Translations under genes and position numbers: made by a program | From: Alphaproteobacteria bacterium | GTDB taxonomy: Bacteria > Pseudomonadota > Alphaproteobacteria > Rs-D84 | Direction of reading: 5' to 3' | Length of the DNA stretch: 62,539 nucleotides | NCBI GenBank assembly: GCA_009782315.1 | Contig: WRJH01000001.1 | Coordinates: 1-62,539 of the forward strand | The notes under the pieces: model-generated | Databases searched by the model: none | What the model was told of the DNA's origin: nothing | The model's input: the letters and a program-made list of their open reading frames with translations, nothing else | Shown: piece after piece, positions 1 through 62,539 of the stretch | How the letters are laid out: each line of letters begins with the position of its first letter | How positions within the stretch are numbered: the stretch's first letter is position 1

Positions 1-98
1 TTTTTTTTTTTTAGGGGGGGGGGGAAAACCTTCCCCCCCCCCGAAAGACCCTTTGTGGCTTTCGGCCCCCCCCGATGGGGGGGGCGATTAACCGGGAA
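1..98. repeat. R1 multi-hairpin G/C-homopolymer palindromic element, partial copy at window edge
   Basis: T12, then G11-AAAACCTT-C10, a GAAAGACCCTTTGTGGCTTTCGG hairpin and a C8-GAT-G8 hairpin. The module order matches 36534-36661 and 40355-40479. Homopolymers are longer than in the other copies and it lies at the sequence end, so part of it may be an assembly artefact. Confidence 0.55.
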
Positions 99-190
99 CA
101 GCACACAACAATGCCGAAACCGGCGGCAAAACAGTCGGGCGAACAGTTTGGTCGAATGCGGGGAAAATGCGACCAGGGCGGGGCGGGCTT

Positions 191-523
191 TCATTCCACC
201 CAGCCCTTTGCGCCCGCCGCCAGCTGCAAAGTGTTCATCGCACTCTGCCACAATCCCGCGCTGCGGTTTTCGGCATAGATATGCTGCGAAGGCGCCCGCC
301 GCCGTTCGCCGAATTTCACCATTGCTTCCAATTGTTCGCGCGTGATGCGGCCCGACAGATGCAGCCGCGTCACCAGCGTTTCAATATCCACCAGTTCGCA
401 TGGCCGGTATTCCGAGGTGCCGGCGCGGCGCAGGCCATCCCGGATTTTCGAACTGGATACGAACCAGAACCACATTTGTTCCGCATCGCGAAACTTTTGT
501 GCGTTATTTGCTGTTGATTGCAT
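191..523 (-). CDS. hypothetical protein (110 aa)
   Basis: Longest ORF in the region, with an AT-rich promoter-like stretch upstream (545-640). No family recognised. Confidence 0.4.
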   Translation of the reverse strand: MQSTANNAQKFRDAEQMWFWFVSSSKIRDGLRRAGTSEYRPCELVDIETLVTRLHLSGRITREQLEAMVKFGERRRAPSQHIYAENRSAGLWQSAMNTLQLAAGAKGWVE

Positions 524-642
524 TGTCTGCTCCCTTTGTTTTTGATTTTTAATAGGTATACAATCCTATACCATTAATTATAGATATAATGCAATACATA
601 CAATCAGTAATTGATATTAATATTGTATTATTGTGGGTTTTT

Positions 643-770
643 ATAGGGGCGGCTCGCGAGCCGCCCTTTGGTTGGGCGCGTTGCGACGCGCCCCTACAAG
701 GGCGCAAAACCCACCCATCGCGAACGAAAGTTCGCGTCGGGGCCCGGGGTATGCGCCCCTACAAACATAA
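643..770. repeat. R3 element(s): GTAGGGGCG...CGCCCCTAC double hairpins
   Basis: TATAGGGGCGGCTCGCGAGCCGCCC-TTTGGT-TGGGCGCGTTGCGACGCGCCCCTAC, followed by a second ...GCGCCCCTAC copy. Same architecture as 34798-34850. Confidence 0.6.
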
Positions 771-790
771 AAGCCCCCGCGGGGCGGGGG
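769..790 (-). terminator. putative intrinsic terminator downstream of the 837-1532 ORF
   Basis: CCCCCGC/GCGGGGG stem (774-780/784-790) followed on the minus strand by a short T-run. Confidence 0.35.
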
Positions 791-836
791 ATTGAATTGT
801 TGGGCGGATAGGTTAATTCTAACCTTGCCGGTTATT

Positions 837-1532
837 CTAGTTATTTCTTTGCTGTTCGGCCTGTTGCATGGCGTTCGCAACACGGCCCAATGTGGTCGCG
901 CAAGTCCGCACGGTATCGCGCAACGGGTTGAACGCTATGCCATCGCAAACTTTCAACGATGTCTTGTTGTCTTCGGTTGGACCGTGCCCAATAATCACAT
1001 CGTAATCTTTTTGCAATTGCCGGGCGGCGATACCGGGATTGGATTCTTGGGTTGCCTTTGTCGCATTGCGTTGTATGCATTGCATCGCTTCTGATTTATT
1101 CCACAGGCCGCTGCAATCGTCGGCGCCGGATATGCCGCCGCCGGATGCGGTGGTGGTGCCGGTGTTTTTATTTGCGGGCGCGGCGCCCGCGGCCTCCATC
1201 TGATTCATCAATGCGGCGCGGCGCAACTGCGTTTCAAGCCGCCGTACCGTCGCGTCCAGAAAATCATATTGCCGTTTCATCTGTTGCGCGACGATGGTGG
1301 ATTTCAGCCGCACGATTTCGTTCATCTGTTCGCGTTTGGCGCCGTCGCCCGGATTTACTGTCTCGCCGGCATTATATGCATGAACAGTGCACAGCACCAG
1401 GGCCGGGTGCACCACCTGGCTGACATCTTCCAGTTTATCAATATTGCATTCGTCGGATACTGTCTGCGCGAACGCGCCGCCTGCGCCCAGGCACATTGTT
1501 ATAATCGAAAAAGATAAAATCAATTTTTTCAT
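837..1532 (-). CDS. secreted hypothetical protein (231 aa)
   Basis: Signal peptide MKKLILSFSIITMCLGAGGAFA/Q. The start overlaps the stop of the upstream ORF as TAATG (1530-1534). Confidence 0.6.
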   Translation of the reverse strand: MKKLILSFSIITMCLGAGGAFAQTVSDECNIDKLEDVSQVVHPALVLCTVHAYNAGETVNPGDGAKREQMNEIVRLKSTIVAQQMKRQYDFLDATVRRLETQLRRAALMNQMEAAGAAPANKNTGTTTASGGGISGADDCSGLWNKSEAMQCIQRNATKATQESNPGIAARQLQKDYDVIIGHGPTEDNKTSLKVCDGIAFNPLRDTVRTCATTLGRVANAMQQAEQQRNN

Positions 1533-3325
1533 TATTCTTTTTTATTTAGAAATTCGTTCCAGGCCTTTTGAATTCCGTTGGTTTGTGGAGTGTATCCGAA
1601 ATTCATATTGTTTAAGTATGTTTCCTTTTGTGTTGGTGTAAGGTTTGGATCATTTTTTATGCTCTCTATTACTCTTGCTGATGCGCTATTGTCCAAAAGG
1701 TTGCTCCCCCCCGTGCTGTCGCCGGCCACACCAAGAATTCCCGGTATATTTCCTTCTTTGACACTGTCACGTCTGACGCACATTTTTGTCGGGACAAGTC
1801 TTGTCTCTTTCATGCGCTGCAAGGCGTCAACGAAACCCTGGGCGTTGCAGAAATTCATCGCCTCTTGCACGGATACCTGGTTGCGTGTTGTTGAACCCGT
1901 CGGCGTCGGTGCCGGCGCGTCTTGCATGACCATCATTTGCAAAACGCCGATGTCGATATTCGATTGTTTCCGCCGGCGGGCGCCAAGAAAGCCGGAATCT
2001 AAAGCCTCGGACGCGCAGGCGACCTGGATATTGGAACCGCCGGTTGTAGTATAACAATTGGTAAGGGTTACGCTGCCGTCCTGATTTCTGGTTTCTGTGC
2101 AAAAGCACCCCTCCGTGCCATTTTTGTCTGGTGTCGCGCATGGTTTCCTGTTGCTCTGTTGTTCCGGGTATATCCAGTTTTGTTGCACAGTTTGATTATC
2201 GGTCAGCATTTTCATCAGCTGGCAGCCGCCAAGGTTCTGTGGCAAAACCTTGCCATTCTGGGCTTGGTTTGGCGGACAGGGCGGATTATTGCCAGTGCCG
2301 CAGCCATTGCAGTTATTGCTGTCTGGAGTCAGTGAATTATTCCACACATTCGCCCCACAGGACGCATAACGAATATGCTGGCCCGGCGTACACAAGAACT
2401 GGCCCCAGACGTGGCACGAACCGTTCAGCATCATATAAATATCCGTAATGTCGACGCCCAGCGTCTGGGCCATTATCAGCGCGTCGTATATGCTGTCCAA
2501 AACCTCTTCGTACGGGTCAAAGAAATTGTTTGCCAACTGCCGAAAGCGCGCCGCGCGCCGCGGACCGGTGCAATCGTCGCCCCGCGGGCCACAGCCGGCG
2601 TATTGGAACGTTGCATCCATGCTGGCATTAACGCGGGCCATAGCCGAACGAACGTCGTCCAGTTTTGATTCTATCATGCCCATCGCCTGTTGGCGGACCA
2701 GTATGTCCGCGCTTATCCCGCTGGCCGCCGCAATCTGAACCGCAGAATCTGATATGGTGGCGGTCGGCGCCGGGGCGGCCGCTTGCTGTTTCTGTTCGGC
2801 CAGGGCTGCCTCCATCCGTCGGCTGGCCTCTTGCTGTTCGGTTAATGCCGCTTCCATTCTTCGGTCGGTTTCCTGTTGCGAACGCATCAATTCTTGCCGC
2901 ATTAATTCTATCTGTTGGGCCGCCGCGTCGTTCGCGGTATTGCCGGCGTCCGCCCGCGCGACAACCGTCGAATTAGCAACCATTTGCGCCGCAATAGACT
3001 GTACCAGCGCGTCGCCGTATGATTTGCAAGTTTCGTTCGCCATTACACAGCCGTTCACTATCCCGACCGCAACCTGCATATCCGAACAACGTCCGCCGGC
3101 GCATTTGGGCGCGGCGCAACGTTGAATCAGCGCGTCGCAATTTCCAAAGTTCGCCGCCGCCGGCGCGCCCGGCGCACTGCGCGGGTTTGTTGTGGCATTC
3201 CATTGTGCGTTATTCATCGCGCCGCCGCCATCGTTGAACGATGTCAGATTTTGGGCGCACACTGGCGCGTGCGCCAGAGCATAGAGCATAGAGCATAGAG
3301 CAAAGATGCGGGCAGGTGTTTTCAT
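1532..3325 (-). CDS. secreted Cys-rich / coiled-coil hypothetical protein (597 aa)
   Basis: Signal peptide MKTPARIFALCSMLYALAHAPVCA/Q. Central coiled coil with internal duplication RRMEAAL(T/A)EQ. Many Cys in the flanking regions. Confidence 0.6.
   Translation of the reverse strand: MKTPARIFALCSMLYALAHAPVCAQNLTSFNDGGGAMNNAQWNATTNPRSAPGAPAAANFGNCDALIQRCAAPKCAGGRCSDMQVAVGIVNGCVMANETCKSYGDALVQSIAAQMVANSTVVARADAGNTANDAAAQQIELMRQELMRSQQETDRRMEAALTEQQEASRRMEAALAEQKQQAAAPAPTATISDSAVQIAAASGISADILVRQQAMGMIESKLDDVRSAMARVNASMDATFQYAGCGPRGDDCTGPRRAARFRQLANNFFDPYEEVLDSIYDALIMAQTLGVDITDIYMMLNGSCHVWGQFLCTPGQHIRYASCGANVWNNSLTPDSNNCNGCGTGNNPPCPPNQAQNGKVLPQNLGGCQLMKMLTDNQTVQQNWIYPEQQSNRKPCATPDKNGTEGCFCTETRNQDGSVTLTNCYTTTGGSNIQVACASEALDSGFLGARRRKQSNIDIGVLQMMVMQDAPAPTPTGSTTRNQVSVQEAMNFCNAQGFVDALQRMKETRLVPTKMCVRRDSVKEGNIPGILGVAGDSTGGSNLLDNSASARVIESIKNDPNLTPTQKETYLNNMNFGYTPQTNGIQKAWNEFLNKKE
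3275..3305. repeat. one-armed heptamer array (AGAGCAT x about 4)
   Basis: CAGAGCATAGAGCATAGAGCATAGAGCAAAG. The antisense strand encodes ALCSMLYAL of the 597-aa signal peptide. Confidence 0.8.
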
Positions 3326-3383
3326 GTTCTCTCTTGGGATTTATTTTATCAGAAAATCACAGAAAATACAATGGAAATGTGTG

Positions 3384-3530
3384 ACTACCCCGGATTTCCA
3401 TCGGCAACAAGTTGCCGGGAAATCCGACCCTTCTGGGAAGGGTATGTCAGAGTGCGATTATGCCCTTCATCAGAAGGGCCGGAAACCTGAAAGTCCGCGT
3501 AAGCGGACGACCAAAGGTTTCCGGGGTAGT
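3384..3530. other. structured intergenic element (nested hairpins), function unknown
   Basis: ACTACCCCGGA (3384-) pairs with TCCGGGGTAGT (-3530). Internal hairpins are CGGCAAC/GTTGCCG, ACCCTTC/GAAGGGT, CCCTTC/GAAGGG, GTCCGC/GCGGAC and CCGGAAACC/GGTTTCCGG. A T9 run follows at 3543-3551. Confidence 0.3.
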
Positions 3531-3580
3531 CCTTGCAACCAGTTTTTTTTTATTTTATAATCAAATCAAAGAGGTAACAG

Positions 3581-4633
3581 ATGAAAAAATTATTAATGAA
3601 ACTATTCGGGCCGAAAGCGCGCAAGACAACCGCCGGCGCATTGGCCGAAAAATTTGGGTTAGAGTTGCGCGGTGCGGCCGACACCGAAATAAAGGGAATC
3701 GCGCCCATCGCCGATGCGGCGGCCGGCCAGCTGACCTTTTATTCCACCGAACAAAACGCCGCGGCGTTCAAAATTCTGCCTATTGAAACTTTGCAAAAAA
3801 CAAAGGCGTCCGTCATAGTTGTCCAACCAGAATTTGTTAAAAAAGCGCCAAAGAGTGCGACGCTGTTGATAACCGAAAGCCCGCGCGGCGCGATGGTCAA
3901 AATCCTGGGCGAGATTTATGCCGAACCGAAACGCCGCGGAATTTCACGGCGCGCATACATCGAACGCGGCGTATTCTTTCGTGATAAAAAGTCATGCTAT
4001 GTCGGCCCGTTCGTCACAATCCGGCGCGGCGCCGTCATAGAGGCCGGCGTCACAATAGATTCCGGCGCATACATCGGGCCCGCCGCCGTCATCGGCGCAA
4101 ACACCGAAATCGCCGCGAACGCCTTTGTCGACAACGTTACCATGGGCGCCGACTGCGTAATAAAACCAAACGCCACCGTCGGCCGCGAAGGTTTCGGATA
4201 TACCCGCCAAGACGGCAAAAATACTCTTTTGCCGCATGCGGGCCGCGTAATACTTGGCGCGCGAGTTTCCGTCGGCGCGAATTCCATAGTCGACCGCGGA
4301 ATGATGGCCGACACGCGTATAGGCGACGGAACCAAAGTCGACAGCGGATGCTATGTTTCGCACGGCGTCGTCATCGGCCGCGAATGTTTCCTGGCCGGCG
4401 GAACGGGCGTCGCGGGCGGCGTCGTCGCGGGCGACAACGTTTTGTTCGGCGCGCAATGCGGAATCGCAAACAAAGTGCAAATCGGCGACAATGTCGAAAT
4501 CGGCGCGAAATCCGGAGTGTTCCAAAATGTCCCGTCGGGTTCGAAAATACTGGGATATCCCGCAATCAACGGCGTCGAATTTCTGCGGATGTTCGCATGG
4601 ACGAGAAAGCAGGTGAAAAAACAAACCGCGTAA
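3581..4633 (+). CDS. lpxD: UDP-3-O-acylglucosamine N-acyltransferase
   Basis: 350 aa with a left-handed beta-helix hexapeptide repeat region. LpxD-type motifs: GREGFGY, RVILGARVSVGANSIVDRG, DTRIGDGTKVD. Confidence 0.85.
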   Translation: MKKLLMKLFGPKARKTTAGALAEKFGLELRGAADTEIKGIAPIADAAAGQLTFYSTEQNAAAFKILPIETLQKTKASVIVVQPEFVKKAPKSATLLITESPRGAMVKILGEIYAEPKRRGISRRAYIERGVFFRDKKSCYVGPFVTIRRGAVIEAGVTIDSGAYIGPAAVIGANTEIAANAFVDNVTMGADCVIKPNATVGREGFGYTRQDGKNTLLPHAGRVILGARVSVGANSIVDRGMMADTRIGDGTKVDSGCYVSHGVVIGRECFLAGGTGVAGGVVAGDNVLFGAQCGIANKVQIGDNVEIGAKSGVFQNVPSGSKILGYPAINGVEFLRMFAWTRKQVKKQTA

Positions 4634-4650
4634 TACGCGGTTATTTTTTT
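4624..4650 (+). terminator. intrinsic terminator after lpxD
   Basis: AACCGCG-TAATA-CGCGGTT followed by ATTTTTTT. The lpxD stop codon lies in the loop. Confidence 0.6.
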
Positions 4651-5449
4651 ACGGACAGGCCGAAAGCAGATACATTACGTTCCGCACGTCGCGGTTTATG
4701 GATACAGTAACGGTGCGCTGCAGGCCGTCCTGGTATGCGAATGCAAACGGCTGGCTTTTGAATTCCGGCGCCGCCGCGTACATTTGCGCAAACGGTGCCA
4801 GCAGACTGTCGAACCAATCGCGCGATTTGCAAAGACACGTGTTGCGGACGTCCGCCATCATTTCCGCCGCGCGATAGTCGCGCGCGTTCGCATCCAAATC
4901 GGCGTCCGATATCATCAGGCATCTTTGTCCCATCATATTGAAATTCGCGTCGTCGAATACGGATTTGTATACCGCCGTGTCGCTGGCGCCTGCGCGTTTC
5001 ATTCTGTAACTCATTCCGTCGCGACAGCATGCGTGCGACGCCCGTATCAACAGCTTGTACCGGTCGATCAAAGGACGCGCCGCTGGAGTGTCGCCGTTTA
5101 TTTCCCAATCGGATGTTTCCGCCAGGCGAACAAGTTCTTCCAAACGTTCCGGCCGCAGGTTACGCGGATTGTTTCCGACGGTTTCCCGCACGTGCGGTTT
5201 GGAAAGCCATATTTCGCATTCGCCCGACGACAGATATTCCGGACAGTCGGCGGACGGTCCGATTTTTAGGCGTTCTTCGGGCAGATATTCCCAATGCGTC
5301 GGAAACGCCGCCATCAGTTCGTCGATGCTGGAAAATTTTTCCCATTCGTAAATGGCCGCGTTTGCAGGTATTGCGCAAACAAGGCATAAGGCATAAGGCA
5401 TAAGGCATATGAGTTTTGTTTTTGTTAAAAATTTTTCCCACATTCTCAT
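4649..5449 (-). CDS. secreted hypothetical protein (266 aa)
   Basis: Signal peptide MRMWEKFLTKTKLICLMPYALCLVCAIPANA/A. The h-region is encoded by the GCATAAG heptamer array. Confidence 0.55.
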   Translation of the reverse strand: MRMWEKFLTKTKLICLMPYALCLVCAIPANAAIYEWEKFSSIDELMAAFPTHWEYLPEERLKIGPSADCPEYLSSGECEIWLSKPHVRETVGNNPRNLRPERLEELVRLAETSDWEINGDTPAARPLIDRYKLLIRASHACCRDGMSYRMKRAGASDTAVYKSVFDDANFNMMGQRCLMISDADLDANARDYRAAEMMADVRNTCLCKSRDWFDSLLAPFAQMYAAAPEFKSQPFAFAYQDGLQRTVTVSINRDVRNVMYLLSACP

Positions 5450-5485
5450 AATTTTTATGCCTTATGCCCTATGACTTATGCCTTA
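5381..5485. repeat. inverted heptamer array (AAGGCAT x4 / ATGCCTT x4)
   Basis: Left arm 5381-5409 and right arm 5456-5485 are reverse complements with 2 mismatches. The spacer contains the start codon of the 4649-5449 ORF. Confidence 0.85.
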
Positions 5486-6148
5486 AAAACCTTTTGGCGT
5501 TCCCATTTTGAAATTGGACGCGCGTTTGTTCAGCGCGGCGATGACTTCGTCCGTAATGTCAAGCCCGGTCGGGGCGCCCTTTGCCACGCGGGCAAAGCGG
5601 CCGTCTATGACCAGCGACAGGTTCTTTTTCGCGGTGATGCCTTCGATAATCGGGTCCAGATCGCGTTTTTGAATTTCAACCAGCGCCTTTTGGAATTCCA
5701 TTTCAATCGACTGGGCGCGTTCGGTCAAATCGCGCTGCAGGTTTCCGACCCTTTGCTGGTAATCCGCCACGCGGCGCTGCAAAGCTTCGCGGGACAGCAT
5801 GTCCTGGGATTTTTCAATGTCGTCGCGTTCTTTTTCCAGCGCTTTCTGCGTCTTGGTCAATTCGTCGCGCAGGCGTGCCTCGAACGATTCCTTTTGCTTG
5901 CGCAGATTGGAAAGGATATCCGCGCGGTTTTGAATTTCGTCCATTCTGACAACCGCAATGCGAAGTTCCGCGGCGGTCACGGAATCGGACGATATGGACG
6001 TCAGCGCATGTTCGACGGAAACCGGTTTCGACGCCGTCCGGGAAATCGCCAGCGCGGCAAGCAAAGCCACAACAATCACGGCGCCCCCAATCATTCCCAT
6101 TTTCGCATAGTTTTTCGGAACTTGTTTTATTTTCATTTTTTTAAGCAT
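5483..6148 (-). CDS. skp: OmpH/Skp-family periplasmic chaperone
   Basis: N-terminal TM/signal segment MGMIGGAVIVVALLAALA, then a long coiled coil rich in E/K/R/Q and a C-terminal DIT..V pattern typical of Skp. Start chosen at the internal MLKKMKIK (6148). Confidence 0.65.
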   Translation of the reverse strand: MLKKMKIKQVPKNYAKMGMIGGAVIVVALLAALAISRTASKPVSVEHALTSISSDSVTAAELRIAVVRMDEIQNRADILSNLRKQKESFEARLRDELTKTQKALEKERDDIEKSQDMLSREALQRRVADYQQRVGNLQRDLTERAQSIEMEFQKALVEIQKRDLDPIIEGITAKKNLSLVIDGRFARVAKGAPTGLDITDEVIAALNKRASNFKMGTPKGF

Positions 6149-6329
6149 GTCGATATCCTTTCGATATTTAGTTCGTCTTTGATTATACCATAAAGCAGAA
6201 ATTGTATAAAGAGAAAAAGTCAGGCTGTTTTTGTCCATTAGGCCGGCTTGCGCATGGTTTTTGGTGTGAAGTGTATAGATGATACATGAACACCAAAAAC
6301 CATGCGCAATGCGGTTTCAGATGGGAAAA

Positions 6330-6992
6330 CTATTTCACCACCGGCGATATGCGGATTTCTATGCGCCGGTTCATTTGCCGGCCCGTCGTGCTTTGGTCGG
6401 AAATCGGGCGCGCGCTGCCGCGGCCTATGACGAACATGCGTATCGGCTTTACCCTGTGCTGGGCCATAAACAGCGCGACGCGTTCCGCCATGTCGAAACT
6501 GAACCGCGTCGCGGCGTTCTGGTCCAGCGACGCGTCGGAATATCCCGCGATTTCAATGAACGTCCGGTCGAATTTGAAAAGAACGCGCGAAAGCGCGCCC
6601 AAAGTTTCCGCGCCGATTTCCGAAATTTCCGCTTCGTCCCGCTCCATAAAGGCGTCGCGGATCATAACCACCAAAACGTCGCCGCCTATGCGCGTGATTT
6701 GTATTCCGGTTTTGCGCATGGTGTCGGAAAGCTCTTGTTCCAGCAACGCCATATACGCCGCGGTTTCGTTCGGTTGCAGCGTTTTATGCCCCGCGTCAAG
6801 GTACAGCGGTTTTTTAGCCATTTTCGCCGTTTCCGTCATGGCGCCGAAACTGGATCCTTTCAGAATAGTGTTCCAGGCGCCGCGTTCGGGCGTTTTATAT
6901 CCGCCGCAGGCGACAAGCATTACAGAGCATAGAGCATAGAGCATAGAGCATAGATATACGCGTTTGAAAAATTTATTTTTTAATATGGACAT
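6330..6992 (-). CDS. OmpA/MotB-domain lipoprotein
   Basis: Lipobox MLVA-C. C-terminal OmpA-like peptidoglycan-binding motifs: IAGYSDASLD...RFSFDMAERVA, GRQMNRRIEIRI. Confidence 0.7.
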   Translation of the reverse strand: MSILKNKFFKRVYLCSMLYALCSVMLVACGGYKTPERGAWNTILKGSSFGAMTETAKMAKKPLYLDAGHKTLQPNETAAYMALLEQELSDTMRKTGIQITRIGGDVLVVMIRDAFMERDEAEISEIGAETLGALSRVLFKFDRTFIEIAGYSDASLDQNAATRFSFDMAERVALFMAQHRVKPIRMFVIGRGSARPISDQSTTGRQMNRRIEIRISPVVK

Positions 6993-7035
6993 TTATATGC
7001 TCTCTATTACTTATGCTCTATTATCTATGCTCTGC
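6923..7035. repeat. inverted heptamer array (AGAGCAT family)
   Basis: Left arm CAGAGCATAGAGCATAGAGCATAGAGCATAGATA. Right arm TATATGCTCTCTATTACTTATGCTCTATTATCTATGCTCTG (imperfect). The spacer holds the start codon at 6992. Confidence 0.8.
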
Positions 7036-7050
7036 GCGCGTTGCGCGCAC

Positions 7051-7572
7051 TTATTCTACCAGAATAGCGACTTTGTTTTCCCGGTCGTTTTTGCAATTTT
7101 CGGCAGCCGGATCGGAAAACGAATCGTTTGTAATAACGTCCGCCGCCCAATCGAAATGCTGCGAAGACAGCCATGCGCAATCGGAAAAGTTAAGCCCGGA
7201 AAGAGTTATGAAAAATCCGTCGCCCAAAGGTTCCGGGGACAATTCCATGCGCGTCGCCATGCGCGGCGGCACATCCGTTTTCAACGCGCCCATTTTTACC
7301 ATATAATGCACGGAAATACCGTCGAATCCGTTTCGTCCCGCGAATAGTATCCGCGCGCCGCGCGCGATTTCGCGCAGCTCTTCGCCCGCCAGCATGCGCG
7401 ACTGGCGCGTCGACACGGTTTGGTATACTTGCAGCGTTATGGCGACCAGCACGCCGCCGATGGCCAGCGCGCCGATGGTTTCGATAAGCGACCGGCCGGA
7501 TTGGGAACTGAGAACTGAGAGCTGAGAGCTGAGAGCTGACCGACCAGTATTTTTATTAAAAAGTTTTTTCAT
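7051..7572 (-). CDS. prepilin-type N-terminal domain protein (type IV pilin/pseudopilin-like)
   Basis: Start at MKKLFNK (7572). G/RSLIETIGALAIGGVLVAITL resembles a class III signal, with Glu at +5 and a hydrophobic helix. The leader is unusually long and partly encoded by the GAGCTGA array. Confidence 0.5.
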   Translation of the reverse strand: MKKLFNKNTGRSALSSQLSVLSSQSGRSLIETIGALAIGGVLVAITLQVYQTVSTRQSRMLAGEELREIARGARILFAGRNGFDGISVHYMVKMGALKTDVPPRMATRMELSPEPLGDGFFITLSGLNFSDCAWLSSQHFDWAADVITNDSFSDPAAENCKNDRENKVAILVE

Positions 7573-7604
7573 GATTATCTCCATTGTGAAACCAGTTCTC
7601 AGTT
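7505..7604. repeat. heptamer array (GAACTGA/GAGCTGA x5) with short inverted partner
   Basis: 7505-7539 GAACTGAGAACTGAGAGCTGAGAGCTGAGAGCTGA. Partner CAGTTCTCAGTT at 7593-7604. The spacer holds the start codon at 7572. Confidence 0.7.
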
Positions 7605-9197
7605 TGTCCCTATTATTTCTGCGCCCGCGAACAGTTCCAGCGCGCCCGCGACCATCGGGTCGGATGCGGCGTCGTTTTTGGATTTTTCGGCAAGCGTGGG
7701 CGCGTTTTCGGATTCTTGAATTTGTTCCAGATTCCAATTTTTTCCGGTTGCGGTCAAAAGCCATTTGGAAAGTTTCGCCGCGAACGCCTTGTCGGCGCCG
7801 CGGTTAAAAAACTTTATGCGTCCGTCGCTAAATTCCGATACTTCGACATTATTGCTGAATTCCGAAAGCAGTATGGCCTCTTTGGCGGCGGTCAGCGCCG
7901 CGGTCAGGTCGGCCGCAGAATTAATCGTGGTCCGTAGCCCGTTATCCGTAGCCCGTGGAGATTCGGACATCGGCGCGGCGCAATCTGTTGTTTCTGGCGT
8001 TGGTTTTTCTTCCGTTGAATTACGGGTTACGGATGACGGACTGCGGACTGTGTTTTGGTTTTGCGAAATCAAAACGTCGACCGGAGGCATGTCCGCGATA
8101 TGCATCAGGCGCACCACCAGCATGTCGAAACACTGTTTTTGATTCGCGGATTTTTGCATTTCTTCGACCGACGCAACCATAACCTGCCACAGGCGCGACA
8201 ACGTGTTCAGCGTCACGCCGTCTATCGTCCCCAGAATCTGTTCCCGCTGGTCATGCGAAAAAGGCGAAGATGAAACGTCGCCCGCGCGCAGCGCCGGATG
8301 CATGCGCGTCGCCCAGTGCGTCCATTCCATCATGTCCGAAAGCAACAACGATAAATCCGCGCCGCTTTGATAAAGTTCGTCCGCCTTGGAAAGCGCCGCG
8401 CTTGTATCGCCCGACAGCAGAATTTTCATAAAGTCGACGACAACCCCGCGGTCCGCGCGTTTCAGCATGTTCAGCACGGCCGTTCTGTCGACGTTGCCGC
8501 CGGTTTGCGCGATAGCCTGGTCGAACAGCGAAAGGCCGTCGCGCACAGAGCCGTCCGCCGCGCGCGCCAAAAGTTCGTTCGCGTCGCCTTCAAGCGTTAC
8601 CTTTTCGCAGGAAGCAATCCATGCGAAATGTTTTTTCAAGACGTCGACCGGAACGCGGCATAAATCAAACCGCTGGCACCGCGAAAGTATAGTCACCGGG
8701 ACTTTTCTGATTTCCGTCGTGGCCAAGATGAATATGACGTGCGCGGGCGGCTCTTCCAATGTTTTAAGCAGCGCGTTGAACGCGCTGTTCGACAGCATGT
8801 GAACTTCGTCGATTATATAAACCTTGTACCGGCCGTTCGTCGGACGATACTGCGCCGCATCCATAATATCGCGCATATTGTCGACGCCCGTGTGCGACGC
8901 CGCGTCGATTTCCAAAACGTCTATATGCTGGCCCGCCGCAATAGCGTTGCAGTTTTCACAAGTGCCGCACGGCGCGGCCGTCGCCTTGGCCGACGATTGG
9001 CAATTCAAAGCTTTCGCAAGTATTCGCGCGGTCGATGTTTTTCCGGTGCCGCGGATTCCGGTGAATATATACGCGTGCGCTATGCGGTCCGTATTTATTG
9101 CGGTGGTCAGGGTCTTTACCAGAACATCCTGGCCGATAAGCGAATTGAAATCCTGGCTGCGGTATTTCCGCGCAAGCACGGTGTAATTTGCGGACAT
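7599..9197 (-). CDS. dnaX: DNA polymerase III subunit gamma/tau
   Basis: YRSQDFNSLIGQ, Walker A GIRGTGKTS, a Cys4 zinc module CGTCENC, DEVHMLS and a SRC sensor motif. Start set at MSANYTV (9197). Confidence 0.9.
   Translation of the reverse strand: MSANYTVLARKYRSQDFNSLIGQDVLVKTLTTAINTDRIAHAYIFTGIRGTGKTSTARILAKALNCQSSAKATAAPCGTCENCNAIAAGQHIDVLEIDAASHTGVDNMRDIMDAAQYRPTNGRYKVYIIDEVHMLSNSAFNALLKTLEEPPAHVIFILATTEIRKVPVTILSRCQRFDLCRVPVDVLKKHFAWIASCEKVTLEGDANELLARAADGSVRDGLSLFDQAIAQTGGNVDRTAVLNMLKRADRGVVVDFMKILLSGDTSAALSKADELYQSGADLSLLLSDMMEWTHWATRMHPALRAGDVSSSPFSHDQREQILGTIDGVTLNTLSRLWQVMVASVEEMQKSANQKQCFDMLVVRLMHIADMPPVDVLISQNQNTVRSPSSVTRNSTEEKPTPETTDCAAPMSESPRATDNGLRTTINSAADLTAALTAAKEAILLSEFSNNVEVSEFSDGRIKFFNRGADKAFAAKLSKWLLTATGKNWNLEQIQESENAPTLAEKSKNDAASDPMVAGALELFAGAEIIGTN
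7931..8050. repeat. inverted heptamer array (CCGTNNN family) inside dnaX coding sequence
   Basis: Left arm TCCGTAGCCCGTTATCCGTAGCCCGT. Right arm AATTACGGGTTACGGATGACGGACTGCGGACTG. Same unit type as 54692-54819. Spans about 120 nt and is translated as VRSPSSVTRNS...PRATDNGLRTT. Confidence 0.75.
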
Positions 9198-9276
9198 GTT
9201 TTTTCCTGTTTTTCGTCTGAAAAAGGATAGCAAATTTTAATGTATTTGCAATGAAAAAAAAGCTTTCGAGTAAATG

Positions 9277-9400
9277 GGTTAAAATTAATTAGAACAGGCC
9301 AGATACTGCGTATTGCGAAGTTTTTGGCGACGGAGTGTATTGGATATACATAACAGAGCCAAAAACGAGCAAACGCAAAGTAGATGGTGTGTTATAATTT
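9277..9400. repeat. R4 repeat, copy 1
   Basis: CAGATACTGCGTATTGCGAAGTTTTTGGCGACGGAGTGTA...GAGCCAAAAACGAGCAAACG(C/T)AAAGTAGATGG recurs as the reverse complement at 29001-29120, including the AT-rich flank GGT(T)AAAA(A)TTAATTAGAA. Confidence 0.75.
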
Positions 9401-11906
9401 ATTTTAATGGCGGGAAGCAGTCGCCGCCGGACATAGGACAGCAATTCCATCCCTGTTCCGCCATGTCGGTTAAAACTTCGCCAGTGCAGCAGCCCTGGCC
9501 GTCGGGCGGCGTGCCGTCTTCACAGAACAATCCCGGGGCCGTCGGCACAGACGGCATACCCGACTGCGGCGTCGGTATCTGCGCGGCCGGCGGATTGAAC
9601 GGATTTTGAATCTGGTTGTTCTGGTACTGCAGCCCCAGGACATTCTGGTTATAATCCTGTGTATATATCGGCTGGCCGGTGGTCGGATTATATCCGGTCA
9701 CATTGCCAACCCCCATTTGTTGCTGTTGATTATAGTACTGGTCCCAGCGGACGTTGTTTATCGCGTTGTATTGCTTTGTTTGGCAATAATATATAACGGT
9801 GCGATAATCTATGCCCAGCGTGCGCGCCTCGCTGTGGGCGTTCGCCGTCGGTTGGCCCGGGTTGCTCGGGTCGCAGAATTTTTCCATCTGGACGTTCAGC
9901 GAACGCACCTGTCCCATCCATTCCGATATGTCGGTGGTCGGCGTCAATGTCGTCGTGGGCTTCGTGGTGTCTGTAAGATTATCAGGGAGATAATCCGCAT
10001 ATTCCTTGCTGTATTCGGAAATGGCGCAACTGCGGGTATCCCCAGATTCTTGGGTGCCGCATGTCACAATCAAATCCGTAGGCGAAAACACCGTTATGCG
10101 CGTTCCGGCCGCGATTGAAAACGGCGGAGTGGTATTGTCCATCATATCCAGAACCAATCGCTGTACAACATTGTTCCATGTCGATATGATTTCTTGTTTG
10201 GCAAGTTCCGACGACCGGACCTGGCCCGATTGTGTCACCGTATTGTTATCCAAATCTATCTGGTTCACGAATCTGTCCGATATCGGCGCAATCAGATTGA
10301 CCGCCGCCGGGACCAATGCCGTCATCATCGGCATAATCATGCTTTCGATATAATCCGTGCTGCCCCGGCCGGGGACGCCAACGCGGCCCTGGCTGTCCGC
10401 CGAGAAAGGACGACGACTGACAAAGTTGAATTCAACGCCGTCCGGACGGACAAACCGGTACCAATCGATTTGCATGCGGCCGATGGCGCGGTACGGTCCG
10501 GGCAATTCGCCCGTCGCATAGCCCAACAATTGCGTTCCGGCGGGCAATATGATTGTCCGGCCGTTATCGGAATAAACATGGCGGTCGACGGTCGCCGTAA
10601 CGGGCAGGCGCGCATATCCCTTTTCAATTGTCCGCGCGTCCGCGCGAACTTCGTTGACAATCGTCGCGGGTATGGGTTTATATTGGCGCAGGACAAACTG
10701 GCGGTCCGTCGGTTTGCTGGATACGGTCGACGCGGCGCTTGTGCCTGTTGTGCTGGCCAGCGATGTTGGGCCGAAAGTGGCGTCGGACGGCGCCGCATCG
10801 CGCAGGCCCCCAAAAGGACGCATGCCGCCGCCGGATGCCGCCGGTCCCGCGACCACGGTCGAAGGCAATTGGCCGTTTATCTGGCGCGCGCGATTCACCG
10901 TGCGCGGTGCGCGCGGTATGCTGGAAAGTTGCGGCATAATGGTTGTTGTCGGGCCGAACGCGCGTCCGCCGATGCGTTCCGCGTCCGAACCGATAGATTT
11001 GGACGGGTTTTGCAAATCATATATAAGACCAGTGTTCATGTCGTATTCGCCGACGGGCTTTTTGCAATCATAGTCGTCGAAAAGATGGAACAGAAAGCGT
11101 CCGCCGGCGGGTCGCACCCAGCCGGACTGTCGGCCTGATAAATCATATCCGGGGAACGCGAATTCAAGACAATCGTATGATACCGGTGCCGCGGGCGCGG
11201 GCACTGGCATTGGCGCAGGCACCGACATCGGTGGTGGCGGCGTATAATCCGCCGCCTGGTCGGGAAAGAAATCCAGATCCGGCAAAACCGGTTCGAATTC
11301 ATCCGCAAAATCTGGCGTGTCGTCAAAAAAGACGGGCGCGGGCATTGGCGCAGGTTCCGATTTAACGTCTTTTGCCTTTGCGGAAATCAATAAAGGAATG
11401 CGCGCCATATCGGACATGTCCGCCGGAATATCCGCGCCGTGATATATTATTTGGATTTCAAGTCCCGTGTCCGAAATCGGCGCGTCTGGTTTCCAGGAAA
11501 GGGTTATGGCGCACGGTTCCGTCTGTGAAACGGGACCCACGGTCGTGCAAAAGGATTTCTGCGACAGCCCAGCCGGCAACGCATCGCCCGCGCCGGAATT
11601 CTTTGCATTCGGCACAATCAAAACTTCGCGGATAATGGTTTCGGCCGAAGGCGTCACATTTATAGTCTGGGTGCGTTCGTCCCCGACCGCGACGTTTCGC
11701 CATTCTATTTCGGCCGGGTCCAGCGACAGCACGACAGCACCGGCGGCCTTACCGCCCGTTGTCTGTTTACCGGGGCCCGACAGTAAAAGTAAAAGCAGAA
11801 TCACAACAACCAAAAACGCGGCAAACAAAAACAGCCACTGTATGTGAACAGGGGTGTTTTGTCTTAATTCTACGAAAACTTGTTTTAACTTTTTCATTTT
11901 TATCAA
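9399..11906 (-). CDS. virB10: VirB10/TrbI-family type IV secretion protein with long N- and C-terminal extensions
   Basis: N-terminal TM, Pro-rich region, then a TrbI/VirB10 core (VTATVDRHVYSDNGRTIILPAGTQLLGY...IGRMQIDWYRFVRPDGVEFN...DSQGRVGVPG...AAGTRITVF). About 223 extra C-terminal residues. Confidence 0.8.
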   Translation of the reverse strand: MIKMKKLKQVFVELRQNTPVHIQWLFLFAAFLVVVILLLLLLSGPGKQTTGGKAAGAVVLSLDPAEIEWRNVAVGDERTQTINVTPSAETIIREVLIVPNAKNSGAGDALPAGLSQKSFCTTVGPVSQTEPCAITLSWKPDAPISDTGLEIQIIYHGADIPADMSDMARIPLLISAKAKDVKSEPAPMPAPVFFDDTPDFADEFEPVLPDLDFFPDQAADYTPPPPMSVPAPMPVPAPAAPVSYDCLEFAFPGYDLSGRQSGWVRPAGGRFLFHLFDDYDCKKPVGEYDMNTGLIYDLQNPSKSIGSDAERIGGRAFGPTTTIMPQLSSIPRAPRTVNRARQINGQLPSTVVAGPAASGGGMRPFGGLRDAAPSDATFGPTSLASTTGTSAASTVSSKPTDRQFVLRQYKPIPATIVNEVRADARTIEKGYARLPVTATVDRHVYSDNGRTIILPAGTQLLGYATGELPGPYRAIGRMQIDWYRFVRPDGVEFNFVSRRPFSADSQGRVGVPGRGSTDYIESMIMPMMTALVPAAVNLIAPISDRFVNQIDLDNNTVTQSGQVRSSELAKQEIISTWNNVVQRLVLDMMDNTTPPFSIAAGTRITVFSPTDLIVTCGTQESGDTRSCAISEYSKEYADYLPDNLTDTTKPTTTLTPTTDISEWMGQVRSLNVQMEKFCDPSNPGQPTANAHSEARTLGIDYRTVIYYCQTKQYNAINNVRWDQYYNQQQQMGVGNVTGYNPTTGQPIYTQDYNQNVLGLQYQNNQIQNPFNPPAAQIPTPQSGMPSVPTAPGLFCEDGTPPDGQGCCTGEVLTDMAEQGWNCCPMSGGDCFPPLK

Positions 11907-11972
11907 TCGTTAGTCGCTAGTCGATAGTCGTTAGAGAAGTCTTTTGACTGTTGACTATCGACTTTCGACTTA
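11907..11972. repeat. inverted heptamer array (AGTCNNN family)
   Basis: TCGTTAGTCGCTAGTCGATAGTCGTTAG / GACTGTTGACTATCGACTTTCGACTTA. Fills the virB9-virB10 spacer. Confidence 0.8.
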
Positions 11973-13472
11973 TTGCACCCTTACCACATGGCATGCGCCG
12001 GTTTGGAATTTCTGCAATTTGTCGCACAGCGTCTGGGCGTCGGTTATATTCGCGAACGGCCCGATGCGCAGACGGTAAAGGCGCGCGGTGTTTCCGGATT
12101 CGCCCAAATCGCCCACGCCCTGTTCGTCGACCGCAAAGAACACCATGTCTTTGTATGGCGCAAGCAGGCCCGCGCCGTCAGTGCCGCTGAACTGGGCCAG
12201 CAGTTTCGTCCAATGGTCGTTAAGCGCCTTTATCGACGGGTCGGATTTAAGTTCGACCGCAACGCCTGTCTGGTTACTGCGTATCAGGGGGATGTTGCTT
12301 TGCGGCAAGAATGCGCCCGCAGTATTGCGATTTTGCGGAACCATGTTCATGCCCTGGCCACCCTGTGCCGGCGCGCCGCCGAAACCGGGCTGTCCAGCTG
12401 GAACCATCATCGGTTGCGGTTGCTGCATCATCATGGGTTGACCCGGCATCATCATCGGCTGTCCGGTCGGACCAATCAAAGGCATTCCGCCGTATCCCAC
12501 GTTGTTGAACGACTGGGTAGAGAATATGCTTTGCGCGACGTTCGCTTCGGCCAATGACATCACCGACGCCGTGTCCGCAATCAGGAACGGTTTCGCGCGC
12601 TGTTTTATGCAGACTATGCGCTGGCCGCTGCGCAGGACCATGTCGCCCACCGCTTCGACAATCAACAGGCGACCGTGTTCGCCGTCCGTTCTGAATCCGA
12701 CCGGGCTTTCGCCCCCTTCGATTAATATCGACACAACCGGGCGCTGGGTCATCGCGATAACCTTGTCCCCGAAATCAATGTACGTGAATATCCGGTCGCG
12801 CCACACGCGTTCCGGCGCAATAACGTAATCGTCCGGATTCGGCACGAATATATCCAAATCAAACCGGAATTCGGACGGGTCGATTTTCATCGTTTTTATC
12901 CATCCGTAATCTTCGCCGTCCGGCGATGATACGCGGCCCCCCGCGGCGCCCCGGCCCGGGAATATGGAATTCATGCCGCCGCCCTGTGTAGTCGCGCCCG
13001 CGCCGCCCATGGGCAGCGAAGCGTTGTTGTCCAGAACGATGTCAACCATCGTGTATGTTATTTCCGACGCGTTGGCCGGTTCGCTGCGCAGATAAAACAG
13101 ATATATGTTTCCGGATTTGCCGGTGATGATAAGATTTGTGTCGGAACCCTGGTTTGTGGTTTCAGGCGTCAGCATGATTGTGCGACCGCCTTTTTGCGCG
13201 TCGAATACGAACAGGCCGGTGCTGCCGATAGTTCCGTCTTCAATGGCTTCACCCGCGGGCAGGTTAATCATCGTGACCATTCCGTTGCGAAGACGTATAG
13301 GCAGGACCGTGCCCGGACTCCACGTCAATTGGGCGAATCCGGGTCGCACGGAACCGGGCGCCATGTTGACATTCGGATTGTCCCACGCCTCTTGCACGCC
13401 CTGGGCGCGCGCGTTTTGCAGGAACGCAAAACAGAACATTGGGAATAGGGCATAGAGCATAAGTTTTTTCAT
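11970..13472 (-). CDS. virB9: VirB9/TrbG/CagX-family protein fused to a C-terminal SPOR domain
   Basis: Signal peptide MKKLMLYALFPMFCFAFLQNARA. VirB9-like N domain (PIRLRNGMVTMINLP...GKSGNIYLFYL). Met/Pro/Gln-rich linker. C-terminal LYRLRIGPFANITDAQTLCDKLQKFQTGACHVVRV matches the SPOR pattern. Confidence 0.7.
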   Translation of the reverse strand: MKKLMLYALFPMFCFAFLQNARAQGVQEAWDNPNVNMAPGSVRPGFAQLTWSPGTVLPIRLRNGMVTMINLPAGEAIEDGTIGSTGLFVFDAQKGGRTIMLTPETTNQGSDTNLIITGKSGNIYLFYLRSEPANASEITYTMVDIVLDNNASLPMGGAGATTQGGGMNSIFPGRGAAGGRVSSPDGEDYGWIKTMKIDPSEFRFDLDIFVPNPDDYVIAPERVWRDRIFTYIDFGDKVIAMTQRPVVSILIEGGESPVGFRTDGEHGRLLIVEAVGDMVLRSGQRIVCIKQRAKPFLIADTASVMSLAEANVAQSIFSTQSFNNVGYGGMPLIGPTGQPMMMPGQPMMMQQPQPMMVPAGQPGFGGAPAQGGQGMNMVPQNRNTAGAFLPQSNIPLIRSNQTGVAVELKSDPSIKALNDHWTKLLAQFSGTDGAGLLAPYKDMVFFAVDEQGVGDLGESGNTARLYRLRIGPFANITDAQTLCDKLQKFQTGACHVVRVQ

Positions 13473-13490
13473 AACTGTTCCTTTAACAAA

Positions 13491-14243
13491 CTAGTTCGCA
13501 CGATGGCGATCCAAAGGATCGCGCAGGCCGGGTCCCATGCGGTATTGATACACCAGTATGCCCAGCGGGTTTTCCAACCGGTCGGACCATTTTACCGACG
13601 GCTGAAATTTAATTCCTATGACGATTGTATAATCTTTTGACTCTTCATGTCCAGCATTATCGAAACAAAAATGACGAAACCGGACCAGGTGTTCCGAAGA
13701 CATCGTATCGTCGCCACCGTCCGCCGGACGGTACGGGTCAATGTTCCCGATAAATTCCACCCGGCATGTCGCGGGGAAGGTTTCGTTCGGGGCGGCCTCC
13801 ATAACCGCCAGCCACATTCCCGTCCGCGCGAATTCGGCGAAAACATCCGGCGCGGACCACAGACCCACCGGGCAGTCGCGCCGGCACCAGCGCGCATGCA
13901 TCGCGCTGATTTGCGGTATTATTTCGTTCCGCATGCGTATGTATTCCCGTATGAAATTTTCCTTGTAAATTTCGATGTTCGAATCCGTTACGGAAAACGA
14001 TTTCAAACGGATTTCGGTGTTCGACAACGGCTGTGACGTCAGAAAGAAAATCTGGGTTCTGTTCAGCGGCATAATGTTGGCCAAAGTCGCGACCAGAACG
14101 ACCGCCGTCGCAAGCGCGGCCGCAAAGACAAATGTCATGATTTTGGACATCAATGCCGGTGGTTCCACTGTTCGCATAATCTCTCTCTTGATTATACGGC
14201 ATATTAGACAAAAAATATAAGGCGGCGCAAGTGGTTTTTTCAA
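13491..14243 (-). CDS. virB8: VirB8-family type IV secretion protein
   Basis: Single TM (FVFAAALATAVVLVATLANI), then a periplasmic domain with IEIYKENFIREYIRMRNEI and the C-terminal ENPLGILVYQYR motif. The start is uncertain (alternative Met at 14177). Confidence 0.75.
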   Translation of the reverse strand: MKKPLAPPYIFCLICRIIKREIMRTVEPPALMSKIMTFVFAAALATAVVLVATLANIMPLNRTQIFFLTSQPLSNTEIRLKSFSVTDSNIEIYKENFIREYIRMRNEIIPQISAMHARWCRRDCPVGLWSAPDVFAEFARTGMWLAVMEAAPNETFPATCRVEFIGNIDPYRPADGGDDTMSSEHLVRFRHFCFDNAGHEESKDYTIVIGIKFQPSVKWSDRLENPLGILVYQYRMGPGLRDPLDRHRAN

Positions 14244-14346
14244 CTAACAACTAACAGCTAACAACTAACAGCTGGAAAAATAACAAAAATTATATGACTT
14301 GTGAGCGTAGTGAACGCAAAAGTTGTTAGTTGTTAGCTGTTAGTTG
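14241..14346. repeat. inverted heptamer array (CTAACAA/CTAACAG)
   Basis: CAACTAACAACTAACAGCTAACAACTAACAGC ... GTTGTTAGTTGTTAGCTGTTAGTTG, with a spacer of about 49 nt. Confidence 0.85.
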
Positions 14347-14474
14347 TTTTTTTACTTTACACGCCTATTATTAATGTTTTATACTACTTTCCACTTGATT
14401 TTTGGAAAATGTGTGGTACCGTGCGCGGGATTATAGCGGGGTGAAATGGTAAAATCACACAAAAACAAAGATTT

Positions 14475-14548
14475 AGGGGCGTAGTTCAACGGTAGAATAG
14501 AGGTCTCCAAAACCTTTGGTGAGGGTTCGATTCCTTCCGCCCCTGCCA
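14475..14548 (+). tRNA. tRNA-Trp (CCA)
   Basis: Acceptor AGGGGCG/CGCCCCT, anticodon loop CTCCAAA, T-arm GGTTCGATTCC, encoded CCA. Classical position upstream of secE-nusG. Confidence 0.9.
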
Positions 14549-14568
14549 CAATAAAAAAGAACAATAGA

Positions 14569-14748
14569 ATGAAGCAATTATTCGAATATATAAAATCAGT
14601 CCGCCTGGAATGGTTCAAAATAGTATGGCCGACGCGCGATATGGTTATTCGCGCCACCATCATGATTTTTATATTCGCCGGGCTGTTGTCGCTGTTTCTG
14701 TTCTTTATAGACGGCATATTGAATTGGTTTATGGGATTGATATTCTAA
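14569..14748 (+). CDS. secE: preprotein translocase subunit SecE (59 aa, below the ORF-track cutoff)
   Basis: Hand translation: MKQLFEYIKSVRLEWFKIVWPTRDMVIRATIMIFIFAGLLSLFLFFIDGILNWFMGLIF. It has the conserved E..KV.WP.R motif and one TM, between tRNA-Trp and nusG. Confidence 0.85.
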   Translation: MKQLFEYIKSVRLEWFKIVWPTRDMVIRATIMIFIFAGLLSLFLFFIDGILNWFMGLIF

Positions 14749-14761
14749 ACGGAGAGCGCAA

Positions 14762-15280
14762 ATGAACTGGTACATAGTCAATGTTCATACGGGTTGTGAA
14801 AACAAGGTTGCAAAAGAGCTGCGCGAGAAAATCGACGTCGCGAAGCTGAATCCTTTGTTCGGCGAAATACTGGTGCCCACGCGCGAAATAACCGAAATCA
14901 AAGCGGGAAAACGCGTCAAGACCGAAAAGAAGTTTTTCCCAGGCTATATCGTCGTCCAGATGACCATGACCGACGAAACGTTCAGCCTGGTGAAACTGCT
15001 GCCCCAGGTCGTCATGTTTCTGGGCCAAAAAAACAAACCGGTTCCGATTTCCGAAGTCGAGGCGCGACGTCTGATGAAACAGATGGAAGAAGGTCCCGCC
15101 ATGTCGGATGCGGAATACGAAGTCGGACAGGAAATACACATCATCGACGGGCCGTTCGCAAATTTCAACGGCATCGCGTCGGAGGTCGACAACCTGAAAC
15201 AAAAAATGACCGTCACGGTTCTGGTATTCGGACGTGAAACATCGGTCGGGCTGGATTTCAGCCAGGTGGAGAAAGTTTAG
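14762..15280 (+). CDS. nusG: transcription termination/antitermination factor NusG
   Basis: 172 aa. WY.V....G.E NGN domain, FPGYI.V motif, C-terminal KOW (GPFANFNGIASEVD). Confidence 0.9.
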   Translation: MNWYIVNVHTGCENKVAKELREKIDVAKLNPLFGEILVPTREITEIKAGKRVKTEKKFFPGYIVVQMTMTDETFSLVKLLPQVVMFLGQKNKPVPISEVEARRLMKQMEEGPAMSDAEYEVGQEIHIIDGPFANFNGIASEVDNLKQKMTVTVLVFGRETSVGLDFSQVEKV

Positions 15281-15305
15281 CAAATTTTGCAAAGCAAAAT
15301 TTGCA

Positions 15306-15445
15306 AGGCATAGGGCATAAGGCATATGGCATAATGTTCTATGTTTGAAGAATGTGGTAGATACGCCATATCGCACCACGTCGCAACAATAGCATAAGAA
15401 ATTTGGGTTCGGCTTTATGCCTTATGCCTTATGCCTTATGCCTTA
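15306..15445. repeat. inverted heptamer array (GCATARG family) in the nusG-rplK spacer
   Basis: AGGCATAGGGCATAAGGCATATGGCATA ... TTATGCCTTATGCCTTATGCCTTATGCCTTA, with a spacer of about 82 nt. Confidence 0.8.
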
Positions 15446-15462
15446 TACAACGGAGTTGTAAA

Positions 15463-15894
15463 ATGGCAAAGAAAGAAGTAAAGGGATACGTCAAACTGGT
15501 CGTTCCCGCAAAACAGGCAAACCCCGCGCCGCCAATCGGCCCCGCGCTGGGCGCGAACGGCGTCAATATCGCCGAATTCTGCAAACAGTTTAACGACGCG
15601 ACAAAAGACAAGGAAGCGGGCATGCCCATTCCGTGCATCATCACGGTCTATACCGACCGCAGTTTCGAATTCATCATGAAATTGCCGCCGGTGTCGTTCT
15701 TTATAAAGAAAGCGCTGGGCGCGAAATCCGGTTCTAAAAAAGCCGGCCGCGAATTTGTCGGAACTCTTTCCGAAGCGCAAGTTCGTAAAATCGCCGAAGA
15801 AAAAATGCCGGACCTGAACACGGATTCGGTGGACGCCGCGGCGAATATCGTCGCCGGACAATGCCGCTCTATGGGCGTAAAGGTAGAGGGGTAA
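15463..15894 (+). CDS. rplK: 50S ribosomal protein L11
   Basis: MAKKEVKGYVKLVVPAKQANPAPPIGPALG..GVNI..FCK.FN is the canonical L11 N-terminus. Confidence 0.92.
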   Translation: MAKKEVKGYVKLVVPAKQANPAPPIGPALGANGVNIAEFCKQFNDATKDKEAGMPIPCIITVYTDRSFEFIMKLPPVSFFIKKALGAKSGSKKAGREFVGTLSEAQVRKIAEEKMPDLNTDSVDAAANIVAGQCRSMGVKVEG

Positions 15895-15898
15895 TATT

Positions 15899-16570
15899 AT
15901 GAAAGTTGCAAAAAGAATAAAAGCCTGGGAAACATTGGATACCGATAAAGTATATGCGCTGGCCGACGCCATCGAAACGTTGCGCGGATTCGCGTCGAAA
16001 AAATTCGACGAAACGTTGGAAATCGCCGTGCGTTTGGGCGTCGACGTCACAAAGGCCGACCAGAACATCCGCCTGATGCTGTCTTTGCCGAACGGCACCG
16101 GTAAATCTGCGCGCGTTGCGGTTATCACGGCCGACAAAGCCGACGAAGCCAAAAAAGCCGGCGCGGATGTTATCGGCGGCGAAGAATTGATTGAAAAAAT
16201 CGCCGGCGGATTTTTGGAATTCGACCGCGTTATCGCGTCGCCCGACATGATGCCGAAAATGGCAAAAGTCGCGCGTGTCCTGGGGCCTAAGGGAATCATG
16301 CCGAATCCGAAACTGGGCACCGTTACGAACAATATCGCGGACGCGGTGAAAATCGCCAAAGCGGGCCAGGTAGAATTACGTGCCGAAAAGAAAGGCATCG
16401 TCCATGCGGGCGCGGGCAAATTGTCTTTTGCGACCGCGAAACTGGTGGAAAATTGCGAAGCCGTCATCGACGCTTTGAAAAAAGCCAAACCGGCAAGCGC
16501 AAAGGGTCAATACATGCTGGGCATTTCCGTGTCGACGACACAGGGCCCGGGATTGAAAATAGGGATATAG
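15899..16570 (+). CDS. rplA: 50S ribosomal protein L1
   Basis: 223 aa with typical L1 motifs (FDETLEIAVRLGVD, LGPKGIMPNPKLGTVT). Follows rplK. Confidence 0.92.
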   Translation: MKVAKRIKAWETLDTDKVYALADAIETLRGFASKKFDETLEIAVRLGVDVTKADQNIRLMLSLPNGTGKSARVAVITADKADEAKKAGADVIGGEELIEKIAGGFLEFDRVIASPDMMPKMAKVARVLGPKGIMPNPKLGTVTNNIADAVKIAKAGQVELRAEKKGIVHAGAGKLSFATAKLVENCEAVIDALKKAKPASAKGQYMLGISVSTTQGPGLKIGI

Positions 16571-16645
16571 GTAATAGGTAATAGGTAATAGGTATAAGGT
16601 AAAATCGAACAAACCTTATACTTCATACCTTTTACCTTATACCTG
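16569..16645. repeat. inverted heptamer array (AGGTAWW family) immediately after the rplA stop
   Basis: AGGTAATAGGTAATAGGTAATAGGTATAAGGTAAAA ... ACCTTATACTTCATACCTTTTACCTTATACCT (imperfect pairing). Confidence 0.8.
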
Positions 16646-16649
16646 AGCG

Positions 16650-16816
16650 CAACGCGCGCAAAGGAATTCTTGTCCAAGACTGATGGCGTTGCGCCGGCGC
16701 GAAGCAAAGGCGAACTTAATTTCCATCATAGACAAAAGAGATAATCTCTTTTGGGACACAGAAGAGAGCCCCAGCAGAAATGTTGGAAAATTAATAGAAC
16801 AAAAAAGGTAGAGCTG
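16650..16816 (+). promoter_or_regulatory. rplJ 5' leader region (possible L10 autoregulatory leader)
   Basis: Position only: an untranslated spacer of about 165 nt ahead of rplJ, where an L10(L12)4-binding leader occurs in many bacteria. I could not verify the structure by eye. Confidence 0.25.
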
Positions 16817-17293
16817 ATGAAAAAAACTGAAAAATCAGAATTGGTTTCATCGCTGCATAATCTTTTGAAAGACGCCGGCGGCGTGTTTGTTGTCGAAAAT
16901 CACGGACTGACCGTAAGGCAGACCGAAGAGCTTCGCAAGCAATTGAAACCCGTCGCGAAAGTGTTCAAGGTCATCAAAAACCGTCTGTTCAAACTGGCTG
17001 TCAAAGACACCGGTTTTTCGGACGTCGAAGACATGATGAAACGTCCGACGGCGGTCGCGATTGCGAACGACCCGCTGGCCGTTACAAAAGTCTTGGCGAA
17101 ATTCGCCGAAGAAAACCCAAAGCTGTCCATCATCGGCGGCAAGATGGGTGCGGACCTGTTGGACGTCAATGGAATTGTGCAATTATCCAAACTGCCGTCA
17201 ATGTTGGAAATCCGCGGTACAATCGCGCGCATTCTGGTCGAACCAGGTTCGCGTCTGGCCCGTGTTTCCGCGGAATATGGCAAAAAAAATTAA
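16817..17293 (+). CDS. rplJ: 50S ribosomal protein L10
   Basis: Start at MKKTEKSELV. L10-like sequence between rplA and rplL. Confidence 0.88.
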   Translation: MKKTEKSELVSSLHNLLKDAGGVFVVENHGLTVRQTEELRKQLKPVAKVFKVIKNRLFKLAVKDTGFSDVEDMMKRPTAVAIANDPLAVTKVLAKFAEENPKLSIIGGKMGADLLDVNGIVQLSKLPSMLEIRGTIARILVEPGSRLARVSAEYGKKN

Positions 17294-17305
17294 TAGGAGC
17301 AAAAA

Positions 17306-17671
17306 ATGGCTGATATTAAAAAACTGGTAGACGAACTTTCGAAACTGTCCGTTTTGGAAGCGGTTGAACTTTCCAAAGCATTGGAAGAAACATGGGGCGT
17401 TTCCGCCGCCGCCGCCGTGGCTGTAGCTGCGGGACCGGCCGCCGCCGCATCGGAAGAAAAGACCGAATTCGACGTCATCCTGAGTGATGCCGGCGCGAAC
17501 AAGCTGGGCGTTATCAAAGTCGTGAAAGACGCGACCGGTCTGGGTCTGGGCGAAGCGAAAGCGTTCGTCGAATCCGCGCCGAAAGCTGTGAAAGAAGGCG
17601 TGTCCAAAGAAGAGGCAGAAACCTTGAAAAAGAAATTGGAAGAAGCAGGCGCGAAGGTTGAAGTGAAGTAA
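17306..17671 (+). CDS. rplL: 50S ribosomal protein L7/L12
   Basis: 121 aa. Ala-rich hinge [16 protein letters not shown]-terminal domain [24 protein letters not shown]. Confidence 0.93.
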
Positions 17672-17673
17672 AT

Positions 17674-17738
17674 AGTCGAAAGTCGAAAGTCGAAAGAAAT
17701 TAAATCTTGTCGACTTTCGACTGGCGACTTTTAGACTA
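17674..17738. repeat. inverted heptamer array (AGTCGAA x3) after rplL
   Basis: AGTCGAAAGTCGAAAGTCGAAAG - 12 nt - GTCGACTTTCGACTGGCGACTTTTAGACT. Confidence 0.85.
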
Positions 17739-17977
17739 ACCTCAACCTACCGGCCCGCTTAATTGAAAAAAACGAATAAAAAATATAACCGATTGTAACA
17801 CCCGCCCGCCAGACGGGGTTTTGTCGTGTTATGACGTTTTGATTATTGGCTTGTTAAAGAGGCAACAGTCAAAATAAAAGATAAAAATGGTTTTTGCAGA
17901 TAACGGTGGTCGCAAAGATTGTTTATAAAAAGTTTGTGAAAAACACCGACGGATAATTTGGAATACGGAGAACGAAC

Positions 17978-20900
17978 ATGGCAATCATTCAGAAACTTCG
18001 CAAATCTTTTGGCAAAAGCTTTTTGCAGACGCCGCTGCCCGACCTGGTCGAAATACAATACGATTCGTACCGCGATTTCCTGCAGGCGGACGTGGAGCCA
18101 AGTCTGCGCAAAAACATGGGACTTCAGAACGTGTTCAAGTCCATGTTCCCAATCAAAGATTACGCCGGCGTCGCCGATTTGGAATTCGTGGAATACACTC
18201 TGGACAACCCCCAGTATAACGTAAAGGAATGCGTGCTGCGCAACATGACGTACGGCGCGCGCCTGAAACTGAAACTGCGCCTGGTTCTGTGGGACGTCGC
18301 GCAGGATTCCGGCAAGAAAACTTTGCGCGATATAAAGGAACAGGAAATATTCATGGGCGACATTCCGCTGATGACCGAACGCGGAACTTTCATAGCGTCC
18401 GGCGTCGAACGCGTCGTGGTTTCCCAAATGCACCGCGCCCAGGGCGTCGTGTTCGGCCATACGAAAGAATCCAAAATCGCCGGAAACCCAACGACCCACA
18501 CCGCGCGCATTATTCCGGAACGCGGCAGCTGGATTGATTTCGAAGAATCAAAGGGAATCATATTCGTCCGCATCGACCGCCGCCGCAAAATCCCGGCCAC
18601 AACGTTCCTGCGCTGTCTGCCGTCCGCCGCCGACGAAAAGAAATGGGTCGCCGACATGCGGCGCGCCAACGTCGCGGGTATGACCGACGCCGAAATCCTG
18701 GGCGCTTTCTATAAAAAAATCCCGTTCGCTTTCGACGGAAAAGTCTGGATTGGCGAAATCGCGTCCTATAAAGATTTGGGAACATATCGTTTGAATTACG
18801 ACATGCTGGACCCGAAGACGAAAAAAGTCATGCTGGCCAAAGGCGACCGTTTAACCGCGAAAAAAATCGAAAAGATTTCCGCGCAGTCCAAAACTTTCGG
18901 AATCATTCCGGAACAGATGGTTGCGGAATATCTGTTCGACCCAATCATGCAGGGCGAAGAAATATTGTTCCCGGCCGGCACCGAAATCACCGAAGAAGTT
19001 CTGGCCGATTTCGAAAAACTGGGCGTCAAAAATATTTCGATTATTTCCATCGACAACATGGCGTACGGCGCGCATATCCGCAATACCCTGGTGTCCGACA
19101 AGACTGCGACCCGCGACGAAGCTTTAATCGAAGTGTACAACGTCATCCGCCCGGGCGAACGCCCGACCGTAGAGGCGGCCGCGAACCTGTTCATGCACCA
19201 GGGGTTCGATTCAACTTATTACGACCTGTCCGCGGTCGGCCGTTTCAAGATGAACAAACGTCTTAAAATGGAATCCGGAAAACGCCCCGAAGACGAACGC
19301 GTTCTGACAAAGCAGGACGTCGTCGAAACATTAAAGACATTGGTCAATATAATCGACCACAAAGACAGCGTCGACGATATAGACAATCTGTCGAACCGCC
19401 GCGTGCGCGTTGTGGGCGAATTGCTGGAACAACAGTTCCGCATCGGTCTTTTGCGCATCGAACGCCTTGTCCGTGAAAATCTGTCCAGTCCGAACATCGT
19501 CAACATGAAGCCCCAGGACACAATCAACGCGAAACCGATGATGGCGCTGATTTCCGAATTCTTTGGAACATCGCCGCTGTCCCAGTTTATGGACGCGTGG
19601 AATCCGTTGGCCGAACTGGAACACAAGCGCCTGATTTCCGCATTGGGTCCGGGCGGATTAAACCGCGACCGCGCCGGAATCGATGTTCGCGACGTTCATC
19701 CGACGCATTACGGACGCCTGTGCCCGGTGCATACTCCGGAAGGTCCGAATATTGGTTTGATTAACCACTTGTCGTCCTATGCGCGCGTCAATCCGTACGG
19801 ATTTATCGAAACGCCGTATTATACCGTGAAAAACAGCAAGATTACCGACAGCATGGTATATCTGACCGCGGACGAAGAAATCGGGCACAAAATCGCCCAG
19901 GGAAATACCCCGACCACCGCGGCCGGAACGCTTGCCGAAGAAATGGTGACCGCGCGCGTAGACGGCGAATTCACGATGATACCGCGCGAAGAGGTTACGC
20001 TGATTGACGTCGCGCCGCGCCAGATTGTGTCCATCGCGACCGCCATGATACCGTTCGTCGAAAACGACGACGCGAACCGCGCGCTGATGGGTTCCAATAT
20101 GCAGCGCCAGGGCGTGCCTTTGCTTAAATCCGACGCGCCGCTGGTCGGCACCGGAATCGAACGCGAAGTCGCGCGCGACAGCCGCAGCGTTAAAATCGCA
20201 AAACACAGCGGCATCGTCGAATCCGTCGACGCAAACCGCATAGTTTTGAAACGCGTGAATTCCCGCAATGTCGTGTCCGGCGTCGACGTGTACGATTTGG
20301 AAAAATTCGGACGTTCGAATTCGGAAACTCTGATTCACCAAAAACCGCTGGTCAAAGTCGGCGACCGCGTCGCGGCCGGCGACATAATCGCCGACGGCGC
20401 GTCCACCAGTTACGGCGAAATGGCGCTGGGTAAAAACGTCATGGTGGCGTTCGCCCCGTGGCGCGGATACAATTACGAAGATTCCATCGTCATATCCGAA
20501 CGCATTTCCCGCGACGACGTTTTCACAAGCATTAAAATCGTCGAAAAGGAATTCAAGGCGCGCGACACCCAGCTGGGCCAGGAATCGTTCACGCGCGACA
20601 TTCCGAACGTCGGCGAAGAGGCTTTGAAAAACCTGGACGAATCCGGAATCATTTATATCGGCGCGCATGTGAAACAGGGCGACATCCTGGTCGGCCGCGT
20701 AAGCCCGAAATCCGAAACTTTGCTGACGCCGGAAGAATCCCTTTTGCGCAACATATTCGGCGAAAAGGCTTTGTCCGTCAAAGACACGTCGCTTCGCGTC
20801 GGGCCGAACGAAGAGGGAATCGTTATCGGCGTGAACGTCCTGACCCGCCACGGCGTCAAGAAAGACGAACGCACGCAATTAATCGAACTGCAAAAAATCG

Positions 20901-22117
20901 AAGCCATCAATAAAAACCGCGAAGAAAAGACCGCAATCATGGAACGCGGATTCGCGGACCAGGTGTTCCAACTGGCCGCGGGACAAATCATATCCAGCGG
21001 CACGGGCAGCGCGAAACCGTTCATCGGGAAAAAACTTTCCGAAGAAATCGCCGAAGCAATCCGGCCCGCGGACGTGAAAAAGATGACCTTCAAAAGCGCG
21101 GATACCCAGGAAAAGTTCGAAGAACTGCGCGACGCGCATGTATTCGTCATCAAAGAACTGGCCGACAAAGCGGAACATGAAACCGCGAAAGTCCGCGAAA
21201 GCAATTCTTTGAACGCCGGCGTTTTGAAAGAAGTCAAAGTATACATCGCCCACAAGATGAAACTGCAGCCGGGCGACAAGATGGCCGGCCGCCATGGAAA
21301 CAAAGGCATCGTGTCCAGGGTTGTTCCAATCGAAGACATGCCGCACACCGAAGACGGAACGCCCGTCGATATCGTGTTGAACCCGCTGGGTGTGCCAAGC
21401 CGTATGAACGTCGGCCAGATTCTGGAAGTCCACATGGGCGCCGCCGCGCGCGGATTGGGTCTGCAAATCGGCGAAGTTCTGGACGAAATCAAGAACAAGC
21501 GCGCCGTCACCGACGATTTGCGGGGTATCATGGGCAAGATATACGGCAAGGACGTTGCGGGGGCTCTTGAAAAAATGACCGACACCGACGTCCGCGCGGC
21601 CGCGAACCTGGTGCGCGACGGCGTTCCGATGGCGACGCCCACATTCGACGGGGCCATGCCGGACGACATCAAAAAAATGCTGAAACTGGCAAAGCTGCCC
21701 GAAACGGGCCAAGTGACTTTGATTGACGGAATGACGGGCGAGCAGTTCGCGCGTCCCGTTACGGTCGGAATCATGCACATGATGAAGCTGCACCATTTCG
21801 TGGATGAAAAAATCCACGCGCGCAGCATCGGCAATTACGCGCTGGTCACCCAGCAGCCGCTGTCCGGAAAGGCGCACAACGGCGGACAGCGTTTCGGCGA
21901 AATGGAAGTCTGGGCGCTGGAAGCGCACGGCGCGGCGCATCTTTTGAAAGAAATGCTGACCGTCAAGTCCGACGACATCATCGGCCGCAACAAAATGTAC
22001 GAAGCCGTGATTTACGGTTCCACCGACATACAGACCGGAACGCCCGAAGCGTTCAACGTCTTTATGCGCGAACTGCGCGGTCTTGGCCTGGCCATGACGC
22101 CAAAGAAAATAGATTAA
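17978..22117 (+). CDS. rpoB: DNA-directed RNA polymerase subunit beta
   Basis: 1379 aa. Conserved blocks include GPGGL, NRALMGSNMQRQ and GRHGNKG. Confidence 0.97.
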   Translation: MAIIQKLRKSFGKSFLQTPLPDLVEIQYDSYRDFLQADVEPSLRKNMGLQNVFKSMFPIKDYAGVADLEFVEYTLDNPQYNVKECVLRNMTYGARLKLKLRLVLWDVAQDSGKKTLRDIKEQEIFMGDIPLMTERGTFIASGVERVVVSQMHRAQGVVFGHTKESKIAGNPTTHTARIIPERGSWIDFEESKGIIFVRIDRRRKIPATTFLRCLPSAADEKKWVADMRRANVAGMTDAEILGAFYKKIPFAFDGKVWIGEIASYKDLGTYRLNYDMLDPKTKKVMLAKGDRLTAKKIEKISAQSKTFGIIPEQMVAEYLFDPIMQGEEILFPAGTEITEEVLADFEKLGVKNISIISIDNMAYGAHIRNTLVSDKTATRDEALIEVYNVIRPGERPTVEAAANLFMHQGFDSTYYDLSAVGRFKMNKRLKMESGKRPEDERVLTKQDVVETLKTLVNIIDHKDSVDDIDNLSNRRVRVVGELLEQQFRIGLLRIERLVRENLSSPNIVNMKPQDTINAKPMMALISEFFGTSPLSQFMDAWNPLAELEHKRLISALGPGGLNRDRAGIDVRDVHPTHYGRLCPVHTPEGPNIGLINHLSSYARVNPYGFIETPYYTVKNSKITDSMVYLTADEEIGHKIAQGNTPTTAAGTLAEEMVTARVDGEFTMIPREEVTLIDVAPRQIVSIATAMIPFVENDDANRALMGSNMQRQGVPLLKSDAPLVGTGIEREVARDSRSVKIAKHSGIVESVDANRIVLKRVNSRNVVSGVDVYDLEKFGRSNSETLIHQKPLVKVGDRVAAGDIIADGASTSYGEMALGKNVMVAFAPWRGYNYEDSIVISERISRDDVFTSIKIVEKEFKARDTQLGQESFTRDIPNVGEEALKNLDESGIIYIGAHVKQGDILVGRVSPKSETLLTPEESLLRNIFGEKALSVKDTSLRVGPNEEGIVIGVNVLTRHGVKKDERTQLIELQKIEAINKNREEKTAIMERGFADQVFQLAAGQIISSGTGSAKPFIGKKLSEEIAEAIRPADVKKMTFKSADTQEKFEELRDAHVFVIKELADKAEHETAKVRESNSLNAGVLKEVKVYIAHKMKLQPGDKMAGRHGNKGIVSRVVPIEDMPHTEDGTPVDIVLNPLGVPSRMNVGQILEVHMGAAARGLGLQIGEVLDEIKNKRAVTDDLRGIMGKIYGKDVAGALEKMTDTDVRAAANLVRDGVPMATPTFDGAMPDDIKKMLKLAKLPETGQVTLIDGMTGEQFARPVTVGIMHMMKLHHFVDEKIHARSIGNYALVTQQPLSGKAHNGGQRFGEMEVWALEAHGAAHLLKEMLTVKSDDIIGRNKMYEAVIYGSTDIQTGTPEAFNVFMRELRGLGLAMTPKKID

Positions 22118-22127
22118 GGAGCGAAAC

Positions 22128-25100
22128 ATGAATATGCTGCAAAAGATTTTTGGACAAATCGAAACCAGGGAACAATTCGACGCGCTGCAAATCAAAATAG
22201 CGTCCCCGGAAGAAATCATGTCCTGGTCGCACGGCGAAGTCAAAAAGCCGGAGACAATCAATTACCATTCCATGAAACCGGAATCGGACGGATTGTTCTG
22301 CCAGGTTATATTCGGACCGTCGAAAGACTATGAATGCGCGTGCGGAAAATACAAACGCATTAAATTCCGCGGCGTCGTCTGTGAACGGTGCAGCGTCGAA
22401 GTCGGCGCGTCCGCCGTCCGCCGCGAACGCATGGGCCACATCAAACTTGCGACCCCTGTGTCGCACACATGGTTCCTGCGCGAAGGAAAGATTGCGACCC
22501 TGCTGAACAACATGCCCCAGAAAAAATTGGAACAGGTTGTTTATTACGACGCGTACATCGTCACGGAACCGGGTTTGACCAACCTTAAACTGTTTGATGT
22601 CATCAGCGAAGACGAATACCAGGCCGCGCTGGAAGAATACGGCGAAGACGCGTTCCGCGTCGGAATCGGCGCCGAAGGCGTGCGCGAAGTCATAGCCATA
22701 ATGGACATGGGCGACGAACGCACGCGCTTGCGCGCCGAACTTGCCGAAACCAAATCCGAAACAAAGCGCAAGGGAATCGTCAAACATCTGAAACTGGTCG
22801 AATCATTCATGGATTCTAAAACCGAACCGGCGTGGATGCTGCCCGACGTATTGCCGGTAATCCCGCCGGATATGCGTCCCCTGGTCACACTGGACGCGGG
22901 TCACGTCGCGGCTTCGGATTTGAACGATTTGTACCGCCGCGTCATAATCCGCAACAACCGTCTGAAAAAACTTATCGACCTGCATGCGCCGGAAATCATC
23001 ATCCGCAATGAAAAAAGAATGCTGCAGGAAGCGGTCGACGCGCTGTTCGACAACGGGCACAAAGCGCGCCCGCTGGTTTCGCAAAACCGTCACCCGCTGA
23101 AATCGCTGTCCGATTCTTTGATTGGAAAAACGGGGCGCTTCCGCCAGAACCTTTTGGGCAAGCGCGTGGACTATTCCGGCCGTTCCGTCATCGTGTCCGG
23201 GCCGACGCTGAAACTGCACCAGGTCGGGTTACCGAAAATGATGGCGCTGGAGCTGTTCAAACCGTTCGTGTTCGCGCGGCTGATGGCCGGCGATTACGCC
23301 AACACTTTGAAGACCGCGCGCAAAATGGTTGATGCGGGAGAAGAAATCGTATGGGACATTCTGGGCGAAGTGGTGCACCAGCACCCGGTGCTGCTTAACC
23401 GCGCGCCGACTTTGCACCGTCTGTCCGTTCTGGCGTTCGAACCCGTGCTGGTCGAAGGCAAGGCGATCCGCCTGCACCCGCTGGTGTGTTCCGGATTCAA
23501 CGCCGACTTTGACGGCGACCAGATGTCCGTGCACGTGCCGATTTCATTGGAAGCGCAACTGGAAGCGCGCACCCTGATGCTGTCGTCCAACAACGTTCTG
23601 TCGCCCGCGTCGGGCAAGCCGGTAATCGTGCCGTCCCAGGACATGGTGTTGGGCGTGTATTACCTGTCGCTGGTCGAAGGCGAGCACAGCGACGCGTCGC
23701 CGCGTTTCGCAAACATGGACGAAATCAAGTTGGCGCTGCATAACAAAGCCATCAAACTGCACACTCCGATAATCGCGCGCTATACTGGCGCCGACGGCAC
23801 AGTTACCGTCCAGACCACCGCGGGCCGAATGATGCTGGGCGAACTTTTGCCGAAAAAACCGGGCGTGTCGTTCGACCTGGTGAACAAGCCGATGAACAAA
23901 GACCAGATCGGACAGCTGATGGAAGCGGTGTACGAACAGTGCGGCGACAAGGATATGATTGTTCTGGCCGACAGTTTGAAAAACATCGGATTCGAACAGG
24001 CCGCGCGTTCCGGTATCTCTATCGGATTCGACGACATGGTCATTCCGGAAGAAAAGCAGCAGATGATTGCGGACGCCGGAAAACACGCCGAAGAAATCGA
24101 AAACCAATATCAGAACGGCCTTATCTCTCATGGCGAACGCTATAACAAACTTATCGACATGTGGCAGCGCGTCACGAACAAGCTGGGCGATTTGGCGTTT
24201 TCAAACATGCGCAAACTGAACGGCATATACTGGAATTCCATCATCATGATGGCCGATTCCGGCGCGCGCGGTTCGAAAACCCAGATACAACAGCTGGCCG
24301 GAATGCGCGGCGTTATGCAAAAGCCGTCCGGCGACCTGATCGAAGTTCCGATTATATCGAATTTCAAAGAAGGTCTGTCCATGGCGGAATATTTCACATC
24401 GACGCACGGCGCGCGCAAGGGTCTTGCCGACACCGCGCTGAAAACAGCCGAAGCGGGATATCTGACCCGCCGTTTGGTATCGCTGGCGCACAACACCGTC
24501 ATAACCGAACATGACTGCGGAACGTCCGAATTCGTCACCGCCACGCCGATTTACAACGGGTCCGTTCTGTCCGTGTCGCTGGGCAATGTGATATTGGGCC
24601 GCACCGCGGCGCGCGATATCGTGCACCCGATATCGGGCAAGGTAATCGTCCCTGCGAATGAAATCGTGACAAAGGCGCTGTCGAAAGAAATCGACACGGT
24701 CGGCGTGCCGTCCGCGGATATCCGCAGCGTCCTTACGTGCCAGTCCGACGGCCTGTGCGCGAAATGTTACGGCATGGATTTGTCGCGGTCCGCATTGGTC
24801 CACGTCGGCGAAGCCGTCGGCGTCATAGCGGGACAGGCGATCGGCGAACCTGGAACACAGCTTACCTTACGCACTTTCCACATCGGCGGAATTGCGGCGG
24901 GCGGCGCCGCGGCGGCCCACTTTATCGAAACGCCGGTTGCCGGAACAGTTCGTCTGGACGGCGCGCATACGATTGAAAACAGCGCGGGCAGAACGGTCGT
25001 TTTATCGCGCAACGCGAAAATAGTCGTCGTTGATAAAAAGGGCAAGGAACAGTCCAGCCAAAGACTGCCCTATGCATCCATGCTGTTGGTCAAAGACGGC

Positions 25101-26255
25101 GCGGAAGTCGCCGCCGGTGCCAAACTGGCCGAATGGGACCCGTATTCCAACACAATCATTGCGGAAAAATCCGGACAGGTGCGCTTCCGCGACCTGATTG
25201 AAAACGTTTCGTATTCCGAAGATATGGACACCACGACCGGAATCGCCACGCGTAAAGTCACCAATTGGAAATCCGCGACAAAGAAAGCTTTGTCACCCGC
25301 CATCATGCTGGTCAATGAAAACGGCGAAGTTATTTCGATGGGCGGAAAAAAGATTGCGGAATATCTGCTGCCTATGTACGCGGTTCTGGCCGTCGCCGAC
25401 GGGCAATCCGTCAATGCCGGCGACGTTCTGGTGCGCATACCGGTCGAAACCAAAAAGACGTCCGACATTACGGGCGGCCTGCCCCGCGTCAACGACCTTT
25501 TGGAAGTGCGGCGCAGCGCGACCCCCGCGATATTGGCTGAAGTCGACGGCGAAATCGAAATCGTCGACGAAGGCAAGGCGAAAATCCTTGTGCGCATATT
25601 GCCCGAAGACGGCACCGCGCCCGTCGAATATGTGATTGCAAAGGGCGTCAACCTGATGGTGCGCGCGGGCGATCATGTAAAGAAAGCCGACCTGATTGTC
25701 GACGGCGACCCGGTGCCGCAGGACATCCTGCGCATACTGGGACAGAAAGCGCTGGCACAGTTTATGGTGGAACAAATCCAACAGGTTTACCGCTTGCAGG
25801 GCGTGACCATCAATAACAAGCACGTCGAAATCCTGATACGCGAAATGACGAGAAGAGTCGAAGTCGTGAATCCGGGCGACACCGCTTTCTTGACCGGCAA
25901 CGTTGTCGACCGCGTCGTGTTCGAAGAAGAAAACGACCGCGTCGTGAAAGACGGCGGCCGGCCGGCCGAAGCGTCGCGGATATTGGTGGGTCTGACCCGC
26001 GCGTCCCTGACATCGCGTTCCTTTATATCCAACGCGTCGTTCCAACAGACCACGAAAGTCCTGGTGGATGCCGCCATCGGCGGACAGACCGACAAACTGA
26101 TCGGAATCAACGAAAACCTGATGGTGGGTCGTTTGATACCCGTCGGCACCGGCGCGTACGTCAGACGCGTGCGCGAAATCGCGAAAGAGGAAGAGCAGGC
26201 CGAACGCATCGCGGCAGAGAATGCGGGCGGCGAACAGCAGATGCTGGCGATATAG
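22128..26255 (+). CDS. rpoC: DNA-directed RNA polymerase subunit beta'
   Basis: 1375 aa. Zn-finger CACGKYK...CERC, catalytic NADFDGDQM, follows rpoB. Confidence 0.97.
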   Translation: MNMLQKIFGQIETREQFDALQIKIASPEEIMSWSHGEVKKPETINYHSMKPESDGLFCQVIFGPSKDYECACGKYKRIKFRGVVCERCSVEVGASAVRRERMGHIKLATPVSHTWFLREGKIATLLNNMPQKKLEQVVYYDAYIVTEPGLTNLKLFDVISEDEYQAALEEYGEDAFRVGIGAEGVREVIAIMDMGDERTRLRAELAETKSETKRKGIVKHLKLVESFMDSKTEPAWMLPDVLPVIPPDMRPLVTLDAGHVAASDLNDLYRRVIIRNNRLKKLIDLHAPEIIIRNEKRMLQEAVDALFDNGHKARPLVSQNRHPLKSLSDSLIGKTGRFRQNLLGKRVDYSGRSVIVSGPTLKLHQVGLPKMMALELFKPFVFARLMAGDYANTLKTARKMVDAGEEIVWDILGEVVHQHPVLLNRAPTLHRLSVLAFEPVLVEGKAIRLHPLVCSGFNADFDGDQMSVHVPISLEAQLEARTLMLSSNNVLSPASGKPVIVPSQDMVLGVYYLSLVEGEHSDASPRFANMDEIKLALHNKAIKLHTPIIARYTGADGTVTVQTTAGRMMLGELLPKKPGVSFDLVNKPMNKDQIGQLMEAVYEQCGDKDMIVLADSLKNIGFEQAARSGISIGFDDMVIPEEKQQMIADAGKHAEEIENQYQNGLISHGERYNKLIDMWQRVTNKLGDLAFSNMRKLNGIYWNSIIMMADSGARGSKTQIQQLAGMRGVMQKPSGDLIEVPIISNFKEGLSMAEYFTSTHGARKGLADTALKTAEAGYLTRRLVSLAHNTVITEHDCGTSEFVTATPIYNGSVLSVSLGNVILGRTAARDIVHPISGKVIVPANEIVTKALSKEIDTVGVPSADIRSVLTCQSDGLCAKCYGMDLSRSALVHVGEAVGVIAGQAIGEPGTQLTLRTFHIGGIAAGGAAAAHFIETPVAGTVRLDGAHTIENSAGRTVVLSRNAKIVVVDKKGKEQSSQRLPYASMLLVKDGAEVAAGAKLAEWDPYSNTIIAEKSGQVRFRDLIENVSYSEDMDTTTGIATRKVTNWKSATKKALSPAIMLVNENGEVISMGGKKIAEYLLPMYAVLAVADGQSVNAGDVLVRIPVETKKTSDITGGLPRVNDLLEVRRSATPAILAEVDGEIEIVDEGKAKILVRILPEDGTAPVEYVIAKGVNLMVRAGDHVKKADLIVDGDPVPQDILRILGQKALAQFMVEQIQQVYRLQGVTINNKHVEILIREMTRRVEVVNPGDTAFLTGNVVDRVVFEEENDRVVKDGGRPAEASRILVGLTRASLTSRSFISNASFQQTTKVLVDAAIGGQTDKLIGINENLMVGRLIPVGTGAYVRRVREIAKEEEQAERIAAENAGGEQQMLAI

Positions 26256-26270
26256 AATCGCCGAAATATC

Positions 26271-26433
26271 GTCATTGCGAGGAAGAAAAATCACGGCCGG
26301 TAACGGCCGTGTTTTTTTGACGAAGCAATCCAGTCCTATAAAGAGCGCCCGCAAAGCGGGCGCATTCTATTTACTGGATTGCCGCGTCGCGTTTGCAGAC
26401 GCTGCGCGTCAGACAAACGCTCCTCGCAATGAC
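26271..26433. repeat. R2 palindromic element, copy 1 (GTCATTGCGAGG...CCTCGCAATGAC)
   Basis: Shares its outer stem, the GAAGCAATCCAG/CTGGATTGC stem, the GCGTCGCGTTTGCAGAC...GTCAGACAAACGC segment and an internal hairpin with 49548-49704. Here the rpoC terminator is nested inside it. Confidence 0.8.
26292..26318 (+). terminator. intrinsic terminator after rpoC
   Basis: CACGGCCG-GTAA-CGGCCGTG followed by T7. Confidence 0.75.
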
Positions 26434-26440
26434 GATTTTT

Positions 26441-27517
26441 TTACATCGTTTTCCCAAACTGTTGTTCCGCAAGCCTTCGGACGTTCATAACGACCGGCGC
26501 GTCGCCGTCGTCTTTTTCCGGGATGAATTTTGCCGACGAAAGCGCATCGAAATCCAAACCGTAAAAATTCGCGGCATGCATGGAATATTCCATTATCTGG
26601 TGATAAACCTCTTGCCCCGCCGCGTACTGGTACGCCCTGCGGATGTCGCCCATAAATATCCCGGCGGCCGGCGACGCGGTCCGTTTCTTTTCCACTTGGT
26701 GCGGGGCGCTGTCGCTGCCCAGCATCATACGCGAATATTTGCAGTCCATCCAGAATTTAAGCAAAGCCGCCCGATTCTTTTCCGTTTGGATAATCGGTTT
26801 GCAAAAATAATACGGCCATAATTTCGTCAGCATCGCTTCGGCGGTCGCCGGCAAATCTATGCCCAACTGTTCCTGGCTGAAAGCCAGATGATGCGGCGTT
26901 ATGGTGCACCACAGGCCGTGGTTGAAACATTCCCTTAACCCGTATTCCGTGGAAATATGTTCGACGGATATTTTCATATTGCGTTGCTTTCCATCTTTTT
27001 CAATGAACTGTGGCAGAACGCGCCTGAACGCGGATTCTTCTTTTTTCGACGTGTCGGCCTCGTCCGGGTCTTCCATGTGCAGCGCCAGCGGCAGGTTTGC
27101 GGCCTGGACCACGTCGATAAGCGTTTGCGCGTGCTTTATATCCGGGGCGTATCCGGAATTCGTGCTTTGACCCTGGGTGAACAGTTTGAATCCGGCCAGC
27201 GGAAGATTTTGCTTTTGTGCAAGCGTTATAAAAGATTCCAGACTTTTCGCGGTCATTTGGTTGTTCAACACCGGCATAATCAGCGCGATATGTTCATAGT
27301 TGCCGACACCCGCCGCCGCGCCGTGTATGCTGGCGGCGTATTCATGGCAGAATTTAACGTCCGCATTAACATCGTAAAGTTCCAAAGGATTCGGAAAATT
27401 CATCATGTAAACGCCGCCGGAATACAGGCCGTATGTCGGCATGGATTTCAAGAATTCCGGTGTTCCCGGTTCGCGGGCATGAATATGGCCGTCGAAAACT
27501 ATGTATTTTTTTATCAT
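26441..27517 (-). CDS. pyrC: dihydroorotase (class II, E. coli PyrC type)
   Basis: By-eye alignment to E. coli PyrC: DGHIHAREPG (DWHLHLRDG), GFKLFTQGQSTNSGY (AAKLYPANATTNSSH), SVEHIST (VFEHITT), CTITPHHL (ATITPQHL), FCKPII (YCLPIL), LGSDSAPH (LGTDSAPH). Confidence 0.75.
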   Translation of the reverse strand: MIKKYIVFDGHIHAREPGTPEFLKSMPTYGLYSGGVYMMNFPNPLELYDVNADVKFCHEYAASIHGAAAGVGNYEHIALIMPVLNNQMTAKSLESFITLAQKQNLPLAGFKLFTQGQSTNSGYAPDIKHAQTLIDVVQAANLPLALHMEDPDEADTSKKEESAFRRVLPQFIEKDGKQRNMKISVEHISTEYGLRECFNHGLWCTITPHHLAFSQEQLGIDLPATAEAMLTKLWPYYFCKPIIQTEKNRAALLKFWMDCKYSRMMLGSDSAPHQVEKKRTASPAAGIFMGDIRRAYQYAAGQEVYHQIMEYSMHAANFYGLDFDALSSAKFIPEKDDGDAPVVMNVRRLAEQQFGKTM

Positions 27518-27606
27518 GGATAATCCTGTTATTGTTGTTTTTGATTTTCGGTGTGATAGAAGCGCTTTTTAGGGCTTTTGTCAACCGAATAACTTTGTGG
27601 GGGGAT

Positions 27607-27629
27607 ATAAAAAATCCGCCATGCGGCGG
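27607..27629 (-). terminator. putative intrinsic terminator after mraZ
   Basis: On the minus strand, CCGCC-GCAT-GGCGG followed by ATTTTTT. It begins 2 nt past the mraZ stop. Confidence 0.45.
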
Positions 27630-27630
27630 T

Positions 27631-28083
27631 TTACTTGTTTTCCAATTTCAAATTCGGCCGACTTTTCCGCAATGCGGCCAGCGACTTTTCCTGGGCCGCT
27701 TTGAATGCCGCCGGTTCCCAGATTTGAAATGAATTGCCGCGGCCGACGAATATCGCCGCATCCCGTATCCCTGCATGTTCCAGCAAATCGGCCGGTATAA
27801 CCACGCGGCCGGTGACGTCGAATTGCAAAGGGCGCGCGTCCGCGAACAGCATGGCGGACAAATCGTCCAGTTCGGCGTCGAACACGCCCATCTGGTCCGT
27901 GGCCTGGGCCATCTTTTCCATGCGCGACATCGACAAACCCTCTATACAGCCGTTCGTAAAAGAGCGGTATAAAACGATTCCGGCAAAATTTTCGGAATTT
28001 ACAGACGAACGGAATGGGGCCGGAATGGAAATTCGACCCTTGGTATCCAGGCGATTTTCATAAGTGGAGAGAAATAATGGCAT
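27631..28083 (-). CDS. mraZ: transcriptional regulator MraZ
   Basis: 150 aa. N-terminus MPLFLSTYENRLDTKGRISIPAPFR, plus a second SpoVT/AbrB-like repeat (FDVTGRVVIPADL). Confidence 0.88.
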   Translation of the reverse strand: MPLFLSTYENRLDTKGRISIPAPFRSSVNSENFAGIVLYRSFTNGCIEGLSMSRMEKMAQATDQMGVFDAELDDLSAMLFADARPLQFDVTGRVVIPADLLEHAGIRDAAIFVGRGNSFQIWEPAAFKAAQEKSLAALRKSRPNLKLENK

Positions 28084-28330
28084 TACAGCCCCTTTTTCCG
28101 ATTCGTTGTCCTATTTATAGCGCAGTAAAGCATGGTTGTCAATGACAATGTATAATTATTTTATGGGATTTTATGGTTTGAATGGATATAAATGAATAAT
28201 AGTAAATAAAATTAAAATAAAATGTATTTTTTACTTGACGGCCGATTCGTTTTTTTACTAAGCTGTGTGTATAGACAGGTAAAGAATTTGCAAAACACGC
28301 AGAAATCTGCGGAATATGCAGAAAAACAAC

Positions 28331-28430
28331 GATTTCGGATTTATGAATTCTGATTTCTGATTTGGTTTCGTATGGACGCGGTCTATACAAAGAAAACTTA
28401 AATCAGAATTCATAAATCCGAAATCATAAA
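28331..28430. repeat. inverted heptamer array (GATTTNN family)
   Basis: GATTTCGGATTTATGAATTCTGATTTCTGATTT ... AAATCAGAATTCATAAATCCGAAATCATAAA. Lies just upstream of the 28436 ORF. Confidence 0.8.
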
Positions 28431-28435
28431 TAAAA

Positions 28436-28783
28436 ATGGAGGAAGGAATGGCGAAAGAGTTGAAAGAAATCATGGCGGCGCTGGACAAAGTCCTTTGCAC
28501 CACAGTCTGGGTCAATGCAGACCGTCAGATTGTGTCGCTGGCGGACGAACTTCACATCGGCGCGGGCAACAGCCCACGCACAATCGAAGATTTGTCGCGC
28601 GCCAGCTTGACCGGTGCATACGTTTCTTTGCAAATCCGCAGCGACGATTTTTCGGTTGCGGCGGAAGGCCTTGAAACCGCGGACCTGGCGGCAAAGGTGA
28701 AAGAAATGGTTTTCGCCGAAGCCAAAAAGGTTATGGACGAAGCGTCCGGCGCGTTTTCTGAAAAAGTCGCAATGGCCGCGTAA
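28436..28783 (+). CDS. hypothetical protein (115 aa)
   Basis: ORF with AAATGGAGGAAGG upstream context and a strong terminator downstream. No family recognised. Confidence 0.45.
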   Translation: MEEGMAKELKEIMAALDKVLCTTVWVNADRQIVSLADELHIGAGNSPRTIEDLSRASLTGAYVSLQIRSDDFSVAAEGLETADLAAKVKEMVFAEAKKVMDEASGAFSEKVAMAA

Positions 28784-28848
28784 TCCGCCTGTGCGCTTTG
28801 CGCACCGGCGCGACAAACCAGTTTCCCGTAACAGGGAAGGAAGGGAGC

Positions 28849-28880
28849 CCCCCCGCCGTTTCGGCGGGGGTCTTTTATTT
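28849..28880 (+). terminator. intrinsic terminator
   Basis: CCCCCGCCG-TTT-CGGCGGGGG followed by TCTTTTATTT. Confidence 0.7.
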
Positions 28881-28915
28881 GCAATTTATCTGTATTCATG
28901 TAAAATACCCTGGTC

Positions 28916-28991
28916 GTCCCCATAGTTCAATTGGATAGAACGGGGTCCTCCTAAGACTCAGATGTGGGTTCGATTCCTCCTGGGGACGCCA
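28916..28991 (+). tRNA. tRNA-Arg (CCT)
   Basis: Acceptor GTCCCCA/TGGGGAC, anticodon loop CTCCTAA, T-arm GGTTCGATTCC, encoded CCA. Confidence 0.88.
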
Positions 28992-29000
28992 AAAAATTAT

Positions 29001-29120
29001 TATAACGGGCCATCTACTTTACGTTTGCTCGTTTTTGGCTCGGTCATGTACCACACGTACACTCCGTCGCCAAAAACTTCGCAATACGCAGTATCTGACC
29101 CATTCTAATAATTTTTTACC
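29001..29120. repeat. R4 repeat, copy 2 (inverted relative to 9277-9400)
   Basis: Its reverse complement matches copy 1 across both conserved arms. The central hairpin differs but keeps pairing (TGTAC..GTACA versus TGTAT..ATACA). Confidence 0.75.
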
Positions 29121-29135
29121 AAAAAGGGATAATTT

Positions 29136-29255
29136 ATGAGAAATTTATATTTGATTTTTGTTTTATGCGCGGCGCTGGCCGCGGCCGCGTGCGGCATCAA
29201 ATCCGACTTGGACCATCCTAATGCGGGTTTTCCGCGCGACTATCCGGTGTATTGA
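29136..29255 (+). CDS. small lipoprotein (39 aa), LptM/YifL-like
   Basis: Hand translation MRNLYLIFVLCAALAAAACGIKSDLDHPNAGFPRDYPVY. Has a lipobox-type Cys followed by a G.K..L..P pattern. Below the ORF-track cutoff. Confidence 0.5.
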   Translation: MRNLYLIFVLCAALAAAACGIKSDLDHPNAGFPRDYPVY

Positions 29256-29418
29256 TTTTGTTTGAATCCGAGCGCATAAGGATTAGGTTTTTTGCGTTAT
29301 AAGCAAAAAACCATATATCCGCGTCGCAAGGATGCAAGTGGCTACAGAAATATGATAGGCAAGTAACCCAGTACTTGACTTTTTAATGCCTGGGATATAA
29401 AATGCACGGGTTTTGTAT

Positions 29419-29494
<76 letters not shown>

Positions 29495-29617
29495 CCCTTC
29501 GCCTCTGCGAGGCTTCGGGTGGCTTCGCCACACGAAATGACGAGCAGTGATAGGCGAAGGAGTGCCCACCGAAGCACAAAGTGCGAAGGCGGGCCGGTAG
29601 GTTAGGTTTTTATGTAT

Positions 29618-29695
29618 GGCGGGTATAGCTCAGTTGGTTAGAGCGCCAGTTTGTGGTACTGGATGTCGCCGGTTCAAATCCGGTTACTCGCCCCA
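29618..29695 (+). tRNA. tRNA-His (GTG) with encoded G-1
   Basis: G-1 at 29618 lies opposite C73. Acceptor GCGGGTA/TACTCGC, anticodon loop TTGTGGT, encoded CCA. Confidence 0.85.
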
Positions 29696-29783
29696 TTTTT
29701 ATCCGCCGACCGGCGGATTTTATAATTGATTTTTATATCGGCGTAGAGTATTATCCCCAAGTCAAAAAAAGAAAGGAGTCGTA

Positions 29784-30344
29784 ATGGATTACGCTTTATT
29801 AAAAGCCGAAGCGGAACAAAAAGGCAATGCAACAATCGAAGTCTTGAAAAAAGAATTCGCCGGTTTGCGCACCGGACGCGCTTCGGTAACCCTGCTTGAC
29901 GGCGTGCACGTCGAAGTATACGGCGCGGACATGCCGCTGAACCAAATCGCGACGGTATCAACACCCGAAGCCCAGGTTATATCCGTATCCGTTTGGGACG
30001 CGTCCAACGTCGCATCCGTCGAAAAAGCCATACGCGATTCCGGATTGGGACTGAACCCCATGACCGCGGGCGGCGTCATACGCCTTAACATGCCGCCGCT
30101 TACCGAAGAACGCCGCCGCGATTTGGTAAAGGTTGCAAAGAAATACGCAGAAGACGCGCACATCGCGCTGCGCAATGTTCGTCAGGATTTGATGAACAAA
30201 ATCAAAAAGGCCGAATCCGACAAAGAGATTTCCGAAGACGACCAGAAAAGATTTGGCGAAGATTTGCAGAAAGTGTTCGATGCAAAGGGATCTGACATCG
30301 ACGCCGCCGCGAAACAAAAAGAACAAGATATAATGTCTGTTTGA
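29784..30344 (+). CDS. frr: ribosome recycling factor
   Basis: 186 aa. Canonical RRF motifs: LRTGRAS..LLD.V.V.YYG, LTEERR..LVK. Confidence 0.92.
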   Translation: MDYALLKAEAEQKGNATIEVLKKEFAGLRTGRASVTLLDGVHVEVYGADMPLNQIATVSTPEAQVISVSVWDASNVASVEKAIRDSGLGLNPMTAGGVIRLNMPPLTEERRRDLVKVAKKYAEDAHIALRNVRQDLMNKIKKAESDKEISEDDQKRFGEDLQKVFDAKGSDIDAAAKQKEQDIMSV

Positions 30345-30362
30345 CGCAAGGCGTCAAACAGA

Positions 30363-30446
30363 CAGAGCATAGATAATAGAGCATAGATAATGTTTGGATT
30401 TTTAAGAAAGAAATCGCTAGCCACCAGCCACCAGCCACCAGCCACC
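30363..30446. repeat. two one-armed heptamer arrays flanking the uppS start (AGAGCAT/AGATAAT type, then AGCCACC x4)
   Basis: 30363-30390 CAGAGCATAGATAATAGAGCATAGATAA. 30419-30446 AGCCACCAGCCACCAGCCACCAGCCACC, translated as ATSHQPPAT in the UppS N-terminal extension. Confidence 0.75.
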
Positions 30447-31166
30447 CCAAATCATATCGCATTCATTTGCGACGGCAACCGCACTTGGGCAAAAAAACGG
30501 GGGCTGCCGGCAATACAGGGGCACAGCCGCGCGGCGGGCGGCGATATTTCCAAAATGGTCGATTGGTTCTTTGCGCGCGGCGCGACCACTTTGACGTATT
30601 TTATCTTTTCCACGGAAAATTGGACCCGGTCAAAGGAAGAGGTTGATTTTCTGATGAAGCTTTTCGAAGAGGTTCTGGACCGGAATTGCAAGGACGCGAA
30701 AAAGAAAAACGTTCGGTTCAAAGTAATCGGAAGGCGCGACCGGGTATCAAGCGCGTTGCTTTCAAAAATCGAAAGATTGGAAAAGGAAACGGACGAAAAT
30801 ACCCGTGGAACCGTTGTGTTTGCGCTGGATTTCGGCGGGCATGACGAAATCGTCCGCGCCGCCGCCGCCGCCATAGAATCCGGAATTCCGTCTGCGGAAT
30901 TGGATATAAATACTTTTGAAACATTCATGGACACCGGCGACATTCTGCCCGTCGACATGATGGTGCGCACCAGCAACGAACAGCGCATATCGAATTTCAT
31001 GTTATGGAAGCTGGCGTATGCGGAATTATTTTTCACACCGGAACAATGGCCGGAATATGTGAATAGCGAAAAATTATGGCAAAAGACATTGGACGAATTC
31101 GCACGCCGCAACAGACGTTTCGGCGGAGGGTGCGAAAAAAATTACAGCGGGGAAAAATCAGAATGA
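30390..31166 (+). CDS. uppS: undecaprenyl-diphosphate synthase (isoprenyl transferase)
   Basis: HIAFICDGNRTWAKKRGL, FSTENW.R, and RTSNEQRISNFMLW...AE motifs. Confidence 0.9.
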   Translation: MFGFLRKKSLATSHQPPATPNHIAFICDGNRTWAKKRGLPAIQGHSRAAGGDISKMVDWFFARGATTLTYFIFSTENWTRSKEEVDFLMKLFEEVLDRNCKDAKKKNVRFKVIGRRDRVSSALLSKIERLEKETDENTRGTVVFALDFGGHDEIVRAAAAAIESGIPSAELDINTFETFMDTGDILPVDMMVRTSNEQRISNFMLWKLAYAELFFTPEQWPEYVNSEKLWQKTLDEFARRNRRFGGGCEKNYSGEKSE

Positions 31167-31825
31167 AAAATATCGTAAAAAGAATATTGGTTGGCGCGGG
31201 AATAGCAATCGTCGCAATCTTTGCCGCGGCGTTGGAATATTATTCCATTCCGGCGGTGCGATGGCTGGCGGTTCTAATCGTTTTTGGGATGGCCATTGAA
31301 CTGGCCGTCGGCGTGCGCCGGCGCATAGCAAAGGAAAAAGATGCGCAAAAGATAAACCAACTGTGGACCAACTATTCGATAATCATCGTGCCCGCCGTCA
31401 TATTCATCGCTTTTTCCGCGCATGCGGTCGGGTCAAAGCCGTGGATTATGTTTCTGTTGTTGTTGATTATATCCGCCGCGGACACGGGCGCATGGTTTTT
31501 CGGAAAATGGTTGGGCACCACGAAACTGTGGGAAAAGATTTCGCCGAACAAAACATGGTCCGGGCAGATTGCCGGAATAATATGCGGATGCGGCGCGGCC
31601 GTTTTGTACGGGATTATCGGCGCCGGGATATTCATGCCGCAACTGATGTGGATAGGAATCGCCGTGGCATTGCTTTCACAGTACGGCGATCTGACCGCCA
31701 GCTGGCTGAAACGAAAACTGGGGGTCAAGGATTTTGGCGGCGCGCTGCCCGGTCACGGCGGAATTCTGGACAGGTTCGACGGCTGGATTTTCGTTCTGCC
31801 GATAACATGGCTGGCGATGGCGTAA
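31163..31825 (+). CDS. cdsA: phosphatidate cytidylyltransferase
   Basis: Start MKNIVKR overlaps the uppS stop (ATGA). Multi-TM protein with the C-terminal signature SQYGDLTASWLKRKLGVKDFGGALPGHGGILDRFDG. Confidence 0.88.
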   Translation: MKNIVKRILVGAGIAIVAIFAAALEYYSIPAVRWLAVLIVFGMAIELAVGVRRRIAKEKDAQKINQLWTNYSIIIVPAVIFIAFSAHAVGSKPWIMFLLLLIISAADTGAWFFGKWLGTTKLWEKISPNKTWSGQIAGIICGCGAAVLYGIIGAGIFMPQLMWIGIAVALLSQYGDLTASWLKRKLGVKDFGGALPGHGGILDRFDGWIFVLPITWLAMA

Positions 31826-31841
31826 TAAAAAGGAAGAGAAA

Positions 31842-32900
31842 ATGTTATCAATATTACTATCAATAATCGGATTTCTTGTCGTTTTGGGTCTGGCCGTTCT
31901 GGTTCACGAATTTGGCCATTACTGGGCGGCGCGGTATGCGCGCGTTACGGTCAATACTTTTTCAATCGGATTCGGGCCGGCGATTGTGAAATGGACGGAC
32001 AAGCGCGGAACGGTTTGGAAAATTTCCGCCGTGCCGCTGGGCGGATATGTCTCGCTGTACGGGAACGAAGATATTTTCAATCGGAAAAATTACGACAAGC
32101 TGTCCCCAAAAAAGAAAAAAGGGCATTATCTTTCCGCAAAATTATGGCAAAGGATTCTGATATGCGTCGGCGGCGTCGCCATGAATTTTGCGTTGGCCTT
32201 TGCGATTTACACATCGTTTTTCGCAGCTTTTCCGCGAACCGTGCAGATGCCAGTTGTGGGCCAGGTGATACGGGATTCCATCGCGTACAATGCCGGCGTG
32301 CGCGCGGGCGACACCGTCGCGCGCATAGACGGGACGAAAATTTCAAACTGGGGCGATATTATTCTGGCCAAAGAACTGGCGTCCAATCGCGACGCAGAGG
32401 TTGTATTGCTGCGCGGCGAATTGTCGGTCGTGACGAAATTGTCGCCGGCGGAACGCTGGGGGCTGGTCGCGGACGGGTCGAAAACCTTTGTTCAAAAAAA
32501 GAACATTTTCGGCGCGATGTATTCGGGCGCGCGCGAAGTTTGGGTGCAATCCAAAACAATCGTCACGGTGATTTCGCAAATCATAACCGGTGAGCGTTCG
32601 TCCAAACAGCTGGGCAGTTTCATATTAATCGCCCAGATGTCGGGCAAGGCGCTGTCGGCCGGAATTATGGCGCTGTTTTCGCTGGTCGCGCTGCTTTCCG
32701 TTAATTTTGCCGTGCTGAACCTTTTGCCGTTGCCGGTTCTTGACGGCGGGACGCTGATTCTGCTTTTGGCCGAAGGGATAACGCGCAAAAAAATCCAGGG
32801 CCGCATCGTCGAATACATATTCATCGGCGGCTGGGTATTTTTGATATTATTGTTCGCGCTGACCATGAAGAACGATATATTCAGATTGCTTGGCTGGTGA
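31842..32900 (+). CDS. rseP: RIP zinc metalloprotease RseP
   Basis: HEFGHY zinc motif in TM1, one PDZ-like segment, C-terminal NLLPLPVLDGG motif. Confidence 0.88.
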   Translation: MLSILLSIIGFLVVLGLAVLVHEFGHYWAARYARVTVNTFSIGFGPAIVKWTDKRGTVWKISAVPLGGYVSLYGNEDIFNRKNYDKLSPKKKKGHYLSAKLWQRILICVGGVAMNFALAFAIYTSFFAAFPRTVQMPVVGQVIRDSIAYNAGVRAGDTVARIDGTKISNWGDIILAKELASNRDAEVVLLRGELSVVTKLSPAERWGLVADGSKTFVQKKNIFGAMYSGAREVWVQSKTIVTVISQIITGERSSKQLGSFILIAQMSGKALSAGIMALFSLVALLSVNFAVLNLLPLPVLDGGTLILLLAEGITRKKIQGRIVEYIFIGGWVFLILLFALTMKNDIFRLLGW

Positions 32901-33241
32901 TGACGAATTATTCGGCCGGTCTTTTTGCCGAATTCATCGCCCGCATGTATTTGCGATTCCACGGGTTTCGCATATTAAAGCAACGGTATGTCACCGGGCG
33001 TTACACGGGCCGGGCGGAAATCGATATAATCGCCGCCAAAGGAAATCTGATAATTTTCGTCGAAGTGAAAAAACGTGAAACCGCGGCGGCGGGCGCCAGT
33101 GCCGTAACGTTCGCCCAGGGTCGGCGGCTTCGCTTTGCTGCGGAAACATATCTGTTGCGAAACCGCCATACGGGCGACGCGCGGTTCGACATTATCGTCG
33201 TATCCGGATTCCGCGTCCGCTGGTTCAAAAATTTCATTTGA
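32897..33241 (+). CDS. yraN: YraN-family (UPF0102) endonuclease-like protein
   Basis: 114 aa with G..AE..A..YL...G..IL..R.....GEIDIIA......IFVEVK.R pattern. Overlaps the rseP stop. Confidence 0.8.
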   Translation: MMTNYSAGLFAEFIARMYLRFHGFRILKQRYVTGRYTGRAEIDIIAAKGNLIIFVEVKKRETAAAGASAVTFAQGRRLRFAAETYLLRNRHTGDARFDIIVVSGFRVRWFKNFI

Positions 33242-33301
33242 TTTTCAGTGATAATTTGATAATATTCCCAATGTTACATTTGTAGCAAAAAGGAGTAAAC
33301 C

Positions 33302-33457
33302 ATGAAAAAAGTACTGTTGCTTTGCATTGCGGGCGTCCTGTTGTCGGGTTGCGTCGGCTTTGTCGAAGGCAAATCCAAAACAACCGGCAAAAAGACGAAC
33401 GATATGTACGTTCTGCATCCGGTGATTACAATTTCCGGGTATATCTCGCAGATGTAA
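33302..33457 (+). CDS. small lipoprotein (51 aa)
   Basis: Hand translation MKKVLLLCIAGVLLSGCVGFVEGKSKTTGKKTNDMYVLHPVITISGYISQM. Lipobox LLSG-C, AGGAG upstream, terminator directly downstream. Confidence 0.6.
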   Translation: MKKVLLLCIAGVLLSGCVGFVEGKSKTTGKKTNDMYVLHPVITISGYISQM

Positions 33458-33462
33458 GAAAA

Positions 33463-33490
33463 TCCCCGCTTTTGCGGGGATTTTTCTTTT
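33463..33490 (+). terminator. intrinsic terminator
   Basis: TCCCCGC-TTTT-GCGGGGA followed by TTTTTCTTTT. Confidence 0.75.
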
Positions 33491-33591
33491 GACTTTTCAT
33501 TTAAATAAACTATCCTTGAACATTACGTATTTTCAATACATAGGCATTGATGCCTGATGAAAATTGTCGCCAATGAATCTATGGTAGGGCC

Positions 33592-34482
33592 ATGTCAAAA
33601 CGTTTGTTCATTTTCGCATCCTGGGACCAGGACTGTATAATCGACAGTTCGGTGACCTTTTACCTGGGCGCTTTGTCGGAACTGGGCGACATCATATTCG
33701 TGTCAGATTGCGACACGTGTGCCGACGAATTGGCGAAATTAAAATCGATTCCGAATATTATCCATATAATATCCGGCCGTCACGGCGAATACGATTTCGG
33801 TTCGTACAAACGCGGATACGCGTATGCGGCCGATAACAAAATTCTGGAAAAATACGATTGGATTTATTTTGTGAACGATTCCGTGTACGGGCCTTTGCGT
33901 CCGCTGGGTCCCGTGTTGCAGGAAATGGAATCCAAAAACGCCGACGCCGTCGGAATGTATCACGTCAACCGGCACGATATTTCGGCGCATCTGCAAACAT
34001 GGTTCATCGGCGTGACGAAAAGAGTCGGAAAAGAAGAATGGTTTGCGGAATTTTTACAAAATATCAGGGCGCGCGAAAACAAAAGCGACATAGTTATCGA
34101 ATATGAATTCGGAATGTCGGGGTTGCTGTGCCGCCACGGCTGCGAATTCGGCGGACTGATTTCCGCCCGCGAAAACGAAGACGGTTTTCGCAATCCGGCG
34201 CTGGCGTTGTCGCGCGGTTTGCCGTTCGTGAAAAAATCAAGAATCGCGATGAGCAATATCAGAAACGCGCGCGCAATCCGGAAATACATTCCGGAAAACA
34301 TAATGATGATGATATTTCGGGATATGAAACGTCATGATTTCGGATTCGGCCATTATCGGCGGATTATCAGTTTCCGCCTGTTCGGATTCATTCCGATTCT
34401 GGATATCCAAAGACATTACAACGATAAAAAAATCAAAGTGTTCCTGTTCAAATATATTCCGATTTTGGGAATGAATTTTTAA
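33592..34482 (+). CDS. rhamnan-synthesis protein F (RgpF)-like polysaccharide biosynthesis protein
   Basis: 296 aa. The pattern ...IFASWD....ID..V.FYL..L......IIFVS......ELAKL......II...N.G.DFGSYK.G... recalled from the RgpF family. Recognition is from memory only. Confidence 0.45.
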   Translation: MSKRLFIFASWDQDCIIDSSVTFYLGALSELGDIIFVSDCDTCADELAKLKSIPNIIHIISGRHGEYDFGSYKRGYAYAADNKILEKYDWIYFVNDSVYGPLRPLGPVLQEMESKNADAVGMYHVNRHDISAHLQTWFIGVTKRVGKEEWFAEFLQNIRARENKSDIVIEYEFGMSGLLCRHGCEFGGLISARENEDGFRNPALALSRGLPFVKKSRIAMSNIRNARAIRKYIPENIMMMIFRDMKRHDFGFGHYRRIISFRLFGFIPILDIQRHYNDKKIKVFLFKYIPILGMNF

Positions 34483-34779
34483 TTATTTGATTACCGCGGT
34501 TTTGATAAGCGCCAGGTCTTCCTTTATAACGTCCAGTTTCAATTGCAATTGCGCGATGCCGGATTCCAAAGACGCCGCGCGGTTTTCCAGCGCGGTCGTG
34601 CGCGATTCTATTTTTTGAACGTCGTCGATGGACAAATCGTGCTTTGCGACCCAATATACCGCCGTGCCGACGAACATGATAAGGAACCACGAATTGCGCA
34701 GACTGTCCAACAAAGCATTTTGCGGGCTTTGCGCCGCGGCGTGCCGTTTTGCGGCCAGCTGTTTTATTTTTTCAACCAT
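34483..34779 (-). CDS. hypothetical membrane/coiled-coil protein (98 aa)
   Basis: One TM (WFLIMFVGTAVYWVA) followed by a coiled coil. Downstream of the portal module. Confidence 0.4.
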   Translation of the reverse strand: MVEKIKQLAAKRHAAAQSPQNALLDSLRNSWFLIMFVGTAVYWVAKHDLSIDDVQKIESRTTALENRAASLESGIAQLQLKLDVIKEDLALIKTAVIK

Positions 34780-34797
34780 GTTTTTTCTCTTTGTATT

Positions 34798-34850
34798 GTA
34801 GGGGCGCGTATTCGCGCCCTTTTGTTGGGCGCAAATATGCGCCCCTACGG
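34798..34850. repeat. R3 double-hairpin element
   Basis: TGTAGGGGCGCGTATTCGCGCCC-TTTTGT-TGGGCGCAAATATGCGCCCCTAC. Confidence 0.7.
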
Positions 34851-35042
34851 TTTTTTACCGCGTTCGATTAGATTTTCAATCTGGCGGACTAATGCGCGCT
34901 GGCCCTCTAGATGACGCAATTGATTGTCCGTTGCGTCCGGGCCCAAAAACCGCATAACCGTGATTTCGCGAATATGTTCCAAAACCCGCGCGCCGTCCGC
35001 CGTGCCGAACGCGCGAGTATATGATTTTTCGATGTCTTTCAT
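34845..35042 (-). CDS. small phage protein (Bbp19-like, recalled from BPP-1-type podophages)
   Basis: Start at MKDIEK with an AAGGAG SD. Contains the FG...G..VL.H....T......GP......LRHLEGQRALV pattern. Directly downstream of the portal gene. Confidence 0.4.
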   Translation of the reverse strand: MKDIEKSYTRAFGTADGARVLEHIREITVMRFLGPDATDNQLRHLEGQRALVRQIENLIERGKKP

Positions 35043-35055
35043 TTTTGCTCCTTTC

Positions 35056-35113
35056 AGTCGCAAATAGTCGGAAGTCGATAGTCTTAAGTCTATAGACTAT
35101 CGACTTTAGACTA
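35056..35113. repeat. inverted heptamer array (AGTCNNN family) between the portal gene and the next gene
   Basis: AGTCGCAAATAGTCGGAAGTCGATAGTCTTAAGTCTA / TAGACTATCGACTTTAGACTA, with no spacer. Confidence 0.8.
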
Positions 35114-36476
35114 ATAGTTCTTCCGGAATATGCAATGCCGTGCCCAGATAATTCATAACCGCAGTGTTGTCGATATTGGCGGCAAGTCCCACGCTGGATG
35201 CGGCAGAAAGGAACGTTAAAATCTGCGTCACGCGTTCGTCCGCGGCCAGGCGTGCAATCGGCGCGACATAGCAAAGCCGCGCGTCGGTATGCAGCGAAAT
35301 CGGGTCTATCGCGCCGCGCCGCGCCAATATGGCAAGGCCCCGTTCCACCATCGGCCGGATGAATTCGCACAAAAGGCGACCGTATGTCGCGCCCAAAACG
35401 CGCATCATGTCCGTGTTGCGCGCGATGATTTCCGTCGCGGTCATTTCCTTGTCGGATAAAATCGACAAACGGTCGGCAAGCAGCGCATGCCGAATCCGTG
35501 CGCGCAAATCGCCCAGGACCAGTTGCGACACGTCGAAATCCGCGCCGCTGCGCAGCGGCGTCAGGCCGGACGACCCGACGGCTTTTGGAATAATCGCGCC
35601 GGGGGTAAGGTTGATGTTGGACAGATTGATGACGCCGTCGTCGTCCGCCTGCCAGATTCCGGACACCGCGATGGTCGCGTTTTTCAACACCAGCTCTACG
35701 ACCTTGTTCGCGGTCTTTATATCGGGCAGGGCGCGCATGACCGGACTGCGCCCATAAGTTTCGCCCGTCGCCGCGGACCAGCGGAATATAATATACGGAT
35801 TGGTTTCAAATCGGCCCGTCTGCACAATATTGTTTTCCAATTCGCCGCCGCAATCTATCCATGCCGTGAATGCATAGCCTTCGGCGTCCGCCACAACGGA
35901 TTGCACCAGGCGCAGCGGCATTTCCGGGTTTTGTTTTATAGAATCACGAAGTGACGCCGGCGGCGTCCAGGCGGGATATTTTTCCATCATTTCCGCGGCG
36001 GGCATCGATGCGGTATGAAACACCGCGGTGATGTTGTCCGCGCCGTCGCGCAGTATGGATACGTCGTTCATCGGAATTGCGGTAAAAGAAAAAGCGCTTT
36101 TCGCGCCGATTGGATTTTCCGAAAAGAACAGACACGCTGTGCCGACGGTCGCCAAATCCAAATAGGATTGATGCACGGTCGTATAAAAATTGGAATTGTT
36201 CAGATGTCTGCGCAGATATTCCGTCGCATTGTCCGGGTCCGGCGAAAATTCAGTTTCGCGGGCCAGCGATATCCACAAAGATTCCGGCGGCGTAAGCAGG
36301 CTGAACATATTCGCGGCCAGCATGTCGACGGCGTCGCCCGCGGTTGAATCGAACAGTGCGGCCGTCTGGTCGTCCGGCGTTGGTATGGTATAGCGCCGGC
36401 AATCGGCCCAGCGGCGGGCAAAAGCGTCGCGTCCGGCCATTGATTGTTTATATAAAGATAAAAGCTTGGTATTCAT
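35106..36476 (-). CDS. phage portal (head-to-tail connector) protein, podovirus type
   Basis: 456 aa. Size, position next to the terminase fragment, and N-terminal L...Y......R..F..RW..C..Y..P pattern fit podoviral connector proteins. Confidence 0.65.
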   Translation of the reverse strand: MNTKLLSLYKQSMAGRDAFARRWADCRRYTIPTPDDQTAALFDSTAGDAVDMLAANMFSLLTPPESLWISLARETEFSPDPDNATEYLRRHLNNSNFYTTVHQSYLDLATVGTACLFFSENPIGAKSAFSFTAIPMNDVSILRDGADNITAVFHTASMPAAEMMEKYPAWTPPASLRDSIKQNPEMPLRLVQSVVADAEGYAFTAWIDCGGELENNIVQTGRFETNPYIIFRWSAATGETYGRSPVMRALPDIKTANKVVELVLKNATIAVSGIWQADDDGVINLSNINLTPGAIIPKAVGSSGLTPLRSGADFDVSQLVLGDLRARIRHALLADRLSILSDKEMTATEIIARNTDMMRVLGATYGRLLCEFIRPMVERGLAILARRGAIDPISLHTDARLCYVAPIARLAADERVTQILTFLSAASSVGLAANIDNTAVMNYLGTALHIPEELLV

Positions 36477-36533
36477 GTTTTATTTCCTTTGGGTTTGGTT
36501 GGTTTTTTGTATGGGCGCAATATCGACTTTACA

Positions 36534-36661
36534 ATTACTCCCCCCTTGGGGGGCAGTCGACGGCAAAGCCGTCGGTGGGGGGATACATACATATGTATAT
36601 TATTGCCCCCCACCGAAAGACACTTTGTGTCTTTCGGCTCCCCCCGATGGGGGGAGCAATT
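36534..36661. repeat. R1 multi-hairpin element, copy A (intergenic)
   Basis: AATTACTC-C6TTG6-hairpin CGACGGCAAAGCCGTCG-G6[loop]C6-ACCGAAAGACACTTTGTGTCTTTCGG-CTC6GATG6AG-CAATT. Confidence 0.85.
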
Positions 36662-36791
36662 AGCTCATATGGGTGCAATATGTTGCGCCCCTACAATTTT
36701 ACTATTGACCTGGCATGCCGTTTTGGGCAATAATTAACCATGGTCTTAACTGACGGGCGCCGCCCGTCGTGCAATTGTAGGGTTGCCTGTA

Positions 36792-39767
36792 ATGATGAAA
36801 AAATTCCTTTTTGTTGGTTTTATAATGGCTGTTTTCGGCGTCACCGCCGCAAACGCAAGCTATACGGGCCCGCGGTGTTATGATTCCGTCGCTATTGGAA
36901 CCGGGACCACGCAAACGGCGACGTACCGGGGAAACCGCGGGTATTCCCGCGTTCTTGCTGCCAGCTGTCCGACCGGCACCACGAAACAAAACGCATCGCC
37001 GACAAGCGGTTCTATACCGGCGGCATCATCAAACACCGGCAGTGCCAGTTGCGGCATAATATGCCTTGGCAACACGGTCACGATTACGTTGAACAAGAAC
37101 GGCGGTACCGGCAATGTGATGGGTGGCATGCATGGTACCGAAACAACTGGCGGAACCAACGCGACCGGCACGACCAGCGCCACGCATACATGCTATCGTG
37201 GCGTTCCCTGTACCCTGCCAACGCCGAACAATCTTACCCGGACCGGATATAAAGTGATATCATCAAAGTGGCATACCAATACTTCAAACGGCGGAACTGT
37301 TTATGCCTCGGCCACTTCGCTTGCAGATGGAAGTTTTCCGACAGCTTCGACCATGTTATATGCCGGGTGGACGGAAGATACGGTCGCGGTAACACTGAAC
37401 AAGAATAAAGGAAGCGGTGATACACCTGCGACCACGCATTGTGATAAAAGCTCCGGCGAAGAAGATATTGTTTGTAAGTGCCCAAAAGATTTGCCTTGCA
37501 TTCTTCCGCCATCCAGCAGCCTTGTAAATGTCAATCCTATAAGTACAACGCCCGGTTGGGGTAACAAACCCGATTCTCTCACCATATTATATACCACCAG
37601 CGGAACATTCTCTACGACTACAACGCTATATGCTGTATGGACGAAGTGTAATGAATGCGCCACATCCAATGCCAGTTGCAGACTTTCAGTATCCAGTAAT
37701 GCTTGTTCCTATTCAACCAGTTGCAATACCGGCCATACCGGCGGAACGCCAAATACTTATAACCATAGTTGTACTCCATGTGCTAATGGAAGTTTCAAAT
37801 CGACCACGGGTAGCGCGGCGTGTACTCTTTGTAACACTTTGACCGGTGCCAGTCCGGCCGGCGGAACATATACAACCAATCCGGCCAGCGCGGCCACCGC
37901 GAATACGGCCTGTCGATACCAGGCGCCCGCCAAGGCGATTACCGGTTGCCATACCGTTACATCGAATTTAATGTCGTATTCTGGCTCTTCATGGCCCGCA
38001 TCGACTTATGCCGTGACGGCGAAACAGGGGAATGTTATAGCAAGCAACAATACTTCAAGCGCAACGTGTACGTGTTGTGATACGGGGCTCTTCATGGCAA
38101 GTGCGGATGGTCATACTAATACATCGTGCACAAACTGTAATACTGTGCCGACGACGCAGACTGCCCCGCATAGTACGGTTTCCGGCGGAACATATACAAC
38201 CAGTCCGGCGACCTGCGCCACTGCGAATACTACTTGTCGCTATACCGCGCCCGCCAAAACGATTGCCGGCTGTACTGCTGTTACTGCCAATCTGCTTTCC
38301 AATGCGACGGGTTCATGGACTTGGAATTTTTATTCTGTTACTGCGAATTCCGGGTATGTTATAGCTAATAATGGTGCTTCAAATGCAACTTGTACCCAAT
38401 GCAATGGTGCGGTGTATATGGGTGCGGCAAACGGTCATACAAATACCAGTTGTTGGACTTGCCCGACTGCAACAAGCAACTGGACGCGCAATACCGGCAG
38501 CGGCTGGACCAATTGTAATCAATGTAATCAGACACAGATTCCAGATGGATGTTGCACTGCCGTAGATAGTAGTATTGGATGTACTGCGGTTTCTGCAGAA
38601 GCAAAGCGTATTGGTAACAGCAGTACTACATCGACATGCAGTTGGAACACCACATCAGATACTGCGAGTGGGACGATGAGAGCGAAAGCCGGAAGATATG
38701 TATCGGGTGCATTATGTCCAGAGTGTACCGGCATAACTTATTCAGAAGGAGGGACCGTTACGTCATGTACAAATTGTACAACTACAAATTCAAATTATGG
38801 CTTTGACCCTGTTGGGTATGTACGTGACAGAACTAAATCTTCCAGTTGTCTACGGGATGTAGGAAGTGGCAGGCGCGTGGCGTCTGGAAATGCCGAAGGT
38901 CCTATGCCTGCTGGATCTGGTGCTGGTAGTATTTCGTCTGCTGGTGTAATAACTGGCGCGATGTTTAGTAAAAGGCATGCAGTAGGGTTTGGTACTACAT
39001 CCGCGCAAGGGATTTTGATAAATGCTGACAATTCGTTGAATCCTACAGGTAAATCGTGGGATGGAAGTTGTACCGGTCCTGTCTGTTCTTGTGGGCCGAA
39101 TTCAGAAGATTATGGAAATGTTGGTGCCAGTGGCACAGGTCCAGAAAGTTGCTATGCCATATGTCCGGCTGGGAAGAGAGTAAGCACCGCCCAGGCTGCC
39201 TGTGCCGCCATACCTGCTGGGACGGGAACAAGTGCGAATTGGAGCAATCAGCATAATGTTTATTGGGGCAATACATCCGCAACTTGCACTACGGCGGGTT
39301 GTACGAATACCGGTGTCAATCGTTGCCCGACAAACTATCAGAATACCAATGCCAGCGCCAGCGCCCAGACGTCATGTTTCACAAAATGCAGCGCCGGATA
39401 CAGGGTTGCAAGTGTTAATGGCGCATGCGTATGCGTGGGTGCCGATTCTTACAAGGCCGCACATGATGTGAATTATAACAACACTTCTGTTGGCACGGCA
39501 TGCGCGGCCGGTACAAAATCCAGCGGATGCGGAACAGGCGCGGCGGCGTCCACCGACTGCAAGGCGTTCAAGACGTTGAAAACCAGCAAAGGCCAAAGTA
39601 TTATCCTGCGCGCCATCAAAGATACCAGCGCGGCAAAATCATTGGCGGTGAATGTCGGCGGAACGGTGTATTACGGCAATTTGCTGACAACCGGTTCCGG
39701 CGGGGTCAAGCTGAATATAGGCGGCACGGTATATTACCTGACCAATAACCAGTCTTCATCGTTATAA
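36792..39767 (+). CDS. giant secreted Cys-rich repeat protein (about 990 aa) with Listeria-Bacteroides (Flg_new)-type repeats
   Basis: Signal peptide MMKKFLFVGFIMAVFGVTAANA. Segments VTITLNKNGGTG...LTRTGYKV..W.T...GGTVY......LYAGWT match the Listeria-Bacteroides repeat pattern. There are many repeats of GGTYTT.PA..ATANT.CRY.APAK.I.GC..VT.N. Confidence 0.7.
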   Translation: MMKKFLFVGFIMAVFGVTAANASYTGPRCYDSVAIGTGTTQTATYRGNRGYSRVLAASCPTGTTKQNASPTSGSIPAASSNTGSASCGIICLGNTVTITLNKNGGTGNVMGGMHGTETTGGTNATGTTSATHTCYRGVPCTLPTPNNLTRTGYKVISSKWHTNTSNGGTVYASATSLADGSFPTASTMLYAGWTEDTVAVTLNKNKGSGDTPATTHCDKSSGEEDIVCKCPKDLPCILPPSSSLVNVNPISTTPGWGNKPDSLTILYTTSGTFSTTTTLYAVWTKCNECATSNASCRLSVSSNACSYSTSCNTGHTGGTPNTYNHSCTPCANGSFKSTTGSAACTLCNTLTGASPAGGTYTTNPASAATANTACRYQAPAKAITGCHTVTSNLMSYSGSSWPASTYAVTAKQGNVIASNNTSSATCTCCDTGLFMASADGHTNTSCTNCNTVPTTQTAPHSTVSGGTYTTSPATCATANTTCRYTAPAKTIAGCTAVTANLLSNATGSWTWNFYSVTANSGYVIANNGASNATCTQCNGAVYMGAANGHTNTSCWTCPTATSNWTRNTGSGWTNCNQCNQTQIPDGCCTAVDSSIGCTAVSAEAKRIGNSSTTSTCSWNTTSDTASGTMRAKAGRYVSGALCPECTGITYSEGGTVTSCTNCTTTNSNYGFDPVGYVRDRTKSSSCLRDVGSGRRVASGNAEGPMPAGSGAGSISSAGVITGAMFSKRHAVGFGTTSAQGILINADNSLNPTGKSWDGSCTGPVCSCGPNSEDYGNVGASGTGPESCYAICPAGKRVSTAQAACAAIPAGTGTSANWSNQHNVYWGNTSATCTTAGCTNTGVNRCPTNYQNTNASASAQTSCFTKCSAGYRVASVNGACVCVGADSYKAAHDVNYNNTSVGTACAAGTKSSGCGTGAAASTDCKAFKTLKTSKGQSIILRAIKDTSAAKSLAVNVGGTVYYGNLLTTGSGGVKLNIGGTVYYLTNNQSSSL

Positions 39768-39788
39768 ATATTCCCCCATTCGGGGGGA

Positions 39789-40724
39789 TTAAATTTTAAA
39801 TTCCGTTTTTGCATTAATCATTCGCGCGGCACCGCGCGGGCGCAATGCAATCGGCGTCATTCGGAGCGCGCCCGCAACCGCGTCCAGGCCGTCGTCGCGA
39901 TTAACCGTCGCCGCGGGCGACCAGTCCGCCATTTCATCAAATAAACCCGTTTCGCAGACGCGTTCATGCGCATATAATCGTCCGGTGCCCAACAGCGGTT
40001 CTATGGCGTCCAGTATGCGCGTTTCCTTTTTCGCGCTGTTTATAATTTTCCGTATGACCAATGGCTGGCCCCGCGCAATCGACGCGCCCCGTAAAATTTC
40101 AGGTAACGCGTTGCCGATACCATTGACCTCGATTGCAATGTGCCGCAATCCAAAGGCAGCCATGAAATCCAAAACCTGGTCGCATTGCGTGGCAAACGGA
40201 TGCGGGTCGTCCGGGGCCGCCGCCAGATATTTTATGTCGTGTATAAAAGCCGCCCGCGTTTTATCATCGCGCAGGACAAGCGCGATTACGGAACCGTCCG
40301 CGCCGCGCCGCGCCGAAGATGGGTCCCAATAGACCGCATAGCCTGTTATTGATAAATTGCTCCCCCCATCGGGGGGAGCCGAAAGACACAAAGTGTCTTT
40401 CGGTGGGGGGCAAAAAAACTCTTCGCTTATCCCCCCACCGGCGCTGGCGCGCCGACTCCCCCCAAGGGGGGAGTAATTTAATTTTGCGGCGCGCAAATCC
40501 AAATCGCCGTTATAAAATTTTATCGCGTCGGGGTCCAGGCGGGATTTTTCTTCGGATATATATTCCAACATCATCTGGGCGGAAAAATGCCGCGGGCCGA
40601 CGGTTTGGCGAATCTGGTCTATTTTTTCGGGCGGAAAAACCGCAGGCCATGCGGGCGCACCGCCCGCGTCCATTATGGGCATGCGCAAAACGCGGTACCC
40701 GCGCAAAAATGGTGGTGTGTTCAT
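39789..40724 (-). pseudogene. terL: phage terminase large subunit, C-terminal (nuclease) half only
   Basis: YWDPS..GADGSVIALV, HIAIEVNGIG and NRDDGLDAVAGA resemble the RNase H-like nuclease motifs of TerL. There is no ATPase domain here. The complementary N-half is at 56578-57174. Confidence 0.7.
40355..40479. repeat. R1 multi-hairpin element, copy B (inside the terminase C-half ORF, inverted relative to copy A)
   Basis: Its reverse complement has the same five modules as copy A. It is translated in frame as NYSPLGGSRRASAGGGISEEFFCPPPKDTLCLSAPPDGGSNLS. Confidence 0.85.
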
Positions 40725-40750
40725 GATGTGTGATAAATGCTGGTTAGAAA

Positions 40751-40773
40751 CAAAAATCCCGCCAAATGGCGGG
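40751..40773 (-). terminator. intrinsic terminator after the RloB-like gene
   Basis: On the minus strand, CCCGCC-ATTT-GGCGGG followed by ATTTTTG. Confidence 0.55.
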
Positions 40774-40789
40774 CAAGTACAGATTAGTA

Positions 40790-41428
40790 TTAATTCATGT
40801 TTGATATCTCGCGTAGACGGATGACTAATTTGTGTACCAATGTTTTTGGATTATCAATTTTTGTCGAATTGCAAAATCCCACCAAAGCTTTCGAATTTTT
40901 TATAGCTGTATCAGTTTGTTCTTTTATTTTTGCGTGAATACCCTTGGTGTTTTTTGAGTATGCTTTAAACAAATTAACATCCACTTTTATTTTTTTTAGG
41001 TCTTTCACAAGTTCGTTTGGACTGATATATGACTTTGTAGTATAGTTAAAATGCAGCATATACCACAACTCAAAAGATATATTTGAATAAATGGCTTCTA
41101 TTATTATGCGCGTACGGTTTTCTTTTTGCAATCTTTTAATTTTCAGTACGGCATCGTCGAATTTTTCATGTTTATCTCTGTCGAAAACACAATATATTTC
41201 ATCATAATTGTCGATTTCTTTTTCCGCTCTATCTGCTATTTCCAATGGTGTGGAAGCGTCGTGAATTATCTTTGCGCCAAGCTTGTAAGCTTTGCAAAAA
41301 TCTTCAAGGTAAAATTTTCCAGACTTTTTATCTTCTGTTAGAAGCAGAAGAACAGGTTTTGCCTTTGATGTGTTTTCAGGGCGCGTGAAATCGGTCTGTA
41401 TTCTGTTATTTTTTGCTGACATAAACAT
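40790..41428 (-). CDS. RloB/AbiLii-family protein
   Basis: 212 aa. Pattern ...LLLTEDKKSGKFYLE...D..D.IYCVFDRD...F..A.........I..A.SN.SFELW..LHF... matches what I recall of the RloB (Toprim-like) family. Overlaps the 3' end of the ATPase gene. Confidence 0.6.
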   Translation of the reverse strand: MFMSAKNNRIQTDFTRPENTSKAKPVLLLLTEDKKSGKFYLEDFCKAYKLGAKIIHDASTPLEIADRAEKEIDNYDEIYCVFDRDKHEKFDDAVLKIKRLQKENRTRIIIEAIYSNISFELWYMLHFNYTTKSYISPNELVKDLKKIKVDVNLFKAYSKNTKGIHAKIKEQTDTAIKNSKALVGFCNSTKIDNPKTLVHKLVIRLREISNMN

Positions 41429-42659
41429 CTCCTATGTTGGGCAACCCGCCATAGCTACCTTTTTCATATCTTCGTCTGAGAGATATTTTGTCGTTCCTAT
41501 TTTCTTTTTCCAGAACCGAATACAATTCAGAAGAAAATCCATTTTTCCTCTCTATTATATAAAGTTCTTCACGCGAGTGGGTTTCCCAAACTGTCGTATC
41601 ATGGGTCGTATACACTAATTGGGCATTTTTCCTGTTTATATTTTTATCTGTAAACAAGCTTTCGATGTACTCCAGCTCTTTATAATGCAGACTTTTATTC
41701 ATTTCATCAATGAACAATACTTTTCCATTATCCAGAACGTCACACAACGGGCCGGCCAAAGCAAATAAAACTTTTGTCCCATCTGATGCTGTATTATCGA
41801 AATCAAGAGTGATTATTTTTCCGTCTTCCGATTTGTGCATAGATTTTTTTGTAAAGAAATCGTGATTTAAATTGTTCTCTTTTAAAAATTTCATAAATTT
41901 TGGATCAAGCTCTTTATCTTCCCTTTTGTTGATTATCATACCATTAATGCCAACGTCAGCCGAGTCCATAAAATTAAGGATTCTTTTATTGTAATTATCA
42001 TTGCTGAATTGTTTGCAAGTGTACGAATCTGAAAGAAATTCGGGGCTATCCAAAACCCGCATATCTTTGGAAAGATATTTCACTATTTCAGACAGTTCTT
42101 TTTGATTTTTTAAGGTTGCCGCAACCGAAAGAAACAAAGAATTTTTGCGAGTTTCTTTGAACCATGATTTATCAAAATCCGGTATAAACTTTTTGTTTGC
42201 TTCCCATTTATCTTTTTTATTATCTTCTTTCCGTATGAACCAAGTATCAACAGTTTTATTGCCCTTTTGGGTTACAAACAACCATTCTTCGATAATTTCT
42301 GTTTTTGTGGTTGCAAAACCGTACTGATACAGATTGCCATTAATTATGAATACAATTTCAAATTCCGAAGGTTTTTTATCCAATCCTTTCTTTAATAAGT
42401 ACGGATGAATATTTGGAATTTCTTCATCTATTTTGGCACTGTGTGATTCGATAATAATGTCGCCCATGTTATCGAGTGCTTTCAGTAAATTACTTTTCCC
42501 TGATGCATTAGGACCAACTATAACAACCCTGTTCAGTAGGGATGGAACGACAGGAACCCCGGTATCAAAAGCATGTTCAGAGCCTTTTTTCGCTACCAGT
42601 GAAAGAGTTTGTTTATCTTTAAAAGATTTATAATTGGAAACAGAGAAGTTAACTAGCAT
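41406..42659 (-). CDS. AAA/ABC-type ATPase (AAA_21-like, AbiLi/RloA-like)
   Basis: Start at MLVNFSVSNYKSFKD. Walker A GPNASGKSN, C-terminal Walker B-like LFIDEMNKSLH and a TTHD motif. Architecture typical of ATPases paired with RloB. Confidence 0.7.
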   Translation of the reverse strand: MLVNFSVSNYKSFKDKQTLSLVAKKGSEHAFDTGVPVVPSLLNRVVIVGPNASGKSNLLKALDNMGDIIIESHSAKIDEEIPNIHPYLLKKGLDKKPSEFEIVFIINGNLYQYGFATTKTEIIEEWLFVTQKGNKTVDTWFIRKEDNKKDKWEANKKFIPDFDKSWFKETRKNSLFLSVAATLKNQKELSEIVKYLSKDMRVLDSPEFLSDSYTCKQFSNDNYNKRILNFMDSADVGINGMIINKREDKELDPKFMKFLKENNLNHDFFTKKSMHKSEDGKIITLDFDNTASDGTKVLFALAGPLCDVLDNGKVLFIDEMNKSLHYKELEYIESLFTDKNINRKNAQLVYTTHDTTVWETHSREELYIIERKNGFSSELYSVLEKENRNDKISLRRRYEKGSYGGLPNIGDVYVSKK

Positions 42660-42822
42660 TTTTTGCTCCGATTTTACAATTTTTGTAATTTTATAGGGAT
42701 TTAATAGAAAAGTCAAGATATTATGGAAGAGACTTTACATAGCACTTAAAAGGTGGTGTGTTTGGCATGTTTAACAAAATCCTTGCAAACGGGTAAATTC
42801 TGGGTTAATATTGGCCCGCCGT

Positions 42823-42898
42823 TGGGGTATAGTTCAGTCGGTAGAACACCGGACTGTTAATCCGTATGTCGCTGGTTCGAGCCCAGCTACCCCAGCCA
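42823..42898 (+). tRNA. tRNA-Asn (GTT)
   Basis: Acceptor TGGGGTA/TACCCCA, anticodon loop CTGTTAA, T-arm GGTTCGAGCCC, encoded CCA. Confidence 0.85.
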
Positions 42899-42905
42899 AA
42901 AATCA

Positions 42906-42935
42906 AAACCGTCGAAACGACGGTTTTTATTTTTG
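42906..42935 (+). terminator. intrinsic terminator after tRNA-Asn
   Basis: AAACCGTCG-AAA-CGACGGTTT followed by TTATTTTT. Confidence 0.65.
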
Positions 42936-43054
42936 CCAGGGAGTCTGGCGAGAATCCAGTTCGGCGAAAGCCGTTCTGGTTCGACAATGAGTAAGCGAGA
43001 ACGAGCAACGCGAAGTTCAAGCGCTAACGAATGCCGCGCAGCCCGAAGGGCAAG

Positions 43055-43073
43055 CGAACCCAGCTACCCCCAG
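43055..43073 (+). repeat. direct repeat of the tRNA-Asn 3' end (att-like scar)
   Basis: CGAACCCAGCTACCCCCAG compared with tRNA positions CGAGCCCAGCTACCCCAG (42879-42896). Confidence 0.55.
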
Positions 43074-43092
43074 GGTGCGTTTCCACACGCCC

Positions 43093-44703
43093 CTACATCA
43101 TATCGTCCGGAATATCATCCATTGCCGGGCCGGCGGGAATGTCCGCCGGTATCGGCGCCGAATTTGGTGCCGCAGGCGGTGGACCGTAATTGTTCCTTTG
43201 CGGCGCGTTGTACGAACCGTATGCGGAATCGTCGTCTTTGAACAATGAATATTCGCTGTGGAATTCCAATCTTATAGTGTCCGGTTTGCCATGACGGTTT
43301 TTGCCGATTATCAATTCGGCCTTGCCCCGGCATTGGTCCAGACGGCGCTTCCAATCTTCGTGTTCTTTCTGCAATTGCATATCCGACCGGCCGGAGATTT
43401 TATCCATAGGGTCGCGGCCCTGCAGATAATATTCTTCGCGATACGTGAACATGACAATGTCGGCGTCCTGTTCGATAGACCCGGATTCGCGAAGGTCCGA
43501 AAGCTGCGGCCGTTTGTCCGTACGGTCTTTGGATTCAACGTTACGCGACAACTGCGACAATGCGATGACCGGCACGTCCAATTCTTTGGCCAGCATTTTC
43601 AATCCGCGCGTGATTTCGGAAAGTTCCTGGACCCTGTTTTCATTACGCCGTCCGCCGGGCGACGTCATCAATTGCAGATAGTCGATTACGATAAGCGCAA
43701 GTCCCCCGTGTTTTCGCGCCAGGCGCCGCGCGCGAGTGCGCATCATCGGAACGCTCATGCCGGGCGTGTCGTCAAAGAACAGCGGCACGGACGAAAGCGC
43801 GTCGGAATACTGCGACATTTTAAGAAAGTCCGAATCGGTCAGGTTGCCGTTTCTCATACTGCTGGACGGGATTTCCGATTGCGACGACAGAACGCGCGCC
43901 GCCAATTGCGACGCGGACATTTCCAAAGAAAAGAACACCACGGCGCCCTTGTAATTCTTGTTCGCATTGCCGGATTTGATTGCGTTCGCCGCGCTGAACG
44001 CCATGTTAATCGCGACGGTTGTTTTACCCATCGCGGGACGGCCGGCGATTATTATCAAATCGGAATTGTGCAGGCCGCTGACCGATTTGTCCAAATCGCG
44101 GAACCCGGTGGTCAGGCCCGATAGTTTGCCGTCGGCCTTGTATGCTATTTCGGCGGCTTCCAAAGCGGCGCGAAGCGATTCGCCCAATGTCTGCGCGCCC
44201 TTGTCGACGGACGCGCCGCTGGTCGACAGGTCGAACAGTTTCTTTTCCGCATCTTCGATTTGCGACGATACGGGTTTGTCCAAATCTTCGACGAACGCGT
44301 TGTCGGTAATGCCCTGGCCGATGCCTATAAGCTCGCGCCGCATTGCATTGTCGTATACTATGCGCGCGTATTGTTCGACATTGACGACGGATGTTCCGGC
44401 GCCCGCAAGCTGTGCCAAATAGTCCGTTCCGCCGACGGATTCCAGAACGCCCTGTTGTTCCAGATAATTTTTAATCGTGATGATGTCGACCGGAAATCCC
44501 GCGGCAAACTGGCGGTCCATCAGTTTATATATTTCTTTGTGCGCGGGGTGGGTGAAATGGTCGGATTTCAAATATTCGCCGAATTTTTCCAACGCGCGGT
44601 TGTTCATCAGAACCGCAGCCAATACCGCTTGTTCGGCCTCTAGATTAGTCGGCAGCTGTTTCGGCGCAAAGTTGATGTTTTCCGTTTCCATGGCAAAAAT
44701 CAT
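43093..44703 (-). CDS. dnaB: replicative DNA helicase DnaB
   Basis: P.N.EAEQAVL N-terminus, Walker A GRPAMGKT, IVIDYLQLM, and LSQLSR, with an extra Pro-rich C-terminal tail. The start may instead be the Met at 44691. Confidence 0.92.
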   Translation of the reverse strand: MIFAMETENINFAPKQLPTNLEAEQAVLAAVLMNNRALEKFGEYLKSDHFTHPAHKEIYKLMDRQFAAGFPVDIITIKNYLEQQGVLESVGGTDYLAQLAGAGTSVVNVEQYARIVYDNAMRRELIGIGQGITDNAFVEDLDKPVSSQIEDAEKKLFDLSTSGASVDKGAQTLGESLRAALEAAEIAYKADGKLSGLTTGFRDLDKSVSGLHNSDLIIIAGRPAMGKTTVAINMAFSAANAIKSGNANKNYKGAVVFFSLEMSASQLAARVLSSQSEIPSSSMRNGNLTDSDFLKMSQYSDALSSVPLFFDDTPGMSVPMMRTRARRLARKHGGLALIVIDYLQLMTSPGGRRNENRVQELSEITRGLKMLAKELDVPVIALSQLSRNVESKDRTDKRPQLSDLRESGSIEQDADIVMFTYREEYYLQGRDPMDKISGRSDMQLQKEHEDWKRRLDQCRGKAELIIGKNRHGKPDTIRLEFHSEYSLFKDDDSAYGSYNAPQRNNYGPPPAAPNSAPIPADIPAGPAMDDIPDDMM

Positions 44704-44754
44704 ACATTAAAAAATTCGGTTTGCAACTTTTATATTTCGCTTTATAATCGGCCT

Positions 44755-46836
44755 GTGACCAAAGAATTATTTGATTTGCTGAATACTGATTTACAGTTTG
44801 TAAAGGGCATCGGCCCGGTGCTGGCCGCGCGCCTTTCCGATTTGCTGGGCGGACGGCGGGTTTTGGATTTCTTGCTGCATAAACCGCATTATGTAAAGCC
44901 GCGCGGGATTCAGGACTCTGTTCTGGACGCAAAACCCGGCGAAGTCTTGACCATTCCGGTCCAGGTTGTCAGCCATAAAAAAGGCGGCGTTTTCAAATCC
45001 GGCAAGCGGGCGCCGACGCAGATACTTTGCCGCGACAAAATGGGCGCGGAATTAAAGGTGTATTTTTACAATGTGAATTTTCTGGATTATTGGTTGGAAA
45101 AACTGCCCGTAAACGAATGGCGTATTATCAGCGGCCGATTGGAATTTTCCGGCCGCGGCGCGTCCATTACCCATCCGGACTTTATCGAAAAAATCGAAGA
45201 CCGGCATAAAATCCCGGAATACCAGGCGATATATCCGATTGGCGAAGGATTGACGCAGCGCGTCATGGCGAACGCAAGAGATGCAATTTTTTCAAAATTG
45301 CATCAGAGCATAGAGCAAAGAGCAAAGAGCATAGATGATTTTTTTAATTCCCTTGAAAAAATTCACTATCCGAAATCGAACGAAGACCTGGCGGCGGGGA
45401 ATGAAAACATCGCGGCGCTGGCGTACGCCGAATTGTTCGCGCACCAGGTTGCGATTGTTCAGACGCGCGAACGGCGAAAGCGCGGAATCGTCGGCCGCTC
45501 TATTTCCGGCGACGGGACCCTTCGTGAAAAATTATACGCGTCTTTGCCGTTCAAACTGACCGCGGCGCAAAGCCGCGCGATAGAGGAAATAGAGGCCGAC
45601 ATGGCAAGCGCCGAGCCCATGCTGCGCCTGGTCCAGGGAGACGTCGGTTCGGGCAAGACAATGGTTGCATTGGCGGCCGCTTTGAACGCGGCGGAATGCA
45701 AATTGCAGACGGCGATTATGGCGCCGACGGATACGCTTGCCCAACAGCATTTTGCAAAGATAAAACCTATGTGCGACGCGTTCGGCGTCGTGTGCGAAAT
45801 ATTGACCGGCCGGGACAAGGGCGCCGCGCAGAAAGAAAAACTGATTTCCATACGTTCGGGCCGCACAAAGATTGTAATCGGCACGCACGCGCTGTTCCAG
45901 GAATCTGTCGAATACAAAGATTTGGGGCTGGTGATTATCGACGAACAACATCGCTTTGGAGTGGCCCAGCGCGCGGCGCTGTGCGCAAAGGGCGCGAATC
46001 CGGATTTCGTCGCGCTGTCGGCGACGCCGATTCCGCGGACTTTGTCCATGACGATTTACGGCGATATGGATGTTTCTGTAATCGACCAGAAGCCGGCCGG
46101 CCGCATGCCTATTAAAACCGTGACTTTGGCCGTGGACCGGATTATGGCGCTGGTCGGCCGGGTAAAGGCGCAATTGGATGCGGGTGCGAAAGTATTCTGG
46201 GTCTGTCCGCTGGTTGCGGAAAACGAAGACATGGATTTTGCTGCGGCGGAAACACGGTATGAATTCTTGAAAAAATATTTCGGCGACGATGTCGGTCTGG
46301 TCCATGGACAAATGGATAAAAAATCACGCGATTGCGTCATGGCGGAATTCGCGGACACAGGCGGCAAGATAAAATTATTGGTCGCGACCAGTGTGATAGA
46401 GGTCGGCATAGACGTGCCGTCCGCGACGATTATGGTGATAGAGAATGCGGAAAAATTCGGCCTGTCCGCATTGCACCAATTGCGCGGGCGCGTGGGCCGC
46501 GGCGGGGACCAGTCTTTTTGCGTGCTGCTGCACGGCGAAAGATTGACCGAAGATGGCGAAAAGCGTCTGGCCGTTTTGGTTGACACCGACGACGGGTTTG
46601 CGATTGCGGAACAGGATTTGATGATGCGCGGCGCGGGCGAATTGCTGGGCAGCCGGCAAAGCGGTTGGATACCGTATCATTTCGTCGATTACCGCGAACA
46701 TCGCGATTTGTTCAAACTGGCGGCGCGGAATGCGGTTGAATTGGTCGAATCGGATTCGAAATTGGAATCGGCGGCGGGCGCCGGCGCGCGCGATTTGATG
46801 TATATATTCGACCGCGATGTAAAAATTTCCGGGTGA
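44755..46836 (+). CDS. recG: ATP-dependent DNA helicase RecG
   Basis: 693 aa, GTG start. Wedge domain, helicase motifs GDVGSGKT, DEQHRFGV, SATPIPRT, LHQLRGRVGRG. Confidence 0.92.
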   Translation: MTKELFDLLNTDLQFVKGIGPVLAARLSDLLGGRRVLDFLLHKPHYVKPRGIQDSVLDAKPGEVLTIPVQVVSHKKGGVFKSGKRAPTQILCRDKMGAELKVYFYNVNFLDYWLEKLPVNEWRIISGRLEFSGRGASITHPDFIEKIEDRHKIPEYQAIYPIGEGLTQRVMANARDAIFSKLHQSIEQRAKSIDDFFNSLEKIHYPKSNEDLAAGNENIAALAYAELFAHQVAIVQTRERRKRGIVGRSISGDGTLREKLYASLPFKLTAAQSRAIEEIEADMASAEPMLRLVQGDVGSGKTMVALAAALNAAECKLQTAIMAPTDTLAQQHFAKIKPMCDAFGVVCEILTGRDKGAAQKEKLISIRSGRTKIVIGTHALFQESVEYKDLGLVIIDEQHRFGVAQRAALCAKGANPDFVALSATPIPRTLSMTIYGDMDVSVIDQKPAGRMPIKTVTLAVDRIMALVGRVKAQLDAGAKVFWVCPLVAENEDMDFAAAETRYEFLKKYFGDDVGLVHGQMDKKSRDCVMAEFADTGGKIKLLVATSVIEVGIDVPSATIMVIENAEKFGLSALHQLRGRVGRGGDQSFCVLLHGERLTEDGEKRLAVLVDTDDGFAIAEQDLMMRGAGELLGSRQSGWIPYHFVDYREHRDLFKLAARNAVELVESDSKLESAAGAGARDLMYIFDRDVKISG
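45304..45337. repeat. one-armed heptamer array (AGAGCAT/AGAGCAA) inside recG
   Basis: CAGAGCATAGAGCAAAGAGCAAAGAGCATAGATG, translated as QSIEQRAKSIDD. Confidence 0.7.
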
Positions 46837-46839
46837 TGT

Positions 46840-49449
46840 TTATGGGTTTTTATTGCAACAGGACAAACCAAGCGGCAGTTGGGCGCATGCCGGAAGCGCA
46901 AGACAGGCCGGAACACTGAACGTTCCCGCAATGTCCGCAATAATTGTATTGGCGGGTATCCCTGTTGTGGATTTGCATATGGGGCCCTCCTTTGCTCCTA
47001 TGCCGCCGGTTGTGCCATCATTACAGGGTTTGCAGGTTGTCTTTCCTTCTTCGTCTTGATATTGCTGCACCGGGCATTCGTTGCAGGACGCCTGCCCCTG
47101 TTGGTCTTGGTATGACCCGGCGGCGCAAGAATTGCAAGATGTTTGTCCCGGCTTGTCTTGGTATGATCCCGCCGGACATTTTTCGCACAATTCACCTTTT
47201 GGAGAAAAATATCCGGCGTCACAATCCACACATAAAGACTGGTCGCTATTGGGATGTTTGCCGACATCGCACTGTGTACACGACACGCTGTCTGCGGACA
47301 CGTGTCCGGTTGGGCATTTTTCCCATCTGGCGTATAATGTTCCCGTTCCGCTGGCAAACGCGGTATTTGTTGTAAATTCTCCTCCGGGGATATTTTTATT
47401 TATTACTTGTGTTCCGCCGGTGGACGCGCTGGTGTCATAATATCCTTGGAATAAATGGCCGGGCCGCGTGGGGTTGGCCGTCAGTTTTCCAATACTAGAA
47501 CCGCTGCAATTATTACTTGCAAACCAGTTTGCGTTGTATCTCTGGGATACGGATGCCGGGGTGCCGCCGGTACCCCCGTTATGGTCAAGCGTTACAGGTA
47601 CGCAATTCGCGCCCCATACTGCGGCCAAAGTAATTTCCCCGCTGAAAGCCGCCTGTGCAATGCTTTGCCCAGCATTGAAATTATGACTGCCGCTGCAAAT
47701 GCCGGGCCTTCCCCCGGAACACAACCAATTGGAGAACGCCTGGCCGGTGGGCGGCGTATAGGTATTGGCCGGCGCGTTGCAGGTGCCGCCGAAAATACAG
47801 GATGTCGGACTGGTCGGCGCGCTGCCTGTGCCCGCCGGATTGCCGGGCGCGTATCTCACGTTAAAAGTATTCGGCGTACAGGCGTTTCCATTATCGGAAC
47901 CATTTTTAGTATATCCATCGTTGCAAATGTTTATTCTGCAAAATATTGGATTATTGTTGTTCCAGTTCGGTGCGACAAAGGTTGCCGCGCCGGATTTGTT
48001 GGTGCAATCGGTGCAAGTGTTGGACGTGGTGGAATTGGCCTTTTGCGAACCCGCGGGTGTCCCGCCGGTGCATACAGAACAGCTGGTGTTAGTGTTGTTT
48101 GCGGCGTTGTAAGAGCCATCGGCACATGCCGGACACGTATTTCCGCTTTTATATCGGCCGGCGGCGCATTGGTTCACGGTGCATGTGGTGGCGCAATTTG
48201 TTTCGCAATAGGGATTCCCGCCGCCGTTTACAACGCCGCCGGTGATTTTGGTGGCGGTACAGCTGCATCTGCCGGGCGCCGCAAAATTGGCCGCGCCCTG
48301 TATATCATTCGTGTTGCATGGCCGGGTGCAATGGGTCACTTCAGACCGTCCGGTGGCACCGTTTGTATCGAAACCGGAAAGACACCAGTTGATGCCTTGG
48401 TCGGTAGAAGCGGACGGTGTAAAAGTATCGCCCGGGCACCAGTTGTTTACCGGACAAGTTACGCAAGTGCCGCTGCCCGCTGGCAGATATTGCCCGGCCG
48501 GGCAGGTGATGTTGTTTACACAGGCCTCTGTATAGTTAGTCAAATTGACCTTTCTGACTGTGTCGTGGCTGGTTACTGAAACAATTTTTGGCAAAAGACC
48601 GGGAACTTGGGCATAACCGGTTTTACATCTGTCAAGCCTGCACTTATCACTGCAACTTTTCAATTGAAATCCAAGGGTTCTGTTGTTGTAATCAGAATTG
48701 AGAGTGATATCCACGCATTCATAACATACATTGTTGCCCAATGTTGTGTCACTCTCACAGTTTATTCCGGCCAGCAGGGCATGGCCACCAAAATAGTTGA
48801 CGACAGGGTCTTGACATAAAGCTGTTCCCATAAGACGTTCGGTGACGCCATTAGTGTCAATTTCATTGCGGAATATAAATGATGCAGAGGCGCTATAATT
48901 ATTATTATTGCGTCTGTAATTTAGCACAGTATCTTCTGGTATAAGGCTGCAAATATTATACATGGTATTGGTTTCACAATTATTTTTCCTAAACTCATTA
49001 CATAATGGCGTTGCACTAGAGTTGCTTGAATGGTAAGAAGCGATGGCGCTGTTACTAAGGCATTGCGCGCATGCATTAGTCCAATCTTCGTCCCAACCGC
49101 CGTAATATCCACCAAAGTTCCAGATGCTATCATTGTTTATATTAAAATTGCACATGGTGCAATGGTTATCGACTATGCACTTGCTGAAATGGTACATACA
49201 TAGGTGTTGCTTAATAGGTACGGATTCTATATAAGTGCCATATTCGGTTTCTAACGGAATGCCATAGTCATAAAAACTGTACCTATATCCCACTTCCAAA
49301 TTATCAACATAATTGCCAGCCCCAGGGTTCCATGGACCCGCCGTTGATGTTGGGTTGGGGCCCATCGAGCATTGCGCCACCGCATCGCGCGTGCCGAAGC
49401 ACATCGCAATCAACACAATCACCGGCAAAAAGGCAAGTTTTGTTTTCAA
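46840..49449 (-). CDS. giant secreted Cys-rich protein (869 aa) with a Listeria-Bacteroides repeat and CxxCxxGxY (ephrin-receptor/GCC2_GCC3-like) modules
   Basis: Signal peptide MKTKLAFLPVIVLIAMCFGTRDAVA. VTLDHNGGTGG...RPGHLFQGYYDT...GGTQV...LYARW. C-terminal CEKCPAGSYQDKPGQTSCNSCAAGSYQDQQGQASCNECPVQQYQDEEGKTTCKPC. Confidence 0.7.
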   Translation of the reverse strand: MKTKLAFLPVIVLIAMCFGTRDAVAQCSMGPNPTSTAGPWNPGAGNYVDNLEVGYRYSFYDYGIPLETEYGTYIESVPIKQHLCMYHFSKCIVDNHCTMCNFNINNDSIWNFGGYYGGWDEDWTNACAQCLSNSAIASYHSSNSSATPLCNEFRKNNCETNTMYNICSLIPEDTVLNYRRNNNNYSASASFIFRNEIDTNGVTERLMGTALCQDPVVNYFGGHALLAGINCESDTTLGNNVCYECVDITLNSDYNNRTLGFQLKSCSDKCRLDRCKTGYAQVPGLLPKIVSVTSHDTVRKVNLTNYTEACVNNITCPAGQYLPAGSGTCVTCPVNNWCPGDTFTPSASTDQGINWCLSGFDTNGATGRSEVTHCTRPCNTNDIQGAANFAAPGRCSCTATKITGGVVNGGGNPYCETNCATTCTVNQCAAGRYKSGNTCPACADGSYNAANNTNTSCSVCTGGTPAGSQKANSTTSNTCTDCTNKSGAATFVAPNWNNNNPIFCRINICNDGYTKNGSDNGNACTPNTFNVRYAPGNPAGTGSAPTSPTSCIFGGTCNAPANTYTPPTGQAFSNWLCSGGRPGICSGSHNFNAGQSIAQAAFSGEITLAAVWGANCVPVTLDHNGGTGGTPASVSQRYNANWFASNNCSGSSIGKLTANPTRPGHLFQGYYDTSASTGGTQVINKNIPGGEFTTNTAFASGTGTLYARWEKCPTGHVSADSVSCTQCDVGKHPNSDQSLCVDCDAGYFSPKGELCEKCPAGSYQDKPGQTSCNSCAAGSYQDQQGQASCNECPVQQYQDEEGKTTCKPCNDGTTGGIGAKEGPICKSTTGIPANTIIADIAGTFSVPACLALPACAQLPLGLSCCNKNP

Positions 49450-49547
49450 ACGCCCCCCGTTATCAATTATACAGCACGATTATTGCAAAATAAAACAGGG
49501 TAATGCAATGGTAAAATAATCTTTCTTTGCATTCCCGTCCCATCCAC

Positions 49548-49704
49548 GTCATTGCGAGAAGCGCAAGTCCGACGTGGAACGTCGGCGCGCGCGCCGAAGC
49601 AATCCAGTAAATAGAGTGCGCCAGCAAAGCTGGCGCGACAATATGCTGGATTGCCGCGTCGCGTTTGCAGACACTTCGTGTCAGACAAACGCTCCTCGCA
49701 ATGA
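49548..49704. repeat. R2 palindromic element, copy 2
   Basis: GTCATTGCGAG...GAAGCAATCCAG...CTGGATTGCCGCGTCGCGTTTGCAGAC...GTCAGACAAACGCTCCTCGCAATGAC. Same orientation as copy 1. Confidence 0.8.
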
Positions 49705-49784
49705 CGGACTGGGTATGGGCGGATATATCCGCCCATACATTAATATTGCCAAACCGTAAATTTTGTTGTATATATCATTCCGCG

Positions 49785-52106
49785 ATGAAGAAATTCCATG
49801 CCGCTTATCTTGCCCTGCTGGTCACGGCGCTTTTGACTTTTTCGGCTTTTGCCGAAGTTGTCAAAATCATATCCGTTTCCGGAAACCGCCGAATGGACGC
49901 GGAATCCGTGCGCATCATGACGGATGTAAAGGTTGGCGACAATCTGGACACCGCGGGACTTAACCGCGTCGCCAAAAAATTACAGGCCACCGGTCTTTTT
50001 TCCAAATCTTCCGTCGAGATGTCCGGCGGCGTTTTGAATATCGCCGTTACGGAATCGCCCGTCGTCAATATGGTGACGATAGAAGGCAACGACGAAATAT
50101 CCACCGACGATTTGAAAAAGGAAATCCGCCTGCGCGAACGGTCCGCGTACGACGAATCCGCCATCGGCGCGGATGTTCAGCGCATGCTGACCGTGTATCA
50201 GCGCAAAGGTTTTTTCGGAACGAAAATAGAGCCTAAACGCATCGAACTGGACGGCGGCCGCGTGAACATTGTGTATGAAATCACCGAAGGCCACCCGACG
50301 CGAATCAAAGATATAAAATTCACCGGAAATAAAAAATTCAGTTCGCGCACCCTGCGTTCCGAAGTATTGTCGCGCGAATACGCTTGGTGGAAATTCATGG
50401 CGTCTTTCGACAATTACGACGAAGACCGCATACAATACGACCAACAGCTGTTGCGCCAATTCTATCTGCGCAACGGATTCGTCGATTTTCAAATCAAATC
50501 AGCAAACGGCGTGTTTTCCCCCGACCGCAAATATTTTTCCGTAACGTTCGATATTCACGAAGGAAATCGTTACAAGTTCGGAAAGATGTCCGTCGAAAAT
50601 CCCTTTCCGGATGTCGACGACAAAAAACTGATGGACCTGATTAAAATGGACCCGGGCGATTATTACAACATCGACCTGGTTGACGGCACCATCAGCGCTT
50701 TGCGCAACGCTGTCGCGGAACAGGGATACGCATTCATAAACATTGACGTGATTCCGACCAAAAACGACGAAGCCCGCACCATAGATTTGGTGTTCCAGAT
50801 TCAAAAGACAAACCGCATATATATAAACAAAGTGTCCATTCTGGGCAATGTGCGGACTTTCGATTCGGTTATAGAGCACTTGCTGCAAGTCCGTTCGGGC
50901 GACCCCTTTAACCGCCAGGAAATAGAAAGCGGCCGCCAGCGGTTAATGCGCACGCGATACTTTAAATCCGTCGACATGGTGCCGACGCGCATCGAAGATT
51001 CCAACCTGATGAACCTGGACGTAAAGGTCGAAGAACAGCCGACAGGCGAACTTTCTGGGGGACTTGGCTGGTCCAACATCAACGGGTTCATGCTGGACGC
51101 CGGCATCACGGAAAACAATTTCATGGGCCGCGGCCAGACGGTGCAATTGCGCGGGTCGCTGGCGCAATACCAGAAACAGGCGATGTTCAGCTTTACCGAA
51201 CCGTATCTGTTCGGGCGCGCGCTGTCCGCCGGATTCGACGTCAATTATACCATGTACAACTATTCGTCTTTGGGGTCTCTTGGGTACGACCGCGACAGCT
51301 TTATGGTGGCGGGCCGTTTGGGCTGGAAACTGACCGACAACTGGACCCAGATGGTGCGCTTGTCCGCGGCTTTCGACCAGAATCTTGACCTGCACGCGAC
51401 CGGCGGCCAGTGGCAGTCTGTGAACCTTTACACGCTTGGCACGAATTTCCGTTATCACAATCTGGATACGGATTTCGCGCAACAGACGCATGACGGCGTC
51501 ATCGGCAATATTGGTGTGGCGTATACTGGATTCGGAAGCACGGAAACATTCATGCGGTACGATGCGTCCATTACCGGATTGTATAAATTCCTGGACAACC
51601 GGTGGCAGTTGAAATCCGAACTGGGCGCCGGATTGTTACAGCCCTTGACGGATGACGAATATATTTCGCGTATGTACCGTTACTTTCTGGGCGGGGAATC
51701 TTTGCGCGGGTTCAACGTCGCGGGCGTTGGTTCGCGCAACTGGGCCTTTCGGAATTATGCGACCGGCGGCCTGTGGAAAATCAACGGCACGACCCAGCTG
51801 AATTTCCCGGTGTTTATTCCCGATGAATACCAGGTAAAGGGATTCGTGTTCACCGATTACGGCATATTGGGCCGCCCGCCGAAAAAAGAGTTTTCATATA
51901 AGCCGGCCAGCGCTGGATTTACATGTCCGGATTGGAATCCCGGATGCGAAAATTTCATAGACCAGGATTGGCGCGTGTCGTACGGTATCGGCGTATATTG
52001 GAATACTCCGATGGGGCCGATGAATTTCTCTTGGGGCTGGCCGCTTTTATCCAAAGAATACGACCGGGAACAGAAATTCCTGCTTTCTTTCGCGACACAG
52101 TTTTAG
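49785..52106 (+). CDS. bamA: outer membrane protein assembly factor BamA
   Basis: Start at MKKFHAAYLALLVTALLTFSAFA. POTRA repeats (I..I.V.GN.R), a C-terminal beta-barrel and a terminal aromatic residue (...SFATQF). Confidence 0.9.
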   Translation: MKKFHAAYLALLVTALLTFSAFAEVVKIISVSGNRRMDAESVRIMTDVKVGDNLDTAGLNRVAKKLQATGLFSKSSVEMSGGVLNIAVTESPVVNMVTIEGNDEISTDDLKKEIRLRERSAYDESAIGADVQRMLTVYQRKGFFGTKIEPKRIELDGGRVNIVYEITEGHPTRIKDIKFTGNKKFSSRTLRSEVLSREYAWWKFMASFDNYDEDRIQYDQQLLRQFYLRNGFVDFQIKSANGVFSPDRKYFSVTFDIHEGNRYKFGKMSVENPFPDVDDKKLMDLIKMDPGDYYNIDLVDGTISALRNAVAEQGYAFINIDVIPTKNDEARTIDLVFQIQKTNRIYINKVSILGNVRTFDSVIEHLLQVRSGDPFNRQEIESGRQRLMRTRYFKSVDMVPTRIEDSNLMNLDVKVEEQPTGELSGGLGWSNINGFMLDAGITENNFMGRGQTVQLRGSLAQYQKQAMFSFTEPYLFGRALSAGFDVNYTMYNYSSLGSLGYDRDSFMVAGRLGWKLTDNWTQMVRLSAAFDQNLDLHATGGQWQSVNLYTLGTNFRYHNLDTDFAQQTHDGVIGNIGVAYTGFGSTETFMRYDASITGLYKFLDNRWQLKSELGAGLLQPLTDDEYISRMYRYFLGGESLRGFNVAGVGSRNWAFRNYATGGLWKINGTTQLNFPVFIPDEYQVKGFVFTDYGILGRPPKKEFSYKPASAGFTCPDWNPGCENFIDQDWRVSYGIGVYWNTPMGPMNFSWGWPLLSKEYDREQKFLLSFATQF

Positions 52107-52159
52107 TTGACACGCCGCCCCGGAATTCCCTATAATCAAAGAAATATGAAAGGGAGATT

Positions 52160-52309
52160 ATGATGAAGAAATTCGCATACCTATTTTTTGCTATGCTGGT
52201 GCTTGCCGGATGCGGCCAGGTTTACGACCGCGTGCCGATTGGAATCGGATTCGATAACGATGAATTAAAACTGTCGCCGTGCGCATGCATCCGGGTATGG
52301 CAAGCCTGA
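52160..52309 (+). CDS. small lipoprotein (49 aa), VirB7/ComB7-like candidate
   Basis: Hand translation MMKKFAYLFFAMLVLAGCGQVYDRVPIGIGFDNDELKLSPCACIRVWQA. AGGGAG SD and lipobox LAG-C. ELKLSPC resembles the ..KKSPC.. motif recalled from ComB7/VirB7-type lipoproteins. Sits directly upstream of VirB8 paralogs. Confidence 0.45.
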   Translation: MMKKFAYLFFAMLVLAGCGQVYDRVPIGIGFDNDELKLSPCACIRVWQA

Positions 52310-52318
52310 CGGCTTTGC

Positions 52319-52394
52319 AGGTAAGAGGTAATAGGTAATAGGTAATAGGTAGAAGTTTTCATACCTTGTACCTTATACCTTTTACCTTATACCT
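52319..52394. repeat. inverted heptamer array (AGGTAWW family)
   Basis: AGGTAAGAGGTAATAGGTAATAGGTAATAGGTAGAAG-TTTT-CATACCTTGTACCTTATACCTTTTACCTTATACCT. Same unit type as 16569-16645. Confidence 0.8.
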
Positions 52395-52418
52395 GCTTGC
52401 GAGCAAAGCGAGCAAGCA

Positions 52419-53093
52419 ATGGATTATCCAAACAATTTCGATACACCGCCGTTTCCTGAATCGCGCAAGATTGCCTTGTCGCGGTTCGCGGCCGTATGGT
52501 ATTTGGTTTTGTTTTTCGTAATAGCGTCGCTGTGCGGTCTGGTTGTCTGGACGGTGCATTCGGTGCGGCTTTCCCCTTATATTATTTCCATCGACAATGT
52601 TACCGGCGAATGGCGGGTGATAAGCGAAAAATCAAAATCGGACGACGCGGTTTCAAAAGAAATTTCGATGCAGGAATCCGTCGTGTGGCGCTTTGCGACC
52701 GAATGGTTCAGGGTGACGGAGAGCGCCGCCCGGAACGCCGCCAATTGGTGCGAATGCGAGGTGGCATCGTGCGCCGGCACCGCGTGCTTTATCTGCTGCG
52801 CTTCGGACGCTTTGCTTTACAAAAGTTTTTCCGAAAGCGTTCTGCCGGTTTACAAGGACATGGCGGAAGGGGGTGAAACGCAAAGGCTGCGCCGGGATTC
52901 GATTACCATATCGCCGGTATCCGGACCGGACGGTCGCGGCGGAATGTGGCGCGCCCAGGCGGTTTTGGAACAGTCCGCCGGCCCCGATAGAAATATGGAA
53001 ATATACGTCCGCGTGCAGCGGAACGAAAGCGTATATCCGCTGACGCTGGGGTATTATGTCGCGGATTTTAACTGGTATGTGACGGGAATATGA
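52419..53093 (+). CDS. VirB8-family paralog
   Basis: 224 aa. N-terminal cytoplasmic tail, one TM, RLSPYIISIDNVTGEWRVI (VirB8 PY...VD..TG pattern), SMQESVVWRFATEWFRV. Confidence 0.6.
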   Translation: MDYPNNFDTPPFPESRKIALSRFAAVWYLVLFFVIASLCGLVVWTVHSVRLSPYIISIDNVTGEWRVISEKSKSDDAVSKEISMQESVVWRFATEWFRVTESAARNAANWCECEVASCAGTACFICCASDALLYKSFSESVLPVYKDMAEGGETQRLRRDSITISPVSGPDGRGGMWRAQAVLEQSAGPDRNMEIYVRVQRNESVYPLTLGYYVADFNWYVTGI

Positions 53094-53746
53094 GAAAGCT
53101 TTTATTCTTTTTATCGTCTTTGACTATTATGGCGCTTTCCGTCGGGGCGTTGTATTTCAGCGGCCGCCTGTTCGACGCGTCCGCAAAGATAGACATAGAA
53201 CCGTATATATTCCAATCGGCGGAACATTCCAGCCGGCGTTTGGGCGGGCCGGTGTCTTTGTCCGCGATGGAGCGGTCGAATTCGACGTATGTCCAGGAAC
53301 GATTAATCGCGGCGTTCGTTCGCGAATATTTCGGGGTGATTCCGTACGACGGCGATCTGGACCGCCGCGCCGGACGGAACAGTCCGCTGGCCGCGATGAC
53401 GGTTGGGTCGCGGACGCCGGTGTTCGAAAATTGGAAGGCGAACGTAAAACCGGAATTGGCCGCCTTGGCGGAAAAAATGAAATTGCGCCGCGTGAATGTG
53501 CATCGGGGGATGCCGCAAAGACAGGGCGAATATTATGTTGTGCGATTTGATTTGATTACTTATAATCCGAATGATATGGCCGCCGCGCCCGAAATATTGC
53601 GGGACCGGGAAATACTGATTCGTCTGCGGTACGAGGCGGGCATGCGGACGGAATTGGGCGGACAACCTTTCGATTCGCGGCGCGCGCTTGAATCCGGCGT
53701 CCCTCCGATGATAGTGTTCAAGTTCGTGGTGGACGAGGTAAGATAG
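53090..53746 (+). CDS. VirB8-family paralog (divergent)
   Basis: 218 aa. ATGA overlap with the previous gene. N-terminal TM, IEPYIF, VQERLIAAFVREYFGV. Confidence 0.5.
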   Translation: MRKLLFFLSSLTIMALSVGALYFSGRLFDASAKIDIEPYIFQSAEHSSRRLGGPVSLSAMERSNSTYVQERLIAAFVREYFGVIPYDGDLDRRAGRNSPLAAMTVGSRTPVFENWKANVKPELAALAEKMKLRRVNVHRGMPQRQGEYYVVRFDLITYNPNDMAAAPEILRDREILIRLRYEAGMRTELGGQPFDSRRALESGVPPMIVFKFVVDEVR

Positions 53747-53767
53747 ATGGTTGCGCCTTTGGCGCAA

Positions 53768-53872
53768 CAGAGCATAGATAATAGAGCATAGATAAGTGTT
53801 TATATTAAAAAATAATTTTATAAAATCATTCGGGCGTTTATCTATGCTCTATGCTCTATGCTCTATGCTCTG
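53768..53872. repeat. inverted heptamer array (AGAGCAT family)
   Basis: CAGAGCATAGATAATAGAGCATAGATAAG ... TTATCTATGCTCTATGCTCTATGCTCTATGCTCTG. The right arm encodes LSMLYALCSML of the following ORF. Confidence 0.85.
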
Positions 53873-54689
53873 CGTTTGCGCAGCAAACGCAGATTTCGAA
53901 CCTTTTTTTGACGATGCGGTGTACGATGATTCAACCGGGTTCGGCGGTTTTGACAATTTCGATAATTTCGATGTTTTAGCGAATAATGTTATCGACGAAG
54001 TCATAACGGACGCAGGGGGCGTGGATTTGTCCGTTGCCAAACCGGTGTATTTGAACAAAGACTCCGTTTTCGCGGGCGTTATGCAGTTCGACATTGCGGG
54101 CGTAATGCTTGGCATGGATTTCGAAAGCGTTTATAACCAATTTTTCAGGGCGAAATCGCTTTACGCGCCCAGAAGTAAAAATTCCATAATATATTCAGTG
54201 TCGCGGGATTGGAAAAACAATCTGGATTACGAATGCCGCCTGCAAAAAATATTCGCGCCGTCGTCGCTTGCCAACTGCATAAATTCTTTGGCAAAGGCGC
54301 GCGGACTGCTGTACGCGTCCGAAATGCATCTGGTGCGCGAATCGACGGGTGAAACGATAGCCGTTTATTTTACGTCCAACATGACGGGCAACGCCGTATG
54401 GCGCGTGGAATACAACAACGACGTCGACGAGATAAAGGGCGACGATCCGAAATTCGCGGACCAGCGGGAAAAGAAAATCCTGGCGTTCTGGCAGGGCGTC
54501 CTGGACAAATACGGCGCGCCGAATTCCGATGGCGACAAATGGATTTCGTCAGACAATACTTTCGACCCGATGATGGTCGCATATTACGGCCGTCTGGAAT
54601 TGATAAACGCCGGATTGAACGCGTGGGACGCGGCCGAAAATATCCGGCATTCGCGCGAAAATTTCAAGGCGAAACCGTATTTCTTTTAA
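53796..54689 (+). CDS. secreted hypothetical protein (297 aa)
   Basis: GTG start inferred. Signal peptide (M)FILKNNFIKSFGRLSMLYALCSMLCVCAANA/D. Confidence 0.5.
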   Translation: MFILKNNFIKSFGRLSMLYALCSMLCVCAANADFEPFFDDAVYDDSTGFGGFDNFDNFDVLANNVIDEVITDAGGVDLSVAKPVYLNKDSVFAGVMQFDIAGVMLGMDFESVYNQFFRAKSLYAPRSKNSIIYSVSRDWKNNLDYECRLQKIFAPSSLANCINSLAKARGLLYASEMHLVRESTGETIAVYFTSNMTGNAVWRVEYNNDVDEIKGDDPKFADQREKKILAFWQGVLDKYGAPNSDGDKWISSDNTFDPMMVAYYGRLELINAGLNAWDAAENIRHSRENFKAKPYFF

Positions 54690-54691
54690 CC

Positions 54692-54819
54692 AGTTATCCG
54701 TAACCCGTTATCCGTTTTCCGTAATTCATACCGTTTATGTTCCGTGCCATAGGTTTGTTTGCGCACACAAGTTGAACATTAAAGAATTACGGACTACGGG
54801 TTACGGATAACGGTCTACG
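54692..54819. repeat. inverted heptamer array (CCGTNNN family)
   Basis: AGTTATCCGTAACCCGTTATCCGTTTTCCGTAATT ... AATTACGGACTACGGGTTACGGATAACGGTCTACG, followed by a separate perfect hairpin TTTTTCTTGC-GCAA-GCAAGAAAAA (54821-54846). Confidence 0.85.
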
Positions 54820-54877
54820 ATTTTTCTTGCGCAAGCAAGAAAAAGACTCTATACTTTTGTCAATATAACCAAGAGGA

Positions 54878-55903
54878 ATGGCCATGGCTTGGGAAGAAAT
54901 AATTTTTCCGAACAATATCAGAAATATAAGACTGGGCAAGGGCATGCGGATGACCGCGGTCGCGAAAAAGTCCGGCCTGTCGCTGTCCGCAATGTCAAAG
55001 GTGGAAAAAGGCGTGCGCCGCCTGAATCAAAAACAGCTGTTGACGCTGTGCGGAATTCTGGATTGCAAACTGTCCGATATGTTTATAAAGGCCAATGACG
55101 AGGTTGCGGATTCATGGCAATCGGAAATGCAGCGCCGTCTGGAAGACAATGAAACCGGCGGTCTTAAAATATTCGGCGCCGGCGTGCGCGTTCTGCGCAA
55201 AAAGGCCGGCAAGACAATCGCCCAGGCCGCGAAAGACGCGAAAATGACGCTGTCGGTGTATCATAAAATCGAAGTGGGCCAGCGCGAACTGTACGAAGAC
55301 GAAATCGCGGACCTGGCAAAGGCTTTGGGCAAAACGCCCGACAGCATGTACAAAGCCATCGCGGAACTTTTTGAAAAAGGCGAACTGGCGAAACAAATCA
55401 GCAAGGTCGGCGAAAAGGTGCGCAGCGTCCTGGTGCCCAGCTCTTCGTCCGCAGGAACAGACCTTTCGGGCGAAATTTACGGCGCGAATATTTACGATTC
55501 CGCGCGCAAGAAACTGGTGCCGGTTTTCGGCGTTCCGGGCGACAAGGATTTGGTGTTCAAAAAATCCGACGAACAGATGATAGTGTCGCCGATGAATTTG
55601 GAAAGCAACACCGGGATATACGCGGTCGTCCCGAACGCGAAACGCATCGGCAATATGTTTCCGGCGCGCTCGTACATGTTTGTCGATCCGGACGCGATCG
55701 CCCAGCCGGGCGATTTGGCCGTCGCGCTTTCCGAAGATTTCGACAAACTGGAACCGGGATTGAAAACGCACGCGCGCATAGTCATGGTCCGCGAAGACGC
55801 GCGCGGCAAACTGTACGGCCATATGGTGGAACCGGATGAAAAAATCACGGTGTCCAACACGGGCGGCCGCCTGCACAAAATCGTGCAGATTGTAATGGAA
55901 TAA
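54878..55903 (+). CDS. tandem XRE-family HTH protein with C-terminal LexA/CI-like (S24-fold) domain
   Basis: Two HTH_XRE-like segments (IRNIRLGKGMRMTAVAKKSGLSLSAMSKVEKG, VRVLRKKAGKTIAQAAKDAKMTLSVYHKIEVG). The C-terminal region resembles the S24 fold, but the GxSM motif reads IGNMFP. Confidence 0.5.
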   Translation: MAMAWEEIIFPNNIRNIRLGKGMRMTAVAKKSGLSLSAMSKVEKGVRRLNQKQLLTLCGILDCKLSDMFIKANDEVADSWQSEMQRRLEDNETGGLKIFGAGVRVLRKKAGKTIAQAAKDAKMTLSVYHKIEVGQRELYEDEIADLAKALGKTPDSMYKAIAELFEKGELAKQISKVGEKVRSVLVPSSSSAGTDLSGEIYGANIYDSARKKLVPVFGVPGDKDLVFKKSDEQMIVSPMNLESNTGIYAVVPNAKRIGNMFPARSYMFVDPDAIAQPGDLAVALSEDFDKLEPGLKTHARIVMVREDARGKLYGHMVEPDEKITVSNTGGRLHKIVQIVME

Positions 55904-55926
55904 TTGTTTACGGGAAAGAGAGAGCA

Positions 55927-56574
55927 ATGAAAGAAAAACCATCGGTAACGGCGCAAAGATTGATGAACCTGTACCGCCAGGCGCATGCCATTCATGGCGG
56001 GTGGCGCGCCGTAAACCCTGTGTTCATGCAAGAATCTGATTCCGCGGTTCTGGAAGAAATCAGAAAGCTGCCGACCGGCGAAAAACTTGCCGAACATATT
56101 TCAGAGCTGCAAAGCGGCCGCGGGGACCGCGCGTCGATTTCGCCGGAACTGATGCCGTACGGCGGCCTGATGGAAACTCATTTCGCCGAAGTGGCCAAAG
56201 ACGCGAAGTTTTCGAACGAAGACATGGATTCGTTGGAACGGGAACTGGTCGATTTCGAACCGACGGCGGAACATTTGCAAAGAATCGAATCGCTGCCCTA
56301 TGTGCGCCAGTTTGGCGACAGATGGCTGGCCGGCGTCCGCGCCGCGATTTCCGGGCGGCCGAATCTGGTCGCGCGTTGGAAAACGGTGTACGCCGCGTCG
56401 CGCGCGTTCGACCTGTGGACCCGCGCCGACAACATATTGTCGTGGCAGCCGACGGAAAAAACCAGGGCAGAGGTCCAGGCGGACCTTCCCGAATACGAAA
56501 CCTATCTTCCGATGTTCGGCGACGCGGGCCAGGAACTGCTTGTAAAACTGCGCGCATTCGTTAGCAGTATATAA
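55927..56574 (+). CDS. hypothetical protein (215 aa)
   Basis: ORF following the HTH gene, convergent with the terminase N-half (stops 3 nt apart). No family recognised. Confidence 0.4.
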   Translation: MKEKPSVTAQRLMNLYRQAHAIHGGWRAVNPVFMQESDSAVLEEIRKLPTGEKLAEHISELQSGRGDRASISPELMPYGGLMETHFAEVAKDAKFSNEDMDSLERELVDFEPTAEHLQRIESLPYVRQFGDRWLAGVRAAISGRPNLVARWKTVYAASRAFDLWTRADNILSWQPTEKTRAEVQADLPEYETYLPMFGDAGQELLVKLRAFVSSI

Positions 56575-56577
56575 AAT

Positions 56578-57174
56578 CTATACCCTGTAAATCGTATCGC
56601 GTGCGTGCGGCGTGCCGATGTAAATCATCGTACCGCGCGGCGACAGGATGAAATCCAGTTCGCGCAAACGTTCGCGCAGATTTTCCCGTTTTTGTTTTGT
56701 ATTGCTGGTGTTTGGCACTTCGACGTCGTCGCAGATTATCAAATCGCTGCGCAATCCCGTGACATTGCCGTGAATGCCCTGGCAGATTACGGATGGTTCG
56801 CGAATACCTATGGGTCGCTGGATTGTGATTTTGTGGCTGCCCCATTCTTTTTTGACGGCGGGCGGCATGTCCGAACACGCCGGGTGGTTTTCCAAGATAT
56901 GCTTTATATGTGAAACCATTCGCGACGCCAGTTTTGTTTCCGCAGACAGAATCAGAATCCGCGATTCGGGGCGCATCCGCAGAACCCATGCGGCGAAAAC
57001 CCCGACGACGGACGATTTCCCGGAATGCCGGAACGAAAGCAACAACGCCCGGCGTGGGTCCGTGCGCAAAGATTCAACCAAGAATTCCAGAATTTTTTTA
57101 TGATGCGCGGGCGTGGACAGTCCGATAATTTCGTTCCAATCATCCAAGAATTTCAAAGCGGAATTATACGACAT
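56578..57174 (-). pseudogene. terL: phage terminase large subunit, N-terminal (ATPase) half only
   Basis: Walker A-like FRHSGKSS, Walker B LIICDDVE and IYIGTPH coupling motif. The ORF stops right after the ATPase domain. The nuclease half is at 39789-40724. Confidence 0.7.
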
Positions 57175-57524
57175 TATCCGATAAGTTTTGAGAATTGCGA
57201 ATTGAACAATTTGACCAGGTTTGTTTTCTTCGGTTTTTTCAAATTCGACATTTTGTTCATGTTCGCGATTCGCTTTTCATCGAACGGCTGTTCGGTTTCT
57301 TCACGCATGCGTTTCAACACGGCCTCTTCGGTCATGCCTTTGCCGCCCATTCCGGCCGCGCCGTATTTTGCGCGCTGCGCGGCCAGCGCTTTTTTAACCA
57401 GATTGGTTTTTGTCGCCTCGTCGGCCGCGATTTGGTCCAGAATAATCCGGCGTTCTTTTTTCAGTTCTTTGCCGGCCTTTCTGTCGGAAAGCATGTTTTC
57501 TATTTCATTTGCTATTTGTCCCAT
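57174..57524 (-). CDS. small phage protein, candidate small terminase subunit
   Basis: 116 aa, basic and coiled-coil. AAGGAG SD. Its stop overlaps the terminase start as TAATG. The call is from position only. Confidence 0.35.
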   Translation of the reverse strand: MGQIANEIENMLSDRKAGKELKKERRIILDQIAADEATKTNLVKKALAAQRAKYGAAGMGGKGMTEEAVLKRMREETEQPFDEKRIANMNKMSNLKKPKKTNLVKLFNSQFSKLIG

Positions 57525-57538
57525 GGTTTACTCCTTTT

Positions 57539-57655
57539 AGTCGTAAATAGTAGAAAGTCTAAAGTCAAAAGTAGAAAGACTATTTTGATATTTATTGGAA
57601 TTATTCCAACAATCTCTAAACTTACTTTCTACTTTGTACTTGCGACTATCGACTA
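57539..57655. repeat. inverted heptamer array (AGTCNNN/AGTAGAA family)
   Basis: AGTCGTAAATAGTAGAAAGTCTAAAGTCAAAAGTAGAAAG ... CTTACTTTCTACTTTGTACTTGCGACTATCGACTA. Confidence 0.8.
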
Positions 57656-59395
57656 TATTGAATATCTTCCCTCTGCCGTGACGGAAAGTACCGTCACGGG
57701 TCCGGGTTCGTCCCCGCTGATTGTCCACAGCGGGTCTATGGCGTTTGTCGTCGTTCCGAAAAGATTCACAGCCGTGTCGCCGGAATAGACATCCGCGTCC
57801 GATGCGTCCGCCGCAAACGGCAGCGGCGCGCGCAGCTTTTTTCCGCCAACGGAAAAGAAAAGCGATTGGGTTCCCAATACTCGCGCGGACAGTTTTGCCA
57901 GCCGGACTTTTTTCGGGGCGTGCCCGGACACGAACGGCGGCATGCTGGCCGCGGTATGGGCAAATTCGAATTCTCCGGAATCCGTTTCGGCGTCTTTATC
58001 GAATCGTTCGACGAAAGTTCCGTTATCGCGCTGTACGACGACATAAACCTGTTCGTCCAGAACGGCGACGGATTTGAATTTGCCCGCGGTTCTATACGCC
58101 GCCCATGCGGAAATGGAGAGAGGCGCTATTTTGGTCAGCACGGCCATGCCGCCGTCCGCCTGCGGCACGAACAGGCGGTTCGCCGCGTCGTGATACGCCA
58201 TATCGACCGGCGCCGTCATCATATGCGACGACAGGGCGCACAAATCAACCGCGCTGTAAGTATTGTTCAAATCGTCCAATACCAATTCGCGGATTGCGCG
58301 TCCGCCGCGCGATACGAAAACGGTGCTGCCTTCGATTTTCTGGGGCTGCAGATATATGTCGCTTTTGCTGCCGACGTTCGTGTGTTGCTTTATGTCGATG
58401 TTCGCCGGCGTCAAAGGCTTTGCGGTGATCGCCCATTCTCCGGCGTTGGTCAGTATCTGCAGATTGTCCGCGCTGGCGACTGTGCAGATTTGCTGGCGCG
58501 TTCCGGAAAGCAGGGTAAGGAAAATCGCCTCGTCGTCCAATCCGGTTCCGGCGTTGAAATTCATATGGTCGCCGACTTTGGACATCCATATGCCGGCCGG
58601 CCAATCGCGCGAACCGCCGAACACCAGTCTGTCCTGGTGGAACGTTATGCTGGCCGGCCAGCCGCGGGCCCTGGAAAAAGCGGCTTCGCGCCAATCGGAT
58701 ATGGGCGCCGGCGGCAGCGAATATCCGCCGTTGGTGCCGGCGATTACGACCGTGGGGCTGACGTAATCCGTTACCAGCCATTGTTTGTCCATGAACAGCA
58801 AAAGCGTGCCGACGATACTTTCGTCCCATATTGCGGCGCTGGCGGTCAGCTGCGCGGCGTTGTTTCCATATTGGTTGTAATTCGCAACGGTCAGTTTTAC
58901 GCCGGCCGTATCGTCGAATTTTATAAACGGCATGTTGGAGGACGCGTTTTCATTGACTGTGAATACGAAATCGGACAAAGAAAAATTGCCTGCGGCGGAT
59001 TTGCGCAGAACTTTCGGACAATGGTTCGGGTGGACGAATATCATCGTGCCGAACCTTTGCGCGTATTGCACGCTTCGCAGTTCCGATGCGGACCAGGGGG
59101 TAACCACGGTTTGCAGGCGCGCGCCATCTTGATAAACTTCGATGCTTTTCGGCGACAGAACCAACAGATAGTTCTGGTCGTTGGACGTCGAAAACGGAAC
59201 CAGGATGGAATCCGGCGCGGAATCAAAAAGCCGGACGGTTCCCGTCCGCCGCGAAATTCCGCCCGACGGCAGGACGTCCATATTTTCCAAACGCGACAGT
59301 CCGCTGTTCGCGGCGGCCAAATCGCTGCGCGCGAAAAATTCCGCGGACACTTCGCCATGCGCGAAAGAATTCTGGGTTTTGATAAATTTTCCCAT
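57653..59395 (-). CDS. phage tail tubular protein B-like / stabilisation protein-like (580 aa)
   Basis: Follows the gp11-like gene as gp12 does in T7-type phages. N-terminus F..GE.S....R.D......GL..L.N......GG...R.G is a pattern I recall for this family. Confidence 0.45.
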   Translation of the reverse strand: MGKFIKTQNSFAHGEVSAEFFARSDLAAANSGLSRLENMDVLPSGGISRRTGTVRLFDSAPDSILVPFSTSNDQNYLLVLSPKSIEVYQDGARLQTVVTPWSASELRSVQYAQRFGTMIFVHPNHCPKVLRKSAAGNFSLSDFVFTVNENASSNMPFIKFDDTAGVKLTVANYNQYGNNAAQLTASAAIWDESIVGTLLLFMDKQWLVTDYVSPTVVIAGTNGGYSLPPAPISDWREAAFSRARGWPASITFHQDRLVFGGSRDWPAGIWMSKVGDHMNFNAGTGLDDEAIFLTLLSGTRQQICTVASADNLQILTNAGEWAITAKPLTPANIDIKQHTNVGSKSDIYLQPQKIEGSTVFVSRGGRAIRELVLDDLNNTYSAVDLCALSSHMMTAPVDMAYHDAANRLFVPQADGGMAVLTKIAPLSISAWAAYRTAGKFKSVAVLDEQVYVVVQRDNGTFVERFDKDAETDSGEFEFAHTAASMPPFVSGHAPKKVRLAKLSARVLGTQSLFFSVGGKKLRAPLPFAADASDADVYSGDTAVNLFGTTTNAIDPLWTISGDEPGPVTVLSVTAEGRYSI

Positions 59396-59410
59396 CTTTA
59401 ATACCTCTTA

Positions 59411-59938
59411 TTAATACCTTGCGCTGATTAGTGAAAAATTCTGCACGCCTGTTCCGGACGACATTGTGCTGTCGATAAACTTCGCCGCGCGCAGTTCCGA
59501 ATCGAACAAAGCGGCCAGCGTGTTGAAAGCGTTCTGATTGTCCGACAGCGGCATGCAGAATTCCATGGCCAGCCGCGTCGCAAGACAGGATGTGAAAAAC
59601 GCCGGATAGTTTTCCACGTCGGTCCGCACAATCGCGGTAATGGATATTTTGTCGGCCGAGGATTTTATTCTGTTTTGTTTTATTTCATACTTTTGCGCGC
59701 TGCACGATATGACGCGCAGTATTTCCGCCGGCACCAGAAAATCGCCGGATTCGGTTTTGGTTAAATCGAATGTTCGGGATGCGAATCGCCACGGGTGTCC
59801 GGCGATCAGCGCATCCGATACGGCCTCGAACAGGGTCCGCGCCAGCTGTGCGGCGGCGGTGTCCTCGTTAAAGGATTGGATTGGCTTTTCGCCTATTTTC
59901 AACAGCGCCATGGAACAGATATCGATTTTGGTAAGCAT
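59411..59938 (-). CDS. phage tail tubular protein A (T7 gp11-like) / adaptor
   Basis: ICSMALLKIGEKPIQSFNEDTAAAQLARTLFEAVSDALIAGHPWRFA parallels the T7 gp11 N-terminus ([46 protein letters not shown]). Confidence 0.55.
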   Translation of the reverse strand: MLTKIDICSMALLKIGEKPIQSFNEDTAAAQLARTLFEAVSDALIAGHPWRFASRTFDLTKTESGDFLVPAEILRVISCSAQKYEIKQNRIKSSADKISITAIVRTDVENYPAFFTSCLATRLAMEFCMPLSDNQNAFNTLAALFDSELRAAKFIDSTMSSGTGVQNFSLISARY

Positions 59939-59949
59939 GGTTTAATCCT

Positions 59950-60189
59950 TTATAATTTTGCGATTTCGACGGCCGGGCCGGTCTGTCCGATTTTTTTCAA
60001 AGCGGTCTGGTCGTCGGCGTTGATAATTATTATGTCGCCGATATTCATCAATGTTTTTACATTGTTGAAATAACCGGCCTTTGATATATCCGCCATTTTT
60101 TCACCCGCGCCGTAATGCCACAAAGTGAATCCGTTCGCGTATGCGATGACCGATAGATTTTTATTTGCGAAAGCCATTAAAAACTCCAT
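59950..60189 (-). CDS. hypothetical phage protein (79 aa)
   Basis: Small ORF between the capsid and gp11-like genes. Confidence 0.4.
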   Translation of the reverse strand: MEFLMAFANKNLSVIAYANGFTLWHYGAGEKMADISKAGYFNNVKTLMNIGDIIIINADDQTALKKIGQTGPAVEIAKL

Positions 60190-60193
60190 TTTT

Positions 60194-60250
60194 AGTCTAA
60201 AGTCGTAAGTCTAAAGTCTATAGACTATTGACTTACGACTATCGACTATT
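60194..60250. repeat. inverted heptamer array (AGTCNNN family)
   Basis: AGTCTAAAGTCGTAAGTCTAAAGTCTA / TAGACTATTGACTTACGACTATCGACTATT. The AGTC/GACT cores are conserved, but the 3-nt spacers are only partly complementary. Confidence 0.85.
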
Positions 60251-60253
60251 TAC

Positions 60254-61066
60254 TTATTCACCGCATGCGATGCGGACGATGCCGGTCTGGTCGACCAGCA
60301 CGGCGCCCTGGGACATGCTGTTGCTGATGAAATGCGCGGCGCGTTCGCCAACCCAACTGATGTCGGTCTTGACTTCCTGGCCGCACGCGTGACCGATGGC
60401 GGACGCGTGGTACATAAAGCACTGGCGCTGGTCGTTGTCGACGGGCAGGCCGTTGTGCAGTATCCAGTTGACGCCCAGCCATTTGCGGGTTTCGAATCCG
60501 CCGGTCATCGCCGGCGTGCCGACGTAATCGGCGCTGGTGAATTCTTCCATGGAAAGCAGTTCGTTCCATTGGTTCACGCCGACGACGCAGAATCTGCGGC
60601 CGTCGTCCGGAACGTCGTTTTCGTTCAGTATGCCGACGGCGGACAGGATAAGTTCCCTGGTCAGTCCGGTCGAATAATCGCCGACGGTCGTGCCGGCGTT
60701 CTTCATCGCGTCGATGACCAACTCGTCCGTCTTGCGGCCCAGCGCGTACGCGCCGGCGGACGCCACCACGCGGCGTTCGTCGTGGTTGATTTTCAATTCG
60801 TCCAACGCGTCGACCCAGTCGCCCGCATAGTAATCGACCAACAGGCATTCCACCGGTTCGTGGTCCAGGTTCATGACCGGAACCAATCCGTGGCGGGATT
60901 TTGTGCTGGCCGTTCCGCGCCCGACTTTTTGGAAAGTCGTGCTGGCGCCGACAACGGCGTTTTTGGAACGGATCGTCGCGCGCAGTTTCGTGCCGGTTTG
61001 CTGGTAAGCCAAATGCACGTCGGCTTCGAATTGTTTTACGAAGGCCATGTTTATTGAATCAGACAT
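60254..61066 (-). CDS. phage major capsid protein (270 aa)
   Basis: Lies between the scaffold and tail tubular genes. The pattern F....VHLAYQQ.G.KLR......VG....FQKVG.G.A..K.R......M...H..V...L.DY.A...VD..D..K...D.......A.ALGR..DE..I.A matches capsid proteins as I recall them. Confidence 0.55.
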   Translation of the reverse strand: MSDSINMAFVKQFEADVHLAYQQTGTKLRATIRSKNAVVGASTTFQKVGRGTASTKSRHGLVPVMNLDHEPVECLLVDYYAGDWVDALDELKINHDERRVVASAGAYALGRKTDELVIDAMKNAGTTVGDYSTGLTRELILSAVGILNENDVPDDGRRFCVVGVNQWNELLSMEEFTSADYVGTPAMTGGFETRKWLGVNWILHNGLPVDNDQRQCFMYHASAIGHACGQEVKTDISWVGERAAHFISNSMSQGAVLVDQTGIVRIACGE

Positions 61067-61200
61067 TTTTGTTTCCTTTGTGTTCTGAATGTTGAAAAAG
61101 CCGGCGCATGGCCGGCTGCATTGTTTCGGTTTTCGGTTATGCGCAAGTGCTGCGCGCCGCGAATCGAAACCGCGCGGGTCAAAGGATTATCCGCGCGAAA

Positions 61201-61272
61201 AGTCCAAAGTCACAAGTCGAGAGCCGCAAGTCGAAAAAAATTTCCATAGACTAACGACTTGTGACTCTCGAC
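61201..61272. repeat. inverted heptamer array (AGTCNNN family)
   Basis: AGTCCAAAGTCACAAGTCGAGAGCCGCAAGTCGA ... TAGACTAACGACTTGTGACTCTCGACT. Confidence 0.8.
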
Positions 61273-61284
61273 TGATTTCTTTTA

Positions 61285-61316
61285 ACAAAAAACCCGCCAA
61301 TCGGCGGGTTTTTTGT
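61285..61316. terminator. bidirectional intrinsic terminator
   Basis: AAAAAACCCGCC-AATC-GGCGGGTTTTTT, flanked by A-run and T-run. Lies 15 nt downstream of the Lys/Ala/Pro-rich gene. Confidence 0.75.
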
Positions 61317-61330
61317 TAAAAGAAATTAAT

Positions 61331-61807
61331 TTATTTCTTTTTCGCGACTTTCTTCACGGCTTTTTTGGCCGCCGGTTTTTTAACGGCGACTTTTTTAACG
61401 GCCGGTTTTTTCGCGACGGCTTTCTTGACCGCCGGTTTTTTGACGGCGGCTTTCTTTACGGCCGGTTTTTTCGCGACGGCTTTTTTGACCGCCGGTTTTT
61501 TAACGGCGACTTTCTTCGCGGCCGGTTTTTTCACGGCTTTCTTCGCGACAGGGGCTTTGACGGCCAGTTTCGCGACTTTTTTCACGACTTTCTTTTTCGC
61601 GGCCGGCTTTTTGACGGCTACTTTTTTGACCGCCGGTTTTTTAACGGCGACTTTTTTAACGGCCGGTTTTTTCGCGACGGCTTTTTTAACAGCAGGTTTC
61701 TTCGCGGCCGGTTTTTTGGCGGCCGGTTTCTTCACAGCGGGTTTTTTCGCAGCCGGTTTTTTGGCGGCGGGTTTTTTCGCGGTGGTTTTCAAGAATGAAA
61801 ATGCCAT
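61331..61807 (-). CDS. histone H1-like Lys/Ala/Pro-rich repeat protein (158 aa)
   Basis: Almost entirely (A/V)KKPA(A/V)KK repeats after MAFSFLKTT. Has its own terminator and an AT-rich upstream region. Confidence 0.65.
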   Translation of the reverse strand: MAFSFLKTTAKKPAAKKPAAKKPAVKKPAAKKPAAKKPAVKKAVAKKPAVKKVAVKKPAVKKVAVKKPAAKKKVVKKVAKLAVKAPVAKKAVKKPAAKKVAVKKPAVKKAVAKKPAVKKAAVKKPAVKKAVAKKPAVKKVAVKKPAAKKAVKKVAKKK

Positions 61808-61932
61808 TCTTTCTCTCCTTCATTTTTGTTTTATAGAACAAATTTTTTTGTTCTTTGATACAATTGTATATGAAACAAGAAAATAATGCAAGAGAGAAAA
61901 TATTTTTTGCAAAAAATTTTCGCGCGCGAATT

Positions 61933-62514
61933 TTACGAATATAGTTTTTTGAATCCGCTTTCTATTTTTCTGATATGCTCCGCGTCGAAGTCGCGCCAGT
62001 ATTTCGGATCGCGCATCATTTCGCGCAGGTCGCGTTCCGTCAGCGCGCCCGCCGCGCCGCCGCCGCTTTGCACTTTCGGTTCCATCGACTGCATCATTCC
62101 GTGCATGCTTTTTATTCCGGCGGCCGACGACGCCAGCGATTCGAACGTGTCGGCGGGAAGAAATTTTTCGCCGAACTTTTCTATCTCTGTCATCGCGGCC
62201 GTCATCTTTTCGTCGCCGCCGAAAAAATTCCGCAGCTCTTGCAAGGAATCGGATTCATGCCGCGACTGAAAGATTTCCGAAATCGCCGGCGACAGGTATT
62301 CAGCCGCGATGTCGTAAATCTTTTCCACCTGGGTCCTGTTTAGTCCTGCGTCCAAAAATTTCTGCCGGACGGAATCGTCGACGTCGAACACGGGGTGATC
62401 CGGGTATTCCGCGATTGTTGTCGGCACGCCGACCGCGCGGTTGAATTTTTCGCGGGCCGAATCGTCCGCGTCCGCGGCCGGCACGGTTACCATCGCGCCG
62501 ATTTTCTTTTCCAA
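61933..62514 (-). CDS. phage scaffolding / capsid assembly protein
   Basis: 193 aa, acidic and helical, upstream of the capsid gene as in T7-type modules. The call is from position and composition. Confidence 0.45.
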   Translation of the reverse strand: MEKKIGAMVTVPAADADDSAREKFNRAVGVPTTIAEYPDHPVFDVDDSVRQKFLDAGLNRTQVEKIYDIAAEYLSPAISEIFQSRHESDSLQELRNFFGGDEKMTAAMTEIEKFGEKFLPADTFESLASSAAGIKSMHGMMQSMEPKVQSGGGAAGALTERDLREMMRDPKYWRDFDAEHIRKIESGFKKLYS

Positions 62515-62539
62515 TTCGGAATACGATTTAAGTATGGCG

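Follow-up and report, generated by a model that had tools for sequence, protein, structure and literature searches.

Tandem arrays of 7-nt units, many of them followed by an inverted counterpart, are dispersed along the genome of a termite-gut alphaproteobacterium. How did these elements originate, why are they found where they are, and do they serve the cell? The window analysed here, i.e., the whole stretch of DNA under study, comprises 62,539 nt (contig WRJH01000001.1, assembly GCA_009782315.1, positions 1-62,539, forward strand; Alphaproteobacteria bacterium Rs-D84).

Tandem heptamers in the window

Tandem Repeats Finder detected period-7 arrays at all 17 loci for which an earlier note on this DNA had claimed them, and furthermore at 3276-3306, 30364-30446, and 45300-45335 (Table 1). 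At a lag-7 identity of at least 18/21, the window contains 17 runs, compared with none at periods 4-6 and 8-12, and 50 dinucleotide-preserving shuffles yielded no such run for any of the periods 4-12. Concerning recurring 4-mers, 24 arrays with at least four occurrences exist at 7-nt spacing vs. none at spacings of 5, 6, and 8-11 and none in shuffles, and with at least three occurrences the numbers are 39 at period 7 vs. 0-5 at other periods. Period 7 is the sole enriched tandem period in the window; the enrichment over shuffled controls that the earlier note had proposed to look for is present in this stretch, and the arrays are far in excess of chance expectation. A super-period of 14 nt is found in 10 arrays. 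Nine unit types can be read (GCATAGA, AAGGCAT, AGTCNNN, AGGTAWW, CCGTNNN, CTAACAR, GAGCTGA, GATTTNN, and AGCCACC), which supports the view that an architecture is shared rather than a sequence. Independent ENA assemblies from other samples carry identical array sequence, such that an assembly artefact is excluded, and homologous arrays are present in JGI assemblies of related organisms.

Table 1. Heptamer arrays of the window and their surroundings (SD, Shine-Dalgarno sequence)
Position	Strand	Element	Context
3276..3306	-	unpaired array	coding strand (ATGCTCT)x4; signal-peptide hydrophobic core MKTPARIFALCSMLYALAHA, ORF 1532-3325
5381..5485	-	AAGGCAT/TTATGCC pair	5' arm (5455-5485) starts at skp/OmpH stop codon (gene 5483-6238); loop contains ATG (5449) and n-region; 3' arm (5381-5409) encodes signal-peptide core LICLMPYALCLV, ORF 4649-5449
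6923..7035	-	GCATAGA pair	5' arm (7003-7035) upstream of ATG 6992; 3' arm (6923-6954) encodes lipoprotein signal-peptide core YLCSMLYALCSVMLVAC, OmpA-family (Pal-like) gene 6330-6992
7505..7540	-	GAGCTGA array	translated as RSALSSQLSVLSSQSG in leader of prepilin-like gene 7051-7572; short complementary 5' arm at 7590-7604; SD and ATG within loop
7931..8050	-	CCGTNNN pair	in frame within dnaX (7599-9233), in linker: domain III ends at aa 390, C-terminal DUF3646 starts at aa 438
11907..11972	-	AGTCNNN hairpin	occupies whole virB9(CagX)-virB10(TrbI) spacer; first unit contains stop codon; virB10 ATG ~10 nt past 3' arm
14241..14346	.	CTAACAR hairpin	divergent spacer, virB8 (-) vs. tRNA-Trp/secE/nusG (+)
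15306..15445	+	AAGGCAT/TTATGCC arms	enclose conserved leader-like element upstream of rplK
16567..16645	+	AGGTAAT hairpin	starts within rplA stop codon; upstream of conserved L10 leader
17674..17738	+	AGTCGAA hairpin	2 nt past rplL stop codon; upstream of conserved attenuator-like hairpin preceding rpoB
28331..28431	+	GATTTNN hairpin	91% complementarity between arms; SD and start of ORF 28436-28783 follow closely
30364..30446	+	two non-complementary arrays	first (AGAGCATAGATAAT)x2, ending on uppS ATG; second (AGCCACC)x4, translated in UppS N-terminal extension; Pfam domain from aa 26
35056..35113	-	AGTCNNN hairpin	5' arm contains stop codon of phage-portal-like gene (35106-36476); 3' arm, then SD GAAAGGAG and ATG of Bbp19-like gene
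45300..45335	+	unpaired GCATAGA-type array	in frame HQSIEQRAKSID, aa 182-193, RecG-like helicase ORF 44755-46836
52319..52394	+	AGGTAAT hairpin	between bamA/small ORF and VirB8-like gene (52419)
53768..53872	+	GCATAGA pair	5' arm ends at GTG start 53796; loop encodes n-region; 3' arm encodes signal-peptide core SMLYALCSMLCVCAANA of ORF 53796-54689
54692..54819	+	CCGTNNN hairpin	begins 2 nt past stop of ORF 53796-54689; HTH gene (54878) lies downstream
57539..57655	-	AGTC/AGTA hairpin	5' arm contains stop codon of ORF 57653-59395; 3' arm, then SD AAGGAG and ATG of ORF 57174-57524
60194..60250	-	AGTCNNN perfect-centre palindrome, loop 0	3 nt past stop codon of capsid gene (60254-61066); then SD and ATG of 75-aa ORF
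61201..61273	-	AGTCNNN hairpin	between canonical terminator (61275-61326) of HC2 histone-like gene and capsid-gene upstream region

Pairing and folding of the arms

At 16 loci an inverted partner is situated within 0-106 nt, and all 16 fold to stems of 20-35 bp (z -4.8 to -11.7 vs. shuffles); the arrays at 3276, 45300, and 30419 have no such partner. Of the paired arms reported earlier, the second one at 7590-7604 comprises only about two units.

Between the arms, core positions are complementary to 97% and spacers to 64%. A simulation of uniform mutation, with the four best phases picked, yields 94% for the core and 69% for the spacers; the observed contrast exceeds all 2000 simulations, but most of it is an ascertainment effect. 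The earlier statement that spacers are not complementary was therefore overstated, and the argument built on it, i.e., that conservation of the core only speaks against selection for the hairpin, is not supported. In the AGTC family, 39 units of the form AGTC-[G/T]-A-[A/T] exhibit a constant core and variable spacers, the core columns being fixed by the procedure with which the units were collected.

Summed over all hairpins, the folding energy amounts to -633 kcal/mol on the sense and -635 kcal/mol on the antisense strand, with 28 and 34 G·U pairs, respectively, and the mismatches between arms consist of 15 G·T, 13 A·C, and 48 others. Folding of both strands revealed no sense-strand G·U bias, i.e., this signature of an RNA strand is absent.

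Position relative to genes

Noncoding arrays mostly begin 0-5 nt past a stop codon. Among the junction hairpins, 14 of 20 begin in the stop codon or 0-5 nt from it, even in spacers of 250-600 nt, and at several loci of the window the SD sequence and ATG of the next gene come after the 3' arm. A location exactly on gene boundaries, as described in the earlier note, applies to most loci, but it had been overlooked that many arrays are translated: eight lie within ORFs, namely in signal-peptide cores, a prepilin leader, the N-terminus of UppS, the DnaX linker, and a RecG-like gene. The hairpin at 14241 is probably untranscribed, since it lies between two divergent promoter-like -35 boxes.

Distribution and turnover among relatives

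Arrays occur at 38 per 100 kb in the window, at 28 in termite-gut relatives, and at 0.9 in outgroup relatives; they are also carried by some Patescibacteria and by viral contigs, the compact ones among the latter possessing such hairpins at nearly all co-directional gene junctions. In termite-gut relatives the architecture recurs but the units are different; the gene junctions are often matching ones, and both arms have changed jointly. Between nusG and rplK, GGCAT/ATGCC of the window corresponds to GGCAC/GTGCC in L079 and L077 and to AATGAAT/ATTCATT in L071 (L numbers denote compared lineages or contigs), and the leader-like element of rplK is flanked by AATGAAT, AGGCACC, and TAGGCAC arms in L071, L077, and L079. 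In the signal peptide of Pal, the L065 ortholog has retained the two arms, which differ from those of the window in a compensatory manner (TCTGTGC/GCACAGA vs. TCTATGC/GCATAGA in the window). L064 has a GGTGGCT hairpin in place of the CTAACAR hairpin at 14241, and its prepilin ortholog is without the GAGCTGA insertion.

A hairpin is found past the rplL stop codon in all eight termite-clade lineages having that junction, seven times with heptamer-type units and once, in L070, as a plain hairpin. After rplA, 10 of 14 lineages possess a hairpin and every sequence is different, including REP-like palindromes (L072, L079) and plain hairpins (L070, L080); the junction is empty in L075 and L076 and holds other insertions in L073 and L082. 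No element lies between rplJ and rplL in the window, L073, and L074; nine other lineages have one there. No hairpin is essential, given that close relatives lack one at several junctions and that outgroups are without them.

Copies of entire elements exist as well: 16567-16645 and 52319-52394 are 83% identical over 77 nt, irregular spacers included, and the identity stops exactly at the hairpin ends; the first uppS array (30364) matches the 5' arm at 53768 at 29 of 29 nt. Neither a target-site duplication nor a mobilising enzyme was seen. Unit-number polymorphism, a check proposed in the earlier note, was not observed between near-identical contigs from different samples (window vs. L002, one SNP; L064, L065, and L066 identical, likewise L061, L062, and L063; L067 vs. 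L068, homopolymer indels only).

Probable origin and possible role

The elements very probably constitute a fast-evolving class of palindromic simple sequence repeats (SSRs). Each arm consists of about four tandem heptamers, often ABAB with the 14-nt super-period, and the second arm of their reverse complement, such that an imperfect hairpin of 20-35 bp can form on either strand. Judging from the sequence patterns, units would be added through replication slippage by 7 and 14 nt, following a general prokaryotic heptanucleotide bias, to which we infer that the choice of 7 nt may be due; heptanucleotides are the commonest long SSR in prokaryotes, polymerase slippage being the rationale. Hairpin-templated correction or gene conversion would homogenise the arms, so that any change would reach all units of both, and entire hairpins would also be duplicated to new sites. 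An origin from slippage or templated repair, as suggested earlier, fits the 7- and 14-nt periodicity, the concerted change of arms, and the whole-element copies. Survival would be limited to insertion-tolerant sites, i.e., positions after stop codons, 5' leaders, signal-peptide cores, N-terminal extensions, and inter-domain linkers.

Transcribed within operons, the hairpins would place extended stems of double-stranded RNA between cistrons, which might act like REP/BIME or phage T7 RNase III sites in processing or 3'-end protection, and would uncouple stability or expression of adjacent cistrons. RNase III cleaves a long hairpin of which the heptamer array in the 5'UTR of H. influenzae hmw forms one arm. 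This RNA-level role between cistrons is put forward tentatively, as a possibility with somewhat less than an even chance: the probably untranscribed hairpin at 14241, the one at 61201 past a terminator, and the equal folding of both strands count against it, as do the eight arrays within ORFs, because cutting there would sever the message. The best explanation overall, i.e., slippage-built palindromic elements with a hairpin role at the RNA level, appears to us about evenly poised between right and wrong.

It is rather unlikely, in our estimation, that the arrays are selfish or neutral sequence, a mere mutational by-product of heptamer slippage with palindrome correction and copying that built up in this lineage, devoid of a cellular role and positioned only by where insertions are non-lethal. 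Consistent with this are the limitation of the bloom to a clade with outgroups almost without arrays, the empty junctions in close relatives, the symmetric mismatch spectrum without G·U bias, the arrays within ORFs and in the spacer at 14241, where transcription is improbable, the sequence turnover at all sites, and the REP-like TAGGGGCG palindromes that fill equivalent niches. However, a hairpin is kept after rplL (8/8) and rplA (10/14) despite total sequence turnover, the arms stay complementary through unit changes, arm length is steady at about four units in the window and in Xanthomonas (PMC4692102), and the viral contigs with hairpins at nearly all junctions are compact genomes, which are usually purged of junk. 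Periodic protein sites, with one 4-nt core per 7 nt, are improbable. They would have models on DNA in the ribbon-helix-helix omega repressor, which binds direct and inverted heptads of 7 bp, and on RNA in cold-shock proteins, S1, and HutP; CspB binds one heptamer per protein, and S1, Csp, or CsrA have been proposed for TAACTGA arrays (MacGregor 2015). The excess of core over spacer complementarity beyond all simulations and the fixed cores with variable spacers within families would agree with such sites, but the former is mostly ascertainment and in the AGTC family the core columns were set by collection. Moreover, an orthologous junction has a different unit in every lineage, and a single modular binding protein, as considered earlier, is hard to reconcile with nine units in the 62-kb window and dozens (more than 20) across close relatives, with a common motif absent.

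That the hairpins lie directly 3' of stop codons, and that the one at 14241 is followed by T7, would suit terminators or attenuators functioning without a U-tract; yet the terminator scan called none of the heptamer hairpins, a T-run is missing at 15 of 16 pairs, and a separate canonical terminator (61275-61326) and, after rplL, a conserved attenuator-like hairpin exist besides them. Many are situated between genes that are necessarily co-transcribed (virB9-virB10 and, in relatives, rplJ-rplL and rpoB-rpoC). Some span a start codon or fall within ORFs. With a T-run at one locus only and several hairpins inside read-through operons, the classical terminators suggested earlier are not upheld, and the reading as a whole is very improbable. 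Contingency loci, in which changes in unit number switch genes on or off, have a heptamer precedent in H. influenzae hmw; as one unit does not amount to a whole number of codons, such changes could switch the frame, and arrays do occur in the 5' coding parts of genes whose products are secreted or exposed at the surface (signal peptides, prepilin leader). Phase variation is nevertheless hardly conceivable, given the constant unit number between near-identical contigs of different samples, the arrays in the essential uppS and dnaX, where a frameshift would be lethal, and the noncoding location of the majority.

Relation to known heptamer arrays

The novelty claimed in the earlier note is lost in part: the paired architecture itself is known from Xanthomonas, and the elements of the window are a richer variant of this already described type of repeat. 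For each Xanthomonas genome, Rehm et al. (2015, PMC4692102) report 70-75 pairs of heptamer arrays in convergent inverted orientation, with a conserved 4-nt core and mostly four units, 89-93% of them intergenic. The GGGAATC repeats of Xanthomonas and the elements of the window are alike in being paired, in comprising about four units per array, and in their position after ORFs (PMC4692102), the Xanthomonas arrays being located on average 28 nt past the upstream ORF (PMC4692102).

Heptamer arrays in the window

All loci named in the earlier note are reported as period-7 arrays by Tandem Repeats Finder, as are three further places in the window (see table). The periodicity is confined to 7 nt: runs with a lag-7 identity of at least 18/21 occur 17 times in the window, whereas periods 4-6 and 8-12 yield none, and in 50 dinucleotide-preserving shuffles of the window no such run is found at any period from 4 to 12. 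Equally, a 4-mer recurring at least four times at 7-nt spacing marks 24 arrays, as against 0 for spacings of 5, 6, and 8-11 nt. The 7-nt copies stand head to tail and are over-represented relative to other periods, as in heptanucleotide long SSRs, and the claim that tandem heptamers exceed the shuffled expectation is thus borne out for the window.

At 16 loci, a reverse-complement partner array is situated 0-106 nt away, with the same unit on the opposite strand and in convergent orientation, and a long hairpin is predicted for 16/16 of these paired loci (z -4.8 to -11.7 against shuffles), such that the inverted pairing described in the earlier note stands as well. A mis-assembly, against which that note had advised to check, is excluded by the presence of the identical window sequence in independent ENA assemblies of other samples and of homologous arrays in JGI assemblies of related organisms. 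The arrays constitute a real and striking feature that is specific to the lineage.

Within the window, whole elements have been copied. Those starting at 16567 and 52319 share 83% identity over 77 nt, down to the irregular order of their spacers, and the homology stops at the hairpin feet; between 30364 and 53768, the 5' arms agree at 29/29 nt. Concerning traits of the MITE type, such copies are present, but no target duplication flanks 16567 or 52319, and an IS was not seen in the window.

Position relative to genes

By reading and translating the flanks, the arrays were assigned to three classes (see table). In class (a), the hairpin lies 3' of a stop codon between co-directional genes, its 5' arm overlapping the stop codon or beginning 0-3 nt past it, and the 3' arm is followed by the Shine-Dalgarno (SD) sequence and the start codon of the gene downstream. 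In class (b), the hairpin surrounds a translation start: the 5' arm directly precedes the start codon, which lies in the loop together with the charged n-region, and translation of the 3' arm gives the hydrophobic core of a signal peptide, with (ATGCTCT)n yielding MLYALCS and (ATGCCTT)n yielding MPYALCL. Class (c) arrays are located inside ORFs. The view that the arrays sit on gene boundaries is therefore broadly right, but it overlooked that a large minority of them is translated, 8 arrays in the window overlapping coding sequence. The loci 14241 and 61201 are, on the simplest reading, outside transcription units.

Heptamer arrays and other features of the window (nt positions; a single number is the start of a locus)
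Position	Feature	Location or remark
11907	hairpin, class (a)	virB9-virB10
16567	hairpin, class (a)	rplA-rplJ
17674	hairpin, class (a)	rplL-rpoB
35056	hairpin, class (a)	portal-Bbp19
54692	hairpin, class (a)	
57539	hairpin, class (a)	
60194	hairpin, class (a)	capsid-next gene
5381	hairpin, class (b)	signal-peptide core coded by 3' arm
6923	hairpin, class (b)	signal-peptide core coded by 3' arm
53768	hairpin, class (b)	signal-peptide core coded by 3' arm
7505	translated arm	prepilin leader
7931-8050	in-frame pair, class (c)	DnaX linker between domain III and C-terminal domain
	(AGCCACC)x4, class (c)	25-residue N-terminal extension of UppS
	array, class (c)	aa 182-193 of RecG-like helicase
	array, class (c)	signal peptide of ORF 1532-3325
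14241	CTAACAR hairpin	between two divergent promoter-like -35 boxes
61201	AGTCNNN hairpin	directly 3' of canonical terminator
3276-3306	additional period-7 array	
30364-30446	additional period-7 array	
45300-45335	additional period-7 array	
35035-35056	SD module	
57524-57540	SD module	
644-761	TAGGGGCG...CGCCCCTA palindrome	REP-type GTAG/CGTC tag feature
34799-34847	TAGGGGCG...CGCCCCTA palindrome	REP-type GTAG/CGTC tag feature
36686-36693	TAGGGGCG...CGCCCCTA palindrome	
43088-43095	TAGGGGCG...CGCCCCTA palindrome	
9281-9412	~130-nt dispersed repeat	arms 9279-9328/9358-9407
28987-29115	~130-nt dispersed repeat	arms 28991-29018/29090-29117
49547-49706	GTCATTGCGAG...CTCGCAATGAC palindrome	upstream of bamA
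36533-36661	inverted repeat with C6/G6 blocks (CCCCCCTTGGGGGG ... CCCCCCGATGGGGGG)	upstream of 994-aa ORF at 36783
34845-36476	podovirus-type structural genes	
57174-61066	podovirus-type structural genes	
61331-61807 (-)	HC2 histone-H1-like protein gene	15/30/60-nt tandem repeats at 61357-61789
9399-14177	virB10-virB9-virB8	adjoins tRNA-Trp-secE-nusG-rplKAJL-rpoBC cluster
52419-53093	second, weak VirB8-like gene	after bamA

Start-codon calls go astray at arrays: an ATG at 53844, inside an array, was called as start, whereas the GTG at 53796 gives the complete signal peptide, and the called lengths of NusG and RpoB differ between L064, a relative carrying the rpl/rpo and the dnaX/prepilin regions, and L065, a contig identical to it. 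As a practical point, heptamer arrays mislead the start-codon prediction of gene callers. Many hairpins, in different genomes, have a module TTTGCGAC(G/T)(A)AAGGAGCAAAAA-ATG directly behind their 3' arm. This strong SD within a small self-complementary frame occurs, outside the window, at junctions of L071, L072, L075, L077, and L078; it could be the consensus ribosome-binding site of the clade or part of the copied element.

Relatives in termite guts

The source organism is an uncultured MAG, the relatives of which derive from termite-gut metagenomes; via RplJ homologs, 3 related genomes and then 80 loci from metagenomes were gathered. Counting period-7 arrays with a 4-mer repeated at least four times, there are 38 arrays per 100 kb in the window (14 strict inverted pairs) and 28 in the termite-gut clade, taken as at least 75% L10 identity (13 strict pairs), but only 0.9 in 66 outgroup alphaproteobacterial loci (0 strict pairs).

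Each lineage of the clade possesses units of its own (e.g., GGTGGCT, AATAGTG, AATGAAT, AGGAATC, TAGGCAC, GAAGTTT, TAGTATG, AACGAAA, and GATTKMT), and the same gene junctions are repeatedly filled. The rplL stop codon is followed by a hairpin in 8/8 lineages having that junction, in 7 of them of heptamer type and in L070 a plain one. After rplA, a hairpin or palindrome exists in 10/14 lineages, among them L072 and L079 with a REP-like palindrome and L070 and L080 with a plain hairpin; this junction is empty in L075 and L076 and holds other inserted sequence in L073 and L082. Between rplJ and rplL, 9/12 lineages carry a hairpin, and the window, L073, and L074 a bare spacer of 12-21 nt. Even in spacers of 250-600 nt, the hairpins keep close to the preceding gene, 14/20 junction hairpins starting in the stop codon or 0-5 nt from it.

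The arms change in concert. In four lineages, two arms surround a conserved leader-like element between nusG and rplK, with the units AAGGCAT, AGGCACC, TAGGCAC, and AATGAAT, and the same change is found in all units of both arms. In an ortholog of the Pal-like lipoprotein, both the array-coded signal peptide and the upstream arm are kept, with a paired change from TCTATGC/GCATAGA to TCTGTGC/GCACAGA that still folds (z = -3.75); L074 uses another unit, CTGTTTG, to encode the orthologous signal peptide. Compared with L064, the prepilin leader contains its array as an insertion. Concerning the unit-number polymorphism that the earlier note proposed to look for in related strains, no differences appeared in 4 comparisons, a small sample, of near-identical contigs from different samples; on this footing, phase variation of the contingency-SSR kind was rejected.

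Strand symmetry and arm composition

In ungapped arm alignments, complementarity is 97% at the four best-conserved phases of the heptamer and 64% at the other three. The earlier note had taken such core-only conservation as an argument against selection for hairpins; however, a simulation of uniform mutation with the same picking of the best four phases already yields 94% versus 69%, such that the contrast is mostly one of ascertainment in short arrays. As the observed gap nevertheless exceeds that in all 2000 simulations, some position-specific constraint or mutability is real. CcrM GANTC sites and G-quadruplexes were both rejected as common denominator of the units, neither being general among them.

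The palindromes look symmetric at the DNA level. Total folding energy amounts to -633 kcal/mol for the sense and -635 kcal/mol for the antisense strand, with 28 versus 34 G·U pairs, and arm mismatches in the 24 heptamer hairpins of known orientation comprise 15 G·T, 13 A·C, and 48 of transversion type. A sense-strand excess of G·U is thus lacking both in the window and in the 24 oriented hairpins, and equal folding of both strands together with this mismatch spectrum means that there is no RNA-strand signature; as a test of RNA-level constraint, the G·U/A·C asymmetry was negative or uninformative. Concerted arm changes between species would likewise be expected from templating at the DNA level and not only from a functional RNA hairpin.

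In the window and the termite clade, stop triplets number 103 in 5' arms versus 28 in 3' arms (bias in 23/26 hairpins), and purines prevail in the 5' arms (A 307, G 202, C 92, T 221). Closure of all three frames by the heptamers was rejected as an explanation, since the bias goes along with the purine-rich 5' arm, stop triplets are not over-represented relative to their permutations (TAA 34, ATA 43, AAT 30), and viral and Patescibacteria hairpin sets exhibit no such bias in 5' arms. Because the elements are palindromes, the stop and purine bias holds reading inwards on either strand; an ORF entering an element would be closed quickly and one leaving it would stay open, which would make insertions at gene ends and starts tolerable. 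Composition alone does not account for this orientation of the elements.

Comparison with known repeats

The architecture is most similar to that reported for Xanthomonas (Rehm et al. 2015, PMC4692102), where GGGAATC heptamers, conserved at positions 1-4 and 6 and mostly in four units per array, form 70-75 convergent inverted pairs per genome capable of stem-loops; 89-93% of the arrays are intergenic, mostly between co-directional genes, at an average of 28 nt from the upstream ORF versus 160 nt to the next one, and between species unit number or length and sequence vary, whereas the type (single or paired) is preserved. The novelty claimed for paired inverted heptamer arrays therefore fails as it was worded. 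Shared features are tandem heptamers with a conserved 4-nt core, about 4 units, convergent inverted pairs, and a post-ORF position that is closer to the upstream than to the downstream ORF, from which the 8 arrays overlapping coding sequence differ. Despite this similarity, there are differences: a Xanthomonas genome has a single G-rich unit, for which G-quadruplex formation is discussed, whereas the window contains 9 units in 62 kb, none with G-tracts; many arrays of the window code for protein, in signal peptides and a linker; copying of whole elements and concerted change of the arms are documented for the termite-gut lineage; and the arrays here belong to an uncultured alphaproteobacterium from the termite gut.

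In Beggiatoaceae, cyanobacteria, and Bacteroidetes, TAACTGA has been described as a direct repeat with its end shortly ahead of a start codon (MacGregor 2015, PMC4679880); as quoted there, Mrazek 2007 found heptanucleotides to be the commonest long SSR in most prokaryotes, possibly with 7 nt corresponding to a polymerase contact. These and the cyanobacterial STRR repeats resemble the present arrays as intergenic tandem heptamers in ribosomal-protein operons, and the GCATAGA arms at 30364 and 53768 resemble TAACTGA repeats in ending upstream of starts without canonical SD. Unlike the paired arrays here, however, they are almost always direct (1 inverted pair in 170 sets in Beggiatoa, few pairs in Nostoc) and have a single dominant unit.

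REP, BIME, and REPIN sequences are short imperfect multi-copy palindromes in genome-specific families, situated after gene 3' ends inside operons, and protection and processing of mRNA 3' ends are among the roles proposed for REP/BIME. The heptamer hairpins are equally multi-copy imperfect palindromes after gene 3' ends, but their arms are tandem heptamers, and instead of the conserved GTAG/CGTC tag of REP/REPIN their ends differ by family (AGGTAA..., AGTC..., GCATA...); no Y1 (RAYT) transposase is found among 20 window proteins scanned against Pfam. Rickettsia palindromic elements (RPEs), reportedly described by Ogata and colleagues in 2000 as inserted in frame also inside protein genes and translated there, are similar as palindromic repeats of an alphaproteobacterium that are partly in frame and translated, yet RPEs are 100-150 nt long, have a conserved sequence, and lack heptamer periodicity. 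The omega (ribbon-helix-helix) repressor of pSM19035 recognizes a fixed unit, WATCACW, with one protein at three promoters; its heptads are contiguous 7-bp units, direct and inverted, whereas here there are many units, loops separate the arms, and most elements lie at gene ends.

A heptamer array as arm of a long hairpin is also known from Haemophilus influenzae, where (ATCTTTC)n upstream of hmw1A pairs in the 5'UTR and the double-stranded stem, as substrate of RNase III, is cleaved and controls expression (Rapun-Araiz et al. 2025, PMC12721329). In that single locus, the partner arm is G-rich and not a repeat, and the array has at least 10 units and is hypervariable (phase variation), unlike the arrays here. 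In Rfam, only 5 tRNAs of the window reach the gathering score, and the heptamer hairpins have no match. Apart from the Xanthomonas and Beggiatoa papers, the literature searched, which covers subscription journals thinly and is thus weak evidence in both respects, contains no general account of multi-unit paired heptamer hairpins and no report of their arms being translated as signal peptides or of their occurrence in Patescibacteria or phages. What is new here is a richer variant of inverted heptamer SSR pairs, a kind already known and functionally unexplained, not a categorically new one.

Occurrence beyond the clade

Distant RpoB loci, mostly of Patescibacteria, came from an RpoB scan of genome contigs that returned mostly distant phyla; they contain 24 period-7 arrays versus 0-4 at other periods, and 7 inverted pairs. 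Paired heptamer hairpins with other units are present at the Patescibacteria rpoB loci L022, L028, L021, L029, and L032. When IMG/VR was scanned for a pattern of four AGTC cores and, after them, three GACT cores, 16 viral contigs matched, against a chance expectation roughly estimated at ~10^-4. Several of them possess multi-unit paired hairpins at nearly every co-directional gene junction (5 in 3 kb in contig L150, 7 in L158), and the GC content of the viral contigs with such hairpins (L149-L164) ranges from 0.41 to 0.70. Among cultured phages, no usefully annotated relatives of these contigs were found.

Probable origin and possible function

With high probability, the present arrays are palindromic repeat elements built from heptamers. 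Their arrays would grow by slippage of 7 and 14 nt, and Tandem Repeats Finder reports a 14-nt super-period in 10 arrays of the window; the arms may be homogenised by hairpin-templated correction or gene conversion, whole hairpins presumably disperse to new sites, and elements would survive only where the site is permissive.

Concerning a function, the stems of 20-35 bp may act in polycistronic transcripts like REP/BIME elements or T7 RNase III sites. We consider such an RNA-level role possible, but tentatively so: it is favoured by the close association of the hairpins with the 3' end of the preceding gene, by their persistence at particular junctions despite complete sequence turnover, by their density in compact viral contigs, and by the hmw precedent, and disfavoured by the absent strand signature, the empty junctions in relatives, one probably untranscribed locus, and the copies inside ORFs. 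The same four unfavourable points speak for the main rival, selfish or neutral DNA free of any function, which appears only slightly less likely than the RNA-level role, in view of that persistence through turnover and of the dense viral hairpins. A further reading, in which heptamer-built hairpins form a general, unnamed intercistronic class of bacteria and phages, made by a dedicated process stepping by 7 nt and read by a conserved factor, is fairly improbable; candidates for the reader would be RNase III, the terminating ribosome, or an OB-fold protein, and the tandem-repeat arms would then be functional, e.g., by re-pairing of the stem in shifted register while the ribosome covers the first post-stop units.

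More specific roles were rejected. Intrinsic terminators do not fit, as the terminator scan calls no hairpin and a T-run exists only at 14241. In dnaX, the paired arrays coincide in position with the frameshift hairpin of E. coli, at the boundary of domain III, but programmed frameshifting is contradicted by a continuous ORF, the lack of a slippery site, and the different gene end in L064. For an invertible DNA switch around start codons, the 45-80 nt between the arms are implausibly short.

With many units in one genome, the same junctions carrying different units in sister lineages, arms changing in concert, and arrays recruited as coding sequence of signal peptides and a linker, the lineage constitutes an unusually dense and diverse natural data set. 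It makes testable whether palindromes are maintained by slippage and hairpin-templated correction, what long intercistronic stems do in the processing of operon mRNA, and how repeats turn into protein sequence.

Other palindromes and gene content of the window

In some relatives, REP-like palindromes (TGTAGGGGCG...CGCCCCTACA) fill the same junctions as heptamer hairpins, and they occur in the window as well. REP-like GC-rich palindromes built on TAGGGGCG...CGCCCCTA, separate from the heptamer hairpins, are also found in the relatives L072, L078-L080, and L082, at the same junctions after stop codons; the REP-like 8-mer has 8 copies in the window versus 1.3 expected, one of them inside tRNA-Trp. 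The two copies of the ~130-nt dispersed repeat are inverted relative to each other, 85% identical, and each an imperfect palindrome; one follows virB10 and the other adjoins tRNA-Arg. The family GTCATTGCGAG...CTCGCAATGAC, with 66-nt arms of 71% complementarity in the window, recurs in the nusG-rplK and rplL-rpoB spacers of L061/L070. The table also lists an inverted repeat with C6/G6 blocks.

Podovirus-type structural genes (head-tail connector, PF12236; Bbp19-like; Phage_capsid_2; tail tube) are situated in two places among chromosomal genes, adjoining bamA and an HTH regulator, with four of the six AGTC-family hairpins situated between them; they may represent the remnant of a prophage or a domesticated particle. 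The tandem repeats of the HC2 gene encode a Lys/Ala-rich protein (Pfam PF07382, E = 1e-16). The synteny of the virB genes with the tRNA-Trp-secE-nusG-rplKAJL-rpoBC cluster, which they directly adjoin in the window, is conserved in L064 and L067.

Follow-up and report, generated by a model that had tools for sequence, protein, structure and literature searches.

The heptamer arrays at positions 6923-7035 of the window (the whole 62,539-nt stretch of DNA analysed here) would belong, as one copy, to a family of short palindromic elements found throughout the lineage of an uncultured gut alphaproteobacterium. The explanation that we consider best, and hold with moderate confidence, is that these elements are a dispersed palindromic repeat with arms built of heptamers, and that the arms have been recruited as coding sequence for export signals. 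At the locus of an OmpA-family lipoprotein the element consists of the following parts:

6330-6992, minus strand: OmpA-family lipoprotein gene (220 aa), with the lipobox LVAC at residues 26-29
6924-6954, minus strand: distal arm, (ATGCTCT)x4.4 in gene sense, forming the h-region of the lipoprotein
6955-7001, minus strand: AT-rich centre of 47 nt, with the ATG at 6990-6992 and the n-region codons MSILKNKFFKRV
7002-7033, minus strand: proximal arm of degenerate AGAGCAT/AGATAAT/AAGTAAT units, 25/31 complementary to the distal arm
7035-7050, no strand assigned: perfect GC hairpin GCGCGCGTTGCGCGC, flanked by the proximal arm and by the stop codon of the pilin-like gene (7051-7053)

The distal arm is a flawless array (AGAGCAT x4.4 with 100% matches in TRF). 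Its minus-strand reading gives YLCSMLYALCS as residues 13-23, after which the LVAC lipobox follows in frame, and by inspection the lipoprotein signal reads MSILKNKFFKR / VYLCSMLYALCSVM / LVAC. The first-pass annotation had stated that the lipoprotein has no usable signal peptide unless the repeat is translated, and this was borne out, as no other h-region precedes the lipobox. It had also listed five proteins with a repeat-encoded h-region. Four of them (OmpA and the 266-, 297- and 597-aa proteins) stand, while VirB9 retains only two to three decayed units. The genes and arrays concerned, together with a pilin-like gene that had been missed, are:

4649-5449, minus strand: gene of a 266-aa exported protein, with its ATG at 5449 in the spacer
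5381-5409, minus strand: distal arm of the 266-aa gene, (ATGCCTT)x4, translated as ICLMPYALCLV
5455-5485, minus strand: proximal arm of the 266-aa gene, AAGGCAT family, whose first unit provides the TAA stop of skp/ompH
53796-54689, plus strand: gene of a 297-aa exported protein, with a GTG start at 53796
53769-53795, plus strand: proximal arm of the 297-aa gene, AGAGCAT AGATAAT AGAGCAT AGATAA, with a perfect hairpin (53750-53768) before it
53841-53871, plus strand: distal arm of the 297-aa gene, (TCTATGC)x4.4, translated as SMLYALCSML
1532-3325, minus strand: gene of a 597-aa exported protein, a single-armed case
3276-3306, minus strand: single arm of the 597-aa gene, with no upstream partner, translated as FALCSMLYAL
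11970-13472, minus strand: VirB9/CagX gene, with an array remnant in its signal peptide
13442-13463, minus strand: the VirB9/CagX remnant, two to three decayed ATGCTCT-like units read as LMLYALF, a weak example
7051-7573, minus strand: pilin-like gene with an array-encoded leader peptide
7505-7539, minus strand: distal arm of the pilin-like gene, (CTCTCAG)x5, inside the leader peptide (…GRSALSALSSQFSVPNPAGRSLIE…)
7592-7612, minus strand: weak proximal arm of the pilin-like gene, CTGAGAA units, containing the TGA stop of dnaX

A Sec or lipoprotein signal layout, defined as a positive n-region, an h-region of 10-20 residues and an AxA site or a lipobox of the form [LVI][ASTVI][GAS]C, was found by inspection in the OmpA, 266-, 297- and 597-aa proteins. 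The last three signals read …TKTK / LICLMPYALCLVCAIP / ANA-A, …KSFGR / LSMLYALCSMLCVCA / ANA-D and MKTPAR / IFALCSMLYALA / HAPVCA-Q, respectively. Altogether, arrays encode the h-regions of 14 exported proteins whose mature parts show no mutual similarity, and several of these proteins have in common an n-region of the type ILKNxF. The OmpA lipoprotein and the 297-aa protein are 62% identical, but only within their first 29 residues. At the DNA level, the centre at 6955-7001 is homologous to the centre of the element at 53769-53871, and the arm at 53769-53795 is identical to 30361-30391 over about 30 nt. A further perfect hairpin (53869-53893) follows the distal arm of the 297-aa gene, within the codons of the c-region (CVCAANA). 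That different heptamers encode n- and h-regions of unrelated exported proteins agrees with the earlier proposal that a selfish or structural repeat was repeatedly exapted into export signals, and the sequence comparisons support such an exaptation of a dispersed palindromic repeat.

The coding properties of the arms suggest how this could have come about. The outward-reading arm is rich in pyrimidines and, since seven is not a multiple of three, gives the same cyclic heptapeptide in every frame. The heptapeptides of ATGCTCT (MLYALCS) and ATGCCTT (MPYALCL) are stop-free and hydrophobic. Genes of exported proteins lying directly downstream would have acquired start codons within the AT-rich centre, which would provide a Lys-rich n-region ('ILKNxF…K'); outward translation through the arm would then yield the h-region, and the cleavage site or lipobox would come after the arm. 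The comparison of orthologues speaks for the arm being translated, and we infer that the upstream start is the one used.

The arrays could instead be non-coding 5' leaders, with the proteins starting at or past them. The ATGCTCT and ATGCCTT arrays are stop-free and offer an ATG in every frame, and for two genes (P0001 and P0034) one gene caller chose an ATG within the array itself, which shows that software does not settle on one start site. We nevertheless regard such an annotation artefact as very improbable. A start inside the array would leave no charged n-region and a start past it no h-region before the lipobox or AxA site, and the upstream frame, the K/R-rich n-regions and the in-frame character of indels are kept in many orthologues with different heptamers. 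The alignment of orthologues that had been suggested as a check gave a clear result for OmpA: the layout is kept, the arm is read with different heptamers and both arms remain complementary. In every array-bearing OmpA orthologue the frame stays open from the upstream ATG to an in-frame lipobox, across both the K/R-rich n-region and the arm, and the window differs from relative L119 by an in-frame indel of 9 nt. In the 297-aa family, about 15 closer homologues have signal peptides with a 7-aa period and about 100 distant ones have ordinary signal peptides, a further point in favour of the repeat having been recruited.

The arrays are not confined to export signals. The window contains 21 period-7 runs, whereas 30 Markov shuffles gave 0-1 per shuffle (mean about 0.1), which excludes a chance origin; only 0-2 runs were found for periods 4-6 and 8-12. 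Array lengths cluster tightly at 23-35 bp with a median of 31 bp (about 4.4 units). At least nine heptamer families are present, with units including AGAGCAT, AAGGCAT, AGTCGAA, CAACTAA, AATAGGT and GATTTCT, none of which has a G3 tract. Most arrays form inverted pairs, of which the window has 15; their arms are 71-93% complementary and stand 0-82 nt apart. The remaining arrays and pairs of the window are:

30364-30391, plus strand: upstream arm of uppS, AGAGCAT-type, ending at the uppS ATG and preceded by a 13-bp perfect hairpin at 30334-30364
30419-30446, plus strand: uppS array, (AGCCACC)x4, translated in a 25-residue N-terminal extension of UppS
45305-45335, plus strand: RecG array, AGAGCAT/AGAGCAA, in frame as QSIEQRAKSID and preceded by a perfect hairpin at 45280-45304
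11907-11971, minus strand: AGTCGAA-family pair with a short loop, from the virB9 TAA stop to 10 nt before the virB10 ATG
14241-14348, no strand assigned: CAACTAA/TTAGTTG pair, 27/28 complementary, with one variant unit mirrored in the other arm
15303-15446, plus strand: AAGGCAT/ATGCCTT pair at the nusG-rplK junction, preceded by a perfect hairpin at 15280-15304
16558-16644, plus strand: AATAGGT/ACCTTAT pair overlapping the rplA stop codon
17674-17733, plus strand: AGTCGAA/TTCGACT pair, 2 nt past the rplL stop and about 245 nt before rpoB
28331-28425, no strand assigned: GATTTCT/AGAAATC pair, 30/33 complementary, with mirrored irregular units
35064-35113, minus strand: loopless AGTC-family pair that overlaps the stop of a phage portal-like gene
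52319-52394, plus strand: AGGTAAT/ATACCTT pair with GC hairpins on both sides, 8 nt past the stop of a small lipoprotein ORF
54687-54815, plus strand: GTTATCC/GGATAAC pair, beginning at the stop codon of the 297-aa gene and followed by a terminator-like hairpin at 54821-54844
57549-57656, minus strand: AGTC/AGTA-family pair that separates two phage-like genes and overlaps the stop codon of the upstream one
60194-60249, minus strand: AGTC-family pair with no loop, 4 nt past the stop of a phage capsid gene

The in-frame arrays at the N-terminus of UppS and in RecG are cases that the first-pass annotation had missed. The array at 30419-30446 is not complementary to the upstream arm at 30364-30391. 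An insertion into RecG was considered and rejected, as the array aligns to a variable linker and brings no net gain in length relative to E. coli RecG.

Eleven of the 15 pairs do not overlap a signal or leader peptide. In each of the 14 pairs between co-directional genes, the distance from the upstream stop codon to the arm, or to the hairpin abutting that arm, is 0-8 nt; among them are the rplL-rpoB and virB9-virB10 junctions and those of the phage genes. Convergent gene junctions in the window carry no array pair. One of the two pairs that are not between co-directional genes (14241-14348) precedes the virB8 promoter region in a divergent arrangement with a tRNA gene, and the pair at 28331-28425 is flanked by mraZ (minus strand) and a 115-aa ORF (plus strand); the gene downstream of the pair at 52319-52394 starts at 52419. 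The arrays are thus not signal-peptide devices as such, their anchor being the stop codon of the upstream gene, and the data support a class of repeat whose existence does not depend on export signals. A role as intrinsic terminators was rejected because the pairs lack a T-run and are never convergent, and canonical terminators made of a hairpin plus T-run occur elsewhere.

The centre of AGAGCAT-type copies is AT-rich, and one of their arms often adjoins a perfect GC hairpin; some copies within one genome share near-identical stretches. Across all families, the flanking hairpins were not a significant component of the pairs (Mann-Whitney p = 0.42); the association was significant only for hairpins after translated arms (p = 6e-4). 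At gathering thresholds, an Rfam scan of the window returned five tRNAs and no match at the arrays. A database search with the module peptide found only 26 ORFs, short and spurious. More than 114 metagenome contigs from many habitats contain (AGAGCAT)x3; this is a bare count, not a measure of enrichment of that unit.

Comparison with relatives revealed that the heptamer at a given junction changes. The pilin-to-ompA junction carries AGAGCAT in the window, AGAGCAC/GTGCTCT in L119, AAGTAGT/ACTACTT in L120 and AAGGCAT in L126. At the virB9-to-virB10 junction AGTCGAA (window) corresponds to GTGGCTG (L119) and TTTGAAG (L124), and at rplL-to-rpoB AGTCGAA (window) to TAGTAGT (L124). The 597-aa array has an orthologous counterpart in L119 with TGTGCCT-type units. 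A relative at a similar distance (L122) is essentially array-free in 20 kb, so the elements are dispensable and any hairpin function is non-essential. In an LpxD-based scan of the genome collection, the one genome returned, the distant Rickettsiales MAG L002, had zero arrays. The elements would behave as dispersed DNA-level repeats: at a given junction the family turns over between relatives, and inside each copy the arms keep their complementarity.

The earlier annotation had placed both the ribosome-binding site and the start codon in the spacer and assumed that pairing of the arms presents the initiation region in a loop. The start codons do lie between the arms in the OmpA, 266- and 297-aa genes. 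In the 266-aa gene the ATG at 5449 is 5 nt past the arm at 5455-5485, and the GTG at 53796 directly adjoins the last proximal-arm unit of its element. The ribosome-binding site, on the other hand, was misplaced. The spacers of these three genes contain no canonical Shine-Dalgarno (SD) sequence, and the only SD-like purine motif (GAGAG, AAGG or AGAG) is found within the last unit of the upstream arm; for OmpA this is the GAGAG in the last unit of 7002-7033, the only such purines upstream of its ATG. In the pilin-like gene, GGAG and the ATG (7571-7573) are both in the spacer between the arms. The loop was not supported either: minimum-free-energy folds pair the SD-like purines within the stem, along with the GUG of the 297-aa gene. 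With the initiation region buried in the predicted stem, pairing would be more likely to repress than to promote initiation.

These folds bear on the possibility that a hairpin for translational control or coupling is the primary function and the coding use of the arm secondary. The start region is enclosed by stems with predicted energies of -28 to -47 kcal/mol (self-complementarity z = -3.2 to -7.1), and the SD-like purines belong to the final unit of the upstream arm. As this arm begins at the upstream stop codon, the stem would be partly melted by a ribosome terminating there. We still consider this function unlikely to be primary. Most pairs enclose no start codon, the rplA-rplJ and rplL-rpoB pairs are 170-245 nt before the next start, and where a start region is enclosed, it is buried in the stem and not displayed in a loop. 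Single-armed translated arrays, found in the 597-aa protein and in relatives L121, L123 and L124, indicate that arm pairing is not required for the coding use. Over the 15 pairs the two strands did not differ in fold energy (-38.4 vs -38.6 kcal/mol), nor were G-U pairs enriched on the sense strand (24 vs 29). Equal folding of both strands and the lack of a G-U bias make the complementarity look like a DNA-level palindrome; it gives no evidence of selection for an RNA structure. Within the preferred explanation, a repeat with secondarily recruited arms, a hairpin could nonetheless have effects. In a polycistronic mRNA the arms would form a hairpin of 25-30 bp beside the upstream stop codon, which may serve as a processing or stability element and may keep the weak SD hidden as long as neither a helicase nor a terminating ribosome has opened the hairpin.

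Tandem heptamers in leader codons also raise the possibility of contingency loci, in which slippage would switch exported proteins on and off. The arrays are in the 5' coding region of envelope proteins (the OmpA-like lipoprotein, the pilin-like protein, VirB9 and secreted proteins of unknown function), and the unit lies inside the leader codons with a length that is not a multiple of three. The precedent is the opa genes of Neisseria, where CTCTT repeats form leader-peptide codons of an outer-membrane protein, encode hydrophobic residues, are present in many copies and are hypervariable, with about 1e-3 switches per cell per generation (PMC3960869). The likeness to opa extends to the short tandem unit, its length and the hydrophobic leader codons. 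Here, in contrast, the arrays have about four units with a narrow length distribution, and the element is palindromic and also found in non-coding DNA and next to housekeeping genes, whereas the opa repeats have no inverted partner. Three assemblies of the strain from different samples had identical unit counts, and other near-identical contig pairs showed no copy-number differences. Phase-variable switching is therefore improbable.

Slightly less probable still are heptad operators, in which each family would be bound by a cognate repressor of the ribbon-helix-helix or a similar type through 4+4 heptads flanking a promoter. The omega protein of pSM19035 binds heptads and ParR binds parC, and the 7-bp periodicity and 4+4 symmetry fit this idea. 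In the AGTC family a core of 4-5 nt is conserved, with the remaining positions variable and non-complementary between the arms, a pattern that fits protein recognition better than simple base pairing. Promoter-like hexamers are seen in some spacers, e.g. TATAAT in 14274-14320. On the other side, there is no single conserved heptad: at least nine unrelated heptamers in 62 kb, and more in relatives, would call for as many regulators, and relatives do not keep the family found at a given junction. In the pairs 14241/14321 and 28331/28398 the irregular units have exact mirror images in the opposite arm, which speaks for true palindromes rather than for recognition unit by unit. Furthermore, the pairs hug upstream stop codons rather than promoters, and a Pfam scan of 20 window proteins linked no small DNA-binding protein to the arrays.

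The repeat that we favour resembles several known systems in part. Rickettsia palindromic elements (RPEs) and PARCELs are dispersed palindromic repeats tolerated in frame within protein-coding genes; RPEs are about 100 bp long, belong to an alphaproteobacterial lineage, have arms that are not heptamer arrays and insert into protein bodies. The likeness is one of description and lies in the in-frame palindromes of about 100 bp, and we know of no RPE that supplies a start codon or signal peptide. REP, BIME and REPIN sequences and Correia-type MITEs are abundant, co-transcribed intergenic palindromes between co-directional genes. They have been proposed as mRNA-stability or RNase III processing sites, and REPs near stop codons affect translation of the upstream gene. 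The arms in the window differ from REPs and REPINs in being internally periodic and in comprising many sequence families under one architecture. Inspection of all arms revealed no GTAG or CGTC tag and no shared tetranucleotide; the ends of AGAGCAT-type arms read CAGAGCAT…ATGCTCTG and those of other families differ.

The closest parallel in architecture is with the GGGAATC arrays of Xanthomonas (and GGGGAYT of Nostoc), which have four units, form inverted pairs between aligned ORFs, are mostly transcribed, occur scattered around the chromosome and are far nearer to the preceding stop codon than to the following start (Rehm et al. 2015, PMC4692102). Both systems have about four tandem units in convergent inverted pairs, intergenic and stop-proximal between co-directional genes. 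The Xanthomonas arrays consist of a single G-rich heptamer, whereas here there are many families, none G-rich, and a use in signal-peptide coding was not reported in that study. The preference for four units was explained there by G-quadruplex formation (PMC4692102), which cannot apply to the non-G-rich units found here. In Beggiatoaceae and cyanobacteria, direct repeats of TAACTGA occur as 2-6 units immediately upstream of start codons; read forward they give stops in three frames, and in reverse they are occasionally translated at protein termini (MacGregor 2015, PMC4679880). Those arrays differ from ours in being direct repeats of one heptamer, for which only one inverted case is described, and in having no role in signal peptides.

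As to the origin of the copies, no transposase or RAYT was detected among the 20 window proteins scanned with Pfam and no IS element was found. Inverted arms are present, and by eye the element borders showed no consistent target-site duplication. A possible GGTCG duplication surrounds the array in the pilin leader. Mobility is therefore inferred only from the turnover and the shared stretches. A stronger reading, possible but rather doubtful, is that the AGAGCAT and AAGGCAT elements are self-propagating export-signal cassettes. If so, either strand would encode a start codon, an ILKNxF n-region and a frame-independent h-region, often with the cleavage site encoded by the hairpin after the arm. 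Landing past a stop codon would give the next gene a new or replacement signal peptide, and pairing of the arms would make expression of this leader depend on the upstream gene being translated. Proteins could in this way be re-targeted to the envelope throughout a clade of gut Alphaproteobacteria.

The evolution of signal peptides is usually ascribed to point mutation within each gene. On the explanation favoured here, a dispersed repeat would supply n- and h-regions to many unrelated exported proteins, with the unit swappable and the architecture kept, and this would offer a concrete route by which repeat DNA can create or replace targeting signals. As the Xanthomonas-type architecture recurs with non-G-rich units, the G-quadruplex explanation is unlikely to be general. 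Because gene callers place the starts inconsistently, two of them inside an array, exported proteins of this lineage will be mis-annotated.

The window has a GC content of 51.7% and is a chromosomal segment of an uncultured alphaproteobacterium carrying rplKAJL-rpoBC, dnaB, recG, frr-uppS, lpxD-skp, virB8-10 and T7-like prophage remnants. Among the collections, the nearest syntenic relative is GCA_009783855.1 (L119), a MAG of termite-gut type. Altogether 21 period-7 runs were found, against 0–1 in 30 Markov shuffles and 0–2 for each of the remaining periods between 4 and 12; the heptamer arms described in the first-pass annotation as hydrophobic cores (h-regions) of signal peptides are thus real. 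TRF and our own scan distinguished at least nine heptamer families (AGAGCAT, AAGGCAT, CTGAGAG, AGTCGAA-like, CAACTAA, AATAGGT, GATTTCT, GTTATCC and AGCCACC). Almost all arrays are 23–35 bp long, and 15 inverted pairs are present with spacers of 0–82 nt. The elements at the starts of exported proteins are the following:

6924-6954, AGAGCAT arm of the OmpA element, 4.4 perfect copies
7002-7033, degenerate inverted copy of this arm, 25/31 complementary
6990-6992, minus strand, ATG start of the 220-aa OmpA-family ORF (Pfam OmpA), inside the 47-nt spacer
5381-5409 and 5455-5485, arms of the 266-aa protein element, ATG at 5449 within the spacer
53769-53795 and 53841-53871, arms of the 297-aa protein element, GTG start at 53796
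3276-3306, single arm of the 597-aa protein, partner arm absent

For three of the proteins the start codon had been proposed to lie in the spacer between the arms, and this holds for the OmpA, 266-aa and 297-aa layouts. The ribosome-binding site placed there was not recovered, as the spacers lack a canonical Shine-Dalgarno (SD) sequence. VirB9/CagX is a weak example, as its leader holds only 2–3 decayed units.

In the minus-strand OmpA ORF the 6924-6954 arm gives YLCSMLYALCS, and the lipobox LVAC follows in the same frame. A similar peptide is encoded on the other strand, owing to the palindromic nature of the element (mirror ORF at 6964, LKNLFF…YALLSML). Comparison with relatives' orthologues supports an array-encoded h-region: in all array-bearing OmpA orthologues an open frame is kept that begins at an upstream ATG, crosses a K/R-rich n-region and the arm, and reaches a lipobox in the same frame, with the array peptides SMLYALCS, SVLYALCSV, CYLLLTT, LMPFALC, ALCLVPC, LIPYSLF and CLLFTVCC. 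The window and L119 ompA spacers differ by an in-frame 9-nt indel. A start inside the array loses the charged n-region, and a start after it loses the h-region. The arrays might instead be non-coding and the starts misplaced, as one gene caller placed the start at an ATG within the array although the DNA was identical (P0001/L125; also P0034), indicating that the annotation of these starts is unstable. However, a pure annotation artefact is unlikely, given that the open frame to the lipobox is kept despite differing heptamers. On these comparisons, translation of the arm in these proteins appears well supported but not proven.

Identity between OmpA and the 297-aa protein reaches 62% in the first 29 residues, and further on the two are unrelated; their elements are homologous through the spacer too (TTAAAAAATAA(A/T)TTT). 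The same module, consisting of M-x-x-[IL]-K-[NR]-x-F…K/R and then (S)MLYALCS or a different array-encoded peptide, occurs on proteins of 169–635 aa in relatives' contigs, and the mature parts of 14 module-bearing proteins have no mutual similarity. Within the 297-aa family, signal peptides of the ordinary non-periodic sort are found in approximately 100 more distant homologues, and 7-aa-periodic leaders of various heptamers in some 15 closer ones. As periodic leaders are confined to these closer homologues, the array type is derived within the clade. The idea of repeated exaptation of the repeat into export signals is therefore supported by the 14 unrelated proteins and the derived state in the 297-aa family, a reading that orthologue and paralogue-free comparisons favour.

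AGAGCAT-family consensus, in order
Part 1, perfect GC hairpin
Part 2, CAG-AGCAT AGAGCAT AG(T/A)TAAT AGAGCAT AGATAA
Part 3, ATG…TTAAAAAATAATTTT…
Parts 4-5, (TCTATGC)x4 then TCTG; then perfect hairpin

The second hairpin of this consensus sits in c-region codons. After translated arms, 9/20 cases fold at ≤ −10 kcal/mol versus 17% of background windows (Mann-Whitney p = 6e-4). We also observed perfect GC-rich hairpins, each unique in sequence, that begin 0–4 nt from a translated arm and lie within c-region, cleavage-site or lipobox codons (window 53869-53893, 3255-3275 and 5355-5380; other loci, L016 5060-5095, L018, L097 5835-5870 and L126 ~750-775).

Arrays are translated elsewhere as well. The leader-peptide codons of the pilin-like gene next to ompA (7051-7573, minus strand) include a (CTCTCAG)x5 arm, ahead of a GRSLIE motif; at the equivalent site L120 carries a CTCACGC/CTTACGC array, and L119, L121, L122 and L124 have none. 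In RecG (45280-45335), a mutated AGAGCAT/AGAGCAA array lies in frame (QSIEQRAKSID; …KLHQSIEQRAKSIDDFF…), preceded by a perfect 10-bp hairpin that is also in frame; stop-creating units are mutated, and the segment aligns with the variable linker of E. coli RecG with zero net insertion. UppS carries a 25-residue N-terminal extension before the Prenyltransf domain (30390-30446), encoded by the element centre and an (AGCCACC)x4 array without complementarity to the upstream AGAGCAT arm, and this element looks like a hybrid of two different heptamers. Arrays are thus tolerated where protein sequence is weakly constrained; immediately downstream of an intergenic element, a region of this sort is most often a cleavable leader.

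The arrays are not specific for signal peptides. Fourteen pairs lie between co-directional genes, and in all 14 the element, either its first arm or a perfect GC hairpin directly adjoining that arm, begins 0–8 nt from the upstream stop codon, which is often supplied by the arm itself. The junctions are skp->266-aa gene, dnaX->pilin-like, pilin-like->ompA, virB9->virB10, nusG->rplK, rplA->rplJ, rplL->rpoB, frr->uppS, 218-aa->297-aa gene, 297-aa gene->next gene, small lipoprotein ORF->gene at 52419, and three between phage-like genes. None of these pairs is placed between convergent genes, and ordinary terminators consisting of a hairpin and a T-run are present at other sites. In the long rplA-rplJ and rplL-rpoB intergenic regions the pair stays beside the stop codon of the preceding gene and away from the start of the next. 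Irregular units are mirrored exactly at 14241/14321 (27/28 complementary) and 28331/28398 (30/33). The T7-like phage genes (portal/head-tail connector, terminase RNaseH-like fragment, Phage_capsid_2; 35106-36476, 39789-40724 and 57653-61066) are scattered in at least two blocks with host genes between, and AGTC-family heptamer hairpins lie between phage genes.

At orthologous junctions, relatives carry pairs of different heptamers, with arm complementarity kept within each copy.

Heptamers at orthologous junctions
pilin-like->ompA: window AGAGCAT/ATGCTCT; L119 AGAGCAC/GTGCTCT; L120 AAGTAGT/ACTACTT; L126 AAGGCAT/ATGCCTT; L127 ATGCCTT/GTGCCTT
virB9->virB10: window AGTCGAA; L119 GTGGCTG; L124 TTTGAAG
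rplL->rpoB: window AGTCGAA; L124 TAGTAGT
dnaX->pilin-like: window CTGAGAG; L120 GCGTAAG; L121 CAGTATT; L119 AACTAAC; L126 AAGAGCT

L122, a relative at similar distance, is essentially array-free over 20 kb, its OmpA leader holding decayed remnants only. Together with the swapped heptamers, this indicates elements that are long-lived as a class, fast-changing in sequence and dispensable. Binding of the arrays as heptad operators by RHH-type repressors would fit the conserved AGTC core and the non-complementary spacer positions, but is disfavoured by the many heptamer families and their turnover at fixed junctions. Phase variation by heptamer slippage, as for Neisseria opa with CTCTT repeats in its leader-peptide codons (PMC3960869), is likewise disfavoured: unit number is low and uniform, copy numbers are identical in three assemblies, and many arrays adjoin housekeeping genes.

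Several observations were made in other contigs. In L121 (2915-3130) and L123 (1-95), a different MITE-like palindromic element of ~200 bp (GGGTTTTCCTGCCCCCGGTTTCGGGGGCGGGA … mirrored) sits upstream of ompA, where the ompA array has no upstream arm. A 4.4-unit TCTATGC/AGAGCAT array lies within the annotated YidC coding region of L119 (18358-18388), ~52–62 codons from the start. In L055 (9335-9380) an AAGTAGG array decays into perfect SD heptamers (AGGAGGT x4) and is paired with a CCTACTT/CCTACCT arm, so that the two arms resemble SD and anti-SD sequences. A scan with AGAGCAT as the sole heptamer placed (AGAGCAT)x3 in more than 114 metagenome contigs (L005-L118) from soils, sediments, waters and guts (GC 33–68%), many of which abound in arrays of other heptamers, with lengths of up to 235 bp in some.

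Minimum free energies of the four start-region elements range from −28.5 to −46.9 kcal/mol (z-scores −3.2 to −7.1). It had been suggested that pairing presents the initiation region in a loop; on the contrary, the predicted folds place the SD-like purines, and likewise the GUG of the 297-aa gene, inside the stem, where pairing would mask initiation. The details of the proposed translational control are doubtful. Across the 15 pairs there is no strand bias in mean fold energy (sense −38.4 versus antisense −38.6 kcal/mol) or in G-U pairs (24 versus 29). As the abutting hairpins are also perfect Watson-Crick palindromes, arm complementarity seems to be maintained at the DNA level, possibly by copying, gene conversion or template switching. 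A 25–30 bp stem starting at the stop codon would be a plausible RNase III or stability element, or could act as a coupling device opened by the terminating ribosome. RNase III is classically known to act at the rplL-rpoB junction and in T7-type intergenic regions.

Other repeats in the window include a 45-bp block in which two perfect hairpins lie side by side (CCGAAAGACAC…GTGTCTTTCGG and GCTCCCCCCGATGGGGGGAGC), whose inverted copies (36613-36657 / 40359-40403) flank a 3.7-kb segment that encodes a 994-aa exported protein together with a terminase-like fragment. Comparable G8/C8 hairpins are found at the window start (15-85) and at 40455-40474. This could represent a repeat family of its own, or a segment able to invert or move. 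Adjoining the phage capsid gene is a long tandem repeat (61356-61789; period 15/30/60) in which a GCCGGTTTTTTCACG-like unit recurs ~28 times; its minus strand would encode a repeat protein rich in Lys, Ala, Pro and Val. At 40790-42716, an RloB-like protein beside an AAA_21 (AbiEii/OLD-like ATPase) protein, adjoining a tRNA gene, is likely a defence gene pair.

Among the long simple-sequence repeats of bacteria, heptamers are the most common type (Mrazek 2007, cited in PMC4679880). The Xanthomonas GGGAATC arrays of Rehm et al. (PMC4692102) share the architecture of the window arrays: they are 89–93% intergenic, between aligned ORFs and mostly transcribed, at a mean of 28 nt from the upstream ORF versus 160 nt to the downstream one. 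Their four-unit preference was attributed by the authors to G-quadruplex formation, an account inapplicable to the window units. MacGregor (PMC4679880) described TAACTGA direct repeats just 5' of start codons, with stops in all frames one way and occasional translation the other way. In our literature search, no description emerged of heptamer-armed palindromes that provide start codons and signal peptides. The feature belongs to a known kind, dispersed heptamer-array palindromes, and export signals common to unrelated proteins are an unusual, well-documented consequence of these arrays.

Follow-up and report, generated by a model that had tools for sequence, protein, structure and literature searches.

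The window, that is, the whole stretch of 62,539 nucleotides that was analysed, carries the dnaX gene for the gamma/tau subunit of DNA polymerase III on its reverse strand (Table 1). In the list of open reading frames, this frame covers 7599..9233 if started at TTG 9233; the real start is ATG 9197. DnaX contains the Pfam domains DNA_pol3_delta2, DNAX_ATPase_lid, DNA_pol3_gamma3 and DUF3646, and its orthologs, named DNA polymerase III subunit gamma/tau, show 68-82% identity. In the 544-aa numbering used with Pfam, the domains stop at 390 and restart at 438, and an inverted array of 7-nt units falls in this interval between domain III and DUF3646. AlphaFold gives pLDDT <50 across residues 382-421 of the 532-aa protein. 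Both the Pfam gap and the low pLDDT support the location in a poorly conserved linker that the sequence-only reading had proposed.

Table 1. Positions of dnaX, the parts of its array and other heptamer arrays in the window.
Feature	Coordinates	Strand	Description
dnaX (DNA polymerase III gamma/tau)	7599..9197	-	532 aa (P0001) from ATG 9197
dnaX arm toward mRNA 5' end	8020..8050	-	four heptamers AGTCCGC AGTCCGT CATCCGT AACCCGT, then AATTC; peptide ..VRSPSSVTRNS..
dnaX interior between arms	7960..8019	-	peptide ..TEEKPTPETTDCAAPMSES..; A/C-rich, weakly structured sense strand
dnaX arm toward mRNA 3' end	7930..7959	-	four heptamers, + strand CCGT cores; peptide ..SPRATDNGLRT..
Intergenic CCGT sister copy	54692..54819		arms about 54696-54726 and 54785-54813; fold z -7.2
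AAGGCAT / ATGCCTT inverted pair	5377..5485		arm 5378-5412 encodes the signal-peptide core of the next gene, LICLMPYALCLV
Single (ATGCTCT)x4 array	6921..6956	-	hydrophobic core of the signal peptide of an OmpA-family lipoprotein (YLCSMLYALCSV)
AGAGCAT-type array	45304..45336	+	in frame in the variable RecG loop (QSIEQRAKSID)
CAACTAA / TTAGTTG inverted pair	14238..14352		fills the virB8-secE spacer

On the + strand, the array is composed of four CCGTNNN units (7932-7959) opposite four NNNACGG units (8020-8048). The cores of the first arm are CCGT at 7932, 7939, 7946 and 7953, and those of the second are ACGG at 8022, 8029 and 8036 and GCGG at 8043. The repeat finder delimited the arms as 7930-7956 and 8022-8048, with 27 nt, 85% complementarity and 65 nt between them. 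TRF at score 40 misses these arms, which are therefore more degenerate than most arrays of the window. The array is translated in frame as DnaX residues ~383-422, and the peptide ...NTVRSPSSVTRNSTEEKPTPETTDCAAPMSESPRATDNGLRTTINS... is the exact translation of the dnaX ORF. Sequence, repeat finder and ORF translation thus confirmed the inverted CCGTNNN array within the dnaX frame that had been noticed earlier. Its span had been given as 120 nt preserving the frame; the array does read in frame, but the length is a choice of delimitation, as the ends are not sharp and 7931-8050 is not codon-aligned, and whatever survives within an essential ORF is bound to be in frame. The 5'-side arm begins ~9 nt past conserved Q-N codons, while the 3'-side arm adjoins the conserved I-N-S-A-A-D-L opening of the C-terminal domain. 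The analysis shows the array to be translated as the disordered segment that tethers the C-terminal domain to domain III. The DnaX linker is almost wholly made of a hairpin repeat of 7-base units and is not a simple 40-codon insertion.

The sister copy at 54.7 kb separates the genes of a secreted protein and an HTH regulator, and each of its six frames is interrupted by stops. The triple core CCGTNNNCCGTNNNCCGT occurs 7 times in the window, always in the dnaX locus or in 54698-54813, and not once in 100 dinucleotide-preserving shuffles. The arms of the two copies have more in common than the CCGT core: CCGTAATTC forms the end of three of the four, and the 13-mer ATCCGTAACCCGT is common to three arms. 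The proposal that both loci share one unit type was borne out by these two sequences. The likeness is limited to the arms and the interiors are unrelated. No target-site duplication or flanking direct repeat was found at either CCGT copy.

Both copies belong to an abundant class. The window holds 26 period-7 arrays against 0.04 expected from shuffles, and the other periods (4-6, 8-12) have 0-3 arrays; TRF independently confirms the period-7 arrays. They are 21-44 nt in size, none longer, with about 4 units each (range 3-6), and they comprise many unit types, mostly as inverted pairs. About 73 canonical units were distinguished among 108 arrays. The arrays occupy intergenic spacers, signal-peptide cores, the RecG loop and the DnaX linker. 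From the 62 kb of the window, heptamer hairpins are shown to saturate the low-constraint stretches of the roughly 1-Mb-class genome of this termite-gut bacterium, and the dnaX array is one of hundreds in it. Several unit families recur at separate loci, namely CCGT at 2, AGAGCAT at 4-5, AAGGCAT at 2, AGGTAAT at 2 and the GACT-core family at about 6. Four AGAGCAT loci have identical ends CAGAGCAT...AGAT, and the CCGT and GACT families have a 4-nt core with 3 variable positions. A search for further arrays inside ORFs, suggested by the sequence-only reading, gave at least seven in addition to the dnaX copy, some of them of the same class and read in frame in other genes. Testing for lengths in multiples of 3 says nothing here, since the arrays lack clear boundaries and a change within an ORF survives only if it is 3n.

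Orthologous slots carry different fillers in different species. The L003 ortholog of the OmpA-family lipoprotein has (TTCCTTA)x4 in the same spot as the window array. In the virB8-secE spacer, L001 has a heptamer pair of the TGCA type, and L003 has a GC-rich palindrome that is not built of heptamers; L003 also has TAACTAA/TAACTGA arrays downstream of dnaX. In the nusG-rplK spacer, a conserved core is flanked on both sides by GGCATAA x4 arms in the window and by GGCACTA x4 arms in L001, therefore arms evolve apart from interiors. The hypervariable RecG loop measures 36 nt in the window and 18 nt in the closest relative, and is a 48-nt GC-rich palindrome in another. RecG was considered as an independent test of discrete insertion and rejected, the array lying again within a hypervariable loop; truly discrete palindromic RecG inserts of 11 aa (33 nt) are present in related species. 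Rfam, at the gathering threshold and at a permissive E-value, returned tRNAs and chance miRNA-like matches alone. Among the matches listed in a metagenome scan for CCGTNNNCCGTNNNCCGTAATTC, no more copies from the window organism were seen; they were mostly unrelated, often high-GC contigs, with CCGT-heptamer hairpins in other phyla. Pfam scans of 30 window ORFs (62 kb) detected a UPF0102/YraN-type nuclease, an RloA/RloB-type pair and T7-like phage structural genes, and no transposase, RAYT or reverse transcriptase.

The dnaX linker was compared across relatives with an alignment of 24 sequences and 78 measured ortholog linkers. Array-free linkers are 44-62 aa long in 68 of 70 orthologs and 76-77 aa in two; array-bearing linkers are 57-79 aa long (n=8), and the window linker is 67 aa by the same measure. 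With these lengths, and with the array matching the disordered segment, dnaX shows no discrete gain. A gap of ~40 residues, put forward earlier as the sign of an insertion, is absent from all aligned DnaX orthologs, and DnaX minus the array would have a shorter linker than any of the 78 orthologs. The segment is hypervariable in all DnaX orthologs; in L008 it contains a ~150-nt palindrome and is about 20 aa longer than usual. Among the dnaX loci of Rs-D84 and Ca. Enterousia genomes, 59/80 are without arrays. The termite- and insect-gut relatives have 4-12 arrays per 10 kb, and over about 20 kb per relative the heptamer class is confined to this branch of the order Rs-D84.

Seven relatives possess arrays at the matching dnaX position, with a different unit in each, which argues that the site was occupied before the species diverged and was not filled by one discrete insertion. 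In the window and in L001, L002, L003, L007, L009 and L011, the left arrays begin within about 10 nt of the Q-N codons, and their units (AGAGCGA, AGAGCGC, AGAGTGC, AAAGCGC, AGAAGGC, AGTCCGY) differ by 1-3 nt. The arrays of the relatives align in phase with the 5'-side arm of the window, MAFFT putting repeats in phase whatever their ancestry. Alternatively, the common position may reflect independent colonisation of the linker as the one slot that tolerates arrays. Two genomes have dnaX arms almost the same as those of an intergenic array of their own; in L001, the dnaX and virB8-secE arrays match at 29/34 nt. Near-matching arms at separate loci, seen in the window, in L001 and in the AGAGCAT family, indicate that arrays were copied within the genome. 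An empty or intermediate dnaX site was not seen: L005, the sole further contig with the identical protein, has 100% identical DNA, and the next relative has 82% identity in DnaX.

Taken together, the dnaX array is probably an old hairpin repeat that is tolerated and translated, with arms renewed through copying within the genome. The segment likely belongs to a class of short hairpins that is specific to the lineage, spread over the genome and built of about four 7-nt units per arm. An array would have been present in the DnaX linker since before the termite-gut species split, and renewal of its arms would have been repeated, judging from end states among which the nearest relative is 82% identical in DnaX. 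In such a process slippage may homogenise the units within an arm, fold-back copying may keep the two arms complementary, and new arm sequence may come in as short patches copied from the other arrays of that genome. Renewal of this kind would produce species-specific units while the linker length remains within the tolerated range. The array could survive because the tether needs merely a hydrophilic, stop-free, in-frame stretch of about 45-65 residues. Against this renewal model counts the low efficiency of gene conversion between repeats of 28-33 nt in model bacteria. Nor does the model account for the cap at about 4 units or for the 7-nt period. A transposase, RAYT, reverse transcriptase or array-binding protein may be encoded outside the window, the DNA seen being 62 kb here and about 20 kb in each relative.

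Discrete transposition, by which a palindromic element of ~120 nt resembling an RPE or a MITE inserted in frame and is moved in trans by a transposase from another part of the genome, is an unlikely origin. The array does have terminal inverted repeats as a MITE has, and a second copy of its family lies in the window. The dnaX copy keeps the frame free of stops and the intergenic copy does not, and relatives show the discrete RecG inserts and the L008 palindrome. However, no ortholog has the ~40-aa gap, the two copies have unrelated interiors and no target-site duplication, seven relatives carry arrays of other units at the matching position, and the nusG-rplK arms flank a host-conserved interior. 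A parent insertion sequence or transposase with matching ends, expected of a MITE, was not seen among the 30 ORFs scanned in the 62 kb of the window. RPEs are full-length conserved families of ~150 bp encoding a conserved peptide (PMC10969869). They resemble the window arrays in being palindromes of a reduced alphaproteobacterial genome, placed in intergenic regions and in frame where the protein tolerates a peptide (PMC10969869), but they are discrete insertions when compared with orthologs, whereas the window shares arms of ~28 nt alone and its arms are internally repetitive. From the earlier parallel with RPEs, the translated palindrome in a tolerant linker and the dispersed family remain; the ortholog gap, the sharing beyond arms and the target-site duplication do not.

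A bolder proposal, equally improbable, is that of self-renewing DNA. A putative, horizontally spread activity would copy heptamer arrays into hairpins and unconstrained stretches by overwriting (copy-and-replace), thereby writing linkers, signal-peptide cores and intergenic stems, and the same activity would underlie the heptamers of Geobacter, STRR, Beggiatoaceae and the high-GC soil contigs. If this is true, array-rich and array-free sisters among the ~1-Mb-class Rs-D84 genomes would allow the responsible gene to be found by presence and absence.

A purely local origin is very unlikely. It combines 7-nt replication slippage with quasipalindrome (template-switch) correction, does without movement between loci and takes shared units as convergent. 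The many canonical units, the filling of any unconstrained slot and the different units in orthologous slots would agree with it. In the summary of the work of Mrazek and co-workers in PMC4679880, heptamers are the commonest long simple-sequence repeats in many bacteria and polymerase slippage is the proposed cause. But near-identical arrays, variable positions and ends included, are found at unrelated loci in one genome, and more than 10 locus pairs share units against about 0.13 estimated by chance among ~25 loci. Same-family arrays with shared derived substitutions at separate loci are already partly seen, and a single 7-nt gain or loss would frameshift the essential gene.

There is similarly little chance that the arrays are binding sites with one heptamer per subunit or domain of an abundant putative protein of the ribbon-helix-helix or cold-shock/S1 type, the dnaX copy being incidental. 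Omega of pSM19035 is a ribbon-helix-helix protein that binds 7-bp heptads in direct and inverted arrays, and the strict 7-nt register, the 3-6 units and the 4-nt core with 3 variable positions (CCGT, GACT) would suit such a protein. CspB, as cited in PMC4679880, binds heptamer direct repeats with one protein per heptamer, and the same architecture occurs in unrelated phyla (metagenome matches listed; PMC2700814). Dozens of unrelated cores in one ~1-Mb-class genome nevertheless fit poorly with sequence-specific binding, some arrays encode signal peptides, where selection is on the peptide, and no candidate protein was seen among the 30 window ORFs scanned.

The dnaX span folds with -45.8 kcal/mol (z -4.6 vs shuffles) as sense RNA and with -66.5 kcal/mol (z -6.2) as antisense. 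All four arm mismatches are C.A on the mRNA strand and weaken the hairpin there, hence the weaker sense structure. The linker fold z is -4 to -9 in the window, L001 and L002, -1.0 in L007, +0.5 in L003 and +1.1 in L009; a strong hairpin is present in 5/8 termite-lineage dnaX linkers, on which some structural selection may act, and array-free orthologs have no linker hairpin (z about 0). In E. coli, the dnaX frameshift signal includes a stable mRNA hairpin directly after domain III, the place where the window hairpin also lies. No X XXY YYZ slippery heptamer was found upstream of the hairpin in the window, L001 or L002; the window codons CAA AAC CAA AAC ACA hold none, in contrast to the A AAA AAG-type site of the E. 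coli -1 signal, and a frameshift signal was rejected on this ground and on the lack of hairpin conservation. A functional mRNA hairpin, which would stall or shift the ribosome or attract RNase III to give a gamma-like short product, is therefore hardly credible: its position at the gamma/tau boundary, the stops that both alternative frames meet inside the first arm and the five strong linkers are outweighed by its absence from L003, L007, L009 and every array-free ortholog, the missing slippery site, the weaker structure of the sense strand and the occurrence of like-built hairpins throughout the genome. No sign of a role of the array in gamma/tau production was obtained from slippery site and hairpin conservation. 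With the hairpin unconserved, the slippery site absent and the mRNA strand weakened by mismatches, the dnaX copy looks like a passenger, probably tolerated and free of a dnaX-specific function.

Reports of short tandem heptamer repeats in cyanobacteria date back to the early 1990s, and those in Geobacter and Beggiatoaceae came later. The STRR heptamers were reportedly described by Mazel et al. in 1990, and small repeats embedded in heptamers are said to have been found in cyanobacteria by Elhai et al. in 2008. In Beggiatoaceae the TAACTGA repeats, which Bacteroidetes also have, consist of 2-6 units; several occur per 10 kb, for the most part between genes, and their distribution across phyla is patchy (PMC4679880). 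The STRR and TAACTGA repeats share with the present arrays the short tandem 7-nt form, and L003 itself holds TAACTAA/TAACTGA arrays. They differ in that one or a few units dominate, placed in direct orientation ahead of start codons; a single inverted pair is reported in the Beggiatoa genome, whereas the window as a rule shows inverted pairs, units by the dozen and translation in frame. The closest published description of the window architecture is that of the four-heptamer families of Geobacter. Geobacter metallireducens has families of repeats with four or five heptanucleotides in tandem, including GGACCGG with 49 copies and MTYCTGA 'class 3' sites as strand-switching pairs. The window arrays agree with the tandem-heptamer repeats of Geobacter, STRR and TAACTGA in their at least 3 tandem 7-nt units and in unit families that occur at several unrelated loci, both genic and intergenic. 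However, Geobacter belongs to another phylum, its few unit families are annotated as putative regulatory RNA or regulator sites, and turnover in orthologous slots, coding of signal peptides or linkers and presence/absence in sister lineages are not reported for it. REP and REPIN elements are likewise paired inverted short repeats that form hairpins, reach high copy numbers, persist vertically and differ by family in orthologous spacers (PMC3116915). They are extragenic and not internally tandem, unlike the arrays within window ORFs, and they are tied to a RAYT (Y1 HUH transposase) gene, of which none was seen in the 62 kb of the window.

For the study of heptamer repeats such as those of cyanobacteria, Geobacter and Beggiatoaceae, the Rs-D84 lineage is unusually tractable, with tiny genomes, dense arrays and array-free close relatives. 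The linkers and signal peptides of these genomes are repeat-derived and so unfit as conserved motifs or alignment anchors. Since 7 is not divisible by 3, a change of unit number in coding arrays would switch genes off, and some of these genes could be phase-variable. Repeats that are selfish or driven by mutation appear to write parts of essential proteins, such as the tether of tau and the signal-peptide cores of secreted proteins, OmpA and VirB9 among them. Protein parts written by repeats without a discrete insertion extend the idea introduced with the RPEs.

The inverted CCGTNNN array that the sequence-only reading had described at 7931-8050 inside dnaX, the clamp-loader gamma/tau gene, was recovered with four units on each arm, the fourth ACGG core being degenerate. 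Three consecutive cores occurred seven times in the window, always at the dnaX element or at 54698-54813, and never in 100 dinucleotide-preserving shuffles. The intergenic sister locus at 54692-54819 proved to be of the same unit type, and the likeness extends past the core. CCGTAATTC closes three of the four arms of the two elements, and ATCCGTAACCCGT is common to three; the segments between the arms are not related to each other. The dnaX copy is translated. Numbered on the 544-aa ORF that begins at TTG, the element covers residues ~395-434, between Pfam domain III (248-390) and the C-terminal DUF3646 (438-541); on the 532-aa protein this stretch is 383-422. Residues 382-421 came out as coil with pLDDT <50 in an AlphaFold model that took 24 orthologs as input. 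Taken together, the domain limits and these model scores indicate that the element coincides almost exactly with the predicted disordered tether of DnaX. The tether was hypervariable in all 24 aligned orthologs, in agreement with the earlier placement of the element, in frame, in a poorly conserved linker (Pfam gap 390-438).

The element had also been read as an insertion of about 40 codons resembling a Rickettsia palindromic element (RPE). No gap of ~40 residues was present in any ortholog of the 24-sequence alignment (68-82% identity). Linker length was measured from HIADMP to KE.LL at 78 loci. Among the 70 orthologs lacking heptamer periodicity, 68 had linkers of 44-62 aa and two had linkers of 76-77 aa; the range was 57-79 aa in the eight with the periodicity, and the window has 67 aa. 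Minus 40 residues, the window tether would be shorter than any linker measured. The element takes the place of an ordinary linker and is not an addition to one. The RPE parallel holds in part: the element is a palindromic repeat, in frame, at a tolerant site of a reduced alphaproteobacterial genome, but unlike RPEs it shows neither a discrete gain nor full-length conserved copies encoding a conserved peptide (PMC10969869).

The dnaX element belongs to a larger class of heptamer arrays. With thresholds set by this analysis itself, an autocorrelation scan found 26 period-7 arrays in 62.5 kb, against 0.04 in shuffles, and 0-3 arrays for each of the periods 4-6 and 8-12. TRF independently confirmed the period-7 arrays. 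Unit types in the window include AGAGCAT, AAGGCAT, AGGTAAT, GACT-core, CAACTAA, CCGT-core, CAGCCAC and GAGCTGA. In the window and 12 related loci (62 kb from this genome, some 20 kb from each relative), 108 arrays represented 73 canonical units and spanned 21-44 nt, that is 3-6 units and none larger. The majority are inverted pairs, 0-90 nt apart. The window organism falls in the termite/insect-gut branch of Rs-D84, an order which includes Ca. Enterousia and has genomes mostly <1 Mb (PMC12306168). A heptamer array is absent from 59 of 80 dnaX loci of species-level genomes, including essentially all mammal- and bird-gut Enterousia; termite-type relatives carry 4-12 arrays per 10 kb. The class is lineage-specific within the Rs-D84 set compared. 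Among the matches listed, a matching build, CCGT-type hairpins included, was found in unrelated, mostly high-GC metagenome contigs, so that the architecture extends beyond Rs-D84. CCGT-core inverted arrays among these matches occur in metagenome contigs of GC 0.57-0.70 (L101, L113, L121/L159/L161, L181, L205), which carry other heptamer arrays too, and in termite-gut contigs (L093, L103, L142); some end in CCGTAATTC, as in the window. A literature search found no paper on such repeats in Rs-D84. The STRR repeats of cyanobacteria rank second in likeness to the arrays. TAACTGA repeats, which occur in Beggiatoaceae, cyanobacteria and Bacteroidetes, share that rank (PMC4679880). In architecture, the published repeats of Geobacter metallireducens come closest: its genome has four-unit tandem heptanucleotide families 'within genes... 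as well as between genes', and five-unit sites that are depicted as pairs switching strand (PMC2700814). REPINs have the paired-hairpin logic in common with the arrays but depend on a RAYT transposase and lie outside genes (PMC3116915).

Coordinates and units of the features (window positions unless a relative's locus, L, is named)
Feature	Position	Unit or sequence	Remark
dnaX	7599-9197, minus		532 aa
dnaX arms	7930-7956 / 8022-8048		27 nt, 85% complementary, 65 nt apart; repeat finder
+ strand units	starts 7932, 7939, 7946, 7953	CCGTNNN	four
Facing units	cores 8022, 8029, 8036, 8043	NNNACGG	four; the last GCGG
Window dnaX linker		AGTCCGY
L001 dnaX linker		AGAGTGC
L002, L011 dnaX linker		AGAGCGA
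L002 dnaX linker, second array		AGAGCGC
L009 dnaX linker		AAAGCGC
L003 dnaX linker		AGAAGGC	downstream non-complementary ACTCCAC array
L007 dnaX linker		CAAAGTT
L008 dnaX linker	about 11140-11300		~150-nt imperfect palindrome, in frame, no heptamer periodicity
Array directly downstream of dnaX	7500-7542	(GAGCTGA)x5
L003 spacer downstream of dnaX	7064-7146	TAACTAA/TAACTGA	~10 units and inverted partner
Signal-peptide core array	3274-3307	IFALCSMLYALA	unknown secreted protein
Signal-peptide core array	5378-5412	LICLMPYALCLV	unknown secreted protein
Signal-peptide core array	6921-6956	YLCSMLYALCSV	OmpA lipoprotein
Signal-peptide core array	13441-13461		VirB9
Signal-peptide core array	53838-53874		unknown secreted protein
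L003 secreted-protein orthologs	7792-7835, 9229-9274	(TTCCTTA)x4	reads FLIPYSL
UppS N-terminal extension	30415		encoded by array
RecG variable-loop array	45304-45336	AGAGCAT-type	reads QSIEQRAKSID
RecG contigs compared	L206 4001-6163; L207 1605-3671
28-nt exact block	30364-30391	(AGAGCATAGATAAT)x2	immediately 5' of uppS start codon
28-nt exact block	53769-53795	(AGAGCATAGATAAT)x2	immediately 5' of secreted-protein start codon
T7-like structural genes	35106-36476, 39789-40724, 57653-62514
15/30-nt tandem repeat	61357-61789		~28 copies, 64-73% matches
RloB-like and AAA_21 genes	40790-42716		adjacent
tRNA gene	42823-42895

The position of the dnaX array is shared with relatives. The first array of each array-bearing ortholog starts no more than ~10 nt from the conserved Q-N codons, and the units differ among these orthologs yet are related. 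In the termite MAG Lab288P3bin109 (L008), the fold energy of a 180-nt stretch of the linker is -90.7 kcal/mol (z -12.9); at 76-77 aa, this linker and one other are the longest measured without heptamer periodicity. Similarly, the filler of the virB8-secE spacer is a CAACTAA pair in the window; in L001 it is a TGCA-type pair, and in L003 a GC-rich palindrome. The virB9-virB10 spacer is filled by TAGTCGN, a GACAGTG-like hairpin or GAGGAAT, with flanks conserved up to the element edge. The nusG-rplK arms are GGCATAA x4 in the window versus GGCACTA x4 in L001; every unit of both arms differs, and the core between them is conserved. Downstream of dnaX, the window array lies within, or immediately ahead of, the leader of a pilin-like ORF (..GRSLIETIGALAIGG..), and the TAACTGA of the L003 spacer is the unit reported for Beggiatoaceae and cyanobacteria. 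The RecG slot KL-DFF is occupied by 36 nt of array in the window and by a GC-rich palindrome of 48 nt in L206; the closest relative has 18 plain nt there. Two further GC-rich palindromic inserts in the L206 RecG are discrete and 11 aa (33 nt) long; the aligned protein P0126 shares the first of them, and other aligned orthologs have neither. These inserts represent a second kind of in-frame element in the lineage, one that is truly RPE-like.

The dnaX span folds at -45.8 kcal/mol as sense RNA (z -4.6 versus shuffles) and at -66.5 kcal/mol as antisense (z -6.2). Each of the four mismatches between the arms is C.A in the mRNA but G.U in the antisense RNA, which makes the mRNA hairpin the weaker of the two by ~20 kcal/mol. 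Among 12 inverted pairs tested in the window, only the dnaX pair showed this asymmetry; it has the direction expected if message structure were selected against, at four sites only (p about 0.06). A strong linker hairpin was found in the window, L001, L002, L008 and L011 (z -2.8 to -12.9), and by fold z-scores it was absent in L003, L007, L009 and array-free orthologs. No X XXY YYZ slippery site lies upstream of the hairpin in the linker sequences inspected. There is no sign of a dnaX-specific function of the element.

Arms are shared within genomes. The window dnaX arms are far closer to the 54.7-kb copy than to any orthologous dnaX array. The L001 dnaX and virB8-secE arrays match at 29/34 positions, including 'variable' positions and the inner TTAA boundary. 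The four AGAGCAT loci have common ends, CAGAGCAT...AGAT. More than 10 pairs sharing a unit were observed, against ~0.13 expected by an estimate from ~25 loci and ~2,340 unit classes. The near-identical arms and this excess argue, at the level of sequence comparison, that sequence moves between loci within a genome while interiors remain local. On balance we favour an old tether hairpin whose arms are renewed by slippage, fold-back and within-genome copying, the copying step being put forward tentatively. A heptamer hairpin would have been in the tether since before the species split. Slippage would make units alike within each arm, fold-back copying of the quasipalindrome type would keep the two arms complementary, and arm sequence might be replaced through short-patch copying from other arrays of the same genome. 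Selection on dnaX would ask only that the tether stay open, in frame, hydrophilic and of a length that is tolerated, the filler being presumably neutral. As the closest relative is only 82% identical in DnaX, no event was caught mid-way.

T7-like phage structural genes (head-tail connector, terminase fragment, tail tubular protein, capsid, capsid-assembly protein) lie among housekeeping genes (DnaB, RecG, BamA), perhaps as the remnants of a prophage or as a domesticated particle. A T7-type terminase adjoins dnaB and recG in L206. At the edge of one T7-like block, the 54.7-kb CCGT copy lies just 5' of an HTH regulator. The tandem repeat that separates the T7-like capsid gene from the scaffold gene may code for a repetitive protein. 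The RloB-like protein and AAA_21 (AbiEii/RloA-like) ATPase, beside a tRNA gene, are a probable defence or abortive-infection pair.

Arrays are also translated in other genes. At least five signal peptides in the window have a hydrophobic core encoded by a heptamer array, and the (TTCCTTA)x4 arrays occupy the matching place in L003 orthologs of two secreted proteins. Both ORFs behind the (AGAGCATAGATAAT)x2 blocks hold a heptamer array within their first 30 codons. ATGCTCT reads MLYALCS and its opposite strand, AGAGCAT, contains a stop; ATGCCTT reads MPYALCL. The strand choice in coding arrays follows the resulting peptide. Since 7 is not divisible by 3, one unit gained or lost in a signal-peptide array would turn the gene off, a situation that resembles the coding repeats (CTCTT) in the opa genes of Neisseria.
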